NCBI GenBank assembly: GCA_030390025.1
Contig: CM059429.1
Location: 138,508,001-138,572,000, forward strand
Source of the DNA: Squalus acanthias
Taxonomy: Eukaryota
Reading direction: 5' to 3'
Length of the DNA: 64,000 nt
Shown here: positions 1-64,000 of the stretch, one piece after another
Layout: each line of letters opens with the position of its first letter
How positions within the stretch are numbered: the stretch's first letter is position 1
The notes under the pieces: generated by a model
What the model was told of the DNA's origin: nothing
The model's database searches: none
What the model saw: only the letters and a program-made list of their open reading frames with translations
Made by a program: the position numbers and the translations under genes

Positions 1-448
1 GACCCGGGAGCGAAGTCGGGACCCGGGAGCGAGGACTGGACCCAGGAGCGAGGACGGGACCCAGGAGCGAGGACGGGACCCAGGAGCGAGGACGGGACCC
101 AGGAGCGAGGACGGGACCCAGGAGCGAGGACGGGACCCAGGAGCGAGGACGGGACCCAGGAGCGAGGACGGGACCCAGGAGCGAGGACGGGACCCAGGAG
201 CGAGGACGGGACCCAGGAGCGAGGACGGGGCCCAGGAGCGAGGACGGGGCCCAGGAGCGAGGACGGGGCCCAGGAGCGAGGACGGGGCCCAGGAGCGAGG
301 ACGGGGCCCAGGAGCGAGGACGGGACCAAGGAGCGAGGACGGGGCCCAGGAGCGAGGTCGGGGCCCAGGAGCGAGGTCGGGACCCGGGAGCAAGGACGAG
401 GCCCAGGAGCGAGGTCGAGGCCCAGGAGCGAGGTTGAGGCCCAGGAGT
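1..448. repeat. 19-bp GC-rich minisatellite (GGGACCCAGGAGCGAGGAC)n, runs off window start
   Basis: More than 20 near-perfect tandem copies are visible directly. Confidence 0.95.
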
Positions 449-569
449 GGCGCAGCATGGACCAGCAGCGGGGTCGGGAGGACCACACTGCAGCCTATGA
501 AACCCAGGCAGAGAGGACCTGCGGGAAGGAGGGAGGAGGACAGTAGGAATATGTTTGTGTGTGTGTGTG

Positions 570-2099
570 CTAGGCCGATGTAGCAGAGCCTGGTCTCCAA
601 TCGTCTTGGATCCCCTTGCCATTGGACCAAGAACTTGCTCTGTCAAGCCCGTGTGGTAGCTGGTGTGCAACGGCCACCCCACGTTAAAAGAATTCACGCA
701 CAGGCATCTTCCACCCTTTAAAATGAAGTTTGGGACCTGGAACGTCAGGACCCTCATGGACAACCCCAACAGTGACAGACCGGAACGCCGTACTGCTATC
801 GTTGCCCGGGAGCTCAGATGTTTCTACATAGACATTGCCGCCCTAAGTGAGACCCGGCGGGCAGGGGAAGGCCAGCTCAAGGAGCAAGGCGGTGGTTACA
901 CCTTCTTCTGGAAAGGCAAACCTGAAGAAGAACGCCGTCTCCATGGGGTAGGCTTCGCCATAAAAAATGAGCTAGTTGAACGTCTCAGAGACTCCCCTTG
1001 TGGAATAAACGAATGCCTCATGACTCTACGGCTCACCCTAGCCCAGAACCAGTGCGCTACGGTCATCAGTGCGTACGCCCCAACACTGGAAGCCACAGAC
1101 GAGACCAAAGAGGAATTCTACTCCAGCCTCGAACAATCCCTGTCCCGAGTCCCAATGGGCGACAAGCTGATCCTCCTTGGTGACTTCAACGCCAGAGTTA
1201 GAAAGGACACAGACCTCTGGGGAGGTGTGATCGGCAGAGAGGGGGTAGAGAAAGCCAACTCCAACGGTACCCTCCTCCTAATGAAATGCTTAGAACATGG
1301 CCTTGTCATAACCAACACCTTGTTCTGTCAGAGAGACAAGTACAAGGCTTCATGGCAACACCCTCGCTCCAAGCACTGGTATCTGCTGGACTACGTCATC
1401 GTCCGAGCAAGGGACCGCAAGGACGTCCGCATCACCCGCGCCATGACAGGAGCTGAGGACTGCTGGACTACCTACCGCCTCATCCGCTCTGTCATCTCCA
1501 TCAACATAGCCCCAAAACAACAGCGGCAACAGAAGCAATGCCGCAGGAAAATCAACGCTGGAGCACTCAAAGACCCTGCTAAGAAAGCCCTATTCAGCCT
1601 GCACCTCACAACCAAATTGACGACTCCCAGTGATTCAGAGACACAGAGTGTCCACAGTGCCTGGTCTGCACTCAAGGCCTCCATAATCAGCACCTGTGAA
1701 GAGACGCTCGGTCACTCGACCAGGAAACACCAAGACTGGTTCGACGAGAACGACCAGGAGATCCAGGAGCTAATAAGCCACAAGCGCAAGGCATTCCTGA
1801 TCTGGAAACAGCAACAGAACTCGAGAGCAAGAAAGCAGCTCTACAGACGCCTGAAGGCCAAAGTCCAACAAAAAACACGCGACCTAAAGAACAGATGGTG
1901 GGTGGAGAAAGCGCAGGAGATCCAGCAGCTAGCCGACAACCACGACGTGCGTGGATTCTTTAGCGCAGTCAAGACCACCTACGGTCCAAGCACCCAAGGT
2001 CCTACCCCACTGCGGGCCAAGAACGGAGAGGTACTCATCAAGGACAGAGAGGCAGTCAGTGCCTGCTGGAAGGAGCACTTTGAAGATCTCCTTAACTGA
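570..2099 (+). mobile_element. RTE-clade LINE, 5' part only (5' UTR plus APE endonuclease; RT absent)
   Basis: ORF 663-2099 has RTE-type APE motifs GTWNVRTL, ALSETR, GYTFFWKG, ISAYAPT, LLGDFNA, LLDYVIV and ends at WKEHFEDLLN. The sequence after 2099 is unrelated. Confidence 0.9.
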
Positions 2100-2179
2100 T
2101 TAAAACATAATGCAAGCATGACAGCAGAAAAGGTCATTTGGGTCAGGTGACCCATTCCTTTAACTGAAATGTATGCATT

Positions 2180-3240
2180 TACAAGATCACAAGATAGTTT
2201 CAGATACGGAAGGCCGTTTGGTCCATCTTAGTTCATTCATACAGAATGATCCTAACATCACCCCATTGCAGCATCTAAATTGTTTCTTCAAAGATTCCAC
2301 AGTTTTTGCCTCCAGTACTCTTCCAGAATGCTTTTCCAAATGTTGATCATTCTGCATAAAGAAGAATTTCCTGACATCAGTTGTAAATTTTCTTTTTAGT
2401 ATTTGAATCTATGTGCAATTGTCCTACTTTCACAACTTAACTTAAATGAATATTCTAGATTTACCTTTTCCATTCCTTTAACTATCTTATAAACCTCTAT
2501 AAGGTCTCCTGTTAGACACTCCCTTTCCAGGCTAGAAATCCCAAGTTTCTCCAGTCTCAGCCTCATACTCATACTCAGAACTCTGTCACTAAAGATCAGC
2601 CTTGTGGATCTTCTCTGCATTTAGCATTTTGTGCTTGATTGTCTCCCTTGTGTTTCCGCAACCAGGGCTGTCGACAGTAGTCAACGTGTGGTCTCATCAA
2701 AGCACACTACAGTTTGGTCACAACCTCCTCTAACATGCATTCTATTGTTTTGGTTGTATAGTTTAACACACTATTGGTTTTATTACTTGCCGCTCTGCAT
2801 TGGTTGGACATGTATAGTGTCAAGTCTACTAAGACTCCTATGTCTCTTTTGGCTTTATCCATGGAGTACGTGTGTCGCTTATTTTTTTCTTCCTATGTCC
2901 AGTGCTTTACATTTATCTGCATTTAATTTAATTTGCCATTGTTTTGCCCACAAATATAATTTATGCAACTTGTTCAGTAATTTTTGAGCTGCCTCCTCTG
3001 AGTCTTCTGTCATTCCTAGTTTAGTTTCATCTACAAATTTGAACACTTTGCATTGAGAATCCAAATTCAAATCATTTATGTAAATTAGAAATGATAGCAT
3101 TCTCACCACTGAGCCCTGGGACACCCCGCCCAGTACTTCCCCCCTCAACCCTGACATCACTCCTCTAAGACAAGATCTTGTTTTCTACCCTAAAGCTAAT
3201 TTTTTCATCCTGAATGTCACAAAATTTGGCACAGCCCACT
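2180..3240 (-). mobile_element. Old CR1 LINE 3' fragment
   Basis: Degenerate RT and C-terminal peptides (GVSQGSV..FLIYINDL, KFVDETKL, GDLIEVYKI). Confidence 0.8.
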
Positions 3241-4329
3241 CCTTGAGCTGCAGTATGGTCCAGCTGAAACCTATTTTTGCCATTCCTGTAAAATCGGTAC
3301 TTCAGTCTTATGTTGATTATCTGTTGAATAGATAAATTGCTTTATTTTTTAGATGAAACATTAACAGATTTTCTGTATATATTATTTATGTACTTGTGGT
3401 GAGCACAACAATGAAATTGAAATCCTGACAATTATCAAACTTGTCAAATATTTACTGCTGAAAGTTTGTTTCTGAATAATCAACATTCTTAAATCTCTTT
3501 TTTTACAGATGTTAATCACAAGTATGATTTTTTGGAAAGTAGGTGCATTATATTTTTTATTTAGTTTTCATTTCGTCATAGTAATTAACTTTGTAGATTT
3601 CTATTATCTATAATTCTTATCATAAATAATGTGGTGGATGGAAATTTCAGAACTGAGAAAGGGCAGGAATATTGGAGATGGGAAGGGACAAGGAGAACCC
3701 ACAGATTTGGAAAGGAAGGATCTCAGAGGCAAAGCAGACAGCAGTGAGGGAAATGGCCTCACCAACTGATTACACATAATCTGCAAATTGTGGGAAAATT
3801 GTCAATAACTCCCTTTGGAATAGTTGTTTTTTTATATTTACTAAGTGAGATATTACTCTTAGCAAAAAAATAATGTATGAAGATTGTAATCTTGTGATGG
3901 ACCTATGACCAACTCCCAATTCAGATAGAGCAAGTTACTGTGACCTGGACTAACTACAGATTGTCATTCTTCTCTAGTTTGCTCCAAATTATTACACCTG
4001 CAGAATTATATTTTATCCAATGTGGTTATCTTGCAGATTCCAGGACCATTCTGAATAAGCTCCTGTCAGTCATCCGTTACATTGTGTTTGTTCTGCTCTT
4101 GTGTTACTTCATAGTCATTGAAAAGTTCTACTAAGTCTGAAACCAAGGTATGTAAATGCACCATATTCAAAATTATGCCTCACACATTCAGGGGTTTTCA
4201 CTCCTTCATGTTAATTAATTTTAGTAATGTGTTATAGAACCTCCTTTCTCCATTTGAGGAAAAGGCTGAAAAAGGTCCTTTTCAATTTCTTCTGACACCC
4301 CATGGGATTTGACACCATCCTCCTCCATT

Positions 4330-4960
4330 ACCTTTCCTCTGTTATCTAGCTCTGTGAAACTGGCCTTCTGAGATTCCACTCCTACCAGCCAGCATATCTC
4401 CAGCAATGGCATTTATTCATGCTAACCTCTGGAGTTTCCCAAGGATCAATTCTTGTTCCCTTCCTCTTTCTCATCTACATGGTTCCTCTCTCAGTAACAT
4501 CATCCACAGGTGTGGGTCAGCTTTCATATGTATACTGACAACATCCAGATCTATCTCTCCACCACTTGCTCAACCTTGTCACCACTTCTATGTGGTCAGG
4601 CTGCATGTCTGACATTAAGTCCTGCATGGGTCACAATTTCCTCCAACTGAATATCTGAAAGACTGAAGCCATCAAGTTCACCCCAGAGTGGAGCTTCAAA
4701 CCTCAAATCCTATCCAACACCAAGACTATTCAATGTGCAGCATTGCTTCTCTCCGCTCTACCACACTCTCAATGCCAAAAAAAACTCAGTCGAGCTTTTG
4801 TCATCTTTGTATTTGATTCCTTTAATGTTCTTCTTACTCGCCTCCTATTCTCTACCCTCTATAAACTCAGCTATCTGTATCCTGTCCTGTAGGGAGTCCT
4901 GCTCACCCACCGCCCCTTTCCTCACAAGCCCACATTAGTTCCCTGTCCTCCAAAATACTT
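4330..4960 (+). mobile_element. Degenerate L2 LINE RT fragment
   Basis: Resembles the L2 copy at 17571-19750 in the GVPQGS..LFLIY, YADD and LQLNI.KT regions. Confidence 0.6.
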
Positions 4961-5579
4961 ATTATATATTAAAAATGATGCATAGTCGCAATATTGAAAT
5001 GATGTTGTGCTGCACGTGTCGCTGTGAGTGTAACATCTAGCATTATGTGACTGTGACTCAACTGAACAAAAGAGTTCAGTTGAAGTAGTGCAAAGAAATG
5101 GACTTGCAGGGCAAAAGCAGAGGTGGAATGGCAGAGTAATGGACCAAACACTGGATACAGAAACTCTCTATAAGCACTGACACTGTATGTAGAAAAAACC
5201 CAAATCACGTTCAAACAAAGAATGCACATCCAGCCCTCACTGACAACTGACTCCCCCTCTCACTGACACCTTCCAATAATGCCCTCCCCCTCTGAGCAGA
5301 TTTTGAACAATTGGCCCCCACCATGAACAGTCTTTCAATAACTGGAATCCACGGAGCAGTTTTTACCCCCTCCCGCCCTCTACCTTTTCCTCCTTTCTCT
5401 CTTCACCCTCCTTCCTCTCCTTCCCTCCCCTCCAGCTCCTCACTCCTTGTTCTTCTCATCTCTTCCCTCCTCACTTGCTCCCTGCCCTTCTTCCACCCTG
5501 CCGTCTGCCACATTCTTGGTCTAATTCAATTATCCCCTGCCCTCTAACACTGCTTGACCTGAATAGTGCCCTTGGCAAG

Positions 5580-5690
5580 GAAAGAAAAAATAATTTGCAT
5601 TCATCTAGCGCCTTTCACTACTTCAGGACGTTGCAAAGCATTTCACAGTCAAAGAAGCACTTTTGAAGTTGTGCACTGCCTATTATGTCT
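5580..5690 (-). mobile_element. SacSINE1/Deu-SINE-like 3' end
   Basis: Reverse complement resembles the 15265-15370 SINE tail (TTCAAAAGT..GAAAGGCGCTA..AATGCAA). Confidence 0.6.
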
Positions 5691-5949
5691 GTAGGTGGTG
5701 CTATGATAGTTGTTTTTAATGGGTTGCCGAGTTTAAAATACCAATAAGCACCATCTGCTTGTCCATACTGTGTCCATGCAGTACTGCACTGTCATCACCA
5801 GGAGGAACTGCAACAACCAATGATTCCTTAGAGCTAAAGCACTGAGTAGAAGTCAGATCTGCAAGGTTCTTTGTAAACTGCGTCTATTTCTTTCTAGAAT
5901 AGTAAGTTCCAGTTTCCATTAAGGTCAAATCTCGGACCTCACCAGAACC

Positions 5950-7807
5950 GAGGGTTCCCACCCTCCCGCTTTGGGCAGGAGTCTACCGGAATGGGCGACT
6001 GGTCTCCCGAGAGCTGCTGCTGGTGGCTCGGGAGAAATGCTCCTTGTATGATCGGTTCATGCACGCACCGCACCCCGGCTGTCGTGACTTGCAACCAGAC
6101 CGCGTTGTCAGAGCCCGGCTGGTCTCGTTATTCGGACCGCACATCTTCATTACCGGCTGTGAAGGTGGCGGCATCAGCGCAACGAAAATCGCTTGGAAAC
6201 TCCGTGAGGCCTGAGAGCAACTGGGGGAGGGACAGAGAGAAACACAAACTGGGGGAGAGAGAAACACAAACTGGGGAGAGAGAGAGAGACATAAACTGGG
6301 GGAGAGAGAAACACAAACTGGGAGAGAGAGAGAGAAACACAAACTGGGAGAGAGAGAGAGATAGAAACACAAACTGGGAGAGAGAGAGAAAAACACAAAC
6401 GGGAGAGAGAGATAGAAACACAAACTGGGAGAGAGAGAGAAAAACACAAACTGGGGAGAGAGAGATAGAAACACAAACTGGGAGAGAGAGAGAAAAACAC
6501 AAACTGGGGGGAGAGAGAGAAAAACACAAACTGGGGGGAGAGAGAGAAAAACACAAACTGGGGGGAGAGAGAGAAAAACACAAACTGGGGGGAGAGAGAG
6601 AAAAACACAAACTGGGGGGAGAGAGAGAAAAACACAAACTGGGGGGAGAGAGAGAAAAACACAAACTGGGGAATGAGAGAGAGAAACACAAACTGGGGAA
6701 TGAGAGAGAGAAACACAAACTGGGGAATGAGAGAGAGAAACACAAACTGGGAGAGAGAGAGATAGAAACACAAACTGGGGGAGAGAGAGAAACAAACTGG
6801 GGGAGAGAGGAACACAAACTGGGGGAGAGAGAGAAACAAACTGGGGGAGAGAGGAACACAAACTGGGGGAGAGAGAAACACAAACTGGGAGAGAGAGAGA
6901 AACACAAACTGGGGAATGAGAGAGAGAGATAGAAACACAAACTGGGGGAGAGAGAGAAACAAACTGGGGGAGAGAGGAACACAAACTGGGGGAGAGAGAG
7001 AAACAAACTGGGGGAGAGAGGAACACAAACTGGGGGAGAGAGAGAGGAACACAAACTGGGGGTGGAGAGAGAGGAACACAAACTGGGAGTGGAGAGAGAG
7101 TGATAGAAACACAAACTGGGGAGAGGAACACAAACTGGGGGAGAGAGAGAGGAACACAAACTGGGGGTGGAGAGAGAAACACAAATTGGAGCAAGGTAGA
7201 GTTTATGTCGGATTGTGATGTGCGCTGTTGTACAATGTGTTTTGTTCCAGGAGTCAAGCAGCTTTGGTGCCTCTTGGGACTGAGCCTCATCTCCCTGAAG
7301 CTGGGCTTCACTGGTGGGGTGTGGGAGTCAGTGAATTAAATTAGGTTAAGTTTTTTTTTAATCACTTGCTGTATATTGTGAAAGTTCATAAAATTGTACA
7401 AAAACTTTAGTTAGAAGTTACTTATATCGATGATGTTTTGTTGAATCAGTGGTATTTACTTGATGTTTCTCATTACAGTCAATACTGTAGAAACATCACA
7501 GAAGTAGTTTTTATTTAAACATTGCTTATCCTTAAACCTCTCTATTATTTTGTGTCCTTTCTGTGATTTATAAACTATGTTAGTCATCTCACTATATAAA
7601 AAAAGTGAAATATTTTATTCGGGGCTTGATACTAAGACACTCAACTGAGGTAAATGCAATAACATTTGTAAACAGTGGACAAATGTCATGTGATCAAATG
7701 TCCTAATTAAGCATCACATGATCGGTGTCACGTGATCGAATGCCATGTGATCAAATGTGACATGATCAAATCTGCAGGAATACATCAAACAAAATTTGGC
7801 AACCCTA
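5950..7807. mobile_element. Non-autonomous hAT-like DNA element carrying a minisatellite
   Basis: Imperfect TIRs GAGGGTTCCCA / TGGCAACCCTA. 8-bp TSD-like flanks CCAGAACC (5942-5949) and TCAGAACA (7808-7815). Repeated subterminal CAYGTGATC-like motifs at 7683-7770. Confidence 0.55.
6216..7190. repeat. ~24-bp purine-rich minisatellite (GAGAGAGAAACACAAACTGGGG)n
   Basis: Directly visible; it explains the long low-complexity ORFs in this interval. Confidence 0.95.
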
Positions 7808-8099
7808 TCAGAACAATTCCCCACCACTGAGAGATCAAAATCGAACCTCCCAAGCTCCACTATCGAGAGCAAAATCAAGCCTCATCAGCAACTCCCCCCA
7901 CACTGAGAACAAAATCCTCTTCCCCCTTCTCCCTCCTGTTTGCTTTCTCTCCCTATACCCTCCACTTCCTCTCCCCTTCCCATTTCTCCCCTTCCTAACT
8001 CCCCCACCTGGACCCAATTATTCCCCCAACTTTTAACTCTGCTTGACCTATATACTGCCCTTGTCTTGCTTCCTCATATGCAGTGCCATGGGGAATCGA

Positions 8100-8450
8100 C
8101 TAGTTGAATTTAAAATTCTCATCCTCATCTTCCAAACCCTTGCACAGTCTTGCCCAGCCTACCTCTGCAACATGCTCTAGCCTTACATCTTCTCCTGCAC
8201 CCTTTGGTCCTCGTGCTCTGGCCCTCTGTGCTTCCCTTCATCCACCGTTGGCGGCAGAGCCTTCAGCTGCCTCGGCCTTACTTTCTGGAATTCCCCCTCT
8301 AATCCCTTTCATCTCTCGACTTCTCTCCTCACCTTTAAAAGCCTTTGTTAAAAACCTATCGTTTTGACCAAGCTTTTGGCCACTTCATGGCTCGTTAAGC
8401 AATGTTTTACAACATTAAAGGCACTCTATAAAGACAAACTGTTCTTCGTA
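8100..8450 (+). mobile_element. L2 LINE 3' end
   Basis: FKILILIFQ-like C-terminus and 3' UTR TTTTACAACATTAAAGGCACT, matching the reverse complement of the L2 end near 17571-17990. Confidence 0.7.
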
Positions 8451-9625
8451 ACATGTAATAAAGTGGTACTAGTGATGAAAATGTTACATGATCATTTACA
8501 GAAAGGATTTTCTTTGTACCTTCAGTAACAGAGAGGGCAATTTTAACCCGACCCACTCGTTGGAAACCGTAAGCAGTTAAAATTCAGCAGGTCACTGACC
8601 CACCTTGGAGACACTGGGAACTGACCTTCCACCATTGTCATCTCCGGAGCATTCACAGCAAGAGGGAGGTTGTTTCTAAGCTGTTGTATGTCTACATTAT
8701 TGCTTTCACTTACAACAGACTGTTCTTATCTTTATTAACCATCTAAGGAAATAGTACTCTTGATTTTATACACAGTGAATATTAAAATGATTTTTAAATG
8801 TTAGTGGCAAGTTCCATACTTGGAGAAACAAGCCTGGTAAACATGTTAATGATATGATGATGTCTACCTGTATATCTAACAGTATAATTACGTTACACAT
8901 TAATAATTTACATAAAAACTCATTTGATTTGGATTGGTATTGCTAATTAACTTTGGTGCATTGTAACTATACTAATTGTGAATAAATATTGGTGACGTCT
9001 GAGAGAAATTTTTCATTATGTTGTTTGTTAATTAAAGCATATTTATCTATTATAATTTTACCAAACAAACCTACAGCCAAATTAAAACATTTGCCATATT
9101 TTTTGTTACACATGCAAAATTATTGATAAAACATTAAATGGAGGGCATACTGCAATTTACAACCCAGGTACTCCGTACCCTAATAATTAATGAATGAGGG
9201 CAGCATTGTGAGTGGCATGGGTCCTTTTAATATATTGGGTTTATACCTTGGTGTGTCTTGTGGTAGTTACTTTCAATCAGGACACAGGTAGAAGTACTAT
9301 AATTGGGCTCAGCAATCCTCGGGAGAACGTTAGCCTATATTCCCACTCCTAATTGCTATCCACTGACCCCTGCTGAAAATATGTACAAATATAAGGTAAG
9401 GACAGGATCAAGCTCAGTTCTGATCTCATTCCTCCATAGTCGAATAACCTACCAACTAACACTCACAAATGAAACAACAGTTAGACAGAAGGGAAGCAAA
9501 GCTCCAACAAAGGGAAACAGAATACAAGGAAATTTACCAGCAAGTAGCACAAGGCCAAAAGAAATTAATACAAAGTGAAGAGGAACTACCACAGAAAGAG
9601 ATTTAGTATACCAATCTTCCCCAAA

Positions 9626-10221
9626 GGCCTGGAGTTTCCGCTCGATTAAACTGTTTTTTTAGGCACAATTCGCCCAATATCGGCATAACCAGCGCAAAAG
9701 ATCACGGAATTTTAAGCGCAAATTGCATTCAGTGCAAATTGAGATTCCGTGATCTTTTGCGCTGGTTTTAAAAACATTGTGCTAGAAGCAGGCCCTGCAA
9801 GAATACTAATGGATACATTTTGAAAGGTTTTGAATTTTAAAAAATTACTAAGGAACTGACTACTGTACCCCGTCTAACTAGAAAATAGTTTTGTATATTT
9901 TTTAAAAGTCATTTTCAGTCATTTAAAGTTGGGTTTCTCACAGGCGATGGATTTACACTGTGATTTAAAATGCTTACGGTTTGTGATAAACCCATTTTCT
10001 GCTGTATTCATCGAACTTTACCAACGTACCACTCTTAAATAGATCAAGGAATATTTTTTAAAGCAAAATTTTAAAAAATGTGCAGATTTTGTGTTCGGCG
10101 ATATGCAAATGAGTTTGAGAGGAAACTCGATGGGTAAAAAAAAACTTTTCAAAATGGGTGCAAATTTGGTTGCAATTTGTGGCCGTTTCGCCGATTGCGC
10201 CCAAAGCAGAAACTCTACCCC
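9626..10221. mobile_element. Harbinger-type MITE with internal 24-bp perfect inverted repeat
   Basis: Imperfect TIRs GGCCTGGAGTTTCCGCT / AGCAGAAACTCTACCCC with AAA on both sides. Internal AACCAGCGCAAAAGATCACGGAAT ... ATTCCGTGATCTTTTGCGCTGGTT. Confidence 0.6.
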
Positions 10222-13016
10222 AAATACTTAAACAGAAAGAGAAAAGAGGCAGAGTTTCCTCTTCAGCACTCAGTGAAAAGAGCCTGGCAGGGCCAAAGCT
10301 CTTATTGCAAATCTGGACACAAGCTGCTCATGATTTTCCATCTGTTAATGTTCATGGGTAGAAAATTATGGATAACTTGTGCCCAGATTCGCAATAAACA
10401 CTTCTGCCCTGCCAAGCTCTTAGTGTCAAGCTCTGAAGAGGAAATCCTGCCCTTCAGTGTGCCACTTTGACCCAAAGACTTAAACAGAAAAAGATAGTGC
10501 GCCAAAGTGTTTCAAAGATTTAATCAGAGAGAGGCGGAATGTAAGTATTTGAAATGGCAATTCCAGGTACAGAGAGAAGTGAAACTTGCTGATATCACAC
10601 TCAACTTATGCCAAATAGATGTCGAATCCAGTGAAGCACTGGAGGAAATTGAGGGTCTGAGATGTCAACTAGGACAGAGTGAAAGCAGTCCTGGATTTAT
10701 GGAGAGCGAAAGTAAGCTAACAAAAAAGAAAGCTAGAAACAGTTACTAGATGACTAGAGGACCAATAGGTGCACAGCCAAGGTGTGTGATTTCAGAATAG
10801 TGTCAGCAATCTGAATCAGGAACTGGCTGGCACTAAGTATTAAATACAGTTATTTAATAATCATCACTATCAGAGGGAACAAGTGTAGGAAGAGCTAGAA
10901 ATTGAAAATGCCCATATAGAAGAGGCACTGAAACAAACTGAGAGTGTATCTAATGAAGGGAGAAAGGAGAGTGTCCAATAGAGTTAGTGCACGGCAAATA
11001 TAGCTCGCTGTAGGGAGACCTAGGTTAGTGGAGAGAGATCAGTCCCGTCCAAGAGGGTGAATTTTGATTCTGCTGTACCCACTACTTTCGGTGAACCAGG
11101 ACATTGGAATAAACCAGTACAGAACTGAATTGGTTTATATTGAACCCCCTTCCAAAGGGAAGTTAGCACCTCCGAGAGGTAGGAGTTACAGTGCATACAG
11201 GATAGAGTTTAAGGCTTCTACCAGAAGCAGAAGCTACAATACCAGCAGCACAGAACTAAGGAACTCTATTTCTGTGCATTTAATGGTTTTTAACTTCCAT
11301 CTAGATCATCTAAGCCCTGTGCCTGCAGAAGATCAGGCTTGGTTTCTATCTCTGTGTCTGCTGCGGTTTTAATATGGATAGAAGAGAATCATGGTAATAA
11401 TGGAAGACCTATGGATTGCAGCATGAGTTAGTAAAAAGGAGAATATAAGGTCGGTGAGGCAACTAGGTGAGGCTTTCAAAATTATGTTTTGATAAAGTAC
11501 ACATAAACTGTTCCACTGGCAGGAGGTCTGTAACCAAAGGACACAGATTTAAAATAATTGGCAAAAAAGAGGGGAGATGAGGATAAAAGTTTGAATGCAA
11601 TGAGTTGTTATGATCGAGAATGCATTGCCTGAAAGGGCGGTGGAAGCGGATTAATATTCCCTTTCACAAGGGAATTGGACAAATACTTGAAATCAGTGGA
11701 AGTAGAAATCGGGAGAGATGTAAAACGGACTGCCTACTCACTATCATCCGTTTTACACTGTCGCACAAAGTCAAGATCTATCTCACGATGCGGGAATCGC
11801 TATACCTGGTAAAATTTTAATTTTGATCCACTTAAATTAGGCCATGACCATATTGTGTTGTATTGCCTTTTTGCATATCGCTGGAGTAAGTACGTTCTAT
11901 GCATTTAGATACAGTTAAAGCGGCCCTGACCAGTGTTCTACACCTCCGAGCCAAAACCAGCTTTCAGAAAGCTCAACGGCCCGGAACCTCGCCTGAGCGT
12001 TCTCCCCACTTACACCCGAACCTCCGAGTACTGTTCGTTGCTTATATTTCAGTCCTTTGATCGTAAGGAAATTAGCGCCACTTTACCTTCAATTTGTGCA
12101 GGATCGCAGTTTGTCTCCGGTATTAACAGCGGAGCTCACAGCAAAATATTGGCGAGGCAGCGAAGAGTGAAGATGAGGATGTATGGACGCCTTTTAGCTG
12201 GAGTGTAAGACAGAAATATTTCCGCTGGACAGGTTCGCCGATAAAGCAAATTGTGTTCACAAGTACATCCGTTAATTCAACCAGTTCTGAAGTTGATTTG
12301 TTCTCCTGTATATGGACAAAATCCTTGAGCCGCTATCTTGATGAAATAAAAGATTTGTTTGGTAAAGTAAGAAATGTGTAATATTACAGTAACATCGAGC
12401 AATGATGTGTTTCAATATTAATATAAACCAGAGGAACACATTGAATGGCACAGTAAGATCGGGCCACTCTGCTTCCAGTTTCACTCACTTTAAATGATCT
12501 GCCTTCAGTTGCTCAAAGCCAGGACTGTGCTTACTGTTAGTGTAGATTATTTTAGGATAAATCAGCCTCCCCTTATGCCCCAAGTAACCCTTCCTGCAAC
12601 TTTAACTACAATAATAGTATTAGTAATAGTGTACAAAGAGAACGCAAGTCTTTCAAAGACAGCCCCCGGGATGTACCCATGAGTGAAACATCTCCACTGA
12701 AGAATGGAGGGACACGCCACAGAAAATGCAACTTTGTAACAGAAAGAAATCTGATCATTCACAGACACCCTGATCAACTCTCACAGGTAAAACAAGAGGG
12801 CAGAATTATGGGGAAAGTGACATGTTAACATTTGGGGTGGGAATGGAAGGTGGTGACAGGACGGAGTTCTAAAATCTAACACATTCTCGGCATTTATACA
12901 GTAGAAATAAAATCTTACTCCCACATATACGTGTCAGAATTACTTTGTCCTTTAACCAAGGTCGTCCTTCTGGGGTCAGAGAAGGTGTCATTCCTACACA
13001 GGCTCAGCCACGTGTA

Positions 13017-13614
13017 CTCTTCTGGTTGGGTGTTTAAACAAATGGACTGTAACTAATAAAACTTTAAAAGAACCTTAACAAATTAAATTAAAATTTCATT
13101 AGCCGGGGTGATGATGCACTCCAGTCCCCGCGGCGCCCACCGGTCGCGGAAAGCCTCAAGCGTGCCGGCGGACACCGCGTGCTCCATCTCAAGGGCCACC
13201 CGGGCACGAACATGGCCGCGGAAATGAGGCGGGCAATCGGGCCGAACGACCGCCCGCTGCCTGGACCAGTTAATGGCCACTTTGGCCAGGCCCAGTCCTA
13301 GGAGGAGTCAGCCACGTGTAACTCTTTTTGGTTGGACAGAACCCAAATTAACTGTAAATCAATTAAAACTTTAAATGAAACTTAATAAATCAAATTAAAA
13401 TTTGGTTGCGTGGGGTGACGATGCACTCCAGTCCCCGCGGCGCCCACCGGTCGCGGAAAAACTCAAGCGTGCCGGCGGACACCACGTGCTCCATCTCCAG
13501 GGCCACCCGGGCGCGAACATGGCCGCGGAAATGAGGCAGGCAATCGGGCCGAACGACCGCCCGCTGCCTGGACCAGTTAATGGCCACTTTGGCCAGGCCC
13601 AGTCCTAGGAGGAG
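13017..13614 (-). mobile_element. Two tandem Tx1-clade LINE 3' ends separated and flanked by three copies of TCAGCCACGTGTA
   Basis: Peptide GLAKVAINWSRQRAV..RARVALEMEHAVSAGTLEAFRDRWAP is typical of a Tx1 ORF2 C-terminus. The 13-bp repeat is at 13004-13016, 13308-13320 and 13615-13627. Confidence 0.8.
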
Positions 13615-14559
13615 TCAGCCACGTGTAAAGAGCTGGGGGAGGGCCAGGGCTAATTGCTCCCCCACATGCAGAATGATCTCGGTAATTTGGCACCGGCGGA
13701 CGCTCAGCCGGTGCACTCGGAACGCTGGGTGATTCTTTTTATTCTTTTTTTAAAGGTAGGCCTAACCCATGCTCGGATGGAGCATAAGTCACCTCATGGG
13801 CGAGTCTACGTTCCTATACGGCACACGGAGGGCGCTCTTTATCGGATTTGATGCAAAAAGTAAAAATTCATGTCTTAAAACGGGGACATTTATGAACATT
13901 AACACAGCAAATGAGTCTATAGAGTGAAGAGAGACAGCAGGGATGGTGGCATCAGCTGGCAGGGTCACACACTGGTAAAAGCATTTTATAGTTTAACTGT
14001 AAAAAGACAATGGCTGACAAAAGGATTTCTAAATATAGCGGTACTGTTGTGTAATCTCATTTCGGAGCCTTCTTCCATTGCCATGAACTTCTAGTCCTGG
14101 AATGGTTATTATGCAGCTGAGATAATCCGGCATTGGCCGCTATCTGGAGAAGTTACCCGCCCACCCGCACTCTGTGTATCTGGAGATTGTGTGATCAAAA
14201 CTTCAGATGAAATGTTGTGTATCGAGATACTGTGATACACAAGGAGGTAAGGTCACACAAACCTTTGAAGATCTGAAATAACGTATTTCAATGTACGCAA
14301 TAGTATATTAATCCCCAGCATTAATGTGCCAATTTTGTAATGTTTACTCTCCTCGTGCCAAGATTGTACACGTGGGCAAAGTGTGAACACTTTAACCCTC
14401 AGCTGTTTTCTGAGCACGCAGAGAATATTTTGCAGTGGAGCGTGAATGAACAAGTGAGGTTGTATCCCGCTGTGTCGAAGCGACTAGTGCCTATTCCAGC
14501 AATTTAATCTCAATATAAAACTTCAAAAACGAAGGAAGTCATAAACATCAATGTATGTC

Positions 14560-14760
14560 ATAAAAATAGAAAATGCTGGAAATACTCAGCAGGTCAGGCA
14601 GCATCTGTGGAGAGAGAGACAGAGTTAAGGTTTCAATTGTGACCATTCGTCAGAACTGGAAAATGTTACAGATGTAACAGGTTTTAAGCACCTACAAAGG
14701 CAGAGAAGGGATGAAGGAACAAAAGGGCAGGTCTGTGATCGGGTTGAAGGCAGGAGTGAA
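14560..14760 (-). mobile_element. Penelope-like element 3' fragment with degenerate hammerhead motif
   Basis: Minus strand reads AGTT-CTGACGA-..-GAAACCTT-AACT, followed by the tail CCACAGATGCTGCCTGACCTGCTGAGTATTTCCAGC. Similar tail scraps lie at ~19945-19985 and ~40695-40735. Confidence 0.6.
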
Positions 14761-15264
14761 TACAATAAACAGCTAGATTGACAACCTACCATTTATAATT
14801 TTCTGGCAAATCTTTTTGCACCAGAAACTGTGTGTAAAGATGGAGATGTGTATTTTTGGTTATTCAATAGCTGTAGAGATAAACAGTTGTGAAGATACCT
14901 GAAATCTGAACACCCATTGTGGGACACCTGAGGGCAACTAATAGTTCACAGCAATAGCACCACGTATGATTTGGAAACATTTATGTTTGTAAAATGTCAT
15001 TAGCACCTGTTGGTCCCAATCTGTCGAACCCCTAAAACTTTAGTGCACTGACTTGATGTAAGAGCAGAAAATTTTCGAATCATCTTTTAATGTTACTTTG
15101 CAGTAATGGTTCAGCTTTTTTTTAATAACTATTGTATTGTTTTGGTCTTCATAAGGAGTGCTGTCTATCAAGTACTTAACGTAAGATCATAAGGTAAATA
15201 CTAGTAAGGAAAGCAATTGTGGCCATCCTAGTTCATCCATACAGAAAGGTTCTAAAGTTTCCCC

Positions 15265-15470
15265 GCGTTTCCCACATTACAACAGTGACTACACTTCAAA
15301 AAGTACTTCATTGGCTGTAAAGCGCTTTGAGATGTCCGGTGGTCATGAAAGGCGCTATATAAATGCAAGTCTTTCCTTCTTTCCTTCTTTATTTCTCTTT
15401 CTTTCCCTTTCTTTCTTTTTCTTTCTTTCCCTTTCTTTTTCTCTTTCTATCTCTCTTTCTTTTTCTTTCT
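15265..15470 (+). mobile_element. SacSINE1/Deu-SINE-like 3' end with (CTTT)n-type tail
   Basis: ACATTACAACAGTGACTACACTTCAAAAAGTACTTCATTGGCTGTAAAGCGCTTTG..GAAAGGCGCTATATAAATGCAAGT. Absent from duplication copy 2 (~24495). Confidence 0.75.
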
Positions 15471-16560
15471 ATAATTCCAAGGTTTTCACCTCCCCTACTT
15501 TCTCTCAAAGACCATTCCATGTGTTGATGGCTCTTTGTGTGAAGAAGTACATTTGCCTTTTAGGAGTTTTGTCCTACTCTCACAGGTTAGTTTGAGGTAG
15601 TTTCTCACATCTCTCTTTCCTTACTATTTACTATGTTATAGCCTTCAACATGGTCACCTCTCACACCCTTTCAAGTTTATCATGTCTTTCCTCATCTCTC
15701 AGTTCTTGGACACCAGGGAACAACCTTGTTCTCTGAACTGTCTCCAGGGTTTAAATGCCCCTTGTATCTAGGTGACCAGAATCAGACACAGTACGAAATG
15801 TGGGGTCCGATCAGCACACTGCATTTTGGCTCTATAATTCAGCATTCAATTTGCTTTTCTAATTGCTGCTGATGGTAGGACATATTTAGAATCAAGTCTA
15901 TTAAAACTCCCACATCTCTTTCAATGTCATCCTTATTGTTTTGCAACCATTCATGGGATACTTATGGTATCCATATTTCATGCTATTTACAGTACTTTAC
16001 ACTTGTTGATATTAAATTTCATCTGCCACTGTTCCACCCACTTACGTATTTTGTCCAACTCATTTTGCAGTTCCTGACCTGTCAACACAGATTCAATTGC
16101 CCCTCTAGTTTGGTACCACCTGCAAATCTTACCAATTTCCCCAGCGTTTTTGAATCAAAGTCATTGATGTAAATTAGAATCAGTGGGAAGGGGGAGGGGT
16201 TTATCCCAACACTAGTCCCTGGGGCACAGGTCAGTACTTCTCCCCACCTTGACATAACTCACAGTACCTATTGCTTTCTACCCTTCAACCAATTTCTTAT
16301 CCATTCCCACCATTTACCCTGAATCCCCACTGTTCTAAGCTGGACAGAAAATTTTTATCAAATGCTTTTTAGGCCTACCACCTTGCAATGCTTTCCACAG
16401 TCATCTTGACATATTACTACCTCAAAAAAGGTAAGGACATTGGTCAGTCAGGATCTTCCTCTCCTAACTGTCATTTACTAAATTGTTTTTAGGCAAGAAA
16501 TCCTCAAGTTTGCTCCTTAGAATCAAGTCCATGACTTTACCTGATATTTTTCCTGATTGA
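15470..16560 (-). mobile_element. Old CR1 fragment (also present at ~24520-25500 in the duplicate)
   Basis: Degenerate RT motifs (LIYINDLDS, KF.G.TKL). Confidence 0.7.
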
Positions 16561-16808
16561 AATGCGGCAGAAACAGGTGCTAACGGAGTGGACCAAGAAG
16601 GATAATCTACCATGTTATGACCTCCGAACTTGTATAACCTTGTCACAGAATCTGCAACCTCACTTGGGATTGGCACAGAATTCGCCTTGAAGTACCACAG
16701 AATTCTAAGTTACCTGAGCATAACTGGCTCCTGAAAGGTGCAGCTCAGACATTAACTTTTCTTCTTCAATGCATGTGTAACTATTGGCCCATAATTTGCG
16801 GTCAGCGG

Positions 16809-16965
16809 CAATGTTCCCGTTTAGCTGCATGGCAGTGCAGCTGTCCAACGCTCCAGCGCAGGCCGCTTGCCGGTTCCTGAATGGAAAAACCGCGCGGAAG
16901 TTTGAATGGGCTGCGCAGCCCCTTAAAGGGGCTGCACATCCCCCAAAAAATTACAGGGAACATTG
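16809..16965. mobile_element. 157-bp hAT-type MITE
   Basis: Perfect 10-bp TIR CAATGTTCCC/GGGAACATTG and perfect 8-bp TSD GTCAGCGG (16801-16808, 16966-16973). Confidence 0.85.
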
Positions 16966-17570
16966 GTCAGCGGCAAAGCAAAGGCGCTTGCCTCTGGCCC
17001 TGAAGAAAGCTGCCTACAGAGATCTCACAATCTCTGTGGTGAGATGTTTGCCTTTTTCGACATTCAATTGATTTCAGTGCTCTGTAATGGGAATCCCTAG
17101 TGTGATGCTGCTGTGACATCAACAAGCTGCCTAAGCAGCCAAATACATTACAGAATTCTCACAGACAGGAAACCAAGAAATGAGAAGCTGCTTTTATCCA
17201 GACTTTTAAAAATGTTAAAAAATGTTAATGAAGCAAAGAATGGGACTCTCACAAGGTAGAGCCTGAAATATCATGAACAAACTTTAAAATAAAGTTTTTA
17301 AAAAATTGTAATTTTTATCATAATGGAGAAAGGTGACACTCCACAAATATAAAAATTAGTTTTTCAGGGCCAGAACGTTTGTTTACCAGTCAATACACTG
17401 AAAACCCCAGTTACAGCTATTCCAACAAGGCTTAACATTTAATGGGGTATTTAACAGCGATATTACCATGGAAACGCCCAAGTTTTCATCAGTTTCACTG
17501 ATTACACTGATTGCCAGCTCTGGGGGTATGGAGGATGTTCACAGCACAGCCAGTGTCGGAGCAGTGAATG

Positions 17571-19750
17571 ACAACAACAACAACTTGTATTTTTTTGGCA
17601 CCTTTAACGTAGTAAAACGTCCCAAGGCGCTGCACAGGAGTATTTTAAGACAAAATATTTGACACCGAGCCACATAAGGAGAAATTAGGGCAGGTGACCA
17701 AAAGCTTGGTCAAAGAGGTAGGTTTTAAGGTGCATCTTAAAGGAGGAAAGAGAGGTAGTCACGTGGAGAGGTTTAGGCAGGGAATTCCAGAGCTTAGGGC
17801 CTAGGCAACAGAAGGCACGGCCACCAATGGTTGAGCGATTATAATCAGAGATGTTAAAGAGAGCAGAATTAGAGGAGTGCAGCTATCTCGGGGTGGTTGT
17901 GGGGCTGAAGGAGATTACAGAGATAGGGAGGGGTGAGTCCATTGAGGGATTTGAAAACAAGGATGAGAATTTTGAAATCGAGGCGCTGATTAACCGAGAA
18001 CCAATGTAGGTGAGTGAGCACAGGGGTGATGGGCGAACCAGACTTGGTGCGAGTTAGGACACGGGCAGTTGAGTTTTGGATGACCTCAAGTTTATGTAGG
18101 GTAGAATGTGGGAGGCCAGCCAAGAGTGCGTTGGAATAGTCAAGTCTAGAGGTAACAAAGGCATAGATGAGGGTTTCAGCAGCGGATGAGCTGAGGCAAG
18201 GGAGGAGATGGGTGATGTTATGGTGGTGGAAATAGGCGGTCTTTGTTATGCTGCGGATATGTGGTCAGAAGCTCATTTCAGGGTCAAATTTGACACCAAG
18301 GTTGCGAACAGTGCGGTTCAGCCTCAGACAGATGTTAGGGAGAGGGATGGAGTCAGTGGCTAGGGAACGGAGTTTGTGGTGGGGACCAAAAACAATGGCT
18401 TTGGTCTTCCCAATATTTAATTGGAGAACATTTTTGCTCATCCAGAACTGTATGTCGGACAAGTGGAGGGGTCAAGAGGAGAGGTAGTGAGGTAGAACTG
18501 GGTGTCGTCAGCGTACATGTGGAAACTGACGCTGTGCTTTTGGATGATGTCGCCAAGGGGGCAACATGTAGATGAGAAATAGGAGGGGGCCAAGGATAGA
18601 TCCTTGGGGGACACCAGAGGTAACGATGCAGGAGTAGGAAGAGAAGCCATTGCAGGTGATTCTCTGGCTACAAATAGATAGATAAGAATGGAACCAGGCG
18701 AGTGCAATCCCACCCAGCTGGACGACGGTGGAGAAGGATGGAGTGGTCAACAGTGTCAAAGGCTGCAGACAAGTCAAGAAGGACGAGGAGGGATAGTTTA
18801 CATTTGTCACAGTCACAAAGGATGTCATTTGTGACTTTGATGAGAGCCGTTTCGGTACTGTAGCAAGGGCGGAAACCTGCTTGGAGCGATTCAAACTTGG
18901 AATTGCGGGAAAGATGGGCACGGATTTGGGAGGCGACAACACGTTCAAGGACTTTGGAGAGGAAAGGGAGGTTGGAGATGGGGTGGTAGTTTGCAAAGAT
19001 GGAGGGATCAAGGGTTGATTTTTTGAGTAGAGGGGTGATGAAGGCAGATTTGAGGGAGAGGGGGACAGTACCTGAGGAGAGAGAACCGTTAACAACATCG
19101 GCTAACATGGGAGCCAGAAAAGGAAGTTGGGTGGTCAGCAGTTTGGTGGGAATAGGAGGGAGCAGGAGGTGGGTCTCATGGACAAGATGAGCACAGAGAG
19201 GTCATGAGGGGAGATCGGAGAGAAACTGGAGAAAGATGTGAGTTCAGGGCTAGGGCAGGGGGAAACCTTAGAGGAAGTTTGGCCTGGTGGGCTAGGGGAA
19301 GGAAGGGAAGTGGCAGAGGCAGAGGCAGCTGAACGGATGGTCTTAATCTTAGAGACAAAGAAGTCCATGAGCTCCTCACACTTGTTATCAGAGGTGAGGG
19401 TGGAGGAGACAGAAGAGAGGAGTTTAAGAAGATGGTTTGCAGTGAAGAATAGAAGCCGGGGTTTATCTTTGCATTCCTGAATGATTCTGGAATAGTGAGC
19501 AATTTTGGCAGATGAGAGCAGGACCTGATAATGCTTTATGTGGTCCAGCCAAATCTGGCGGTGAATGGCTAAACCAGTTGTCCGCCATATCTGTTCAAGT
19601 CTGCGTCCCTTGGACTTAAGGGAGTGAAGATGAGAGCCGCGACAGGAGGAACGGCCAGGATGAGAGGGTAGTTGTTTTAGTAGGGTCCAGGGCATCAAAG
19701 GTGGTGGTGAGGGTGTGGTCGAGCAGATCGGTAGCTGCAGAAATGTCATG
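17571..19750 (-). mobile_element. L2 LINE, 5'-truncated and frameshifted
   Basis: RT motifs LLDLSAAFDTVDH, GVPQGSILGPLLFLIY, HMYADDTQ; (GTT)n 3' tail; GTGAATG at both ends (17564-17570, 19751-19757). Confidence 0.9.
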
Positions 19751-20001
19751 GTGAATGGAGCTGATTTCAATTTAAGGATTTCCATGTTAGGATGCGGGTG
19801 CGCTACATCCTGAAGTTGCGGTCAGTTTCAGAGGGGTAATGACGGCAAATGCTGTTGGTTCGCTGTCACTACCCACCGTAAATTCCGGGCCATCCTAATT
19901 TCAGCAAAAGCAAATACCTCGGCATCTGGAAATCTGAAATAAACACAGAAAATGCTGGAAACAGCAGGTCAGGCTGTAGAGAGAATGCTGCCGGACGATT
20001 G

Positions 20002-20022
20002 TTTCAGTTTCGTTTCTCTTTC
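20002..20022 (-). promoter_or_regulatory. Multimeric ISRE/IRF-E (copy 1)
   Basis: TTTCAGTTTCGTTTCTCTTTC reads GAAA-GA-GAAA-C-GAAA-CT-GAAA on the minus strand, four GAAA cores in IRF spacing. Confidence 0.7.
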
Positions 20023-20379
20023 TGAAAGTGCGCAGTTTCTAATTCACTCACTTGGGTCAAGATGCATTGGTAAGAAAGAATACATTTCTCATATGTATTT
20101 GATCACTGGCATTTTAAACTCATATGGAGTAAATTCTGCGCCTGAAGTACAAGATGGACTCACTCATGTATATTTATGTGATTAATTACACAAACGTTAT
20201 GATAAATCCCACGATTCGATGTCCAGTCAGTAAAATTTAAATATTCAAGTAATTCTGACTTTTAAAATATCTATTTTATGATGAATGCATTAAAACCTGC
20301 CGATTCCTACAGTGAAATAGTGTATCGGGCCTTAAAGCGGGATTGTAGGTCAGTGTGGTTTAATGCGAGGTCGTGTTCA

Positions 20380-20443
20380 CAACCTGTCGAGCTTCCCTCT
20401 GCCTCGCTACAAGTGACGGAGCTGAAAGGCGGCGTTTAATAGG
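20380..20443 (+). promoter_or_regulatory. Candidate MHC class I-type SXY module (copy 1)
   Basis: CAACCT - 16 nt - CCTCGCTACAAG - TGACG - 20 nt - ATAGG. Order and spacing match HLA-A/B promoters as I recall them (CAACCT-N16-CCWGGATACTCR-TGACG-N20-ATTGG). The Y box has one mismatch. Confidence 0.6.
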
Positions 20444-20464
20444 CGCTTCAACTCAGCTCTGAGC

Positions 20465-20563
20465 AAACTCCGCAGTGAGCTCCCAGATTCTGCGTTGCTG
20501 TTTGTGCCGAGCGGAGGATTGTCCAGTGTTCCGCACCGAAACTGAACGACATTGATCAGTAAT
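20465..20563 (+). other. Candidate non-coding first exon 1a of the Ig-superfamily gene (start approximate)
   Basis: Follows the SXY-like module and ends at the donor-like AAT|GTACGT (GT at 20564-20565). Confidence 0.45.
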
Positions 20564-21019
20564 GTACGTTTGTATTCAATGTTCTTGTAACTATAATTCT
20601 AGTTGAATACAAATGTGATCTGTTTATTGATATGAAACAGTCCGTCAAGCAGACTAACTTTATTTGATTGTGAGTGGTGACGTTATGCATGTAGAACTAT
20701 ATATACAGTTAATGCGAATTAATAATATATTAAGAAAGTATTTAATTTAATTGTAAATATAACAAACATGTTAAAGGCATTTTAGAACCTCCTGAAGAAT
20801 GCTTCATGGCAGTGGAAGGCCTTATATAGAAATTACAGCCTGGAAACAGGCCCTTCGGCCCAAGCAATCCATGTTGGTGTTTCTGTCCCACAGGAGCAGT
20901 GGCCTTAATCCCTTGTGCCGGCTGTTTCTGTCGATACTGTTCCATCCCTTAATAACTTTAACCACCTCTATCAAATCCCAGTATAATCTTCACTTCTGAT
21001 GAGAACAGCCTCAATTTTA

Positions 21020-22020
21020 TGTAGTTACATAGTATTTACAGCGCAGAAACAAGCCATTCGGCCCAACTAGTCAATGCAAGTGTTTATGCTCCACACGAGC
21101 CTCCTCTCTCACTACTTCATCTAACCCCATCAACATATCTTTCTATTCCTTTCTCCCTCAGGCTTCCCCTTATATTCATCTTTGTTGTTCGCCTCAACTT
21201 GCTTGTAGTAGCGAGTTCCACATTCTAACCACTCTCTGGGTAAAGAATTATCTCCTGAATTCTTTATTGGATTTATTAGTGACTGTCTTATATTTATGGC
21301 CCCTAGTTCTGGTTGTCCCCGCAAGTGGAAACATCTTCTCTACGTCTGCCCTATCAACCCTTTTCATAATCTTAAAGACCTCTATCAGCAGGTAACATAA
21401 AAGGAAACCCCTCAATTTCCTCTTTCCTTGAGAAAAGAGCCCCAATCTGTTCAGTTTTTCCTGATAATTATAACCTCTCAGTTTTTTCAACTTTCTCCAG
21501 TGCCTCTATATACTTTTTGTAATAAGGAGACCAGAACTGTGCACAGTACTCCGTGTGGTCTAACCAAGGTTCTATATAAATTTAACATAACTTCTTTACT
21601 TTTCAATTCTATCCCTCTAGAAATAAACCCTCGTGTTTGGTTTGATTTTTTATGGCCTATTGACCTGCGTCACAACTTTTAGTGATTTAAGTATTTGTAC
21701 TCCCAGATCCCTTTGCTCCACTACCCCATTTAGATTCTGATTTCTACATAATATGTGTCCTCCTTATTTTTCTTACCAATATGTAATACCTCACACTTAA
21801 CTATGTTGAAATTCATTTGGCGATTATATGCCTATTCTGTACATTCATTAATGTCTTCCTGTAATTTGTTGCAGTCCTCCTATCCCTCCCAATTTAGAAA
21901 TTGTGTTTTTGATTCCAAAGTCTAAATCGTTAAAATAAATTGTGAACAACAGTGGTCCCAGCACTGATCCCACTTCCCACCACCTGCCACTCTGAATAGC
22001 TATCCTTTACCCTTACTCTC
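21020..22020 (-). mobile_element. CR1 LINE 3' fragment
   Basis: NYQEKLNRLGLFS..LIEVFKIMK..RTRGHKYK peptide and CR1 3' UTR. Confidence 0.8.
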
Positions 22021-22024
22021 TGCT

Positions 22025-22120
22025 AGGGTGTGGGACTAATCTGTACAGCTCTTTCGAAGAGCCGGCACAGGCACGACGGGCTGAATGGCCCCCTTCTGTG
22101 CTGTAACATTATATGATTCT
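22025..22120 (+). mobile_element. CR1 3' tail at the junction between the duplicated units
   Basis: GAAGAGCCGGCACAGGCACGACGGGCTGAATGGCC..TGTGCTGTAAC..TATGATTCT, the same tail type as 28270-28325. Confidence 0.7.
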
Positions 22121-22283
22121 AAGTATAAAAGGCACTGAAACAGGCTGAGAGTGTATCTAATGAAGGTAGGAAGAAGAAAGGAGCATATTCAATTGAGTTA
22201 GTGCATGGAAAATATAGCTTCCTGTAGGGAGACCTAGATTAGTGGAGAGAGTTCAGTCCTGTCCAAGAGGGATGAATTTTAAT

Positions 22284-23400
22284 CACATAAGAATTAGGAG
22301 CAGGAGTAGGCTATATGGCCTTTTGAACCTGCTCCGCCATTCAATAAGATCATGGCTGATCTTCGACCTCAACTCCACTTTCCCGCCCGCTCCCCATATC
22401 CCTTGATTCCCCAAGAGTCCAAAAATCCATCTATCTCAGCCTTGAATATACTCAATGACTCAGCATCCACAGCCCTTTGGGGTAGAGAATTCCAAAGATT
22501 CACAACCCTCCAGGTGAAGAAATTCTTCCTCATCTCAGTCATAAATGGCCGACCCCTATTCTGAGACTATGTCCCCTAGTTCTAGACTCTCCAGCCAGGG
22601 GAAACAACCTCTCAGCATCCACCCTGTCAATTCCCCTCAGAATCCTGTATGTTTCAATGAGACCACCTCTCATTCTTCTAAACTCCAGAGAGTATAGGCT
22701 CAATCTCTCCTCATAGGACAACCCTTTCATCCCAGGAATCAATGTAGTGAACCTTCGTTGCACCGCCTCTAAGGCATGTATGTCCTTTCCCAAATAAGGA
22801 GATCAAAACTGTGCACAATACTCTAGATGTGGTCTCACCAAAGCCCTGTACAATTGTAGTAAGACTTCCTTACTCTTGTACTCCAACCCCCTTGCAATAA
22901 AGGCCAACATGCCATTTGCCTTCCTAGTTGCTTGCTGTACCTGCATGCTAACTTTCTGTGTACGAGGACACCTAAATCTCTCTGAACACCAACATTTAAT
23001 AGTTTCTCACCATTTAAAAAATAGTCTGTTTTTCTATTCTTCCTACCAAAGTGGATAACCTCACATTTCCCCACATTATACTGCATCTGCCACCTTACTG
23101 CCCACTCACTTAACCTGTCTATATCCCTTTGCAGGCTCTTTGTGTCCTCACTGCTTACTTTCCCACCTAATTTTGTATTGTCAGCAAACTTGGATATATT
23201 GCACTCGGTCCCTTCATCTAAGTCATTTATATAGATTGTAAATAGGCCCAAGCACTGATCCATGCGGCACCCCATTAGTTACAGCCTGCTAACCGAAAAA
23301 TGACCCATTTATTTCTACTCTCTGTTTTCTGCCCATTAACCAATCCTCTATCCAAGCTAGTATATTACCCCCAACCCCATGAGCCCTTATCTTGTGTAGT
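22284..23400 (-). mobile_element. CR1 LINE inserted after the duplication (copy 2 only)
   Basis: FTIYINDLDEG..SKFADNTKLGG and YSLEFRRMRG peptides. It interrupts sequence that is contiguous in copy 1 near 11065. Confidence 0.85.
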
Positions 23401-25645
23401 AATTCTGTTGAACCCATTACTTTCAGTGAGCTGGGACATTGGAATAAACCAGTACAGAACTGAAGAGGTTTATATTGAACCCCCTTCCAAAGGGAAGTTA
23501 GTACCTCCTAGAGGTAGGAGTTACAGTACCTACAGGATAGAGTTTAAGGGTGCTGGCTTCTACCAGAAGCAGAAGCTACAATACCAGCAGCACAGAACTA
23601 AGGAACTCTATTTCTGTGCATTTAATGGTTTTTAACTTCCATCTAGAGCATCTAAGCCTTGTGCCTGCAGAGATCAGGCTTGGTTTCTATCTCTGTGTCT
23701 GCTGCGGTTTTAATATGGATATAAGAGAATCATGGTAATAATGGAAGACCTATGGATTGCAGCATGAGTTAGTAAAAAGGAGAATATAGGGTCGGTGAGG
23801 CAACTAGGTGAGGATTTCAAAATTATGATCGAGAAAATAAGGAGAAACTGTTGCCACTGGCAGGAGGGTCGGCAACCAGAGGACACAGATTTAAGATAAT
23901 TGGCAAAAAAAAGGGGCGACGAGAAGACATTTTTGTATGCAATGAGTTTTTATGATCCAGAATGCACTGCCTGTAAGGGTGGTGAAAGCAGATTAAATAG
24001 TAACTTTTAAAGGGAATTGGACATATACCTGAAGTCAGTGGAAATAAAAACCAGGAGAGATGTAAAACAGGCTGTAAAACAAATTATTTTGTTTTTTAAC
24101 CAAGGTCCTTCTGGGGTCAGATACCTGAAATCTGAACACCCATTGTGGGACACCTGAGAGCAACTAATAGTCCATAGCAACAGCACCATGTGTGCTTTTG
24201 GAAACATTTGTGTTTGTATTATGTCATTAGCACCTGTTGCACCCCATCTATTGAATCCCTAAAACTTTAGTACACTGACTTGATGTAAGAGCAGAAAATG
24301 GAAAATGTTTTTCAGAATCATCTTTTAATGTTGCTTTTCTGTAATGGTTCAGCTTTTTTATAACTATTGTATTTGGTCTTCATAAGGAGTGCTGTCTATC
24401 GGGAACTTAACGTAAAATCATTAGGTAAATACTAGTAAGGAAAGCAATTGTGGCCATCCTAGTTCATCCATACAGAAAGCTTTTAAAGTTTCCCCATTGC
24501 AGCATTCAATTTTTTCTTTAAATAATTCCAAAGTTTTCACCTCCCCTACTTTCTCTCAAAGACTATTCCATGTGTTGATGGCTCTTTGTGTGAAGAAGTA
24601 CATTTGCCTTTTAGGAGTTTGATTGCACCCTCTTTTCCTACTCTCACAGGTTAGTTTGCGGTAATTACTCACATCTATCTTTTCTTACTATTTACTATGT
24701 TATAGCCTTCAGCAAGGTCAATTCTCAGACTCTTTCAAGGTCAACAAGCCTTAGTTTATCAAGTCGTTTCTCATCTCTCAGTCCTTGAACACCAGAGAAC
24801 AACTTTGTTCTCTGAACTGTCTCCAGGGTTTTAAGGCCCCTTATATCTAAGTGACCAGGTCCAGACACAGTATGAAATATGGGGTCTGTTGAGAACACTA
24901 CATTTTGGCTCTTTCATTCAGCATTCAATTTGCTTTGCTGATTGCTGCTTAAGATTGGGAGTTCAACCCACTTACATATTTTGTCCAACTCATTTTGTAG
25001 TTCCCAACCCGTCCAAACAGATTCAATTGCCCCTCCTAGTTTGGTACCACCTGCAAATCTTACCAATTTCCCCAGCGTTTTTGAATCCAAGTCATTGATG
25101 TAAATTAGAATCAGTGGGAAGAGGGGTTCCCAAAACTCGTCCCTGGGGTACTGGTCAGTACTTCTCGCCACCTTGACATAACTCAGAACCTACTGTTCCC
25201 TACCCTTCAACCGGTTTCTTATCCATTGCCACCATTTACCCTTAATCCCCACTGTTCTAAGCTAAACAGAAGAATTTTGTCCAATGCTTTTTAGACATCT
25301 AGTCCTACCACTCTGGAATGATTTCCACTATCCTCTTGATATATTACTACCCCCAAAAAGTTAAGGACATTAGTCAGTCAGGATCTTCCTCTTTTGAATC
25401 TGTGCTGATTGCCGTTTACTATTTGTTACCGTGCAAGAAATCCTCAAGTTTACTCCTTTAGAATCAATTCCATTATTTTATCGGATGTTTTTCCTGATTG
25501 GAATGCGGGAGAAACAAGTGCTGACGGGGTGGACCAATGAGGAAAATTTAGCATGTTAAGAGCCACGAAGTGAATTTCAGGTACGGGGGTGGGGCGGATC
25601 GTGGGCCCGAATGCTGCCTGCCCATTGCAGTATTTTCTATTCAAA

Positions 25646-25666
25646 TTTCAGTTTCGTTTCTCTTTC
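25646..25666 (-). promoter_or_regulatory. Multimeric ISRE/IRF-E (copy 2)
   Basis: Identical to 20002-20022. Confidence 0.7.
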
Positions 25667-26015
25667 TGAAAGTGCGCAGTTTCTAATTCACTCACTTGGG
25701 TCAAGATGCATTGGTAAGAAAGAATAAATTTCTCATATGTATTTGACCACAGGCATATTAAACTCATATGGAGTAAATTCTGCGCCTGAAGTACAATATG
25801 GACTCACTCATGTATATTTATGTGATTAATTACACAAACATTATGATAAATTCGCTGTCCTGTCAGTAAAATTTAAATATTCAAGTAATTCTGACTTTTA
25901 AAATATCTATTTTATGATGAATGCATTCAATCCTGCCGATTCCTACAGTGAAATAGTGTATCGGGCCTTAAAGCGGGATTGTAGGTCAGTGTGGTTTAAT
26001 GCGAGGTCGTGTTCA

Positions 26016-26079
26016 CAACCTGTCGAGCTTCCCTCTGCCTCGCTACAAGTGACGGAGCTGAAAGGCGGCGTTTAATAGG
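26016..26079 (+). promoter_or_regulatory. Candidate MHC class I-type SXY module (copy 2)
   Basis: Identical to 20380-20443. Confidence 0.6.
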
Positions 26080-26099
26080 CGCTTCAACTCAGCTCTGAG

Positions 26100-26184
26100 C
26101 AAACTCCGCAGTGAGCTCCCAGCTTGTGTGTTGCTGTTTGTGCCGAGCGGAGGATTGTCCAGTGTTCCGAGATTGATCAGTAAT
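26100..26184 (+). other. Candidate non-coding first exon 1b (start approximate)
   Basis: Duplicate of exon 1a with a short internal deletion; donor-like AAT|GTACGT (GT at 26185-26186). Confidence 0.45.
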
Positions 26185-26694
26185 GTACGTTTGTATTCAA
26201 TGTTTTTCAGTAATTCTAGTTGAATACAAATGTGATCTGTTTATTGATATGAAACAGTCCGTCAAGCAGAATAACTTTATTTGATTGTGCGTGGTGACGT
26301 TATGCATATAGAACTATCTATATAGTTAATGCGAATTAATATATTTATTAAGAAACTATTTAATTGTGAATAGAAGAAACATGTTGAAGGCAATTTAGAA
26401 CCTCCCGAAGAATGCGTCATGGCAGTGGAAGGCCTTATATAGGATTTAAAGCCTGGGAACAGGCCCTTCGGCCCAAGCAATCCATGTTGGTGTTTCTGCC
26501 CCACAGGCCCAGTGGTCTTAATCCCTTGTGCAGTCTGTTTCTGCCGATTCTGTTCCATCCCTTAATAACTTTAAGACCCAAAATCAAATCCCAGTGTAAT
26601 AAACCCTTTCATAATCTTCAAGACCTCTTATCAGACCACCCCTCACCTTTTTTTCTAGAGAAAAGAGCCCCAGCCTGTTCAATCTTTCCTGATA

Positions 26695-27071
26695 CTCAGT
26701 GTGTGCAAAGAGGTGAAGCAGTGTGGTGGTGGGGGTGGAGAAGGGGCGGATCAGTGTGTGTAGGGCGAGGGGCGGGTGAGTGTGTGTGTGGGGACGGGCA
26801 GGTCAGTGTGTGGGTGGAGAGTTGGATTAGTGTGGGGGAGGAGGGGCGGGTCAGTGTGTGTGGGGGGACGGGCAGGTCAGTGTGGGTGGAGAGTTGGATT
26901 AGTGTGGGGGAGGAGGGGCGGGTCAGTGTGTGTGGGGGGACGGGCAGGTCAGTGTGTGGGTGGAGAGTTGGATTAGTGTGGGGGAGGAGGGGCAGGTCAG
27001 TGTGGGTGGAGAGTTGGATTAGTGTGGGGGAGGAGGGGCGGGTCAGTGTGTGTGGGGGGAGAGGTGCAGGC

Positions 27072-27116
<45 letters not shown>

Positions 27117-27200
27117 GGGGGGGGGGCAGGTCAAAGTGTTGGGTGGAGGGGCAGGTCAATGTGTGGTGTTGGGGTTGGTCCGTATGGGGGGTAGGGTGGG
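26695..27200. repeat. GT/G-rich compound minisatellite including (GT)n at ~27074-27113
   Basis: Repeated GTCAGTGTG(TG)GGTGGAGAGTTGGATTAGTGTGGGGGAGGAGGGGC units. Confidence 0.9.
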
Positions 27201-27659
27201 ACAGTTCAGCGCAGGACTGGCTCTCCACAAAGGGCACGGGATTGTTTGGGATTCTCACAGAAAAAGGGGGTGCTGATAATACAGTGTTATTCATGGGGGG
27301 GACTTGGGAAATCTCACCATTTCCCATATAGCCAGTTCTCCCCTGTTTGTATTTCCTCCTACCTGACAGCATCATAGTGAATCTGTGCTGTGCCCTCTCT
27401 ACTGCCTCAACATCCTTTCAGTAGTTTGGAGCTCAAAACCATACACAGTACTCCAACTGTGGTCTGATTAAGGTTTTGTATAGATTCACCATTAAACCCT
27501 GATTTCTATATACCTGTAACTATTGCCATAAAACCCAGGATTCCATTAACTTTTTTGTGGCCATATCCACTTGAGGTGCTGCTTTTAATGTCTTGTGAAC
27601 CTGAACCGTAAATCCACATCACCCAGCTTTCCCCAGTTCAAAGTAGCATGAACAGAGAG

Positions 27660-28325
27660 TTCTAGAGGTGTATATGTGAACAAATCGTTGAAGGTGGCAG
27701 GGCAGGTTGAGAAAGCGGTTAAAAAAGCTAATGGGATCCTGGGCTATATGAATAGAGGTATAGAGTACAAAAGCGTGGAAATTATGATGAACCTTTATAA
27801 AACACTGGTTCGACCTCAACTGGAGTATTGTGTCCAATTCTGGGCACCGCACTTTAGGAAAGATGTGAAAGCCTTGGAGAGGATGCAGAAAAGATTTACA
27901 AGAATGATTCCAGGAATGAGTGACTTCAGTTACGTGGATAGACTGGAGAGGCTGGGGTTGTTCTCCTTAGAGCAGAGAAGATTGAGAGGAGATTTGATCG
28001 AGGTGATCAGAATCATGAGGGGTCTAGACAGAGTAGTTAGAGAGAAACTGTTCCAATTGGCAGAAAGGTCAAGAACCAGAGGAAACCGATTTAAGGTGAT
28101 TGGCAGAAGAGGAAAAACCTTTTTACTCAGCGAGTGGTTAGGATCTGGAATGCACTGCCTGAAAGGGTGGTGGAGGCAGACTCAATCACGGCTTTCAAAA
28201 GGGAGTTGAATAAGTACCTGAAGGAAAAAAAATTGCAGGCTACGGGGAAAGGGCTGAAGTGCTCTTGCAGAGAGCCGGCACGGGCTCGAATGGCCGCCTT
28301 TTGTGCTGTAACTATTCTATGATTA
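27660..28325 (+). mobile_element. CR1 LINE 3' end inserted into an older minus-strand CR1 (~27370-28640)
   Basis: KKANGILGY..LVRPQLEYCVQFWAPH..RLRGDLIEV peptide and ATTCTATGATT tail. Confidence 0.85.
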
Positions 28326-28660
28326 TTACTTTTCTTTATGAAAATGTACCACTTCACATTTGTTGACACTGAATTCCATCTGCCACTATTTTGCACATTG
28401 CACCATCTTTTCAGTATGTTCTTGTAGCTTCCTTTGGTCCTCAGAAATATTTTCTGTGCCTCCTATTTTAATATCATCTGCAAATTTGGACAACACTCCC
28501 TCCAGTTCTATATCCGAATCATTGATGTACAAGTGAGCATAAGCGGTGGCATAACTGAACCCTGTGGGGCATCATTACCCACTTCCAACCATTTGGAAAC
28601 TGCCCTTAACTCTTACTCTCAGTTTCCTCCCTTCTAACCAGTCATTCATTCTTTTTCAGG

Positions 28661-28709
28661 ATGCCGTCACTGCGCTGTCTGGTACTTTGCTTGCTGTTTA
28701 TTCATGGTG
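28661..28709 (+). CDS. B7/butyrophilin-like Ig gene, signal-peptide exon (MPSLRCLVLCLLFIHG, phase 1)
   Basis: Acceptor TTCTTTTTCAG before 28660, donor G|GTAAGT at 28710, hydrophobic leader; phase matches the IgV exon. Confidence 0.8.
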
Positions 28710-30479
28710 GTAAGTTCTTTTCCTTCCTTTGCGGGATTTTTAAAAATAATTCATTTGAGCATTTAAAGCCCATGAATAAACTTAAATGAAGATTAAATGC
28801 AAATATCAATGTAACAGATACTGGATACATAAATAATATGAAATTTAATTTCCCCTTTGTTCAAACAAGTATCCACTTTTATTTTCTCCTTAATTGTGAC
28901 TTGATAACAAGAAGCCGAGTGTGGTGGATTTTAGAGGCGTGATTTCATACAATGTGATTTTTTTTTTAGTGGGACCAACAATCGTGGCTCGCCTGTATTG
29001 ATGAAGCTTTAATTCTTCTCAAGCAAAAAATGACCCACTTAACTGATGCATTTGATGAAATATTTGGTTATCCAACTGTGGTGTATGCAATTTTTTGTGA
29101 AAAGTTTGAGCAGGAGGTTCAAAAAGCTCAAGAACAATCCTGTCCAAACCCCCAAGCCCATGAAAGCCAAACAAAACAAACCAGCAACTAACAAGTACAA
29201 GTGCAAATAAAACAAAGTTCTTGTCTTTCATGAGCTGGATGCCATGTGCTGCAGAGCACGTGGCTCATGGGCCATAGCTTGCACGCTCTTCTTCGACAAT
29301 CTCAATATTAAATGTGCGAGCAATGCTTACACCATAATAAATTGGATTTGGGAACAGGTGCCTGAAAATATGCTGATTTCATTTGCGAGAAGTGGATATT
29401 TTAGCGGACAAAGAGTGTGGCAGGAAGTTAGCAAAATGAGTATGGAGTCTTCAATTAGGAACATGAAAGAAAATTTGTGACATAAAATACTGTGCACAAG
29501 TAAATGTGATACCACCAACCAGTGGGAGATACTATTACATACGATACCCTTGTTCCCTTTCCTTGTTCACTGCCCTTAATAAGCCACATAGGCTCCCAGT
29601 TGCTATGGTTAATGGTGCACCTCACAGTCTGGGGTTCACGTTCTGCCGTGCTGTGGTGTAAAGCTACCCCACCAGGGATGTTCTGCTGCCAATCTGGCAG
29701 GACACTGGGCAGAATGAAACGGAGAGGAAATATTCAAAGATTACCAGCTTTTTAATCAGTGCAGAAATGCAAAGAAAAGAAATGATTAAGAACGTAGATA
29801 TCTACCAATCTAAATTTATCTCTGATAAAATTTACTGCAAAGCTGCCACCATAACTTATTAGTTACTGAGTCATGGTTGAGAAGTTGAAAGTTTCTGGAG
29901 AAGGAATTGATTGATTATTGTATAAATTATTGCTCAGACTTGCTTTCCTCAACTGAAATGCTAAATATAACCAAACTTGGTTGAAACAGCACTCACAAAA
30001 TTAAAAATTCTTAAGTGGACTTAAATTACATTTAATTTAAGAAAGGAAGGGCAGAATTCAAAGATGACTTTAAAGGGTACGTTTTCCATGTGCTCTTGGC
30101 ACAGAGGCTAACCCGCCAGCAGCACATGTTGTGAAATCAGGTACATAGCCCATGATTGTCTATTCGTTTTAATGGATGGAAAATTCATGGGCTGTGCATA
30201 CACGATTTCATGGTATGTACCAGGAGCATGCAATCTCAAAATCTACACCCAAAAGAAACACATTTCCATTCAGCCCCACCAACAAAACATTAGCTAGACT
30301 AACCAATGAGTAGAAGAGCCTTTGTATAGTGTTGCAGATTTCTGTCGGACTGGATGTTATCTGCTGCTGCTTAAAATCAATCAGCAAAAACAATCTGAAT
30401 TCAGAGAAATCCATCGATTTTGGATACAAGTAATGCACCTGACAGAATAAATCTTGGATATTTGCTAACTGTCTGCTGC

Positions 30480-30600
30480 GGTATTCAGCGTTGGCTCAGG
30501 GTAACATTCTCGCCTCATTGTCACATGTCTCTAGGATTTGAGCACATATCCTAGACTGACACTTCAGTGCAGTATTGAGGAGTACTGCATTATCAGGGAT
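30480..30600 (+). mobile_element. SacSINE1-like 5' fragment
   Basis: tRNA-like head TGGCTCAG.GGT followed by CTGACACTTCAGTGCAGTATTGAGGAGTACTGCA. Confidence 0.5.
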
Positions 30601-31954
30601 CCTGGTGGCAATCTTGGATTCCGCCCAAAACAGTGGTGAAGTCGATGGAGTGGCCGCACTGCCCACCCAAAGCTGGCGTCGGAAAGCCCAAACTGGTTTC
30701 GGATTGGGTTCCATTTAAATGTCGCCAGTGAGTTGCGGGCACCAAATATTCAGTCAGATAAAAAAAGATTTCAGTGGCTTCATGTATAGCTGTCAGACTG
30801 TGCTGTTTGTGGTTTTCTAGTCTATTTTCAGCATAGGGCCAAATCACACTTGGTAGAAACCTAGGAAACAATTTGAATTTAAAATGACCTTCCTATCGTA
30901 TTCCTATTTTGTTGTTGGTTTTGTTATTGGATCTTAAAAAGTCACATTGGTCAGTGTAGAACAGCAGACCTATGCTGACAATAGACTAGAAAATAAATTA
31001 AGTGAAGATATTGGGCTGTTACAACCACAAACAGCACAGTCTGACAATATCAGAGAGGTAGGACGTCAGTTTATGATTTTGTACAGTGAGGGGCATAGCA
31101 AAGTGGAGGCCAGTTGTTTCCTCTCCGATGAATAGCCACCTAGTGCTCTTATTTCTGATCGAACAGTCAGATCCAGAAGATAAGGTCTGGGAACAATGCA
31201 TCCCACAAAGGATGAAAAATGAGGGGAGAAAATCAAAGTTAAAAAGGAGCCATGCCACTCCTTGTTGTTTGTTACACTATGGAATGTAGGGGAACCGGGT
31301 TGGCAGCCAGTTAAATTGGAGTGGGGGACTTACCCACTCTGTTCCCGCACTCTGGCCCACTGCAATTTTAAATGGCAAGTGGCAAGGACACCCGCTCAAA
31401 GCCAGCAGGGTCCTTTTTAAATAAGCAGATTGGGCTCCGATGATGTCATTGGGGCCCAGCTGCTATTTTTACCTGAGGCCTGAACAGGGGAGCAGTGGTG
31501 ACTTCCCCGCCAGGCACAGGAACAAGGGCCGGATGAGACCTGTCCTGTGAATTTGTCTTTCAAGTGGACTTTTGTGTCTTACTGAAAACCTCTAAATGTA
31601 AATTCAGGTGAAACACTGGGGTGTTACAGCTCCAGAAACAACAAATTAGACATGAAGATATTGGAAATTTACAGTAGGCTCAGATTTTTATAAAAATATT
31701 CAGGTACTTACCAACAATTTACAAAAGCTGGGAAATTCCTCGGCGCTCATCCTACTCTGTTGCTGTGCCTTCACCAAAAGTGAGGTGGAAACCAGCTCTG
31801 AGGAATTTCCCGGCCATAATCTACCCATTTTATGATACTTGTTTTGTAAACGATAGAAAAACTAATCTGGACAGAAGTTAATATTAATATATATTTATAT
31901 GAATATTTGTTGAAGGTTTTATTTGTAACTGCATTATTTCCATTCCTTATTCAG

Positions 31955-32296
31955 AAACGTTAACTGTTTCCTCTGATCAGACCACTGCTGCAGAGATTGG
32001 CCAACCTGTCACCCTCAAGTGTACATTTGACAGCGTTCGCGACAGTAATCCTACAGTGGTCTGGGAGAAGAAAGGTGTGGAGGGAACCGTGCACAAGTAC
32101 AAGGGAAATGAGCATGACTTCAGCAAACAGCATGTCAACTACACGGGAAGAACTGTAGTTGATGGAAACTCAATCAACAAAGGAGACGCAGCCCTTACAC
32201 TGAAGAATGTTAACATCTGGGATGAAGGAACTTACAAGTGCAGTGTCAGCGCTAGCAATGGATACGATGCAGCATCTGTGAATCTGAAGGTTTGGG
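31955..32296 (+). CDS. B7/butyrophilin-like Ig gene, IgV-set exon
   Basis: 342 nt, phase 1-1, CAG|...G|GTATGT. Peptide ETLTVSS..VTLKCTF..VVWEK..VHKY..YTGRT..GDAALTLKNVNIWDEGTYKCSV..VNLKVW has the canonical C-W-DxGxYxC V-set signature and the B7/BTN GDAALxL motif. Confidence 0.92.
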
Positions 32297-33399
32297 GTAT
32301 GTCAGCTGTCCTGTTCTCTGTCTGCAGTCAGGGTCAAGTGTAGCTCGGTTTCATTTCTTTTATTATGACATACATTTCCAATGGCACCAGAGAAAAGAAC
32401 AATTTTCATTTCATTTACTTGTTAACAAAGTTTGTTATAGAAAGACAATAATAATGGCTTCTCACATGGAACGTTGAGCTATACAGCAATGAGAATATAC
32501 GCCATGAATTTCTATGGGGTTCTCCTGATCTCCTGCGGTAAGAGCGGCGATTATGCTATGTTTCCACCGAAGCTGCATCGGGAGATCGGGACACCGCTGC
32601 TGAAATTCTACCCCATAGTGTTTAGATGATGCAATTGTCAAACTTTAGCCCGTGCAGAGGTAGGGATTCGAACAATAACACAACTCTGTAATGATGATGA
32701 TAAATGTATCCCTGATCCATTTGCAGCATTGCCTCAGGAGAGAAGCATTGTAAATACGGGGTGGGGTAGGGGGGGTAGAATTTATGCTGGGGTTCTCCTG
32801 ATCTTCTGTTTCGGTGAACGCTCAGCGGAAACCCCAGAGAAATGACATAAATGGCAATTCTACTGCAAATGGAAAAATACTTCGAAATAATTCTGAAAAG
32901 AGAAAAGACAGAACAATGTTTTGGCCAGGGTGCTTCTCCAGATTTGGTAAATGAAAGATAAACATTTTAATTGAACTGAATAAAGGGGAGGGGCAGACAA
33001 AACCAAACCAATGGATACTTCAGCATAGAGAGGACATCATTGGTTGCTGGCCTATAATTTGCATGAAAGAAAAGCAGGGGATTGGTAGCTGATGTAAAAG
33101 ATCATGTTAGTCAGTCAATAGACCAAAACATTAAGGATGTGTTTATTCACAACACCGAAAGCTCTGATTGGTCCCCTTAGATAACAAGTCCTGATTGCTG
33201 ATTGGGACAAGACATACCCAGCAGTTTCTCTGGAATGTGAAATTAGATCCTCCCTGCCTACGTAATCAGTTACTTTACAAACTGTAATTCGAGCCATTCT
33301 GACTGCCTACTCCAGACAGAACAGAGCTCACTTGGAACAGACAGGGCTCACCCTCGCGGGTTAACACCTTCTCCACCCCACAAACAAGCTCCTGCCTCC

Positions 33400-33825
33400 C
33401 GCCCACGTTCCTGACCTACTGCCCCCCCCCCCCCCCCCCCAGTCCAAGTTCCTGACCTACTACCCCCCCCCCCCCAGCCCAAGTTCCTGACCTACTACCC
33501 CCCCCCCCCCAGCCCAAGTTCCTGACCTACTACCCCCCGCGCCCCCCCCCAGCCCAAGTTCCTGACCTACTACCCCCCCCCCCAGCCCAAGTTCCTGACC
33601 TACTGCCCCCCCCGCCCCCCCCAGCCCAAGTTCCTGACCTACTGCCCCCCCCCCAGCCCAAGTTCCTGACCTACTACCCCCCCCCAGCCCAAGTTCCTGA
33701 CCTACTACCCCCCCCCAGCCCAAGTTCCTGACCTACTACCCCCCCCAGCCCAAGTTCCTGACCTACTACCCCCCCCCCAGCCCAAGTTCCTGACCTACTA
33801 CCCCCCCAGCCCAAGTTCCTGACCC
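33400..33825. repeat. ~30-bp C-rich minisatellite (CCCAGCCCAAGTTCCTGACCTACTACCCCC)n
   Basis: Directly visible; long G-tracts on the minus strand. Confidence 0.95.
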
Positions 33826-34595
33826 CTCTCCCTCTCCGATTCCCCCTCTCTCTCCGATTCCACTCTTTCTCCCCCCCTCCGATTCCCTCTTCTCCCCCCT
33901 CTCCAATTCTCTCTCTCTCCAATTCCCTCTTCTCCCCCTCTCTCCAATTCTCCCCCTCCCTCCGATTCCCTCTCCCCTCCCTCCGATTCCCTCTCTCCTC
34001 TTCCTCTGATTCCCTCTTTCTCCCCCACTCTCTCCCTCTGATTCCCTCTCTCCCCCACTCTCTCCCCCTCTGATTCTCCCTCCGGATTCCCCCTCTCTCC
34101 CTCCCGGATTCCCCCTCCGATTCCTTCTCTCTTCCTCCGATTTCCCCCTCTGTCTCCCTCCGATTTCCCCCTCTGTCCCCTCTTTCTTCCTCCGATTCCT
34201 TCTCTCTCCCCCTCTCTCCCTCCGATTCCCCCCTCTCTCTCTCCCCCCTCTCCCTCCGGATTCCCCCTCCGATTCCTTCTCTCTTCCTCCGATTTCCCCT
34301 CTGTCCCCCTCTTTCTTCCTCCGATTCCTTCTCTCTCCCCCTCTCTCCCTCCGATTCCCCTCTCTCCCTCCGATTCCCCCCTCTCTCCCCCCTCTCCCTC
34401 CGATTCCTTCTCTCTCCCTCCGATTCCTTCTCTCTCCCCCCGATTCCCCCTCTCTCCCTCCGATTCCTTCTCTCTCCCCCACTCTCTCCCTCTGATTCCC
34501 TCTCTCTTCCTCCGATTTCCTCTCTCTCCCCCCTCTCTGATTCCTTCTCTCTCCCCCTCTCCGATTCCCTCTGATTCCTTCTCTCTCCCCCACCC
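33826..34595. repeat. Polypyrimidine low-complexity repeat (CCGATTCCCTCTCTC-like)
   Basis: Directly visible. Confidence 0.9.
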
Positions 34596-35368
34596 TGAAG
34601 TGGCGAGGATCGCACCTGTCAAGGTGCTTGCCTAATTTTTGGTCCATTTAAATTAATAGAAGGAAAATCACAATGGCTCCCTCACAGGTGTGCCATTCTC
34701 CCTACCTGATTTTCTTTTCCGCACTGCGTCCAGGCAAATTTAATACCTCAGGAACAGGAAAATCTGCCAAATGGTCCTTTAAAATCAACATAAAAAGAAA
34801 AAGTGACATTTTATGGATTTATTCAAATTAGAAACGTCATGAAAAAGAAACACAAGAAAACAATGGCCGGAATTTTCATGCTGCCGTGCATGCGGGATTG
34901 GAGGCGGGTCAGGAGTAAAATTTGCAATAAATGGGAGCATGTCGGGACCCTGACATCATCCCGCCTCCTCGCGACTTGATCTCAGGCGTGTTTGCTGGCG
35001 TGGCACGGACCAGAACGGCAGAGGCGGGCAACCTAATTTAACTCATTAATACCTTGTTGTCAGACCCTTAACTGTTTTTAACCAGACCTTTTAAATTTAA
35101 CTGCATGACCAGGGGAATCGCGCAGCTTGTGAACCATGTCTGTCAACCTGAGGAGGACGTTCAGTGACCATTGATCGAGGTCATTACTGCAGAGCATGGA
35201 AAGCACAATAAATACTGCCACTGCTTACTTGCCTAAAGGAAAGGCTCTTGCTGAGTGTATTTTGAGCACAGATTTTGCAAGTCTTTTCTGCAAATTCAGA
35301 AGCCACTCTCACCGCATTACTCCTAACTATCACTGATCTCTACTTGACCTGCCATCTATTACATCAGC

Positions 35369-36575
35369 ATGGGTGCCGTTTGTACTGTCTCACCTTGGTC
35401 CTCAGAATCGGACCAGGATGAGCTCCAACACCAGCAGCAGCAACCGCAACAGCACCAACAACCTTCTCCTCAATGACCTGATGCTCCACAGGACAGAGGG
35501 TATCAGCACAGGGCTGCACCGCGCAGGAGGCGATATCCCCAATACAGGGTATACCGGCAGAGGATGAGCTTCCTCAACATGACTGAGCAGCAGTGCCAAA
35601 GGAGGCTCAGGCTATCGTGCCAGGTCATTGCAGGCATTTGCAGGTTGCTGGAACAAGACTTGCAGCCCAAAGGACCTGGTAGACGCACCTTACCAGTGGT
35701 TGACAAAGTCACCACCGCCCTCAACTCCTTTGCCTCGGGCTTCTTCCAGGGATCTGCAGCAGACATTTGTGGCATGTCGCAGTCGGCCGCCCACAGATGC
35801 TTCACCCAGGTCACCGATGCCATGTTTGACAAGTCAGCCAATTATATCAACTTTGCCACTGATGAAGCCAGAGTTACTGAGCGGGCGCTCGGCTTTGTGG
35901 CTCTGGCTGGCTTCCCACGGGTGCAGGGCGTCATCGACTGCACACGTGGCCATCAGGGCACCCCATCATCACCCAGGAGTGTTTGTAAACCGCAAGGGCT
36001 TCCACTCCGTCAATGTGCAGCTGGTCTGCAACCAAAGGTAGATTCTCATGCATGTGTGCGCCAGATTCCCTAGCAACTGTCTTGACTCTTTCGTCTTGCG
36101 CCAGGCCATCCTCCCTCAGCTCTTCACTCCACAAAATACACTTGCTGGCTGCTTGGAGATGAGGGCTATCCACTGAAGACGTGGCTCATGACACCCTTGA
36201 GGAGGCCAAGTACTGAGGCCGAGAATAAATATAATGAAAGCCACATGTCCACCCGATGTGTCATAGAGCAGACAATAGGCATGCTGAAAATGCGCTTCAG
36301 ATGCCTTGACAGATCTGGAGGAGCCCTTCAGTACACACCAGCCAGGGTCTCCAGAATCGTCGTTGTCTGCTGTGCGCTGCACAACATAGCGCAGCAGCGA
36401 GGATTAGCGCTGCATGAGGAGCAAGGCGCAGAGCGCACAGCCTCTTCGGAGGAGGAGAAAGAAGAGGAGCCTCAGCTGGAAGATGAGGAGGAGCAGGAGG
36501 AACCTGAGGTCCAGATGCCAGCAGCACCCGAGCACGTTGCTGCCGGGAGGCCAGGAATGGCCTCATTGTGGCCAG
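35369..36575 (+). pseudogene. Harbinger DDE transposase (HARBI1-like), with stop and frameshifts
   Basis: [48 protein letters not shown] and CCALHN motifs are split over frames. Confidence 0.9.
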
Positions 36576-36818
36576 ATTTACTTAAGTTCCTGCATTACAC
36601 CTATATGGCTGCCACATGCTGCGCCAGGTTCTCCACCCGTCCCCCCCGACCACAACAATACCATAAAGCATCCCTACAATGACCAAGCCATTCCTTTCAC
36701 ACTGACCCCCATTGCTGGAGGTAACGTTATGTCTCACCATTCACTGCAACTCACTAAACCACTTCTAAAGTAGGAGACATAAATGGGCATGACCTGAAAG
36801 TGGTGAAAATAAATAGTT

Positions 36819-38310
36819 TTATAAGTGACGGAACTTTAACAAAAACACTTCTTTAAACATCCATGTGCTTACCCTTGCGCTCTTCATAGATAGCATGTGC
36901 TCATGTGAGTGGCGCATTAGCTGCTCCACGCAGGTGACCATCCTTTTCATGGAAGAGCCTACAGTCGCCATCGCCTGCGACACGATGATGCTCATGTTGG
37001 AGATGGACTCCTCCATTCGCTGCACATTTTCAGATATTGCAGCCGCAAAACCTGTCAGAGCCTCCTGCACTTTTTCCTGCACCTCCAGGATCGCCCTCTT
37101 TCTCGATGGCCCCCGAGGCTGAGCGTCTGTATGCTGCTGAGCAGAGCTGGGAGCGTCCTGCGCCCTGCAGCAAGGAGTCTCTACTGCTCTCCATCTCCAT
37201 CATCTCCTCTTGCTCACTTGTGACTTGAGACACCAGGTGACAACACTACTCTGTCGCGTAGGACCCACCAAGTGCACGTATCTGCGCTGGTGCTGGGTGC
37301 GCTTGGTCTGGTGACGGTGCACCCTCAGAGGCTGGAGGCTCCTCTGAGGAGTTGTCTTCCTCTTCCACCTGGACAGTGGGGGGGGGGTGGTGGGTGGTAG
37401 GGGAGAGTAAAGAGATGATTTAGATATGATTTATTAAGAATGGCTAACGATACCATTATGCACATGAACATTCTCTGGCTGCTGATATCAGTCCCCATAT
37501 GAGTGACTGCTGTATGCCATGTGGCTGTATGAGATGTAATTCTGTCACCAGGTTGCTGCAAGGTCCCCCTCTCTCCATCTCCCACTGCCAGCTGCTCTGC
37601 AACTCCTGAGACCTCCAGGGTGGCCTCCTCTGCTGCTGTCAAAGTGGCGAAGGATGGAGGGCCACCTCTGGTTCTCTCTCTCTCTCTCCCTGTTATTGTG
37701 CGCGCGTTTCTCCTACAAGGATGGAAAGAAGAAAAGTTTGAGTGAGAGTGATGGCATGAGTGTAAGGAGTGTGTGGGTTGCATCTTTAGAAGGAGACTAT
37801 GATGGAGTGGGGTGCCAATGCCAAAGTGCCTCCTTGTGTGTTGTTAGTTGGTATGATTGCATTAGGATGAGGGTGAGTGTGAGGGGTGGTTAGTCAGAGG
37901 GGGATGTGAGTATGTAGATAGAGAGAGAGGGATGGGTGGACATGCAAAGGTATGTTGGTGTGAGGAATGATGCGCAGGAGTAGGATTGGGAAGGCAGAGT
38001 GATGGGGATGCGGTGACAGGCACAGCAGGATGAAGTTGAGTGTGGATTTGCACTCACCTTTCCTGATCTCATGAGATCACTGAAGCGCTTCCGGCACTGC
38101 ACCCAGGTCCTCCTCACCACATCTCTGCTGTTCACCTCCTCTGCAATTTGGAGTCAGGCTCTTTTTGTCTCTTGGGGAGGTCTCTTGCGTCCATCAGCAG
38201 GAAAGAGGACCTCCCTGTGTGCTCTGACTCCCTCCACAAGAATATGTAGTGAGTCATCAGAAAACCCTGGGTGCAGCCCTCTGTCTCTGTGAAGCCATCT
38301 CTGCAAGGCT
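36819..38310 (-). pseudogene. Harbinger Myb/SANT-like DNA-binding protein gene (spliced)
   Basis: NSRDVVRRTWVQCRKRFSDLMRSGK, RERERTRGGPP and a C-terminal coiled-coil-like segment. Confidence 0.8.
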
Positions 38311-38888
38311 GAGCAATAACCCGCACACCCCTAGATGAACCTTCAAATGCAATGTGGCCAAGTCTGTTTTAAATATCCCCGCTGCAAATGAGTCCATCGA
38401 TGACGTCATCGGACCCGCACTATTTAATAGAGCTGGGAAACACGCAGGCCTGCCTTAATAGGCGCCATTAATGGAAAGTCGATCTGAGGAGCAGGATGAA
38501 AAGAACGGGGTTCCGACCCGCAACAGCGACCGCCCGCACCCGACCCGTCTAGGTAATGAAAATTCCGGCCAATATGTTTACAAAGAACTTGGCTCATCAG
38601 GTCTATCTGTCAATACAATCATCTACATACCTTTATGCTGGAATTAGGAGCTTTAGATTAAATAAAGCACTCAACTCACTCCTTGTACTTCCATTGGGGC
38701 TTTTTTGCTCTGAAGTAAACACCATTACATTATTGGCTGTGCTATAGAGAATCTCTTAATTATCAGCTATTATGAAAAATGTGATGTTCTATAACGGGGT
38801 TGCATGCACATTCTTAGCTATATGGTGCCCTATCTAATGACATGCTAAAGTTCAGTGACTATAATTCATATTTTTTTCTTTGCAAAAG

Positions 38889-39170
38889 GTGCTGCTGATA
38901 TCTATATCTCATGGAAGTCTGATGAAACTGGTGCTGAAGTGCTGTCTTGCCACTCTTCAGGGTGGTACCCAGCCCCAACGATTAACTGGAGTGACGCATC
39001 TGGTAACGATTTGAACAAGGATTGTAAAGCAACCCTGACGGCAGACAACAATGGATTATTGAATGTGTCATATGACCTAAAACAACAGCATAACTCGAAG
39101 AATCAGTATATCTGCTCCATGAAGCATAAGTGGATGGCAGAGCCTAAGCGTATTCGAGTAGCATTCTCAG
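38889..39170 (+). CDS. B7/butyrophilin-like Ig gene, IgC exon
   Basis: 282 nt, phase 1-1, TTTGCAAAAG|...G|GTGAGT. VLSCHSSGWYPAPTINWSD..GLLNVSYDL..YICSMKH is the C-x-S-x-GWYP-x-P-x-I-x-W signature of B7/BTN C domains. Confidence 0.92.
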
Positions 39171-40481
39171 GTGAGTTTATTTGTGAGGTTAATGCTCATG
39201 TTAAAGGTAACTTAACAGACCATTGTAAGAGTTGCGAAAAAGAAATATATCTGTTGGGTAGAAGGAGAATCACAGCAAAACAAGATCATAGAGGCTGAGT
39301 AAGGACAAAAATAACCTGAAGGAGAAGCAGAAATATTTAAGACACAGGAAACCTATGCCTTGAAATTATGCTGCGTGATATTAGAGTGAACACGTAACAC
39401 ATTCATTTGAAATTCCTTTGTCTGGTACTTTTAATGGAGGTGTTAACCCAACAAGAGGGATTCATGAAATGTTTATTTGCAGACAGAAATTGAAAACCCA
39501 GATCGATAATTTAAGGGATAAATTGGGTAAAACTGTTACCCCATATTAGGAATTGACTGATACGTTAGAAGAATTCTTTATACAGTATCATTCTTCACAA
39601 ATAGTTGGATTAATGTCTTAAAATAGCAGCTAAAGTAAGGTTTATGCATTATGTTTTAGTATGGGAGTATTGCATTATGTGATTTCACCTACAGTTCTAG
39701 TTTTGTAAGGCTGTTACAGTGTAAGCTGTTAGTGACCAAAAGTGAAGAATCTTTTTCTTGAATGTGACCCTTCTTAATCTGCCAGTTTCTTCAGGGGTTG
39801 AAAGCTTAAATGAGGAACATATACAAAACCCAACATATTTGTTTCAATAAGAAATCAGGGGTCTACTCAAACAGGGAAGAGACTTTCTATCCATGTTAAA
39901 AATTAGCATCTTTGTCTGTACTGTACTTGAAACTATTCTTGAGGAGGAAAGTCAGGGAACGTGAGGACAGCCACTTCAGGACTAAGCACATTTAGAACCT
40001 TGTGAGTAAATCAAAATGTTCTTTTTTAAAAAGTAATTTTACATGAAAATTACAATCTGCTCAGCTGGATGAATTCATTTTGGGATATTTATACTGGTTG
40101 TAGCTCATGAGAAGCTTCAAAAGATTATTGTTAATGGTGCTGAATGATTGGTAGCTATTTTTTGCATTCCTACTAACAAAACCACATTTTGAGGAAGTGC
40201 ACATTTCAGAACTGTGTTCCACTGTTAAAACAGCAGCTAAAGAAAATGGACACTTCTGTTAATTCTTTGAACTGAGGATGAAGTAGCCTGAGGTCACACA
40301 CAAAATGGGCATCACCCACACTCTTGCATTTGCAGTAATTGTAATTATAAGATATCTTGAACAATTATATTAGATATTGCAGGACTCTAATGTGATGGCA
40401 CTGTTTTTACACATCTGCATCTCATAACACAGCGCTAACAGAAGAAATACTGATACGTCTTTATATTTCCTTTATTTTCAG

Positions 40482-40534
40482 ATGGGGGAACCATGATTCG
40501 TTTAGATGATGGAAAAAAATTGTCAGATTTATAA
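40482..40534 (+). CDS. B7/butyrophilin-like Ig gene, predicted terminal exon (DGGTMIRLDDGKKLSDL*)
   Basis: Strong acceptor TTTATATTTCCTTTATTTTCAG, phase-1 compatible, stop TAA at 40532-40534, AATAAA at 40847-40852. Confidence 0.65.
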
Positions 40535-41864
40535 ATCAAAAGCTGTGTTGCCTTTGGAGCGTGTAAATAATTTCTCCGAATAATTCTTCGATGCTCATTA
40601 TGGATTGCAAAGCTTTTCCAGAAGAAAACCTGTGGCTTATAGATCTAGGGATGGGCAATAAATGCTGGTCTTGCCAGCAACACACCCATCCATGGATGCT
40701 GCCTGACCTGCTGAGTATTTCCAGCATTTTCTGTCTTCTCAGAGGTCATCCTTTACCATCCGATCCAAGGCCTTGGAACTGTCCAGCTGCACTCCCTGTA
40801 CACTTTTCAAAAAAAAAAGTTAACATTTATAGCACCAAGCCACTTCAATAAAATAAAAAAATCCAGTCCAAAAGTTTAAATAAGAAGTGCACACTCGTTT
40901 CAGAGCGAGCTTAGGACTCAGCGCTAAGGTCGAAGTTTGCAGAGTGTGATGGTAATCGGCATTGCACGCTGACTGACGTCACACTCTCCCTATTTGCATC
41001 TCCAGAGCCAGCACTGCCATTGGCAGTACTAAGGCCCTCGCCAAAATAGCGGCCACCGAGTCCCGTGCCATTTGTTGTCCGGATTCCAGCACTAACGGGT
41101 GGTGGTAAGTAGCCCAATTTCTGGGTCTTGTAAATCTGAAGTTAATTGCATTGAACATTGCAGACACAAGCCTTTGTCTCAACACTTCAGATGAATAGAA
41201 GATGCCCTGTAACCTGTAAATCATTCTATAGAATGTTCAAAGTTTATATTTGTAATTGCCTGTAGGTGCTTCTGTAATAGGATTTTTCCATTTAGAACAC
41301 TTCGCTCTGTCAAATTTTCCCTGTCACACAACTCCTGTGATCCTGTGTAATTCCCCTAATTAAAAATACTTTGTCTGAATCGGCAAGCAGGCTCTGGCCA
41401 GCAGCTGGTGTTGTGGAGCAGATTAGTCAACCATCATCTGAAAACTTAAGATCTGCCATTTTTTCCAGTAACAGATTTCTTTTGTCTAAAATAAGGATTT
41501 AAAAATGAAAGTATAATTCACCTCTCTTTAGTTGATGCTTCACTATAACATGATTAAATTTATCCATTGAATTGTATTTTAAGGCTTTCAATAAAGTTTT
41601 TTCTTAAAGTCCTCAGGTTCTTTCAAAGGCTTGGGCTTAAGCTTGCTGTTTTTCCCAGAGCAGTGACTCTGTGAGCTGTATTTGGATTGTGCAGTCTGAG
41701 CATGAGCATTGTACCTAATTCCCCAGATACATCAGTACCCTTCAGTCAGTTGTAGTAATGGAATGTTTTTCTTAAGTTTCTAGCAGTAGATTTTCTTAAA
41801 ATAACTTTGAAAAACAAGCACAAATTTCAAAAGCTTTATTGAGGGAAGTTTTTATTGAACAGAG

Positions 41865-42394
41865 TGAAAGGGTTAATTTGAACTCATGTTAAATTAAACC
41901 TCTCTTAGCTGTAAAGGGAATGGAAGTTATGTACGAAATAGAATAAGAAGCAACCAGGTGGATGATAAGGATTGGATGCCTAGCTTCATTCAAGGACAGA
42001 ATACAATGGGCAACTGTAGAGAAATATAATGGACAAGTGTGAGAATGAGATGAGACCCAGCACAACATAGAATGTGATTCCCAACAAACATTGCTTGCAG
42101 CATATATATGTAATTGGATAATTGTTTTTAGTTTGTAGCTGACAAAGATAAGAAATATAACGAATTAACCGGCTTAGTTTGAATTGACATAATTGTAATC
42201 ATGTGATATTTTGTAACAATGTGATTGGATAATTCTTAAATAAAAGGTTGTAATTAACAACGGGAGGTGAGAAGCCATGGTCACTAGGCCGGGTAAGGTC
42301 TATGACGCTACTCCCAGAGATCTCTGAATATTAAATAAACTGTTTGCTTTTACCTATCAACACAGACTGGAGTGAAATCAATTTCTCCTTAACA
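41865..42394 (+). mobile_element. Solo LTR (530 bp)
   Basis: TG...CA ends, 5-bp TSD CAGAG (41860-41864, 42395-42399), TATA-like TAAATAAAA at ~42237 and AATAAA at ~42334. Confidence 0.7.
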
Positions 42395-43369
42395 CAGAGG
42401 CTGTGCGTGCGTGCACTTGTTTGTGTGTGCAAGAGAGTGAGAAAACATAATCGCTTACTGTTTATAGACACCTTTCTATAAACTTCAGAAAGTATATTAA
42501 CCTAAGCAAAAAAAAGACTGAGGTCAAAGTGGCAAAGAAGGTTGTGAAAAAATTTGTCTTCATGCTTACAGTTCAATTTTCAAAGAAAAAAGCTGAATTT
42601 TGAAGCCAAATAACGATCTCACCTCTGTTTTATTGATAGTTGTTAATTGCATACAGCTGCGAGAGAAATTCTAATTGCTAATAACTGAGAGACATGGGAA
42701 CAAAATTGAACTTCAGTGGGGCACAAAATGGGTGATAGCGGTTCAGCCGTCCATTATACACCCCGCCCAATTTTCCTTTCCACAGAGAGGGTAGAATTTC
42801 CACGTGCGTTCTCATTTCCTGCCATAACTTTGGCAGAAAAATCAGTGGAAACCCAGGGGAAATGGAGGAGATGACCATTTGTGCCATTTCTCCAAGGTTG
42901 CTGTCCATCTTCCACTGAAGTTACAGTGGGGGATCAAGAGAACCCTCGTGAAAATTTTACTCCACAGTGTTGTTCCTCATTCTAATTTGATTTTTTTTAA
43001 AGCAAAACAAATTTAATTTTGAAAGTAAACTGGCATTTTGAGGTAAACAGAGAAGAGAGAGGGTAGGAAGGGAAGGAGAGGAAACCTCTGATCTCTCACC
43101 ACCTGCCTTTGGAGGGCAACTGGGAGTGGAGAGGCTGAAAAATACTGGTACAAATGGGATCTACATACGCAGGCCAGCGGGCAACTACATCTTCATTGAG
43201 TGTACTGACCTATCGCTGTTCATCCTCATCTGAGAGTTCCCTCCCCTTGCCACGTCCCATCTGGTGGCAGTGTCTTTGCTTGGGGTGGGCTGAGCCTCCA
43301 CCCCAAGCAAGGCTGCAAGGCAACTGGCAGGGAAGGTCAGAATACAGCATATCCAGATCCCAACATCAG

Positions 43370-43900
43370 AGGGCTTTAAACTTTTATCTTGTGTCAGGCT
43401 TCCCCAGAATGCAAGGGGCTATCGATCATATCCATGTAGCAATAAGGGTTGCACCTCAAAACCCCCTGCACTTCTTAAATCGCAAGGAATTCCAGTCCCT
43501 CAATATATATGTGGTATGAAACCAGCAATGTAAGATCTTGCACATCAATGCAGGAAGCTGCCATGACACCTATACATTGAGGAACTCTAGCATCCTGCCA
43601 CTGTACCAGAGAGAAGAAGGGTCTGGCTGGCTCCTTAGAAACAAGGATTACCCTTGCTACCCTGGCTAATGAACCTGACTGTATCCCCTCCACTACTGCA
43701 TAACATTTCCCTGCTGAAGGTTCTTTCAATGGACACCCCAAAAGAGAAAAGGGAGCCAGCAGCGAGAGCTCAGCAGCCACTTGACCAACAGCAAAGGAAG
43801 AAGAAAAGCAGGCCCTGGGACATAGAGACAATCTCAACAACACCTGATCAACACCGGTTTCTCCAAACAATGAATAAAGAGGTGGGCTTATCTTATAACC
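43370..43900 (+). mobile_element. Old Harbinger transposase remnant
   Basis: SGFPRMQGAIDHIHVAIR..FLNRKEFQSLNI peptide. Confidence 0.7.
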
Positions 43901-44109
43901 CTTACACTACTGCCAATAACTTTGTCCTTAATGTCAACCCATGAGTTTGTCCTTTTCCTGACCACTATTTTCCAACCAATGTAGCTCAGTTTTCCTTGCC
44001 TGTCCCCTCTATTGAAAATCTTCAAGTACATTTTAACATAGACTCAGTTTAAGAACAGTCATGATTCTATACACTGGACTTGATACCACAAAGCATTTTT
44101 ACTGCACAC

Positions 44110-47040
44110 TTTTTATTTGTTTATGGGATGTGGGCGTCACTGGAAAGGCCAGCATTTATTGCCCATCCCTAATTGCCCTTGAGAAGATGGTGGTGAACTG
44201 CCTTCTTGAACCGCTGCAGTCCGTGTGGTGAAGGTACTCCCACAGTGCAGTTAGGTAGGGAGTTCCAGGATTTTGACCCAGCGATGATAAAGGATCGGCG
44301 ATATATTTCCAAGTCAGGATGGTGTGTGGCTTGGAGGAGGTGTTGTTCCCATGCGCCTGCTGCCCTTGTTCCTTCTAGGTGGAAGAGGTCGCGGGTTTGG
44401 GAGGTGCTGCTGAAGAAGCCTTGGTGAGTTGCTGCAATGCATCTTGTAGATGGTACACACTGCAGCCACAGTACGCCGGTGGTGGAGGGGGTTCCAATCA
44501 AGCGGGCTGCTTTGTCCTGGATGGTGTTGAGCTTCTTGAGTGTTGTTGGAGCTGCACTCAACCACGCAAGTGGAGAGTATTCCATCACACTCCTTACTTG
44601 TGCCTTGTAGATGGTGGAAAGGCTTTGGGGAGTCAGGAGGTGAGACACTCGCCGCAGAATACCTAGCCTCTGACCTGCTCTTGCTGCCACAATATTTATG
44701 TGGCTGGTCCAGTTAAGTTTCTGGTCAATGGTGACCCCCCCAGGATGTTAATGATGGGGGATTCGGCGATGGTATTGCCGTTGAATGTCAAGGGGAGGTT
44801 GTTCGACACTCGCTTGTTGGAGATAGTCATTGCCCAGCACTTCTGTGGCGCAAATGTAACCTGCCACTTACCAGCCCAAGCCTGAACGTCGTCCAGGTCT
44901 TGTTGCATGTGGGCATAGACTGCTTCATTATCTGAGGAGTTGTGAATGGCGCTGAACACTGCAGTCATCAGCGAACTGCTATTTCTGATCTTCTGTTGGA
45001 AGGAAGGTCATTGATGAAGCAACTGAAGATGGTTGGGCCTAGACACTGCCCTGATGAACTCCTGCAGCGATGTCCTGGGGCTGTGATGATTGACCTTCAC
45101 CCACCACAACCATCTTCCTTTGTGCTATGTATGACTCCAGCCAGTGGAAAGTATTCCCCCTGATTCCCATTGACTTCAGTTTTACTAGGACTCCTTGATG
45201 CCATACCCGGTCAAATGCTGCCTTGATGTCAAGGGCAGTCTCTCTCACCTCACCTCTGGAATTCAGCTCCTCTGTCTATGTTTGGGACCAAGGCTGTAAT
45301 GAGGTCGGGAGCTAAGTGGTCTTGGCGGAACCCAAACTGGGCATCAGTGAGCAGGTTATTGGTGAGTAAGTGCCACTTGATAGCACTGTTGATGACACCT
45401 TCCATCACTTTGCTGATGATTGAGAGTAGACTGATGGGTCAGTAATTGGCCGGATTGGATTTGTCCTGGTTTTTGTGGACAGGACATACCTGGGCAGTTT
45501 TCCACATTGTTGGATAGATGTCAGTGTTGTAGCTGTACTGGAACAGCTTGGCTAGAGGTGCAGCTAGTTCTGGAGCACAAGTCTTCAGCACGATAGCCGG
45601 GATGTTGTCGGGGCCCATAGCCTTTGCTGTATCCAATGCGCTCAGCCGTTTCTTGATATCACGAGGAGTGAATCGAATTGGCTGAAGACTGGCTTCTGTG
45701 ATGGTGGGGACCTCAGGAGTAGGCCGATATGGATCATCCACTCGGCACTTCTGGCTGAAGATGGTTGCAAACGCTTCAGCCTTGTCTTTTGCACTCACGT
45801 GCTGAGCTCCACCATCATTGAGGATGGGGATATTCATGGAGCTTCCTCCGCCCGTTAGTTGTTTAATGGTCCACCACCATTCACGACTGGATGTGGCAGG
45901 ACTGCAGAGCTTTGATCTGATCCGTTGATTGTGGGATCGCTTAGCCATGTCTATAGCATGCTGCTTCTGCTTTTTAGCATGCAAGTAGCCCTGTGTTGCA
46001 GCTTCCCCAGGTTGGAACTTCATTTTTAGGTACGCCTGGTGCTGCTCCTGGCATGCTCTTCTACACTCCTTATTGAACCAGGGTTGGTCCCCTGGATTGA
46101 TGGTAATGTTAGAGTGAGGGATATGCCGGGCCATGAGGTTACAGATTGTGGTGGAATACAATTCTGCTGCTGCTGATGGCCCACAGCGCCTCATGGTTGC
46201 CCAGTTTTGAGCTGCTAGATCTGTTCTGAATCTATCCCATTTAGCACGGTGGTAGTTCCACACAACACGATGGAGAGTGTCCTCAGTGTGAAGACGGGAC
46301 TTCGTCTCCAAAATGACTCTGCAGTGGTCACTGCTACCAATACTGTCATGGACAGTTGCATCTGCGACAGGTAGATTGGTGAGGACGAGGTCAAGTAGGT
46401 TTTTCCCTTGTGTTGGTTCTCTCACCACCTGTTGCAGGCCCAGACTGGCAGCTATGTCCTTCAGGACTCGGCCAGCTCGGTCAGTTGTGGTGTTACCGAG
46501 CCACTCTTGGTGATGGATATCGAAGTTCCCCACCCGGAGTACATTCTGTGCCCTTGCTACCCTCAGTGCTTCTTCCAAGTGGTGTTCAACATGGAGGAGT
46601 ACTGATTCATCAGCTGAGGGAGGTAGGTGGTAATCAGCAGGAGGTTTCCTTGTCCATGCTTGACCTGAAGCCATGAGACTTCGTGGGGTCCGGAGTCAAT
46701 GTTGAGGACTCCCAGGGCCACTCCTTCCCGACCGTATACCACTGTTACGCCACCCCTGGTGGGTCTGTCCTGCCGGTGGGACAGGACATACCCGGGGATG
46801 GTGATGGAGGAGTTTGGGACATTGGCTGAAAGGTATGATTCTGTGAGTATGACTATGTCAGGCTGTTGCTTGACTAGTCTGTGGGACAGCTCTCCCAATT
46901 TTGGCACAAGTCCCCAGATGTTGGTGAGGAGGACTTTGCAGGGTCGACTGGGCTGGATGTGCCGTTGCTGTGTCCGTAGCCGGTGCTGAGTTCGATGCCG
47001 GGTGGTCCATTCGGTTTCATTGTGTAAGTAACTGTATCCA
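44110..47040 (-). mobile_element. CR1/L2-group LINE, nearly complete ORF2 (APE plus RT), frameshifted
   Basis: NIWGL..QPDIVILTESYL, LLDLVLTN, SSDH, KAMGPDNIP, ALDIKAAFDRVWH and YKAQVRSVMEY peptides; 3' tail GGGATGGGCAATAAATGCTGGCC. Confidence 0.88.
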
Positions 47041-47429
47041 TTTTTCACTGTGCATACTCCTGGTGCCTCCTTGTGCTCTTCTTAAACCTATCTTGGTGCT
47101 TCGTCTAGGTGCAACCCGAGGACCAGTGATGCCAGAGATGCTTGGCTGCACTATGTCAATGTGAACTTCTTGACACCAAGGTGTTGCTTGTCTCAGGGCT
47201 TCTGATTCCTGAGAGGACACCAGTAGGCTGCATCAGCTCTGCAGGTTCTTGGGCAGCTTGCTCCTACCTCCTGCCACCTTAATGGCATCTGAGGGGGAGT
47301 TGACTGAAAAGTTCACAAGAACTATCATCAGGAGAGAGGACAGCATCATGAGAAGGGCGCTTGACACATCATTTGTACTGGATGCTGGATCTAGAAGCCC
47401 ACAGGTCATTTGGAGGGCAGACCCAATGG

Positions 47430-49213
47430 CATTTAAATCCTGCAGACCCATAGGCGGGTCCGTGGCGGGTGACATCAGGGCCAGGTCCTGACCCCACTGC
47501 TGGCTCCAGCCCGCTCTGTAGAATGATTTCATATTGATTGGGCTTGTTAAGCCCGCCGAGCGCATTTCCCGGCCAATTGAAGGAAGCTGGTCTGATGACG
47601 TCATTTGATGACGCATTGTCAGCCGATTTCCTTAAAGGGACCATGCGCAGATTGATTTTTGACAGTTCTGCTGTCGGTATTCTATAGCATTGAGGTGCTG
47701 CAAACACTGACAAGCACTGTGCAATGGTGCACGGCTGCACCCAGGCTCTCCCATGACTCCCTCCATATGCTAATGGAGGGAGTCACAGCACACAGGGAGG
47801 ATCTCTTCCCTTCCAATGGGCAGAAGAGACCTCTCCAGGAGACCAAAGCAACCTGGTTACACATCGCAAAGGAGGGCACAAGCAGGGATGTCATCAGGAG
47901 GACCAGGCTGCAGTGGTGCAAACCTTTCAATGATCTCAGTAGATCACAAAACATTACTGCAAAGCCACACTCAACCTCATCCTGCTGTGCCACTCATCAC
48001 ATCCCTATCACTCTGCCTTCCCTACCCTACTACTGCACATCCTTACTCACACCAGCTTACCTTGCAAGTCCACCCATCCTTCTCTATCTACATTATCACT
48101 TCCCCATCTCACTAGCCACCCCTCACACTCACCCTCATCCTAGTCCAATCATACCAACGAATAACACAGAAGGGTAGGCACTTGTGTGTTTTAGCCAATG
48201 TTCATGTAAAGTTTCTGTTAATGTGTTGTCAAACATTGAAACTTTTATTTTCAACAGTTTGCGTTCTTGGACAGATTTGTGTGCACCTTTGGAAGTGGCT
48301 TAATGAGTTGCAGTGAATGGTGAGAAATAACCGTACCCCCGCAATGGTGATGATTGTGAAAGGAATTGCTTGGACATTGTAGGGATGCGTTATGGTGATG
48401 GTGTGGGGTGGTGTTAACCTGGCGCATCATGTGGCAGCCAGGGTGTACAGCATCAAGTGAAGTAAATCTGGCCATGGTGAGGCCATCCCTGGCGTCCTGG
48501 CAGCAATGTGGTCGGGTGCTGATGCCCTCTGTCCTGCGCAGCATCAGTTGATTTTGGAGAAGGTTGGTGTTGCTGTTGGTGCTGCTGGTGTGCCTAGTGT
48601 TGCTGGTGTTAGGGCTGATCGTGGTGGGATTCTGAGGACCAAGGTGAGATAGTTTCAAGTGCACCAATGCTGATATAATAGATGGCAGGTGAACTTGAGA
48701 TGACAGAAGCGATCTGGCAATGGTGAGAGAGGTTGTTCAAATGAGGTGACACTAGATAGAGAGTTTGCTCCAAACACTTGCAACCTGCATAAAGCTCAAT
48801 CTGTCTTCCAAATGCAGTAAGCAACAGCTTCTGAGCTTGGAAAGTGAACAGCTGTGAGATGGGAGCTTTTATAGCACATTTGCAGCTGTCAAGTAATGAG
48901 ATGATTCCATGGCCATTCAACTCCAGCCCTGCTTACCTGACGTGATCCCCGAGCAGTGTGGACCCGGTGGGCGACTTCGTAAAGTGATACGGTGAGCTCA
49001 AAATGCTTTTTAATGGTCTATTAACAGGGTCATAATGACCTGAATTGCCTCCCCCGCCACTGCATGTCGGGTCTGTTCAGCCCTGACAAACCTAACATCT
49101 GGGAAAGTCGCGTGGCGGCGAGTTGACAGCGGGTTCCTGACCTGCTGTCAAAAAAATTTTTTCCCACCCGACTTGCCAGCGAACACACCCGTTGACCCCC
49201 CAAAAAATTCCCC
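47430..49213 (-). mobile_element. Internally deleted relative of the 34865-38570 Harbinger, opposite orientation
   Basis: Myb exon homolog at ~47730-47945 (+). The transposase 5' end is joined to its 3' end at ~48520. Left boundary approximate. Confidence 0.75.
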
Positions 49214-49485
49214 CTTAACAGATTACACCCTCATAAGGCCTGAAGGCCACATTGGCAGCATAAACTAGCCTGGAGACCTCTTTATTAGAGAAGATGGATA
49301 GAGATATTTCTGGTACTGCCAGTCACTCCAGATAGTGCTGTATCATGTCAAATCCTTCTTGGATATTGGCAGAAAGGATGGCATTGGACTCCACTGTGAG
49401 CTTTGCAATCTTTCTCAGGTCCTCTGAGATGGTCCTCAGTGCTTCTCGGCCCAACATTCTTTTGTTTTATAGCAGAACCCCTGAG

Positions 49486-51150
49486 ATACATACATAGATA
49501 CATACATAGAAGATAGGAGCAGGAGTAGGCCATCCGGCCCTTCGAGCCTGCTCCGCCATTTAATGAGATCATGGCTGATCCTCCAATTCAGTATCCCGTC
49601 CCCGCCTTCTCTCCGTAACCCTTAACCCCTTTTGCCTGTAGAAATATATCTAATTCCCTCTTAAATATATTTAATGAGCTGGCGTACACTGCCCTCTGTG
49701 GCAATGAGTTCCACAGGTTCACCACCCTCTGAGTGAAGAAATTCCCCCTCATTTCTGTCCTAAATGGTTTAGCCCTTATCCTTAAATTATGTCCTCTAGT
49801 TCTGTTCTCACCCGCCAAGGGAAACATTCCTTCTGCATCTAGTCTGTCTAGACCTGTCAGAATTTTATACACTTCTATGAGGTCCCCTCTCAATCTTCTA
49901 AACTCCAGTGTGTACATCCCTAAACTACATAGTCTCTCCTCATAGGTCAATCCCGCCATTCCTGGTATCAGCCTGGTGAATCGCCGCTGCACCCCCTCCA
50001 TGGCAAGAACATCTTTCCTCAGATGAGGCGACCAAAACTGTACACAGTACTCGAGCTGTGGTCTCACCAGTGCCCTGTACAGCTGCAGCAAGGTATCCCT
50101 GTTCCTGTATTCCAACCCTTTTGCTATGAAGGCCAGCATACCGTTTGCCTTCTTGATCGCCTGTTGCACCTGCATGCTCGCCTTCAGTGACTGGTGTACA
50201 AGAACACCCAGGTCTCTCTGTACTTCCCCCTCTCCCAATTTATTGCCATTTAAATAATAATTTGCCCTCCCGTTCCTGCACCCAAGGTGGATAACTTCGC
50301 ACTTGTCCACATTATAGTGCATCTGCCATTTATCCGCCCAATCACCCAGTCTGTCCAAATCGCTCTGGAGCTTCCTGGTCTCCTCCTCTGAGCCCACCCC
50401 TCCTCCTAGTTTAGTGTCGTCTGCAAATTTGGAAATGCTGCATCCGACTCCCTGATCCAGGTCATTAATGTAAATTGTGAACAGCTGGGGACCCAGGACA
50501 GATCCCTGTGGTACCCCACTTGTTACTGCCAGCCATTCAGAAAATGAGCCGTTTATTCCAACTCTCTGTTTTCTATCTGACAGCCAGTTCTCTATCCACG
50601 TCAATACTTTCCCCTTTATCCCATGAGCTTCAATTTTCCCTGCTAATCTTTTATGTGGGACCTTATCGAAGGCCTTTTGGAAGTCCAGGTACACCACATC
50701 TACTGGCTCTCCCCCATCTATTTTACCAGTTACTCCCTCAAAAAATTCCAATAGATTAGTCAAGCACGATTTACCCTTTGTAAATCCATGTTGACTCTGT
50801 CCTATCCTGTCCCCATTTGCTAAGTGCTCCGCTATTTCATCCTTAATGATGGACTCCAGCATTTTGCCCACAACTGATGTAAGGCTTACAGGTCTGTAAT
50901 TACCTGCTTTTTCCCTACCCCCCTTTTTGAATAGTGGGGTAACGTTAGCTACCCTCCAATCCATGGGCACTGTTCCCGAGTCTAATGAATTCTGAAAAAT
51001 CATACTTAGTGCATCCGCTATCTCTAGGGCCACCTCCTTCAGCACCCTAGGATGCATGTTATCAGGCCCTGGGGATTTGTCCGCCTTCAATCCCTTTAGC
51101 TTCCTTAACACCATATCCTTAGAGATATTGACTTGCGTCACCTTAGAGAT
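49486..51150 (-). mobile_element. Young 5'-truncated CR1 LINE with uninterrupted RT ORF
   Basis: About 515 codons without a stop (YLDFQKAFDKVPH, GVPQGSVLGP, KFADDTKL), (ATGT)n tail, CTGAG at both flanks. Confidence 0.93.
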
Positions 51151-52995
51151 CTGAGTCAACAGGCCACAAAGCCAGAGATTAACTTCTGCAGAACCTCTGT
51201 TCCCCATTGTCAGACTCCACTTTCACCTGTGACTTCTTCAATAATGTTGTGCTCTGCGCCTGACCCAGTGACAAACCCTCATCAGAACTATTTACATGAC
51301 ACAAAGATAGACGGCATTGTCGGCAGTGTTGATGAATGCATAAAATTACAAAGGGATATTGACAGATTAAGTGAATGGGCAAAACTGGAAAATGGATTTC
51401 AATGTGAGGTCATCCACTTTGGACCTTAAAAGGATAGAACAGGGTACTTTCTAAATGGTGAAAGGCTAAAAACAGTGGAGGTCCAAGGAGACTTGGGGGT
51501 CCAGGCACATAGATCATTAAAATGTCATGAACAGGTACAGAAAATAATCAAAAAGGCTAATGAAATGCTGGCCTTTATATTTAGAGGACTAGAATACAAA
51601 ATGGGTAGAAGTTATGCTGCAGCTATACAGGAAGTAACATACAGGGTGGATAAAGGGCAACCAGTGGATGTGGTGTATTTAGACTTCCAAAAGGCATTTG
51701 ACAAGGTGCCACACGAAAGATTATTGCTTAAGATAAAAAATCACGGGATTGGGGGTAATATTCTGGCATGGATAGAGGATTGGCTATCTAACAGAAGGCA
51801 GAGAGTTGGGATAAATGGTTCATTCTCAGACTGGCAATCAGTAACTAGTGGTGTTCTGCAGGGGTCAGTGCTGGGTCCCCAACTCTTTACAATCTATATT
51901 AACGATGTGGAGGAGGGGACCAAGTGTAACATATCAAAGTTTGCAGATGATACTAAGATGGAAGTAGTGAGTGAGGAGGACATAAAAAATCTGCAAGGGG
52001 ACATAGACAGGCTAAGTAAGTGGGCAGAGATTTGGTAGATGGAATACAATACTGGAAAGTGTGAGGTTATGCACTTTGGCAGGAAAAATAGTAGAGCAAG
52101 TTATTATCTTAATGGCAAGAAACTGGAAAGTACTGAAGTACAAAGGGATCTGGGGGTCCTGGTGCACGAAACTCAAAAGGTTAGTATGCAGGTGCAGCAA
52201 GTGATTAAGAAGGCCAATGGAATGTTGGCTTTCATTGCTAGGGGGATAGAATATAAAAATAGGGAGGTATTGCTTCAGTTGTACAAGGTATTGGTGAGAC
52301 TGCACCTGGAATACTGCATACAGTTTTGGTGTCCATACTTAAGAAAAGACATACTTGCTCTCGAGTCAGTACAAAGAAGGTTCACTCGGTTAATCCCGGG
52401 GATGAGGGGATGGACATATGAGGAGAGGTTGGGTAGATTGGGACTCTACTCATTGGAGTTCAGAAGAATGAGAGGCGATCTTATTGAAACATATAAGATT
52501 GTGAAGAGGTTGGATCGGGTGGATGCGGGGAGGATGTTCCCGATGATGGGTGATGAAGTAAGCCCCCAAAGTGCGGACCAAGTGATATACAAGGTTGACG
52601 CTACTGGCTTGTTGAAAGAAAGACAGACCAACTAATTGAAGTTACAACGGTTTATTCAGGCCTGGGGAGAGCTTCTCACGTCGCTGCGTAAGTCCAACTC
52701 CATCGAGCTAATCAAAGCACACATATTTATACAACATTTCTGCCTTACCCTTACGGAGATCCAATTAATTTTAAAAGTTACACATTTACTCATTATCCGA
52801 GGGTGGCGGTTTATACAAAGATAACACATAATTTACACACAAGTTGTGCTAGCCCATGATGTGGTTTCCAGAACTGTGCTAAGTTTTCTGTTAGTCTCGT
52901 TATAGGCCTGCTTCTGTTAATCTTGTTATAGGCCTGCTTCTGTTAATCTTGAGAAGTCGCACAACACCAGGTTATAGTCCAACAGATTTATTTAA

Positions 52996-53036
52996 AATTA
53001 CAAGCTTTCGGAGCTGTCGCCCCTTCGTCAGGCAAA
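52996..53036 (-). ncRNA. Minimal type I hammerhead ribozyme motif in the Penelope 3' pLTR
   Basis: UUGC-CUGACGA-A-GGGGC-GACA-GCUCC-GAAA-GCU-U-GUAA: conserved cores, stem II hairpin, palindromic AAGCUU stem III, stem I UUGC/GUAA. Confidence 0.8.
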
Positions 53037-55316
53037 GGTACAGTGAGTGAATCTACAACATTACACCGTATATAAACACAGACACTGCAGAGATACAATC
53101 TTTCAGGGAAGGTGTCCTTACATCAAAGACATACCAGAGCACAGACAAGACAATGAGATGTGTCACAGGGGGTCCAACGTGTCAAATCCTGCTGTCTGAA
53201 GTTGTTTTTTTTTTTTTTAAAAAGTGTTTTTTTTAATAAAAACTGGAAAGACAGACAACGATGTCGAGTCACATTCTGTAGCGTGACATGAACCCGATAT
53301 CCCTATTGAGGCCATCCTCATGGGTGCGGAACTTGGCTATCAGTTTCTGCTCGATGATTTTGCGTTGTCGTGTGTCTCGAAGGCCGCCTTGGAGAACGCT
53401 AACCCGCAGATCCGAGACTGAATGTTCTTGACTGCTGAAGTGTTCCCCGACTGGGAGGTAGCAATCCTGCCTGGCGATTGTTGCGTGGTGTCCACTCATA
53501 CGTTGTCTCAGTGTCTGCATGGTCTCGCCGATGTACCATGCTCTGGGGCATCCTTTCCTGCAACGTATCAGGTAGACAACGTTGGCCGAGCCACATGAGT
53601 ATGTACCATGTACCTGGTGGGTAGTGTCCTCACGTGAGATGACGGTATCTGTGTTCATGATCTGGCATGTCTTGCAGAGGTTGCCGTGGCAGGGTTGTGT
53701 GGTGTCGTGGTCGCTGTTCTCCTGACAGCTGGGTAATTTGCTGCGAATGATGGTACTTTTGAGGTTAGGCGGCTGCTTGAAGGCGAGTAGTGGAGGCGTG
53801 GGGATGGTCTTAGCAAGGTGTTCGTCGTCATCGATGACATGTTGAAGGCTGCGAAGAACATGGCATAGTTTCTCCGCTCCGGGGAAGTACTGGACGACGC
53901 AGGGTACTCTGTTGGTTGTGTCCCGTGTTCGCCTCCTGAGGAGGTCTATGAGGTTTTTCGCTGTGGCCCGTCGGAACTGTTGATCGACGAGTCGAGCGTC
54001 ATATCCCGTTCTTACGAGGGCGTCTTTCAGTGTCCGTAGGTGTCCATCGCGTTCCTCCTCGTCTGAGCAGATCCTGTGTATTCGCAGGGCTTGTCCATAG
54101 GGGATGGCTTCTTTAACGTGGTTAGGGTGGAAGCTGGAGAAGTGGAGCATCGTGAGGTTGTCCGTGGGCTTGCGGTAGAGTGAAGTGCTGAGGTGTCTGT
54201 CTTTGATGGAGATTCGTGTGTCCAAGAATGAAACCGATTCTGAGGAGTAATCCATGGTGAGTTTGATGGTGGGATGGAACCTGTTGATGTTATCGTGTAG
54301 TCCTTTCAGTGATCCTTCACCGTGGGTCCAAAGGAAGAAGATGTATCTGGTGTACAGCGTTGGTTGGAGGTCCTGTGCAGCGAAGAAGTCTTGCTCGAAC
54401 TTGTGCATGAAGATGTTGGCGTATTGGGGTGCGAATTTGGTCCCCATGGCTGTTCCGTGTGTTTGGGTAAAAAACTGGTTGTCGAAGGTGAAGACATTGT
54501 GGTCAAGGATGAAGCGGATGAGTTGTAGGATGGCGTCTGAGATTGGCTGTTGTTGGTGTTGAGTACTGAGGCTGTCGCAGCGATGCCATCATCATGGGGG
54601 ATATTGGTGTAGAGTGCCGATACGTCCATCGTGGCGAGGAGTGTTCCTGGTTCAACTGGTCCATGGGTGCTGAGTTTCTGCAAGAAGTCTGTAGTGTCGC
54701 GACAGAAGCTGGGGGTTCCCTGTATGATGGGTTTCAGGATGCCCTCGACGTACCCAGAGAGGTTCTCACACAGGGTTCCGTTGCCTGATACGATAGGACG
54801 TCCGGGTGTGTTGGCTTTGTGTATCTTTGGGAGGCAGTAAAAGTCTCCTACGGGGGGAGTACGTGGGATGAGAGCGCGTAGGATGTTTTGAAGGTCTGGA
54901 TCGAAGGTCTTGATCAGTCTATTGAGTTGGCGGGTGTGTTCTTTGGTCGGATCTGCGGGTAGCTGTCTGCAGTGTTCCTGGTTGTCCAGTTGTCGGTATG
55001 CTTCTTTGCAATAGTCCATTCTGTTCTGTATGACGATGGCTCCTCCTTTGTCCGCTGGTTTGATGACGATGTTGCGGTTGGTCTTGAGAGCGTGAATGGC
55101 ATTGCGTTGTGCTCGGGTGACATTCTGGACTGTCTTGTGCGTGCGGCTGATGAATCTGGCATTGATGCATTTCATGACAGCTTGAGCATACATGTCAAGC
55201 TTAGGGCAGCGACCCTCCGGAGGGGTCCAATTTGACTCTTTCTTCTTTGGTTGCTGCACTGCGGTTCCCTCTGTCTGCTGTTCCGGATCATTGATTGTCT
55301 CATTGGGTTTGTTTGG

Positions 55317-55354
55317 TGACCTGACGAAGGAGCAGCCGCTCCGAAAGCTTGTGA
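55317..55354 (+). ncRNA. Second hammerhead motif in the inverted pLTR copy
   Basis: AC-CUGACGA-A-GGAGC-AGCC-GCUCC-GAAA-GCU-U-GUGA; stem I is shortened by the inversion junction. Confidence 0.7.
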
Positions 55355-55546
55355 TTGCAAATAAAACTGTTGGACTATAACCTGGTGTTGTGCGACTTCT
55401 CACTTCTGTTAATCTTGTTATAGGCCTGCTTCTGTTAATCTTGTTATAGGCCTGCTTCTGTTAATCTCGTTATAGATCTGCTTCTCTGCAAATGAGTCAT
55501 GCCCGTCTTGCCCCTGTTAATTCCAATTTTTTAATATCTTACTTCA

Positions 55547-55558
55547 GTCCCCCCTTTT
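55547..55558 (-). other. ERV polypurine tract
   Basis: AAAAGGGGGGAC immediately before the 3' LTR on the minus strand. Confidence 0.9.
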
Positions 55559-56619
55559 GACCTATTGGACAACTGTTCCAATACAGGTCAACATGTATTC
55601 CTGTTGCCTGGAGTTTGCCCGAGCGTGCACTCTCTGGCCTTCTACCAGTCTAGGTTATAATTGGGTATGACATAAACCAATTTATGAGCCGGTTTCACCC
55701 CACGCGGTATATGTGGTCTTTTTTGTCTTTGTTCTTGTGTTGCCATTCCCGGGGCCCCAGAGCCCTGCATCAATGGTTTGAGCTTCTGGTTCGAGCTCGT
55801 CCTCCATCCCTCGGTGGGTGCGTGACGTGTCCTTTCGAGACTGTCATCACTCACCAATCCTGTTTCTGCCACTCCCGTCTTACGATTGGCCGGCCTGGTT
55901 ATTAATTACCGTGTCCAATTCATTCTTGTAATTTTAGGGCTATAGATCGGGTCTTACACCATTCTCATCAGAGTGGCTGAGGGATCTCCTGCGAGAAGCT
56001 CCTCATCCTCCTTTCTTAGTTTTAAGCATCCTTTCTATATTATGGAGTACGCCTAGGCCTATAAGGCCATATATAAGCAGATACTTGATCATCTTGTTCC
56101 TTGTTGTCGGCCGTCCCTTCTTCCGTTGTTCTTCTAATTTGTCCTGTGGAAATACAAGGCTGGTCGTCACCAGCAGTTAATTATTCCATTCTTACTACTT
56201 CTACTATCTCGGGCCTTGGGTTACCCCGTACCCGGATACACACTCCTTGATAGACGCATACAGAACCTACAATTATTCAAGCCATGCAGATACATCCAAT
56301 TAAAATAGTAGAATGCCTTCCACTTCCTCATCTTGTAACCTTTGTTTGTTAGCAGGCATTGGTTTCATTAAGTGTTCCGTTTTCTGTAATTTTTTAGAGT
56401 TGTGTGATTAGTTTATTTTAGCTCATCCTTATTGACTCAATCCTGTTCCAGTCTCTTCTCTCCTGGCCAGTTTCCCAGATCTATTGAAACATTCAGACCA
56501 CGAAGAATATTACTATCATAACGCGACAGGATCCTATTAACGCGAATACAAGGTCATCCGGCTCCTTTTGGACTTTATGCCAATAATCCTTGCTTTCCTT
56601 GTGCAATATGATTTCTGGG

Positions 56620-57800
56620 TTACTCATCGGGTTCTTTGTATAATTTTAATTGTGTCCAGTGTTTCCATCTTCCTTTTCCAGTGCCGTGCAGGTCTATACA
56701 CGCACAAGTGTCGCTGGTCATTAATACCAAATAGGGTCCTTCCCACCGGGGCTGTAACCCAGGTTTTATTGGAATAATTCTGGACATTACCTGACTTCCC
56801 ACCCCAGGTATAACTTTCTTTTGTTCCTCGGTATCCCTTTCCAGATCCTTGATTATCTGCTGGTCTCTAGCCTCCTGTCTCAGCCCGTGCAGTTCCGCAC
56901 ATAATTGCTTTATGAACCTTCTGATTCTGTCCTTTAAAGGTCCCACATCTTCCCCTCTGGTCACTACTCCTTCGGGAAGCGCCATTGCCCGTCCCGTCAT
57001 TAATTCAAAAGGGGTCAGTCCGGTGGTGCTATTTGGTGTGGCCCTTAGTCTCATTAGGATCGTGGGTAACAGTTCCGCCCATCCCTGCCCCGTCTCCACA
57101 ATTGCCTTTGTGAGAGATCGTTTTAAGGTCCGATTCATTCGTTCCACCATTCCTGAACTTTCGGGATGGTAAGGTATATGAAATTTCTGCCTTACACCCA
57201 ACAGGGCGCAAGCCTCTTTCATTACCTTTCCGGTAAAGTGTGTTCCATTATCTGAATCTATTTGTAATGGGACTCCCCACCGGGGTATTATTTCTTCTGC
57301 CAAGATCCGAGCCACGGTACTGGCGGTACAGTTTCGGGTGACGAAAGCTTCCACCCACCTTGTGAATTGGTCGATTATTACCAGACAGTAGGTTTTTCCT
57401 TTGCTTTTGGTTAATGGTCCGGCAAAGTCTATTTGAAGTTTCTCCCAGGGTCCCTTGGGTCTCGGCTGTCTACCACATTTTACCTTTACTGGTTTTCCGG
57501 TGTTACATTGCGCACAAATGTGGCAATCCTTACAATACTTCCTTACACTGCTTGATAGTCCGGGCCACCACCAGCATCGGCCTATGTTATTTATCATTCG
57601 GCTGGCCCCTGTATGGGCTTGTCCGTGATACAACCTCATTAGTTCCTGTTGGATACACTCGGGTGCACAGACCCGTCCCTCCTTTCTCCAGACCTTATCT
57701 CTGGATAGCATTACTCCCTTCTCTTCCCAAATTTTCAGCTCAGGTTCTGGTATGTCTCGATGTAATTTAACAATATTATACTCAAGGGGTATTAATGGGA
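56620..57800 (-). CDS. pol: ERV integrase (open)
   Basis: HHCC zinc finger (HGQAH..CHIC), LQIDFAG, IDSDNGTHF, SSGMVERMN, WEGPY. Confidence 0.93.
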
Positions 57801-57821
57801 CTGGGACTCCCCCTATCGGTT

Positions 57822-59000
57822 TTACACTGCCACGATGGGGGATCGTCTAGTGGAATAGTAGGCCACCGATCTCATGTTTCCTCCGTGCTCCTGGGCTACT
57901 ACGGTGCTATAGCGTTCGTCATGATTGTGACAGAATATGTGATAGGGTCTCTCTTGGTCAGGTAATCCTAATGCAGGGGCGGCGGTCAGGGCTTGTTTAA
58001 GTTTGGTAAATGCTTCTTCCTGAGTGGATGTCCACTCGATGGGTTCTTCTGCTGCCCTACCCACCTTTGTTAATTCATACAGGGGCGCGGCCATGTGTGA
58101 GAAGCCTTCTATAAAGTTCCGGCTAAAGTTAAAGAGACCGAGTACCTGACGTACTCCTCTCACGTTTATGGGTCTTGGCATTTGGCGGATTGCCTCCTTC
58201 CTTTCCTCTGGCATAGCCCTTTTTCCCATACTGACCCTATACCCCAGGTATATGACTTCCAATTTTCCTACCTGGGCTTTGGCTGGGTTTGCCTTAAAAC
58301 CCGCATCCCGTAGGGCTGAAAAGACCTTTGTCAGGGCCCCCTTGTGTCCCTCTTTCGTTTCTGACGCTATTAGGAGGTCATCCACGTATTGTAAGAGGGT
58401 ACTATTTTCACCCTCTAAGTCTAGGTCTTCAAGAGCTCTGGCCATGTGGCGGTGAAAAATGGCTGGACTGTTATGGAATCCTTGTGGGACCCGTGTCCAT
58501 GTATACTGTTTGCCGCCTATTGTAAAGGCAAATTTTTCTTGTGATTCCTCATGCAGGGGAATGGACCAGAATCCGTTTGCAATGTCTAACACGGTGAATA
58601 TTTTGTGTTCTGGTTTTAAACCGTTAAAGATAGTGGCTGGGCTTGCTACAATTGAATATTCCTTTGGGGTCACTTTATTTAAGGCTGTGTAATCGATTGT
58701 AAGTCGATATGACGCATCAGGTTTCTTTACTGGCCATACTGGAGAATTAGTGCCGGACACTGTTTCTTGCAAAATTCCTTGTTTAACTAGTTCCAATACT
58801 GTACTCCGTACGGCTGTCTGGGCCTCCATTTTTAGGGGATACTGTTTATGGGGTCGGTGGGTTGGCCCGGGGACTCTGACTGGGTTTATCTTGACCAGTC
58901 CGCAGTCCTGCTTGTGTTTGGCCCATAGTTCGGGGAATCGGTGGCAAATTTCCCCCCATCCTCCCGTTTCGTCCCATTTGGGGTCTATTATTCGGAGAGC
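57822..59000 (-). CDS. pol: ERV reverse transcriptase plus start of connection domain; RNase H missing
   Basis: NSPVWPVKKPD, LDIANGFWSIPL, WTRVPQGFHNSP, QYVDDLL, LTAAPALGLPD, VAYYS; only ~110 nt separate it from the integrase Met. Confidence 0.93.
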   Translation of the reverse strand, partial: ALRIIDPKWDETGGWGEICHRFPELWAKHKQDCGLVKINPVRVPGPTHRPHKQYPLKMEAQTAVRSTVLELVKQGILQETVSGTNSPVWPVKKPDASYRLTIDYTALNKVTPKEYSIVASPATIFNGLKPEHKIFTVLDIANGFWSIPLHEESQEKFAFTIGGKQYTWTRVPQGFHNSPAIFHRHMARALEDLDLEGENSTLLQYVDDLLIASETKEGHKGALTKVFSALRDAGFKANPAKAQVGKLEVIYLGYRVSMGKRAMPEERKEAIRQMPRPINVRGVRQVLGLFNFSRNFIEGFSHMAAPLYELTKVGRAAEEPIEWTSTQEEAFTKLKQALTAAPALGLPDQERPYHIFCHNHDERYSTVVAQEHGGNMRSVAYYSTRRSPIVAV

Positions 59001-59389
59001 GCTGTCTTGGATCCCTTTGATTTATGTCTCTCTTCCTTATGGTTATTGAGCCATAGCAACTTATCCTGCTTGGGGTCTATTAAAACTCCCACTTCCCGTA
59101 GTATGTCTATACCCAGGATGGTCCCCTCAGTATTTTCACAGATCCAGAAACATGTAGGTATAATGATTTTTCCTAATTCTGGTAATACTGTCTCACTTTT
59201 CCATGCTTTAATTTTTACTCCCCTTATCCCGGATATAAAAATATTTTTCTTGGTTCGTGGCAAGGGTACGTTTGTTAGAGATATTGCTGCCCCGGTGTCT
59301 ATGAGCATTCTGCACTGTCGGCCCCCTACCAGTGCCTCAATAAACATTCTAGGGTCTCCCTTTGCCGGGTCTCCGAGGGCCGCTACCTG
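58988..59389 (-). CDS. pro: ERV aspartic protease, in frame with gag after a TGA; frameshifted relative to RT
   Basis: LIDTGAAIS and ILGIDIL motifs. Confidence 0.9.
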   Translation of the reverse strand, partial: QVAALGDPAKGDPRMFIEALVGGRQCRMLIDTGAAISLTNVPLPRTKKNIFISGIRGVKIKAWKSETVLPELGKIIIPTCFWICENTEGTILGIDILREVGVLIDPKQDKLLWLNNHKEERHKSKGSKTALSE

Positions 59390-60937
59390 TCAGGCGTTGC
59401 CCTTTTTTATTTGTTTGACCAGTTTTTCCATTTTCCTTGTCAGCCCCACTATGTCTTCCTTGTCGGAGGTGTCTGAGGAATCGTCTCTCTTATACTTCCT
59501 ACTCTTTCTCCTCTTCCTTTCTTCTCTTTCCCTGTCATCCTCCCAGTCTTGCATTCCCTTCTTGATCAGTTTCGCCATGTTTTCCTCGTTATTCTCTGAC
59601 CTTCCAATACTTGACCCCGGTTTTCCTCCCTGTCTAGGTCCCTGACCTTCCCTTCCTCCTCCTTTATTCCAACATTGTTGTTTCCTATGCCCTGGTTTTC
59701 CACAGTTATGACAGGAAGCCTTTTGCTAAGATGTCTGATTACCCGCCTTGTTCTGTTGCCTCGGGCAATCCCTTTTCATGTGGCCCTCCTGTCCGCAACC
59801 GAAGCATGCCGCCACACTTAATGCATCTTCATTGTCGCTATCCGTCCTTAGAGCAGCTATTTTAGGTTTGGCTTGTTCTTGGGCCTGATTATCTACTTCG
59901 CACGCCCACTGTATTAAATCATCCCAATTATTGTGGACCACTAGCCCCATTTTTATTGCATTCTGGTGCACTGGACTTAGTCCCTGTTTAAATGTTTGCA
60001 GAAAACAAGCGTTGTTTTTGTTTAAGGGGCCTGGGATCCCACAGTTACCCTCAAAGGCGGACCACTTTCGTTTTCCATAATCGATGGCGCTTTCTCCCTT
60101 TTTTTGTGTGATTCCGCTTATAGCTGCCCAATTTACGGGGGCCTGTCCCATTGCTGCTTCCACAGCGGCCTTGAATTGGTCGAACTCAGTGTTTAATTGT
60201 TGGATTGTCTGTCCTGTATTTGCGGCCCACTGGCCATTTCCGTGGTTGCCCTGCACTAATCTCCACTGTTCCTCGGGACATTTAGCTCGTACCAATTGAT
60301 CGATGTCTATACTATGTAGGGCATGGTTTATGCGTACTTCGCGCAGTTTGTGCCAGAATGTCTGATTATTCTGGCGGTGTTTTACGGTTGGCAATTCGTT
60401 GAGGAGAATCACCCGATCCTGCAGGCTTAACGGTGTGTAAGTCATCATTGTGGTGGCTGGCCTGCCCAGTACTGCCGGAACAGCCGGATTTCCCCCCGCC
60501 ACGGGAACTGCCGGGACCGCGGGGATTGCCGGCCTATATTGCAGTGTCACTGGTGCCATCGGAACAGGCTCCGGGGCCACCGACTGGTGTCCTGAATACG
60601 GGGGAGGACAGCCGGTCGGCCCCCCCTGGGGCAGTTCCGGGTATACCTTTTCCCGGGAGTCACCCGGGTTTGGGGCGGTTGCAGCGACTGGATATGTCTT
60701 AAGGACTCCGCGCTGAAGCGTACATTCCCGATGGTAACGTGCCGCCACCATAATGTACGCTTTTTCCAATTTATTTTTGGTTTGGTTCATCCACCACTCC
60801 CTTTGTGTGTCTAGTTTATCGTCCCGGTTCCACCCTGCCTTCCTCATTTTCTCAATTAGTTTTTTATTCTTGTCATAAACATATCATGTTACAGACTCTG
60901 GGTCTCCCCAGGGTTCCTTATCCTCTTTACTAGTCAT
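59390..60937 (-). pseudogene. gag: ERV gag with two in-frame stops
   Basis: One frame from ATG 60937. Contains YPEL and PPPY motifs, two CCHC knuckles (CFGCGQEGHMKRDC, CHNCGKPGHRKQQC) and a charged C-terminal tail. Stops at ~60884-60886 and 59726-59728. Confidence 0.88.
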
Positions 60938-61506
60938 ATCCAAAGTTTTCGAGTACTCCTATACTTTTTTCAATATTTTATACACCCTTACTTGTCACGT
61001 GATCACGATCCTGTGGTGCTTTGTAGTCCCTACGCCTACTTGATCCTGGCCGTCACGTGGGACTACGTCCTCTTAATTCAGGCTCAGGCTAGGTGTTTGA
61101 GATAGGCACCACCCTTGTCCGAGTCGATCACTCCGTGATTCTCAGTTCAACTTTATACTTTATTGACACAACGGATCTCCTTATACTTTAAGCAGTCACG
61201 CGCTTAGTCTACTTTTCGGCCAGAAGGACTCGTCCTTCACCCAGTGTTAAAACAACCCGCTTAACTACTTCTTAAGAGCCGCACCTCGTGGGCCTACCGG
61301 GTTTCTAAACCCTTGTTTTCCGGTACCGCAGTCCGGCAGTTTTAACCGCCTTCAATTAAAGGTGTCTTTCTTTTTATAGTTCTTTTGTACATTGATCTTA
61401 CTTAACGTCTCGCCAGCGATTAACCTCTAATTTTACAGGTGGTAATTTTAAACGTACTCACCCGTCTTAGGTTATCGCTGTCCGAGAGTTTTTGTTCAGA
61501 TCGCGT

Positions 61507-61524
61507 ATCCCATCCTCGTCGCCA
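61507..61524 (-). other. ERV primer-binding site, tRNA-Ser(GCU)
   Basis: TGGCGACGAGGATGGGAT is the 18-nt complement of ATCCCATCCTCGTCG-CCA, the 3' end of vertebrate tRNA-Ser(GCU); it lies 2 nt from the 5' LTR. Confidence 0.9.
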
Positions 61525-61526
61525 AT

Positions 61527-62001
61527 TGAAGTAAGCCCCCAAAGTGCGGACCAAGTGATATACAAGGTCGACGCTACTGGCTTGTTGAAAGAAAGACAGA
61601 CCAAGTAATTGAAGTCACAACGGTTTATTCAGGCCTGGGGAGAGCTTCTCACGTCGCTGCATAAGTCCAACTCCACCGAGCTAATCAAAGCACACATATT
61701 TATACAACATTTCTGCCTTACCCTTACGGAGATCCAATTAATTTTAAAAGTTACACATTTACTCATTATCCGAGGGTGGCGGTTTATACAAAGATAACAC
61801 ATAATTTACGCACAAGTTGTGCTAGCCCATGATGTTGTTTCCAGAACTGTGCTAAGTTTTCTGTTAGTCTCGTTATAGGCCTGCTTCTGTTAATCTTGTT
61901 ATAGGCCTGCTTCTGTTAATCTCATTATAGATCTGCTTCTCTGCAAATGAGTCATGCCCGTCTTGCGCCTGTTATTTCCAATTTTTTAATATCTTACTTC
62001 A
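61527..62001 (-). repeat. ERV 5' LTR (475 bp) with 26-bp tandem repeats
   Basis: 9-bp terminal inverted repeat TGAAGTAAG/CTTACTTCA; AATAAA on the minus strand at ~61624-61629. Confidence 0.95.
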
Positions 62002-63779
62002 GGTGAAACTAGAACTAGGGGGCATAGTCTTAGAATAAGGGGCTGCTCTTTCAAAACTGAGATGAGAAGGAACTACTTCACTCAGAGGGTGGGAGGTCCA
62101 TGGAATATGCTGCCCCAAAAAGCTGTAGAAGCTACATCATTACATAAATTTAAAACAGAAATAGACAGTTTCCTAGAAGTAAAGGGAATTAAAGGTTATG
62201 GGGAGCGGGCAGGAATTTGGACATGAGTCTAGGTTCGGATTGGTCATGGCCCTGTGGGTAGCGTAGCGGGCCCTGGGGCCGTGTAGCCTGATCCTGCTCC
62301 TATTTCGTGTGTCCAATTCTGTTAGGTTCAGGAGATGGTTCTGTGATAGTAGATTGGCGGTTAGGATCAGATCAGCCATGATCTTATTGAATGGCGGAGC
62401 AGGCTCGAGGGGCCAATTGGCCTACTCCTGCTCCTATTTCTTATGTTCTTATACAACCCATGGAGTACTGTGAGCAGTTCAGGGCACCACACTTTAGGAA
62501 GGATATATTGGCCTTGGAGGGAGTGCAGTGTAGGTTTACCAGAATGATACCTGGACTTCAAGGGTTAAATTACGAGGAGAGATTACACAAACTAAGGTTG
62601 TATTCCCTAGAATTTAGAAGGTTAAGGGGTGATTTGATCGAAGTCTTCAAGATACTAAGGGGAACAGAAAAGGTAGATAGAGAGCAACTATTTCCACTGG
62701 TTGGGGATTCTAGGACTACGTGGCATAGTCTAAAAATTAGAGCCAGACCTTTCAGGAGTGAAATTAGGAAACACACAAAGGGTGGTAGAAGTTTGGAACT
62801 CTCTTCCGCAAATGGCAATTGATGCTAGATCGCCTGTTAATTTTAAAGCTGAGTTTGATAGCTTTTTGTTAACCAAACATATTAAGGGATATGGGGCAAC
62901 GGCGGTATATGGAGTTAGGCCGCAGATCAACCATGATCTCCTTGAATGGCGAAAGAGGCTCGAGGAGCTAAATGGCCTACTACTGTTCCTATGTTCCTAT
63001 GTTCTTCCTATTTAAATACCCCAGATGGATTTTTCTGGGCTGGCGAGTGAGAAAGAAAGAATTAAAGATGGCACAGGTGGGAATTGGGTTGGTCAGGAAT
63101 TTCCTCATCATCCTCTTTCAATTTCCTCATCATCTTCCTCTTTCTCCTCAGCAGCATCTTGCTATGACTCATCTAAGGGGGAAAATCAAATGGAAAGATT
63201 TTAATCATGTAGACTGGTTACTGGATGTCACAGCGCAATTTGAAGGAGGCTGATCAGGTGGCTTACATGTGTGCTAAGTGTGCACAAGCCACAATTATGG
63301 CAAGCTCTGGTGGTTCTGACAGTCCTGCAGCTCCTATTGAGACTCTATCTTGTCCCTTCCAACAGATTCTTCTGTCTGCCTCTGCTGAATCTGCTGAATC
63401 TGCAAGGCTTCCTCCTCTTGTGGCGGCAATGGTCCAATATTTGTGGGTCCTCCACCTGTAGCCTGTAACTCGGTATTGTTTTGGGAGACATTCTCTTGTG
63501 ATGAAGTGTAGAAGAGAATAGATAGGAGTTCAATATTGACAGCAGAGTAATGTCTCTTGTTCCAAAAGCACCACCCGTCAGCTTCTGACAGGGGCTGAGA
63601 CCTGCACAGTGTAAGTGATGGCATTTCAGGAGGCATGCTCATGTGTGCCACTTCTAGAGAGGGCTCATCTTATTCTTGCAATTATTCCAGGGTGGAGATA
63701 AGGATGGAAACGTAACATTTGAGCCTTATATCGCAGGGAGGTTCATTCCTGAGGAGCTCACAGTTTTCACAGGTTATGA

Positions 63780-64000
63780 GAATAGAATGGCAGCTAACAT
63801 AAAAGGTAATCCAAAAGTCTTCTATAGGCATACAAATAGTAAATGGGTAGTAAGAGGAGGGGTGGGGCTGATTAGAGACCAAAAAGGAGACCTACGCATG
63901 GAGGCAGAGGGTATGGCTGAGGTGCGAAATGAGTACTTTGCATCTGTCTTCACCAAGGAGGAAGATGCTGCCATAGACATAGTGAAGGAGGAGGTAGAGG
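63780..64000 (+). mobile_element. CR1 ORF2 fragment running off the window end
   Basis: NIKGNPKVFYRH..MAEV.NEYFASVFTKE peptide. Confidence 0.8.

Follow-up and report, generated by a model that had tools for sequence, protein, structure and literature searches.

The window analysed here, a stretch of 64,000 nucleotides from Squalus acanthias, contains on its plus strand a locus of five exons: a noncoding exon 1, followed by one exon each for a signal peptide, an IgV domain, an IgC domain, and a short tail. The signal-peptide exon (28660–28709) is bounded by an acceptor, tttttcag/G at 28659/28660, and a phase 1 donor, G/GTAAGT after 28709. Its ATG lies at 28661, and its peptide, MPSLRCLVLCLLFIHG, is a 16-residue hydrophobic leader in a phase-1 exon of its own, which was read from the sequence and is similar to the N-terminal sequences of the orthologues in Heptranchias and Pristiophorus. 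The IgV exon (31955–32296; Pfam V-set, 1.3e-12) and the butyrophilin-type IgC exon (38889–39170; Pfam C2-set_3, 2.4e-15) precede the last coding exon (40482–40534), which encodes a hydrophilic tail of 17 residues, D-GGTMIRLDDGKKLSDL, and the stop codon (40532–40534). This tail exon was found by tblastn with the C-terminus of an orthologue (13 of 19 residues identical); it has an acceptor, ttttcag/AT at 40481/40482, counts 17 codons, the first of them split, and is conserved in 24 of 28 orthologues. The 3′ UTR (40535–40852) carries AATAAA at 40657–40662 and 40847–40852, as well as a SINE-like stretch at ~40646–40737; position 40852, where the initial annotation ended, is the final base of the second AATAAA. 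No second IgV or IgC exon was found within the 64-kb window.

Consensus splice sites with matching phase 1 were found at all four coding exons, and the lengths of these exons, each read singly, sum to 241 codons (49+342+282+50 nt). The initial annotation had proposed a B7/butyrophilin-like protein of 241 aa with a signal peptide, an IgV and an IgC domain, built from four phase-compatible exons; both the gene structure and the family identity hold, the latter through the V-set and C2-set_3 matches and the typical B7/butyrophilin layout of IgV followed by IgC, with one exon each and phase-1 introns. Domain and homology searches were conducted exon by exon, with a stored orthologue, P0016, standing in for the whole protein where a complete chain was needed.

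The 5′ end of the gene (exon 1, signal peptide, IgV) is covered by joints in assembled read contigs. Spliced RNA-like contigs join 28709 to 31955, that is, signal peptide to IgV across a GT..AG intron, in all four runs from two studies, and an upstream noncoding exon is joined to 28660, again in four of four runs. The depth of the spliced contigs is 139–1348, versus 3–17 for intron contigs. As the contigs are spliced, the runs behave as RNA. Repeats do not explain why the runs share so many words with the window, since within it 40646–40737 alone is repeated, and the contigs are spliced. The contigs also identify the upstream exon, given that the one joined to 28660 carries 30 letters corresponding to 20534–20563, preceded by a further 30–40 letters corresponding to 20494–20533. 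The verified part of exon 1 thus spans 20494–20563 (plus strand, four of four runs), with the donor GTACGT at 20564, and its true start probably lies slightly upstream of 20494. The exon chain of the initial annotation is therefore seen directly from exon 1 through the signal peptide to IgV; the joint from IgC to the tail (39170 to 40482) is predicted by homology to 28 aligned orthologues.

Self-comparison revealed that the promoter and exon 1 block (copy A, 20002–20985) has a tandem duplicate, copy B, at 25646–26598 on the plus strand. The two copies are 100% identical over 20292–20486, a 195-bp core that includes a TGACG motif; copy B has one ISRE-like match versus two in copy A and lacks ~15–17 nt of exon 1. 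The letters 20534–20563 are absent from copy B, and no splice joint of its own was found for it among the RNA-like contigs of the four runs. Exon 1 is hence transcribed from the upstream copy of this tandemly duplicated block of ~1 kb. This is the block from which transcription had been proposed, and the joint between the exon ending at 20563 and 28660 bears that out.

Near the 5′ end of copy A lies a putative tandem pair of ISRE/IRF-E-like elements on the minus strand (20001–20022), GAAACTGAAAC and GAAAGAGAAAC. Matches to GAAANNGAAAC number four in the window versus 0.87 expected, a count reached in one of 100 shuffles, and three of the four fall in the two promoter copies; the presence of an ISRE-like element upstream of the gene, as initially annotated, is thereby upheld. 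The first base verified as transcribed, 20494, lies ~470 nt downstream of the GAAANNGAAAC(T) pair at 20001–20022, and it should be noted that the contigs do not fix the start site. Closer to exon 1, on the plus strand, are an X1-X2-like sequence (20402–20420; CCTCGCTACAAG followed by TGACGGA), of which only the CRE half-site TGACG fits the strict consensus, and TTTAATAGG (20435–20443), which had been described as Y-like. The latter precedes the verified part of exon 1 by ~50 nt, and from this placement with respect to the exon 1 contigs we infer the role of a TATA-like box.

To which member of the B7/butyrophilin family the gene corresponds was addressed at the level of single domains. Against solved structures, human VTCN1 (4gos_A) is the best match of the IgV exon (5.1e-18, 68.1 bits), followed by CD276 (1.3e-13, 54 bits), PD-L1 (2.8e-11), and BTN2A1 (2e-10), and IgV is thus closest to VTCN1 among the B7 members. 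The IgC exon is best matched by BTNL8 (7.1e-9) and BTN3A3 (1.1e-8). A family profile gives VTCN1 76.7 bits over 102 residues, and ranks CD276 and BTNL8 above the IgV-only chain of VTCN1; because only the IgV of VTCN1 is in the PDB, two-domain chains outscore it by length alone. A Foldseek search with the model of P0016 returned PD-L1 and the ectodomains of BTN3A and BTN2A1 (E 1e-15 to 1e-17), with BTN3A2 as the closest ectodomain fold (TM-score 0.79), and the ESM Atlas neighbours are generic butyrophilin-like and PD-L1-like proteins, which do not separate orthology. On the human map, the neighbours of VTCN1 are TRIM45 and MAN1A2.

These IgC, profile, and ESM Atlas matches, together with the butyrophilin-like names that NCBI gives some of the orthologues, would suit a lineage-specific butyrophilin-like or CD276-like B7 member rather than an orthologue of VTCN1. 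We consider such an origin unlikely, given the lead of VTCN1 over CD276 when IgV is compared alone, the bias of the profile ranking toward two-domain chains, the plain name VTCN1 in nine species, and the absence of a B30.2 (PRY/SPRY) domain or an exon encoding one, the protein ending 17 residues after IgC. The assignment to VTCN1 is drawn from the best IgV match and the automatic NCBI names.

The gene is widely represented in sharks and rays. NCBI holds models of 222–248 aa in 19 named species, under the names VTCN1, VTCN1-like, or butyrophilin-like; XP_067896839.1 from Heterodontus francisci, named VTCN1, has 241 aa and 68% identity over IgV. Searching with a profile gave 17 clusters, each of 228–248 aa, and the ten that were looked up comprise 29 members of 222–248 aa, the one exception being a model of 282 aa, which is extended at its N-terminus and ends in the same tail; no other orthologue exceeds 248 aa. 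Five members derive from Logan contigs of 991–1458 nt, four of them with a complete coding sequence, while the fifth, P0182 (222 aa), stops early in the tail; such contigs must be spliced mRNA. Searches for a holocephalan or bony-fish VTCN1, with the profile and with a region-limited search (three candidates, two matches), reached elasmobranchs only. The locus had initially been put forward as an undescribed system, which does not stand, the gene being already annotated automatically as VTCN1 in many elasmobranch genomes. A literature search, outside which Flajnik et al. (2012) fell, found no publication on an anchorless VTCN1 (B7-H4) of sharks or rays. What is new is the reading of the gene as anchorless; the gene models themselves are in public annotation.

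A type I transmembrane anchor after IgC was not found in S. acanthias, where the tail exon is hydrophilic, and none of the 28 aligned orthologues has a hydrophobic anchor, their 19-residue windows beyond residue 30 reaching a Kyte-Doolittle mean of at most 1.27. The anchorless state noted in the initial annotation is thus a conserved form and not a misprediction. Across the 28 aligned sequences, column conservation is 0.65 for the tail, compared with 0.66 for IgV and 0.64 for IgC, and 24 of the 28 end in [DE]L. In the AlphaFold model of P0016 (pLDDT 84.9), residues 228–233 of the tail form a strand, at moderate confidence (pLDDT of 70, 67, and 48 in blocks of 10 residues). Given that sharks and rays alike have kept the tail, and that in the model it adds a beta-strand beyond the final strand of IgC, it is probably a functional part of the protein and not the scar of a truncation.

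A conserved tail can also be taken to mean that the protein is not freely secreted but, through the tail (…IRxDDGxxSxDL), is retained in the ER or attached to a partner in the membrane, making it a lumenal or surface-associated subunit like those of butyrophilin heteromers. In keeping with this, the tail matches the Ig domains in conservation, keeps its [DE]L end, is modelled as an added strand, and as a pure linker remnant would not have stayed conserved between sharks and rays. The classical ER retention pattern is K/H-D-E-L. The conserved [DE]L prompted us to consider retention of this type, which was kept only as a minor rival, since the last four residues (LSDL, SPDL, SSDL, PSDL) do not appear to fit that motif. 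The tail moreover has no cysteine for covalent pairing, and no partner is known, so that holding or tethering appears distinctly unlikely.

The promoter had been proposed to be of the MHC class I type, with the gene coregulated with MHC class I through an ISRE and an SXY enhanceosome (RFX/CREB/NF-Y with NLRC5). In class I-type promoters the S box sits ~16 bp upstream of X. The S-X1-X2-Y-like module annotated at 20380–20443 bears a loose resemblance only, and what speaks for such coregulation is the tandem ISRE-like pair, the TGACG at 20414, which follows a loosely X1-like sequence ~50–90 nt upstream of verified transcribed bases, and the perfect identity of the core containing it between the promoter copies; human BTN3A genes are also driven by NLRC5, according to PMC7753138. 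Ludigs et al. (PMC4374748) place Y at 20–22 bp from X, with the spacing critical, and report that NLRC5 specificity is set by the S box. At the present locus no RFX half-site lies beside the X2-like TGACG, the sole match to the consensus RGYAAC/GTTRCY within 19950–20600 being at 20494, inside the transcribed exon. No CCAAT occurs within 19950–20600, where the sole ATTGG, at 20066, is 348 nt upstream of the TGACG, and neither CCAAT nor ATTGG occurs within 340 nt downstream of it, so that the Y box expected 20–22 bp from X is absent. As the ISRE-like sites are also ~380 nt from the X-like sequence, and identity between recent duplicates is no evidence of constraint, the class I-type SXY promoter is not borne out, and coregulation with MHC class I by this route is very unlikely.

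Between 39171 and 64000 the plus strand has 25 hydrophobic 19-residue windows. The three inspected as transmembrane exons (47028, 47042, and 48552) either have no usable phase-1 acceptor or follow directly on an in-frame stop; the strongest, 48552, has such a stop before it and could be spliced only through a phase-2 acceptor, and is therefore not an exon. An additional anchored isoform, in which IgC would be spliced alternatively to a transmembrane exon further downstream, is highly improbable even though the contig joints cover the 5′ end of the gene, contigs drop rare variants (any minor anchored isoform included), and hydrophobic windows exist downstream, since the inspected windows fail, many of the others sit among transposon and retrovirus-like ORFs, and no anchor is present in any of the 29 members that the ten examined clusters comprise, nor in any listed isoform.

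We favor the view, with a probability of roughly 0.7, that the elasmobranch gene at this locus is orthologous, or co-orthologous, to VTCN1 (B7-H4), and that its anchorless product is likely a soluble ligand or decoy. Lacking any hydrophobic end of the transmembrane or GPI type, the product is most likely secreted: upon cleavage of its signal peptide, it would pass into the secretory pathway as a soluble B7 ectodomain of two domains. By homology, its most likely role would be that of a soluble ligand, or a decoy, that engages a receptor of the B7-H4 type on lymphocytes, and any interferon control of the gene would act through the upstream ISRE-like sites. A more far-reaching proposal, which we hold only tentatively and regard as rather doubtful, is that B7-H4 of sharks and rays is an obligate secreted factor, that its C-terminal strand and acidic tail (…IRxDDGxxSxDL) dock onto a partner or receptor, and that the tandem ISRE-like sites make the gene interferon-inducible; if true, the protein would circulate and, much like a cytokine, restrain T cells or act on them as a decoy.

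B7 family proteins are generally membrane-anchored, and under this far-reaching proposal B7-H4 of sharks and rays would be the only B7 orthologue known to lack a membrane form. Here, the B7-H4 orthologue of a whole vertebrate subclass would be confined to a soluble form, with its tail constrained in sharks as well as rays. It is also a test case for the workings of checkpoint ligands in early jawed vertebrates. No receptor of B7-H4 is known, and as a natural and stable soluble form of B7-H4 that carries a conserved additional element, the shark protein could be a useful probe for it.

Compared with known systems, the shark gene has, like the MHC class I promoter, ISRE-like repeats and a CRE half-site ahead of its start region, and differs in its lack of an RFX half-site by the CRE-like site and of a correctly spaced Y box, as well as in the distance of its ISRE-like sites from the X-like sequence, to which the ISRE is adjacent in class I promoters. 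With the butyrophilins (BTN3A, BTN2A1, BTNL8) it has in common the C2-set_3 type of IgC and the ectodomain fold, whereas its protein has neither a transmembrane segment nor a B30.2/SPRY exon, and its IgV is closer to VTCN1. The likeness to human and mammalian VTCN1 (B7-H4, B7x) extends over the signal peptide, the single IgV and IgC domains with one exon per domain, and an IgV that is the best solved match to the shark exon; in contrast, human VTCN1 is anchored and the shark gene ends in its hydrophilic tail. According to a review, human B7-H4 is membrane-anchored and also has a soluble serum form, sB7H4; the germline gene of sharks and rays encodes only the soluble form.

Four coding exons lie on the + strand of the window, which contains zero N, and their consensus splice sites, phase 1 throughout and summed lengths of 241 codons agree with the four phase-compatible exons and 241-aa protein proposed in the initial annotation. 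The signal-peptide exon, whose product is MPSLRCLVLCLLFIHG, has an acceptor (tttttcag/G) at 28659/28660, its ATG at 28661 and a donor (G/GTAAGT) after 28709; as it is preceded by an acceptor, this exon is therefore internal. It is followed by the IgV exon (31955-32296, +), the IgC exon (38889-39170, +) and a last coding exon (40482-40534, +) encoding D-GGTMIRLDDGKKLSDL and then a stop, and the final base of an AATAAA falls at 40852, the end coordinate first given for the gene.

Database searches were run with one exon each, and the stored orthologue P0016 was used for all whole-protein steps. The IgV exon matches the Pfam V-set (1.3e-12) and the IgC exon the butyrophilin-type C2-set_3 (2.4e-15); no second IgV or IgC exon was found within the 64-kb window. 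Against solved structures, the best match of the IgV exon is human VTCN1/B7-H4 (4gos_A, 5.1e-18), followed by CD276 (1.3e-13), PD-L1 (2.8e-11) and BTN2A1 (2e-10), and the IgC exon ranks BTNL8 (7.1e-9) first and BTN3A3 (1.1e-8) next. A HMMER search with the IgV exon returned 2167 proteins at E ≤ 0.001, and P0016 (241 aa, 68% identity) was the only match above 40% identity among the best 150 of these. Ten clusters were obtained from a search seeded with P0016 and 17 from a search with the family alignment, all of 228-248 aa. Ten clusters were looked up, and their 29 members measure 222-248 aa, with the single exception of a 282-aa model, which carries a spurious N-terminal extension and has the same C-terminus as the others. 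Fully named species number 19 (ten sharks and nine batoids), and the orthologues are named VTCN1 or VTCN1-like in the databases, or butyrophilin-like in some rays; among them, the Pristiophorus japonicus orthologue comes nearest to the gene in the window (75% in IgV, 68% in IgC), which points to a squalomorph shark as the probable source of the sequence. The gene is most likely elasmobranch VTCN1 and has already been automatically annotated; in the human genome VTCN1 is adjoined by TRIM45.

Mobula birostris and Rhinoraja longicauda each have several distinct accessions, which suggests local duplication of the anchorless gene in some rays. In batoid orthologues the canonical second IgV cysteine (position 112 of P0016; orthologue alignments A2 and A3) is missing, and additional cysteines stand close to the first (…CTFECDGxC…), a pattern that suggests a rearranged disulfide.

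Sequencing runs were searched with 38889-40852; eight of the 13 runs listed were guessed to be RNA, with 0.33-0.68 of the sampled words, and the contigs of four runs (X1-X4; two studies, two organism codes) were aligned to 26000-31999, leaving out part of a minisatellite at 26730-27140 as repeat. All four runs contain the joint 28709>31955 (GT..AG). In each of them, 28660 is also joined to a piece from upstream, which aligns at 26130/26140-26169 and then has 30 further letters. These letters correspond to 20534-20563 in copy A, the upstream one of two promoter/exon 1 blocks, and are partly absent from its downstream duplicate, copy B, so that the non-coding exon 1 is that of copy A. It ends at 20563 with the donor GTACGT, giving an intron 1 of ~8.1 kb. 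Spliced contigs reach depths of 139-1348 against 3-17 for intron contigs, indicating that the runs behave as RNA and that the gene is well expressed in X1-X4. The joints covered by the contigs are exon 1 to signal peptide and signal peptide to IgV, and the step from IgC to the tail exon is placed by homology to the orthologues. Contigs end 60-70 nt upstream of the exon 1 donor in all four; such ends cannot define a start site, and their position fits a start shortly after TTTAATAGG at 20435-20443.

The block at 20002-20985 is repeated at 25646-26598, and the two copies, in tandem and 5.6 kb apart, are 100% identical over a core of ~195 bp (20292-20486), with identity falling to 86-89% further downstream, where both run into transposon. 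Only the exon 1 of copy A is seen in the RNA-like contigs, while copy B retains the identical core and the donor site; no separate copy B joint was present among the contigs listed for X1-X4, which drop rare variants.

Upstream of the gene, an ISRE and an MHC class I-type SXY module had been proposed, of which the former finds a counterpart in the sequence. Across the 64 kb there are four occurrences of the ISRE-like string GAAANNGAAAC, compared with 0.87 expected, and 1/100 shuffles gave as many as four; two occurrences stand in tandem at 20001-20022 (copy A), one lies in copy B and one elsewhere. The tandem pair precedes the first verified transcribed base by ~470 nt, and a near-ISRE, GAAACTGAAC, is located on the + strand at 20536-20550, inside the 5′ UTR, in a 17-nt stretch of exon 1 unique to copy A. 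The SXY module is unsupported: a CRE half-site TGACG is present within 20402-20420, but in 19950-20600 no RFX half-site lies beside it (the sole one is at 20494, within the exon), and there is no CCAAT, the sole ATTGG being at 20066. The strings scanned were RFX and NF-Y consensus forms. In Ludigs et al. (PMC4374748), SXY spacing is described as critical, the S box lying no more than 16 bp from X and the Y box 20-22 bp from it, and NLRC5 specificity as set by the S box. The ISRE-like element may be regarded as a fair lead, and a reading as an MHC-class-I-type promoter beyond the upstream ISRE-like pair is not supported.

The remaining window consists mostly of transposon and retrovirus-like ORFs. 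A LINE reverse-transcriptase fragment lies a short way upstream of copy A, and shortly after copy B, in intron 1, the minisatellite at 26730-27140 is G/T-rich with units of 24-28 nt. Also in intron 1, contigs of very high depth (summed, up to ~37,000) pile up on a LINE-derived stretch (27600-28400) in each of the four runs, presumably through transcription of many genomic copies. At 35564-36682 (+) and 37890-38135 (-), intron 2 contains a Harbinger/PIF-type transposase relic (DDE_Tnp_4, 1.2e-13) and, neighboring it, an ORF that is Myb/SANT-like by eye and has no Pfam match. An identical 19-residue window at 52872 and 61845, 8,973 nt apart, flanks ORFs at 56620-60847 (-) resembling gag, protease, reverse transcriptase and integrase; this arrangement fits an LTR retrovirus-like element, and the ORFs at 53269-55403 suggest a second element inserted in it. 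The ORFs of 270-440 aa seen in several frames at 5983-7311 and 33460-34650 are spurious products of long low-complexity arrays.

The C-terminus was assessed in an alignment of 28 orthologue sequences. None of these has a hydrophobic anchor, as no 19-residue window past residue 30 exceeds a Kyte-Doolittle mean of 1.27, in line with the missing anchor originally noted. The motif [IVL][RHQS]x[DN][DNV][GA] with a terminal [DE]L is found in 24 of the 28 (the pattern is missing from P0158, P0165, P0166 and P0181), and mean column conservation of the tail (0.65) equals that of IgV (0.66) and IgC (0.64) and is above that of the signal peptide (0.49). By tblastn, the orthologue tail maps to 40475-40531 with 13/19 residues identical. 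Five family members derive from Logan contigs of 991-1458 nt, which must be spliced mRNA because the same exons cover ~12 kb in the window; the coding sequence is complete in four of them and breaks off early in the tail in P0182 (222 aa).

Targeted literature searches returned no paper on elasmobranch VTCN1/B7-H4 or on its missing anchor; the gene may be mentioned in the 2012 account of B7 evolution by Flajnik et al. What was taken for an undescribed system is, as a gene, already annotated as VTCN1, whereas its anchorless form is apparently undescribed. In an AlphaFold2 model of P0016 based on the 28-sequence alignment (pLDDT 84.9, pTM 0.76), the tail is placed, at moderate confidence, as a strand (residues 228-233) that follows the final strand of IgC. 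The ectodomains of PD-L1, BTN3A, BTN2A1 and B7-H6 match in Foldseek (E 1e-15 to 1e-17). The lack of an anchor, together with the conserved tail, is genuine and has apparently gone undescribed.

Follow-up and report, generated by a model that had tools for sequence, protein, structure and literature searches.

A putative converted twin promoter with MHC-like boxes at a VTCN1/B7-H4-like gene of a shark

Introduction

The SXY module of MHC class I promoters is bound by RFX, CREB/ATF, NF-Y and NLRC5. An old idea derives the genes of the B7, butyrophilin and MHC families from a single ancestral immune complex. Mammalian B7-H4 (VTCN1) is membrane-anchored. Tandem paralogues are known to undergo concerted evolution by interlocus gene conversion. 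At the butyrophilin promoters of the BTN3A group, NLRC5 activity needs a Y box of the right sequence, orientation and distance, and in place of Y there is a CCAAT in reverse orientation, at 13 bp from X, without which activity is lost (PMC7753138). In the HLA-G promoter, S and X1 are intact while X2 and Y have diverged, and CIITA does not activate it (PMC3987962).

Here, we compare with these systems a locus of Squalus acanthias in a window of 64,000 nt (assembly GCA_030390025.1, contig CM059429.1, positions 138,508,001 to 138,572,000; positions below count from the first letter of the window). In the reading that we prefer, with a probability of roughly 0.55, a tandem duplication created a twin proximal promoter whose two copies have been kept identical by patchy gene conversion together with purifying selection. 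Judged from its sequence, the locus appears to be a real, converted twin promoter with an MHC-like regulatory lead.

The tandem duplication and its identical core

Two colinear direct copies, left by an old tandem duplication, share six paralogous blocks (A 10917-20987, B 22124-26600).

10917..21466, forward strand: copy A, with the upstream region, promoter, exon 1a and the start of intron 1 (self-BLAST, block alignments)
22124..26694, forward strand: copy B, which adjoins the coding exons (self-BLAST, block alignments)
20296..20486, forward strand: identical core of copy A, a putative CpG-rich proximal promoter (self-comparison, CpG observed/expected ratio)
25932..26122, forward strand: identical core of copy B (self-comparison)

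In the block alignments, 11.8, 8.9, 7.4, 10.0, 12.6 and 5.2% of aligned sites differ, and the background divergence between the copies is 11.1% (241/2,166 sites). About 7 kb of copy A have no counterpart in copy B; insertions specific to one copy include 3.37 kb of repeat-derived sequence in A (16629-20001) and a CR1 piece in B (approximately 22284-23401). In copy A, homology ends at 21466: CR1 remnants further on resemble the intron of copy B at 66% identity, no better than unrelated CR1 copies do; at this control level, a duplicated unit reaching exon 2 is ruled out. No second exon 2 and no Ig exons were found between the two promoters, and a whole-gene duplication is therefore rejected, the coding exons beyond exon 1 being single-copy. 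An LTR pair is excluded by colinear homology that runs kilobases further upstream. The duplicated unit would thus comprise the upstream region and predicted exon 1 of one single-copy gene.

The core (191 bp, GC 53%, 12 CpGs) is the same base for base at 20296-20486 and 25932-26122, as an earlier note on this DNA had stated. This match is maximal, with differences between the copies 1-4 bases beyond each of its ends. At the background rate, 21 differences would be expected in 191 bp (P of none 1.6e-10), and the run goes beyond chance when all 3,162 aligned sites are permuted (0/20,000) or only the 959 sites of the last block (3/20,000). Within 20002-20700, a region itself low in divergence, it has P=0.011, and inside the 690-bp tract described below P=0.026 at a uniform rate of 3.3%, so that there it is only moderately unusual. 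Divergence drops gradually toward the core, and in the AT-rich spacer and intron that flank it 16/338 sites differ, below background (P=2.8e-5). The difference in exon-1 length that the same note had mentioned is real and consists of 15 bp (20532-20546) present in copy A and absent from copy B.

The downstream gene and its split start codon

The predicted gene has two alternative first exons and a single set of coding exons.

20465..20563, forward strand: predicted exon 1a, with a probable start at about 20465-20510, ending in the AT of a split start codon (donor position)
26101..26184, forward strand: predicted exon 1b, with the same donor, 15 bp shorter and with 4 substitutions relative to 1a downstream of the core (donor position)
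28660..28709, forward strand: exon 2, single-copy, signal peptide, opening with the G of the split start codon (spliced model)
31955..32296, forward strand: exon 3, IgV domain (Pfam V-set; shark VTCN1-like matches; best PDB match B7-H4, 4gos)
38889..39170, forward strand: exon 4, IgC domain (Pfam PF22705; PDB butyrophilin matches)
40482..40534, forward strand: coding part of exon 5, a short hydrophilic tail and stop (tblastn of shark homologues; model)

A donor after 20563 or 26184 gives an open model of 242 codons in five exons that starts M-M, and no upstream ATG is present in 20444-20561. The model is 53-64% identical to 8/8 of the shark homologues tested and aligns with them without an N-terminal gap. 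In 12 of 16 elasmobranch homologues, a Met directly precedes the residue that corresponds to the exon-2 Met (in 2 of these it is the sole Met), and 4 of the 16, Heptranchias among them, have a single-Met start; the supposition that Amblyraja isoforms differ by an extra Met was wrong, as both begin with one. The exon-1 donor is not unique, because 17 donor-like sites preceded by AT lie within 7200-28660. Cross-species similarity of exon 1 was not detected with a back-translated profile of the 39-residue N-terminal extension of the P0017 prediction, which reached a local score of 16.8 (136/2,000 shuffles as good) and whose best score in the window fell inside the range of 30 shuffles.

The duplication would have copied the upstream region and predicted exon 1 and no coding exon beyond. 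From either promoter, a short exon 1 ending in AT would be spliced to the G of exon 2 and, because both first exons end in this way, both promoters would lead to the same predicted secreted 242-residue IgV-IgC protein. The proposal of the earlier note, a promoter with twin first exons feeding one coding region, can thus be upheld by inference from the open model, the eight aligned homologues and the single-copy exon 2, and the core and the exon predicted at its end are very probably the promoter and exon 1 of this VTCN1/B7-H4-like gene.

The predicted protein shares its signal peptide, IgV and IgC domains with VTCN1/B7-H4, its nearest characterised relative. B7-H4 is the best solved-structure match of the IgV domain (E 4.6e-18), which lies nearer to it than to BTN, whereas the IgC domain, differently from VTCN1/B7-H4, matches butyrophilins first; elasmobranch homologues are annotated as VTCN1 or VTCN1-like. 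Unlike the anchored mammalian protein, neither the model nor any of the 16/16 homologues has a hydrophobic C-terminal membrane anchor: over 19-residue stretches past the signal, hydropathy peaks at 0.47 in the model, and the last 45 residues of all 16 homologues remain at 0.84 or below. Since the anchor is lacking, we call the gene VTCN1-like only, and its product is predicted to be a secreted 242-residue IgV-IgC protein.

MHC-like boxes, interferon-type repeats and CpG content

A motif search of the core and a motif scan of its surroundings revealed the following elements.

20380..20443, forward strand: copy A module, with an S-like box (20380-20386), an X1-X2-like box (20402-20418) and a Y position reading ATAGG (20439-20443) (motif search)
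26016..26079, forward strand: the same S, X1-X2 and Y-position module in copy B (motif search)
20002..20022, reverse strand: triple ISRE-like GAAA repeat, copy A (motif scan)
25646..25666, reverse strand: triple ISRE-like GAAA repeat, copy B (motif scan)

The S box is of class I type, with the core AACCTG of the H2-K primer (20381-20386 and 26017-26022), and its spacer to X measures 15 nt, within the expected 15-16 bp and as in the H2-K and H2-Eb primers and BTN3A. The S-to-X2 and X2-to-Y distances equal those of the mouse H2-K primers, so the likeness to mouse H2-K (PMC4374748) extends over the AACCTG S core, the 15-nt spacer, the TGACG X2 core and the 20 nt from X2 to Y. X1-X2 matches 7/7 invariant positions of three published modules, falls within the observed set at 15/17 positions and agrees with the X box of mouse Btn2a2 at 13/16. 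On its own, the X consensus is not above chance in the window (9 matches vs 14.6 expected), being significant only jointly with S (3/50,000 shuffles). In the window, the spaced S-X1-X2 pattern occurs only in the two copies (0.02 expected). The full module appeared in 0/100 shuffles, and the S and X1-X2 boxes at the H2-K spacing in 17/50,000 shuffles of the core (68/50,000 with relaxed spacing); the idea of an SXY module preceded the tests, and the SXY statistics are post hoc.

Where MHC class I has ATTGG at Y, this locus has ATAGG, overlapping a TATA-like word (20435-20442). Neither CCAAT nor ATTGG occurs in the core, be it ATTGG at the canonical distance or a reversed CCAAT at 13 bp. With ATAGG at the Y position, the module resembles SXY but falls short of full membership. 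As in the butyrophilins (mouse Btn2a2, human BTN3A1-3; PMC7753138), a module of MHC type stands here before an IgV-IgC gene of the Ig superfamily, and BTN3A is likewise atypical at Y, although its reversed CCAAT is absent here. The HLA-G promoter also has a partial module with S and X1 intact; at the shark locus X2 is intact as well and Y alone is off. HLA-G serves as a warning that partial SXY modules can be inert.

In the shark gene, S ends 176 bp and the Y position 119 bp upstream of the predicted start codon, which would place the module less than 200 bp from it, with an ISRE upstream, as in HLA class I (PMC3987962). The ISRE is, however, about 540 bp from the start codon, compared with about 165 bp in class I, and the gene belongs to the B7 family and not to the MHC. 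With ISRE and GAS motifs defined as in PMC11695323, GAAA-N1-2-GAAA is present and its triple form is found within the window only in the two copies; the simple ISRE 10-mer has 20 matches in the window, and only the triple form is distinctive. A GAS-like word, TTCAGAA, overlaps the triple repeat of copy A (20020-20026).

The promoter may be interferon-responsive via the ISRE, and X1-X2 could recruit RFX and CREB/ATF, as at MHC class I and butyrophilin promoters, while NF-Y binding would probably not be normal. We put RFX/NLRC5-type control somewhat below even odds.

The CpG observed/expected ratio is 0.88 in the core vs 0.44 in the whole window. CpG islands are recognised by a length of at least 200 bp, a GC content of at least 50% and a ratio of at least 0.6, and both copies qualify (20296-20563: 268 bp, GC 0.52, ratio 0.99; 25932-26184: GC 0.52, ratio 0.88); ratios of this order are also common among the young repeats of the window. 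Both copies retain every one of the 12 CpGs of the core, and 22/25 within 20002-20700 vs 10/42 elsewhere, a comparison that is confounded with conversion. These values are consistent with an unmethylated germ-line state of the promoter region.

Conversion, selection and competing explanations

A two-state HMM of the divergence between the copies (states 3.5% and 13.8%; log-likelihood -958 vs -987) identified four low-divergence tracts, among them:

20003..20688, forward strand: tract with the core, about 690 bp, 22 events in 662 sites; partner 25647-26305 (two-state HMM)
11114..11471, no strand assigned: second tract, 12 events in 359 sites; partner 23449-23812 (two-state HMM)
16096..16187, no strand assigned: tract in the decayed remains of a CR1 reverse transcriptase, 2 events in 93 sites; partner 25026-25118 (HMM, scan test, tblastn 15761-16462)

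The earlier note, which named neither the gene nor the ISRE nor any S-X-X2 boxes, had taken the 191 bp as the unit of identity, a role that belongs instead to the 690-bp tract. The block that it cited as an example of divergence contains the 359-site tract, in which there are only 12 events, and an identical run of 93 bp; the core is thus not the only part with low divergence. That tract (0/10,000 permutations) contains no open reading frame common to both copies and could be a conserved enhancer rather than a conversion tract. The tract in the CR1 remnant has P=0.002 within its block and a modest P=0.045 across blocks 0, 2, 3 and 4. Identity between the copies thus exceeds that of the flanks in non-functional sequence too, and it is because of the dead CR1 fragment that we propose patchy gene conversion. 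Local conversion, which had been suggested before, is supported by the four tracts and probably contributes to the identity of the core. As in the concerted evolution of tandem paralogues, short tracts of low divergence are scattered over two direct copies that lie close together; here, however, the converted unit would be a promoter and non-coding exon 1 that feed a common coding region, and not two whole genes. Conversion over about 690 bp would have made the two promoter regions alike, after which the central 191 bp would have been protected from change by selection on the boxes (or by later nested conversion). We lean slightly toward both promoter copies being active.

Conversion could also have acted alone, with copy B as the only working promoter and copy A silent or dispensable, intact-looking after recent overwriting by B. 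The low-divergence tracts in sequence without likely function would agree with this, as would the 8.1 kb that separate copy A from exon 2 and the loss of its homology directly upstream of the ISRE to the 3.37 kb of repeat-derived sequence. Yet the homology of copy A, and with it the low-divergence tract, sets in precisely with the first base of the triple ISRE, which is kept in both copies and suggests that insertion was tolerated only outside it. In the last block, 4/5 length differences leave B shorter, not A, and the longest tract and the longest identical run both sit on the promoter. We find it doubtful that conversion was the sole cause.

Strong constraint on both promoters since the duplication, helped by low mutation in an unmethylated CpG island and with no conversion, is a weaker candidate. 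It would account for an identical run that covers the S, X and Y-position boxes, for a second one of 81 bp that covers the ISRE, and for the complete retention of core CpGs. However, at least 79-86% of the 191 sites would have to be invariant, spacers included, and lack of methylation cannot explain the identity because non-CpG divergence outside the low-divergence region is 7-12%; the dead CR1 tract is also left unexplained. Purifying selection, invoked by the earlier note, therefore holds as a partner of conversion and is strained on its own, and we consider selection alone improbable.

The main exon 1 might instead start at the ISRE and use another donor, after 20069/25713, which would turn the core into an enhancer within the intron or an additional, alternative promoter.

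20062..20069, forward strand: alternative ATG, in frame, and donor shortly after the ISRE; partner 25706-25713 (frame read from sequence)

The 81-bp identical run spans the ISRE, this ATG and its strong-looking donor in frame with exon 2, the sole ATTGG of 19950-20700 sits in this ISRE-side region and not in the core, and some homologues have two transcript accessions per protein. Such an exon would nevertheless add three residues before the exon-2 Met, where the named homologues add one or none (the P0017 prediction aside), and its region is CpG-poor compared with the core; we regard it as quite improbable. Even less credit is due to an assembly or polishing artefact, in which the cores were collapsed or cross-corrected or a haplotype falsely joined. 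That the cores agree at every base, and are about as long as a short read, would fit, but 11% divergence and several multi-kb copy-specific insertions are far above allelic difference, divergence falls gradually toward the core, and reads of ordinary length anchor uniquely, since the copies already differ 1-4 bases away from the core at either end.

An origin of the core from a mobile element, or a role as a gene for a structured non-coding RNA, as several short inverted repeats in it might suggest, is largely refuted by folding no better than shuffles on both strands (z-scores -0.75 and -0.39), 0 Rfam matches at gathering score in the whole window and 4 sub-threshold ones at E up to 10 in 19900-21000 (none in the core below E=1), a search that found no tRNA gene, and the lack of a third core copy in the window. 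A vector or plasmid origin was discarded, there being no plasmid match.

Implications

Duplication and conversion are ordinary processes, and the locus bears on whether conversion preserves redundant regulatory copies. With identical cores, differing upstream contexts and a 15-bp tag in exon 1, the twin promoters constitute a natural experiment on tuning by upstream sequence and distance. An S-X-X2 module at a shark B7-family gene, if true, would extend to cartilaginous fish the regulation shared by mammalian MHC and butyrophilin genes and would have a bearing on a common origin of B7, butyrophilin and MHC genes. The boldest form of this idea, a secreted B7-H4-like shark gene with a split start codon, placed in the MHC class I regulon by an ancient S-X1-X2 and triple ISRE and served by two working, conversion-held promoters, seems unlikely to us; if true, enhanceosome control of a B7-family gene would predate the split between cartilaginous and bony vertebrates. 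Titles and abstract openings, mostly outside subscription journals, gave no account of this promoter, of any B7 gene of sharks with an SXY module or of an anchorless shark B7-H4, which is weak evidence that the promoter, the SXY-type module and the anchorless form are new. An upstream neighbour encoding IgV-TM is common to this locus and that of Mustelus.

Duplication and its identical core

Self-BLAST of the window resolved the tandem duplication into six colinear direct blocks, with copy A starting at 10917 and copy B at 22124; a seventh, short block (87% identity) carries the homology on to 21466/26694. Substitutions per block amounted, in order, to 11.8, 8.9, 7.4, 10.0, 12.6 and 5.2%. With the two largest low-divergence regions left out, background divergence between A and B was 241/2,166 sites (11.1%, Jukes-Cantor 0.12), or 21 expected differences per 191 bp. 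The core (20296-20486 in A and 25932-26122 in B; 53% GC, 12 CpGs) contained none: all 191 of 191 bases are equal and the match is maximal, as the earlier note had claimed for these otherwise diverged duplicates. When differences were permuted, a 191-base run appeared in 0/20,000 trials over all blocks, in 3/20,000 within the last block alone and in 1.1% within 20002-20700 alone. The identical core is a genuine feature; its exceptional standing holds only in part, the wider low-divergence region supplying some of its strength.

The last block (20002-20987 versus 25646-26600) is rich in transversions (16 transitions, 34 transversions, against 121 and 88 in the other five blocks), and an alignment-edge cluster near 20962-20969 accounts for part of this excess. 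CR1 remnants beyond 21466 were compared with the copy B intron as possible paralogues and rejected.

One gene with two predicted first exons

Pfam identified an IgV and an IgC exon downstream of the putative duplicated promoters. The gene model comprises, after its predicted alternative first exons:
28660-28709 (+), exon 2
31955-32296 (+), exon 3, IgV
38889-39170 (+), exon 4, IgC
40534 (+), coding end, exon 5

The IgV exon search yielded seven longer proteins among 241 candidates, six of these being annotated as VTCN1 or VTCN1-like proteins from sharks, with a Pristiophorus protein as best match (75%); an alignment search gave 13 members of elasmobranch type plus two distant proteins from perch. 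These matches point to a shark as the source of the window. Among solved structures, the IgV domain matched B7-H4 best (E 4.6e-18), followed by B7-H3, PD-L1 and BTN2A1, while butyrophilins topped the matches of the IgC domain.

The donor is identical in the two duplicates (after 20563 and 26184), each time with AT directly before it, and in exon 2 a single base G precedes the ATG. Spliced to exons 2-5, either donor leaves 242 codons open with an M-M start, and the product showed 53-64% identity to all eight homologues tested, with an N-terminal gap in none. The 16 homologue starts comprised M-M in 10, a first-position Met only in 2 and a single exon-2 Met in 4. These data support a start codon putatively split across intron 1, with support that is not universal among homologues. 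AT-preceded donor-like sites number 17 within 7200-28660. One Chiloscyllium gene prediction has an N-terminal extension, and exon 1 was not singled out by a back-translated profile built from it. The window search found no second copy of exon 2 or of the Ig exons, all of which are single-copy. The shared donor, the open frame and the single-copy exon 2 thus favour the proposal that twin first exons would feed one coding region. A hydrophobic C-terminal tail is absent from the model (28660-40534, +) and from 16/16 elasmobranch homologues, and a natively secreted B7-H4-like product is therefore predicted.

An upstream exon at 4037-4148 (+) encodes a 31-residue hydrophobic C-terminus followed by a stop. 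It matches the C-terminus of XP_078088791.1, an uncharacterised 171-residue Mustelus IgV-TM protein (E 1.2e-4, 72%) whose accession lies seven numbers away from that of the Mustelus VTCN1-like protein and whose contig has the same length as the contig of that protein, which suggests that the IgV-TM gene is a conserved neighbour of the VTCN1-like gene, in Mustelus too.

Probable gene conversion and selection

A two-state divergence model, with fitted rates of 3.5% and 13.8%, delimited four low-divergence tracts:
11114-11471 (partner 23449-23812), tract 1
15188-15583, tract 2
16096-16187, tract 3
20003-20688, tract 4, which includes the core

Tract 3 sits inside a decayed CR1 reverse-transcriptase remnant common to A and B and has 2 events in 93 sites (P=0.002 within its block, 0.045 over four blocks). 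The best 250 sites of tract 1 hold 5 events, and 0/10,000 permutations were as low; no open frame common to both copies was found there, and the tract may reflect either conversion or a conserved distal enhancer. Divergence is also below background in the AT-rich spacer and intron flanking the core (16/338 differences, P=2.8e-5). Interlocus gene conversion is expected to leave a patchwork of this kind in copies lying 5.6 kb from each other, and for that reason we favour conversion. Selection is probably also acting on the promoter region, because the longest tract and longest run coincide with it, A-B homology begins in both copies with the initial base of the ISRE repeat and both exon-1 donors are intact.

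Most likely, a partial tandem duplication equipped a single gene with a second promoter and a second first exon. Conversion would have repeatedly copied local patches between A and B, selection would have preserved the boxes and donor, and the same protein would arise from either copy. Of this, the analysis shows the sequence features and their statistics; transcription, the direction of copying, methylation and factor binding are inferred. Conversion with a silent copy A is an unlikely alternative to two working promoters. Selection without conversion is more doubtful still, as it would require at least 79-86% of core sites to be invariant; under a uniform 50% constraint the identical run has P=0.0005. 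Where conversion and/or selection had been proposed, conversion has thus gained from the four-tract patchwork, CR1 remnant included, and selection alone has lost ground.

CpGs are retained in both copies at 22/25 positions in 20002-20700 and 12/12 in the core, versus 10/42 elsewhere (P=5e-7). This would fit an unmethylated island, and conversion would yield the same pattern; many young repeats in the window also reach a CpG ratio like that of the core region.

ISRE and S-X-Y-like boxes

In the window a triple GAAA repeat is confined to 20002-20022 and 25646-25666, and 0/100 shuffles contained one. It conforms to the ISRE definition applied to salmon class I genes (available excerpts of PMC11695323), whose promoters contain ISRE, W/S and site alpha (excerpts of PMC1971071), and it may confer an interferon response. 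Remnants of the same short-repeat family directly precede both copies (25611-25645; 19939-19984), in opposite orientations. The reading in which the first exon lies at the ISRE and the core acts as enhancer has in its favour an in-frame ATG and donor at 20062-20069, inside an 81-bp identical run; we consider it improbable. An assembly artefact is very improbable, and a non-coding RNA at the core scarcely credible.

The likeness of the core to the S-X-Y boxes of MHC promoters was noticed first and then tested, post hoc, on the printed sequences of H2-K and H2-Eb primers (excerpts of PMC4374748) and the mouse Btn2a2 promoter (excerpts of PMC7753138). Mouse H2-K and the shark core share the cores of S and X2, a spacer of 15 nt and a distance of 20 nt to the Y position. 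The S-X2 pattern occurs in the window at the two core copies only (0.02 expected) and in 17/50,000 core shuffles; relaxed spacing gave 68/50,000 and two further window sites. The full S-X-Y pattern with 3 mismatches allowed appeared in 0/100 window shuffles. Across the window the X consensus by itself is no commoner than chance predicts, and the Btn2a2 X motif also matches one unrelated site. The Y position reads ATAGG, overlapped by a TATA-like word, and the core holds no CCAAT. For BTN3A, sequence, orientation and distance of Y all matter (excerpts of PMC7753138), and in HLA-G a partial module is not activated by CIITA (excerpts of PMC3987962). On these grounds we call the core module SXY-like and do not grant it membership in the SXY class. 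An RFX/CREB-type complex might occupy X1-X2. Use of the TATA-like word would put the transcription start at about 20465, and a Y position near -68, the pig class I arrangement (excerpts of PMC11266202), would put it at about 20510; the available part of PMC10062451 holds no information on the promoter of the gene. Duplicated promoters and gene conversion are already known kinds, and the added lead is that an anchorless shark B7-H4-like gene carries a triple ISRE and an MHC-like S-X-X2 module, a statistically supported, post hoc proposal that failed its Y-box test. The furthest-reaching reading, in which two working copies of such a promoter place the gene under MHC class I-type control, we regard as rather doubtful.

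Other elements in the window

A plasmid origin of the sequence was rejected, a plasmid search giving no match. Further elements were:
11733-12937, copy-A-only segment, unique in the window, with CpG o/e 1.0 over 11736-12300 and donor-like sites on each strand; it may be a further promoter or first exon that A gained or B lost
13039-13628, 1.9 tandem copies of a 307-bp unit rich in GC and CpG, copy A only
16786-19892, apparent miniature inverted-repeat element that lies shortly before the copy A ISRE and contains a nested LINE fragment; its ends resemble, by eye, those of the next element
34861-38572, intron 3 DNA transposon, presumably Harbinger-like, with inverted ends and a fragmented DDE_Tnp_4 frame
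52554-62002 (-), LTR retroelement inside a CR1 copy, with terminal repeats ~98% identical and zinc-knuckle, protease, reverse transcriptase and integrase frames
52950-55402, 2.4-kb element interrupting one of these terminal repeats, without a match in a Pfam search, which we take to be Penelope-like from its appearance
49591-51222 (-), CR1-type LINE, relatively young since its reverse-transcriptase frame is open over 544 codons

Follow-up and report, generated by a model that had tools for sequence, protein, structure and literature searches.

Ahead of a non-coding first exon in the window (the whole stretch of 64,000 nt of Squalus acanthias DNA analysed here) lies an imperfect copy of the MHC class I promoter module, and we think it rather probable, judging from sequence, that this is an NLRC5-type SXY promoter by which a likely VTCN1/B7-H4 gene would be co-regulated with MHC I. 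Because this copy stands before its first exon, the gene, likely the counterpart of the immune-dampening B7-H4, is likely switched on together with antigen presentation. Judged by its letters alone, the module is weak and marginal and borders on what chance could produce; its location at a real first exon goes far beyond that.

Composition of the module

The module at positions 20380-20443 reads CAACCT, 16 nt, CCTCGCTACAAG, TGACG, 20 nt, ATAGG, with the boxes in the order S, X1, X2, Y and with a 16-nt S-X and an about 20-nt X-Y spacing. A sequence-only reading of the window had reported these four boxes and both spacers, together with an X1 that diverges and a Y with one mismatch, and we reproduced all of its coordinates and letters, the divergence being a C at position 4 of X1 and the mismatch the ATAGG of Y. 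The module at 26016-26079 is letter for letter the same.

20380..20385, plus strand: S box CAACCT, class I type, copy 1; the same hexamer stands at the shark class I promoters L018 and L107
20402..20413, plus strand: X1 box, predicted RFX site, divergent; position 4 is C, where the shark modules have A or G
20414..20418, plus strand: X2 box TGACG, predicted CREB/ATF half site, exact; identical in H2-K and HLA-B
20439..20443, plus strand: Y box ATAGG, predicted weak NF-Y site; one mismatch to ATTGG
26016..26079, plus strand: second SXY module, identical to the first; within intron 1 of the copy-1 transcript

The S box of HLA-A/B is CAACCT. As the HLA-A/B S box, this hexamer has 0 occurrences in PMC7922096. 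The S box of the window module is of the AACCT type, as in shark class I and H2-K and unlike shark class II alpha, and the class II S box with its 19-nt X2-Y spacer (H2-Eb, shark class II alpha) is absent from the module. Shifts of 1-4 nt in the S-X spacer lower the matrix score from 27 to 5-16, and the score has its maximum only at spacers of 16 nt (S-X) and 20 nt (X2-Y).

The imperfections lie in X1 and Y. A purine (A/G) is present at the divergent X1 position in 6/6 of the shark training groups, where the window module has C, and the X region reaches 10.5 bits with this one conserved purine absent. The Y box is not an intact ATTGG/CCAAT, no other CCAAT occurs within 370 nt of the module, and a TATA-like TTTAAT at 20435 overlaps ATAGG; single-mismatch Y boxes are also present among other shark matches (ATTGC, ATTTG). 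This box is the main weakness of the NLRC5 reading, since an intact CCAAT is required at BTN3A, where breaking it abolishes NLRC5 transactivation according to the available part of PMC7753138, and since ATAGG may belong to the TATA-like TTTAAT.

A somewhat unlikely alternative starts from the same box and takes the module to be partial, with RFX and CREB/ATF on X1-X2, IRFs at the ISRE-like run upstream, no NF-Y site in ATAGG, TTTAAT serving as a TATA box, and either CIITA or no coactivator. The Y mismatch and its overlap with TTTAAT agree with this, as do BTN2A1, which depends on RFX and hardly on NLRC5 (PMC7753138, in its available part), and H2-T10/T22, which are without a Y at 20-22 bp (PMC4374748, likewise in part). 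However, an exact class I-type S box of 9.6 bits at exactly 16 nt would then have no reason for its retention, and the TTA flank before Y, common to the window module and the shark modules L029 and L096, also argues against a partial module.

SXY modules at the MHC and B2M genes of the shark

The sequence-only reading had called the module SXY-like with class I spacing and had proposed a comparison with shark MHC I and B2M promoters. That comparison bears it out: the S box and the 20-nt X2-Y spacer are those of the shark's own class I and B2M genes, which have the same S-N16-X1-X2-N20-Y layout with an AACCT-type S, and not those of class II alpha. Two tandem modules of H2-K geometry precede the leader exon of the class I gene L018, other class I loci have X-20-Y, and B2M (L134) has S-16-X-20-Y before its leader with an AACCT-type S, whereas both class II alpha loci have X-19-Y and no AACCT. 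By locus, the 19-nt X2-Y spacer without AACCT is found at L069:3975 and L071:4334 (class II alpha) and the 20-nt spacer with an AACCT-type S at L018, L107 and L134, a split that parallels the one between mouse H2-Eb and H2-K. Of the first 20 upstream stretches of class I loci, 6 contain a module; this count leaves out a seventh row (22-nt spacer, opposite strand), and further modules lie farther out. The genome contains one NLRC5-type atypical CARD; a search of the genome for the MHC class II beta family returned nothing and is uninformative.

Several other modules were observed in passing. Class I promoters with two tandem SXY modules 104 nt apart are found at L018:5346-5513 and L110-L113, and the first of the two modules has an ISRE-like 10-mer 23 nt ahead of it. 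At least eight near-perfect class I-type modules are clustered in 22 kb at G000:C3487:136420-157799 (L089-L093, L101-L103, L147), between class I loci and with no exon identified adjoining; this cluster may represent distal MHC enhancers. Strong SXY modules of 34-48 bits also lie at L130:777 (C2422), L129 (C324), L138:413 (C3861) and L131:549 (C3751), and their sequences make them candidates for further NLRC5-type targets. A Pfam search of 97 of the 235 frames behind seven SXY hits found no gene behind L129, L130, L131, L137, L138 and L142, and B2M was the only one identified.

Genome scan and look-alike sequences

The scan pattern was drawn from the H2-K, H2-Eb, HLA-B and shark class I promoters and allowed up to two mismatches, a level chosen in the knowledge that the window passes. 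It matched the 3.7-Gb genome 58 times, against 12 for the reversed control, with 35 matches on three MHC-gene contigs, 18 scattered, 3 unassigned and 2 in the window; the MHC contigs hold 22 of the 25 matches with 0-1 mismatch, and the window module needs two. A weight matrix trained on 22 MHC-contig modules in 6 groups, with the window excluded, gives the window module 26.7 bits (S 9.6, X 10.5, Y 6.6). Leave-one-out scores (29-42) and the scores of 15 rescored MHC-contig or unassigned modules (34.2-50.0) all lie above this value, and the best of the 18 scattered matches reaches 26.6. Per position p is 6e-10, and one genome should contain about 5 equally good matches by chance; within a given 200-nt strand p is 1.3e-7, which amounts by arithmetic to a chance of about 0.003 over an assumed 25,000 promoters.

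The sequence-only reading had judged the arrangement unlikely by chance and had asked for the background rate in the genome. For the sequence alone that judgement is borderline, given about 5 expected matches per genome; for the position at a first exon, at 1.3e-7 per 200-nt strand, it holds.

Without the S box, the X1-X2-Y pattern has 239 matches in the genome against 9 in the control, and among the 100 matches listed about 95, by eye, are an 860-bp element. X-Y look-alikes alone mean little in this genome because this abundant element carries them. The element is non-coding and about 860 bp long, with 14-bp terminal inverted repeats (L039-L068; 27 of 30 loci) and a near-perfect X1-X2-N21-Y look-alike without an S box; it is likely Harbinger-type and, from its sequence, could seed RFX/CREB/NF-Y sites across the genome. 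A related piece lies in the window at 47535-48719. The probability that the module is a relic of this element is next to negligible: the many X1-X2-Y matches speak for it, but the 30 loci have no BLAST match to 20380 or 26016, the element lacks an S box and has a 21-nt spacer and a score of at most 16.5, and the promoter DNA exists in only 2 copies in the whole genome, both in the window. A transposon origin of the module is largely refuted, the element being unalignable to it. At 52554-61826 the window also contains an LTR element whose 300-nt end repeats are 98% identical and whose minus strand has frames resembling gag, protease, RT and integrase.

First exon, tandem duplication and promoter context

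A GT..AG joint from 20563 to 28660 is present in a contig of run X5 at depth 736 (contigs placed on 19900-32400), and the first base of this contig is inferred from record positions to be 20496, 52 nt past the Y box. The window module lies upstream of, and in the same sense as, this inferred start, and copy 1 fronts a real non-coding first exon because the spliced contig begins 52 nt behind its Y box. The leader-to-IgV joint occurs in contigs of X5 and X1, and neither joint in the other two runs compared. The RNA nature of X5 is a guess (8 of 13 runs were guessed to be RNA, and none is labelled as such) that is supported by the GT-AG joints; the contigs give neither the true transcription start nor the expression level. 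A contig of a related organism spans 20147-20578 with 25 differing letters in total over the whole interval.

14893..26600, no strand: tandem duplication (14893-20987 vs 24119-26600) that includes the upstream region, the promoter and exon 1
20002..20022, plus strand: ISRE-like run with four TTTC cores, copy 1; 378-358 nt upstream of S
20496..20563, plus strand: non-coding exon 1, copy 1; 68 nt from record positions and bin depth, 5' end not defined
25646..25666, plus strand: ISRE-like run, copy 2; duplicate of copy 1
26156..26184, plus strand: possible alternative non-coding exon 1; donor GTACGT kept, weak hint from X1

Both modules belong to one tandem duplication (20002-20987 vs 25646-26600, 92% identical), in which upstream blocks (14893-16628 vs 24119-25569) are 83-88% identical and the first unit is broken by some 3.4 kb of sequence containing a reverse transcriptase fragment. 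The identical copy at 26016-26079 listed by the sequence-only reading is there, but since both copies are one tandem duplication, it carries no independent evidence for the motif. There is a weak hint that copy 2 may serve as an alternative promoter: a contig of X1 has 29 unplaced 5' letters, with depth 0 at copy 1 and, in the bin that covers the exon end of copy 2, a depth of 24.8 against 25 expected.

The duplicates show 55 differences, none of them within 20296-20486. This is the longest stretch free of differences (191 nt), and for a run of that length P is 0.0003 under uniform placement; for the 64-nt module alone P is 0.022. Gene conversion between the duplicates could also explain this run. 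It bears on the highly improbable possibility that an ancestral SXY module has lost its importance here and is decaying, for which the X1 and Y mismatches and the lowest score among the candidate true modules can be cited; against it stand the 191 nt without change, while the neighbouring duplicated blocks differ by 8-17%.

The module also differs from the scattered matches in its surroundings. Its CpG o/e reaches 1.08, with three ISRE core pairs upstream of it, whereas CpG o/e is near 1 in 1/18 of the scattered matches and more than one ISRE pair is found in 0/18; an ISRE pair is present at 5 of the 11 other module loci examined, namely four class I loci and B2M. The ISRE-like run begins with the same 10-nt element that is placed 23 nt ahead of the S box at shark class I, although here about 360 nt separate the run from the module. 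The window has three such four-core runs, two of them the duplicate copies, and no GAS or kB site was found in 19950-20570.

Chance is unlikely because of the position, the CpG richness, the four-core ISRE-like run and the mutation-free 191 nt between the duplicates. We regard it as very unlikely that the promoter in the window is just a common CpG-rich one, having a CRE half site and a TATA-like box, in which S, X1 and Y are fortuitous resemblances. The number of equal scores expected per genome, the existence of the 18 scattered matches and the fixing of the mismatch level after the window was seen all lend themselves to that explanation, but the estimates of about 1e-7 for a given 200 nt and about 0.003 over the assumed promoters do not, nor do the spacer-shift peak and the membership of the gene in the B7/BTN family.

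The gene behind the module

28660..28709, plus strand: leader exon, ATG at 28661; from splice joints
31955..32296, plus strand: IgV exon; Pfam, best solved-structure match human VTCN1/B7-H4 (4gos, E 5e-18)
38889..39170, plus strand: IgC exon, butyrophilin-type C2-set_3; Pfam, splice sites inferred
40482..40674, plus strand: last exon, inferred; 17 polar residues, stop at 40534, AATAAA at 40657

The gene encodes 241 residues of IgV-IgC structure with no internal stop and no hydrophobic stretch past the leader, and the 896-nt length of the X1 contig is, by arithmetic, consistent with a transcript end near 40674. The best matches of the IgC exon are butyrophilins, with no VTCN1 chain among those matches; three shark proteins named VTCN1(-like), of 240-242 aa, are identical to the encoded protein at 145-155 of about 244 residues. 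Each of the four shark proteins has a polar C-terminal tail. A C-terminal membrane anchor is absent, the maximum 19-residue hydropathy after residue 25 being 0.47 (0.89-1.10 in the three relatives, also without an anchor), and from its sequence the product is predicted to be secreted. Human B7-H4, in contrast, is membrane-anchored.

The gene is single-copy in the genome, with nearest relatives 36% identical. Upstream, some 52 kb from the module, a filamin-domain exon lies at C5:138.476 Mb; downstream follow a glycosyl hydrolase 47 gene at 138.84-138.91 Mb (about 0.3 Mb away) and a TENT5 gene at 139.23 Mb (about 0.7 Mb away). This order, with the neighbours matched by domain only, agrees with that of human 1p13, which the available part of PMC9394163 gives as TRIM45, VTCN1, MAN1A2, FAM46C; the four genes are likewise clustered in salmon (PMC13752854, in part). 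Sequence and neighbours together indicate that the gene is likely the shark VTCN1/B7-H4 orthologue. Near the module, a Pfam search of 181 of the 189 frames of at least 55 aa in 7300-33400, and of 81 longer frames elsewhere, found no other host gene, and the controlled gene is likely neither MHC nor butyrophilin but this orthologue.

Some further features of the locus and its relatives can be recorded. The IgC acceptor seems to have moved 6 nt downstream, in frame (window 38883-38889), and the three shark relatives have two extra residues at the V-C junction, matching the 6 nt before the usable AG. The IgV-IgC intron contains remains of a Harbinger-type transposon (35336-38368; DDE_Tnp_4 and Myb/SANT domains). 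A large cluster of IgV exons at G000:C26:0.02-7.6 Mb, 27-36% identical to the shark VTCN1-like gene, probably represents an expanded B7/butyrophilin-like family. In 18 10-kb stretches near 9 B7/BTN-like paralogues (including the C26 cluster), whose promoters may fall outside these stretches, no module exceeded a score of 8.4.

Proposed regulation and its implications

On the NLRC5 reading that we favour, RFX on X1, CREB/ATF on X2 and, weakly, NF-Y on the ATAGG of Y would form a binding platform, which would recruit NLRC5, rather than CIITA, through the AACCT-type S box; the assignment of RFX, CREB, NF-Y and IRF to these elements follows the available parts of PMC7753138, PMC7922096 and PMC7281430. 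IRFs on the upstream ISRE-like run would add an interferon response, and production of a B7-family protein, predicted to be secreted, would go along with that of MHC class I and beta-2-microglobulin.

SXY modules form a well-known class, with examples at butyrophilins too. The novelty lies in the target, which is a likely B7-H4 orthologue and not part of the MHC, and in the evidence from within one shark genome that class I and class II modules are distinct types. Our literature search, outside which most subscription journals fell, returned nothing connecting VTCN1 with RFX5 and NLRC5 and no account of shark SXY modules. The NLRC5 target list, in the available parts of PMC4374748 and PMC7753138, is very short and almost wholly MHC-linked, and if the reading is true, the NLRC5 regulon extends to a checkpoint-type ligand on another chromosome. 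The module suggests a function for an unstudied shark protein for which secretion is predicted. In addition, a usable set of shark SXY modules is now at hand (class I, B2M, class II alpha and clustered distal copies), and with the class I/class II split in S box and spacer already present in a cartilaginous fish, the age of the NLRC5-versus-CIITA specificity becomes testable.

A more far-reaching proposal, which we hold to be unlikely, is that secreted shark B7-H4 is a true non-MHC target of NLRC5 whose module descends from a proto-MHC B7/butyrophilin ancestor. If so, SXY control of B7-type genes would be at least as old as the duplication that separated this region from the MHC, it would have been kept in sharks and in mammalian BTN genes and lost from mammalian VTCN1, and antigen display would be coupled to the release of a soluble T-cell brake.

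Comparison with mammalian systems

The closest likeness is to the NLRC5-bound module of MHC class I, B2m, Tap1 and Psmb9, as described in the available part of PMC4374748. The mouse H2-K construct in that study reads TAACCT, 16, 12-nt X1, TGACG, 20, ATTGG, and H2-Eb has a different S and a 19-nt spacer; the S box determines NLRC5 specificity there, and the 12 promoter targets are all MHC-linked or B2m. The HLA-B X1-X2 letters occur in a primer in PMC9878486. The shark module shares with these class I modules the S-X1-X2-Y order, the 16- and 20-nt spacers, an AACCT-type S, an exact TGACG, a place upstream of the first exon and an ISRE-like element upstream. It differs from them in its Y (ATAGG), in a pyrimidine at position 4 of X1 and in an ISRE-like run 360 nt off, and its gene is located away from the MHC and does not belong to the antigen-presentation genes.

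The butyrophilins provide the second comparison, since NLRC5 and CIITA act on butyrophilin genes through SXY modules (PMC7753138, in its available part). BTN3A1-3 (NLRC5) and BTN2A2 (CIITA) likewise have SXY at a B7-related, non-MHC gene of IgV-IgC structure, but the BTN genes adjoin the MHC, and BTN3A has an inverted CCAAT 13 bp from X. The shark gene, by contrast, combines the classical geometry of the module with a product that has no membrane anchor and with the TRIM45-VTCN1-MAN1A2-FAM46C neighbourhood.

Follow-up and report, generated by a model that had tools for sequence, protein, structure and literature searches.

The window, i.e. the whole 64,000-nt stretch of DNA analysed here, carries a defective endogenous retrovirus (ERV) inserted with a 5-bp target-site duplication into a LINE of a probable shark. 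It likely belongs to the snakehead-retrovirus (SnRV)-related clade Huo, in a shark sub-lineage together with the whale-shark ERV Rh_ty_ERV4, and this reading as a whole is given a probability of roughly 0.8. With this locus, a known and sparsely sampled group of retroviruses gains one family from sharks; the LTRs, primer site and target duplication of the locus are still readable. It does not carry loki- or foamy viruses into sharks.

Structure, integrity and age of the provirus

The following features were assigned.

52549..52553, no strand: left target-site duplication GGTGA, within the ORF of a CR1-like LINE
52554..62001, minus: provirus, 5' end at 62001; ends TGAAG...CTTCA, boundaries exact
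52554..52949, minus: downstream piece of the 3' LTR (R/U5 side); 7 of 396 aligned positions differ from the 5' LTR
52950..55403, minus: Penelope-like retroelement, 2454 nt, splitting the 3' LTR within a 26-nt repeat array; 83-nt inverted ends, 12-bp duplication
55404..55546, minus: upstream piece of the 3' LTR (U3 start), carrying additional 26-nt units; 3 of 117 aligned positions differ
55548..55558, minus: polypurine tract
55559..56619, minus: post-pol region, 1.07 kb, lacking an env ORF; short hydrophobic segments at two places, ~56555 and ~56285
56620..57826, minus: integrase (HHCC, DDE core, C-terminal GPY), open frame; Pfam rve and Integrase_H2C2
57827..59021, minus: reverse transcriptase (RT) and start of the tether; rest of tether and RNase H deleted at ~57827
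58988..59389, minus: protease (DTGA), in frame with gag, in another frame than RT; Pfam RVP, E 7.7e-07
59319..59382, minus: long-range helix of 8 bp (predicted); first arm at 59382-59375, 8 nt behind the gag stop, second arm at 59326-59319
59390..59392, minus: gag stop TGA, likely readthrough site; position equals that of the SnRV TAG
59393..60937, minus: gag, 515 codons with two internal stops; Atlas Gag_p30/p24 and CCHC clusters at 0.91
61456..61461, minus: putative splice donor GTGAGT in the leader, from the sequence
61507..61524, minus: primer-binding site, tRNA-Ser(GCU), 17/18 match
61527..62001, minus: 5' LTR, 475 nt, with three copies of the 26-nt unit in U3
62002..62006, no strand: right target-site duplication GGTGA

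GGTGA flanks both ends of the provirus, as expected from the 5-bp duplication reported in the initial annotation, and the frame of the CR1-like host ORF resumes on the other side of the insertion. The assignment of the primer site to tRNA-Ser(GCU) likewise holds: in a comparison by eye with the Ser tRNAs shown in the available part of PMC10359600, 17 of 18 bases match the 3' end of tRNA-Ser-GCT-1-1, and the three others do not match. No tRNA genes were found within the window itself. With 38 positions occurring in both pieces of the 3' LTR, the total amounts to 10 differences per 475-nt LTR (K2P 0.020), reproducing the previously noted divergence of about 2%. The description of the insertion as relatively recent is not established by this value, which a mammalian rate converts into ~4.5 My and the rate that Han 2015 assumed for sharks into ~45 My; with a shark substitution rate, the insertion may be tens of millions of years old.

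The split of the 3' LTR by a 2454-nt insertion was not recorded in the initial annotation. The insertion matched Atlas GIY-YIG/HTH clusters at 0.96 and gave no match in a Pfam search; it is labelled Penelope-like by its motifs. Its position indicates that it joined the 3' LTR after the provirus had integrated.

The reported architecture of Gag was recovered in full. Two zf-CCHC stretches were detected (~59809-59762 and ~59713-59672), in keeping with two CCHC knuckles, the N-terminus reads MTSK and is devoid of Gly-2, and protease follows directly after the TGA, so that gag and pro form one frame across it. The two internal gag stops and the frame difference between pro and RT are additional to that description. 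A Gag search at near lengths returned none of 2470 candidates. In pol, the RT motifs LDIANGFW, WTRVPQGFHNSP and YVDD are present as quoted (Pfam RVT_1, E 2.5e-36), and the integrase is 65% identical to P0125. The window has no equivalent of residues 486-764 in the Pol of a close relative, a segment spanning the complete RNase H and the greater part of the tether, which corresponds to a loss of ~280 codons; P0125 and P0194, the nearest relatives, have both tether and second RNase H. One contig (X12) extends across the deletion point by 30 letters on one side at a threshold of 31, and was not counted as a shared deletion.

The 1.07 kb behind pol contains no env ORF and no Pfam family in any of the three frames. 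A query built from the possible env start, with X at stops, found a homologue in 0 of 32 candidates; the PF00523 (paramyxovirus F) profile gave no match in this env-less copy, and a tblastx comparison with SnRV and with 10 further viral loci returned nothing under E 0.2. The region likely represents what is left of accessory ORFs and of an env that was deleted. Because other copies part from the window copy at 56064, env was likely lost from this copy. Neither the missing env nor the gap in tether and RNase H was described in the initial annotation. With gag stops, a frameshift, no RNase H and no env, the window copy is unable to replicate alone. The internal deletions might even predate integration, in which case a helper would have mobilised the copy.

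Placement among retroviruses

In the RT tree (49 rows, 306 columns) the window forms a group with Mustelus and Heterodontus (100/98), which joins cyprinid and herring-cluster rows at 96/92. This group lies outside the branch of class I and II viruses (98/98) and outside loki (100/98), and RT is excluded from the gamma/epsilon clade by branches at 98/98 and 100/99. The window is found near An_an_ERV1, a published Huo-listed ERV to which P0009 corresponds by eye; also by eye, P0013/P0017 and their group are similar to Si_an_ERV3, whose carp genus is also that of the Huo-listed Si_gr_ERV1. Among published Huo members, the window is by eye closest to Rh_ty_ERV4. In S2 Fig of Xu et al. 2018, judged by text order only, Rh_ty_ERV4 is placed between the foamy clade and the Huo label, in the company of ERVs from turtle, carp and eel (PMC6001957). 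According to the available part of PMC7947760, the 2018 clade Huo also contained elements later named loki, and Huo may therefore not be a natural group.

The earlier proposal of a basal lineage in Chondrichthyes is borne out insofar as the element is a true retrovirus that branches deeply, belongs to neither class I, class II nor Gypsy, and has relatives in sharks. That the lineage is undescribed is not supported, because Rh_ty_ERV4, published in 2018, shows the same architecture. Two outcomes had been named as speaking against the proposal: membership in a described shark ERV family largely applies, in view of Rh_ty_ERV4 (Huo), and a grouping of RT with Gypsy rather than retroviruses is rejected (AU p 0.012).

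The initial annotation had also read the RT as foamy-type. Since the quoted motifs are closer to SnRV, this is not supported: among the 51 viral loci with an RT match (of 54), SnRV scored highest, with 258 bits vs 176–200 for 17 foamy-type loci. A foamy-like ERV (FLERV) akin to the CmiFLERVs of elephant shark is considered very improbable. Shark FLERVs are known (PMC5512871), PFV integrase is the best solved-structure match (137 bits), and some RT motifs (NGFW, YVDD) are shared with foamy viruses. Against this, a grouping of the window with mammalian foamy viruses is rejected (p 0.004), the foamy rows comprising mammalian loci only and no FLERV sequence. Fish FLERVs have no Cys-His boxes and a GGGTG PPT:LTR junction, and foamy viruses produce 4-nt duplications (PMC5210030), whereas the window shows two knuckles, a 5-bp duplication and no GGGTG junction; CCHC occurs in 0 of 17 foamy-type loci. 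The FLERV reading is thus largely refuted by architecture.

The suggested loki-like affinity fares no better, and a lokiretrovirus or Ty3/Gypsy retrotransposon is more improbable still. The absence of env and the occurrence of NGFW in loki RT rows would fit. However, the loki grouping is rejected (AU p 0.0065, with two loki rows labelled via motif match to the supplement of PMC7947760), loki RT rows read NRCPFGY.NSP and have.YVDDIL after GNLI, and six chondrichthyan genomes carry no loki mark in the loki survey, as we interpret that mark. The relatives of the window have tether and second RNase H, and MLV RT scores 238 bits vs 118 for Ty3. Both readings are refuted at the level of the AU tests.

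A more serious alternative is that the shark/cyprinid/eel group including the window forms its own deep lineage, sister to foamy or class I/II viruses rather than SnRV, "SnRV-like" denoting a grade that keeps ancestral traits. Free trees yield a polytomy of the group with foamy and class I/II viruses, and SnRV falls outside this 35-row set (96/80) or, with foamy rows omitted, outside a 30-row set (95/97). The best tree joins the group with foamy viruses, at a support of only 55/46, and AU does not reject this sister relationship (p 0.33). Moreover, the window integrase is distant from that of SnRV (33% identity), which falls with betaretroviruses in a poorly resolved integrase tree (14 of 45 branches starred). 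Support is low, however, and monophyly of the window group with SnRV is rejected by no test (AU p 0.20, 0.25 and 0.135); the knuckle tail and gag/pro junction are common to SnRV, down to identical nucleotides, and members of the group were already published in 2018 even if the alternative is true. We regard a separate lineage as rather unlikely and retain the SnRV-related assignment to Huo as the probable one.

Further searches covered several collections. Related sequence occurs in 20 runs from at least 6 organisms. A BFVD fold search ranked many RTs alike, the row of highest identity (41%) being unnamed; a metagenome scan with P0125 confirmed 0 of 30 stretches, viral contigs scanned with a single protein gave 0 of 4, and a plasmid search gave only 3 distant matches. 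The ERV family is not described in the available parts of PMC8227577, PMC10699275 and PMC10435555.

The gag stop and a predicted downstream helix

The ancestor would have been orthoretrovirus-like, transcribed from its LTR and primed by tRNA-Ser(GCU), with a Gag of two zinc knuckles and Gag-Pro-Pol presumably arising when the gag stop was read through, perhaps with the aid of a downstream helix. A helix of 7-8 bp, ~8 nt behind the gag stop, is predicted in the window, SnRV and Rh_ty_ERV4, and is a candidate readthrough signal. In overall folding energy the junction does not stand out (z 0.11 and -0.43; SnRV -1.57). No pseudoknot was detected downstream of the stop in SnRV (PMC3835772). According to a 2026 review (PMC13517186), readthrough occurs at UAG in SnRV and at UGA in SSSV, ZFERV and a toad ERV; for SnRV, this review gives the stop context only, and it describes the cis-elements behind readthrough in epsilonretroviruses as unclear.

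A bolder conjecture, which we hold tentatively and at somewhat less than even odds, is that SnRV and the shark ERVs share an undescribed readthrough helix, which opens ~8 nt behind the gag stop, closes 55-65 nt further on and has been conserved between viruses that use UAG or UGA and whose RTs are only ~40% alike. On this view, the shark/cyprinid/eel group would rank as a genus-level lineage close to the orthoretrovirus root that keeps this ancestral Pol expression. The predicted helix common to SnRV and the shark fossils is a directly testable readthrough candidate, and the useful lead of this locus.

Comparison with known viruses

Lokiretroviruses (Wang and Han, PMC7947760) resemble the window in their deep retroviral position and, like its relatives, have tether and RNase H; they differ in RT motifs and gag/pol layout, and their env is F-like. 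SnRV-like ERVs have already been reported from elephant shark (PMC4422223). Of these, CmiERV lineage I is, as the window, an SnRV-related shark ERV, with LTRs diverged by 3% (Han 2015, PMC4422223); its primer site differs, going by the available part of the supplement to PMC4422223. The ERV proteins of Mustelus asterias (XP_078069418.1) and Heterodontus francisci (XP_067870587.1), annotated merely as "uncharacterized", are 55–64% identical to the window in RT, 65% in integrase (cluster mate P0125) and 31% in Gag, which has two knuckles; the Mustelus cluster retains tether and RNase H.

SnRV itself (L001, P0026) shares with the window the absence of Gly-2 and an in-frame gag stop followed by VAAL. 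The match between the Gag proteins (E 5e-13) covers the end of the capsid and the knuckle, with the tail CW.KGGG.EG.GPRQ, the gag/pro junctions have 10 identical nucleotides, and RT is 38% identical over 369 residues. Conversely, SnRV has one knuckle instead of two, UAG instead of UGA, another primer site, a coiled-coil in Gag, a long insertion before a divergent integrase, and intact env and accessory ORFs. Rh_ty_ERV4, found in whale shark and assigned to clade Huo (Xu et al. 2018, PMC6001957), was compared by eye over the initial 400 letters of its supplement entries. The two CCHC knuckles, the same tail and the in-frame TGA before pro recur there, the TGA at the same place and the codons after the stop being identical. 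Its RT is ~64% identical to that of the window over 132 residues, and the two are distinct viruses at the species level.

Structure, lesions and age of the integrated copy

The provirus is a true integration, because it carries TG...CA ends, is flanked by GGTGA on either side, and a CR1-like LINE reading frame runs on across the insertion. The elements annotated in the window are as follows.

62001 to 52554, minus strand: provirus, TG...CA at both ends
52950-55403: presumed Penelope-like element, 83-nt inverted ends, within the 26-nt repeat array of the LTR
35477-36679, plus strand: Harbinger/IS5-type DDE transposase remnant (Pfam DDE_Tnp_4, E 8e-20)
660-2096, 18671-19201, 45442-46695 and 49591-51222: LINE endonuclease and RT fragments
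1-433, 6219-7185 and 33430-34572: minisatellite arrays (19-, 27- and 35-nt units and a C/T-rich array)

CR1-like segments number at least nine in the window. The 5' LTR of the provirus measures 475 nt, and the two LTRs differ at 10 positions (K2P 0.020). An insertion of 2454 nt interrupts the 3' LTR, which has two more 26-nt units than the 5' LTR; the inserted stretch shows inverted ends and GIY-YIG-like features, and its motifs suggest a Penelope-like element. A polypurine tract and the gene order are readable, and 17 of the 18 primer-site bases agree with tRNA-Ser-GCT-1-1 in a comparison by eye. Gag carries a pair of CCHC knuckles and lacks Gly-2, with pro in frame directly after the TGA. 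Every feature named in the initial annotation is present.

The copy itself is unable to replicate alone. Two internal stops interrupt gag, pro and RT lie in different reading frames, and residues 486-764 of P0125, the Pol protein of a close relative that keeps both domains, have no counterpart, i.e. most of the tether and the whole RNase H are missing. The 1.07 kb downstream of pol contain no long ORF and gave no Pfam match in any of the three frames, read with X at stops. Contigs from four related sequencing runs cover 28-30 of 30 bins; in one, 608 unlike letters stand where RNase H breaks off, in one a loose end of 140 letters lies at 56064, and several have other internal deletions. Longer copies therefore exist in the family, and the window copy is a deletion derivative. 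It may have lost RNase H and env before it integrated; the single contig that spans the break is one letter too short on one side to count as evidence. Parts of the stretch were found in 20 runs from at least six coded organisms and eight studies, one run containing at least half of its words.

The insertion had been described as relatively recent. This is not established because its age varies with the rate applied: 2% LTR divergence corresponds to 45 My (range 21-81) with the shark rate that Han assumed (PMC4422223), to 10 My if 1e-9 is used, and to 4.5 My with a mammalian one. The host is probably a shark, judging by the nearest relatives and by surroundings rich in LINEs.

Judging from the family, the ancestral virus would have been transcribed from its LTR and primed by a serine tRNA, with Gag-Pro-Pol made by readthrough of the gag stop codon and env from a spliced RNA. 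Upstream of gag in the genome of snakehead retrovirus (SnRV), a short hydrophobic leader exon (180-226) lies before a splice donor; the window leader contains a donor-like site and lacks a hydrophobic ORF of this type.

Relatives and phylogenetic placement

The RT search returned 273 matches among 3657 candidates, led by an unnamed protein of the Mustelus asterias cluster (61%), Heterodontus francisci (55%) and Pimephales (53%). Clusters linked to eel and herring came next. An RT match was found in 51 of 54 viral loci, and with labels assigned by eye, SnRV (a contig of 10,688 nt that is its genome) scored highest at 258 bits, 11 gamma-type loci 190-233, WDSV/WEHV-type loci 199-217, 17 foamy-type loci 176-200, and 18 loci that we take to be beta- or delta-type 81-104. 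The labels rest on agreement with supplementary rows of PMC7947760, the loki paper, whose SnRV alignment row matches P0026, itself among the RT matches. In fish and frog genomes, many Pol proteins of the window's retroviral group (P0005, P0127, P0190 and P0216 clusters) bear the host-gene annotation "protein NYNRIN-like". The 5.3-kb record NZ_CP087956.1, deposited as a Wolbachia plasmid, codes for an RT and RNase H of LTR-retroelement type and is possibly an insect retroelement circle.

RT trees were built from 49 rows picked from about 300 RT segments to span groups, without fish foamy-like, ERV-L/S, lenti, alpha or Odin sequences. The window, Mustelus and Heterodontus form one group (100/98), which then joins rows of cyprinids and of the herring cluster (96/92). 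The loki rows branch off as sister to the remaining retroviruses (100/98), and the class I + II branch excludes the window (98/98). The proposed loki-like affinity is rejected by the AU test (p 0.0065), as are a Gypsy affinity (p 0.012) and a grouping of the window alone with mammalian foamy viruses (p 0.004). The accessible part of the loki survey (PMC7947760) gives six chondrichthyan genomes without a loki mark. Neither grouping with SnRV (p 0.20 and 0.25) nor foamy viruses as sister of the whole window group (p 0.33) is rejected. A strict SnRV clade is counted against, since free RT trees leave the window group apart from SnRV; the poorly resolved integrase tree places SnRV elsewhere. P0012 and P0334 (gar) are two RTs that share a branch with good support, sister to class I + II (98/98).

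The gag stop and likeness to SnRV-related viruses

SnRV is classed as a readthrough virus by Jern et al. (PMC1224870) and in a review (PMC13517186) that, in its accessible part, gives only the SnRV stop context and lists UGA readthrough in SSSV, ZFERV and a toad ERV. Ten identical nucleotides 3' of the gag stop are common to SnRV and the window, and in each of them exactly one predicted helix of at least 7 bp opens in the post-stop region (at offsets 12-76 for SnRV and 11-74 for the window, picked after both cases had been seen). Matching arms are visible by eye in Rh_ty_ERV4, a whale shark element (PMC6001957, in part). Other in-frame positions gave a helix of this kind in 12 of 1368, 6 of 369 and 6 of 378 cases. 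Where SnRV and the window conserve a residue with four-fold codons, the codon is the same in only 27 of 97 cases. Counting against the helix, folding z-scores of the gag/pro junction are unremarkable, the 5' arm codes for conserved residues, and the sole pair that differs has changed on one side. The accessible text of PMC3835772 reports no pseudoknot for SnRV; the literature covered was that outside subscription, hence without the original SnRV paper. A predicted post-stop helix common to SnRV and shark ERVs is one testable lead.

Xu et al. 2018 (PMC6001957, in part) define the SnRV-related clade Huo. Rh_ty_ERV4 from the same source resembles the window by eye in its two knuckles and their tail, in an in-frame TGA at the same place, and in about 85 of 132 RT residues. 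Its placement in Huo was read from label order and turtle neighbours in S2 Fig as text; these neighbours point to Huo because the foamy clade of Xu et al. is without reptile members. An SnRV-related lineage has already been reported from elephant shark (Han 2015, PMC4422223, in part). Foamy viruses have 4-nt duplications, and fish foamy-like ERVs a GGGTG junction and no Cys-His boxes (PMC5210030, in part); none of these traits applies to the provirus. Conversely, SnRV Gag likewise lacks Gly-2 and shares the knuckle tail with the window Gag (E 5e-13), and an in-frame stop also closes its gag, with VAAL after it. The traits that had seemed odd in the initial annotation are those of the SnRV-related group. 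The provirus is real, well-delimited and defective, and it probably adds a member to that known group.
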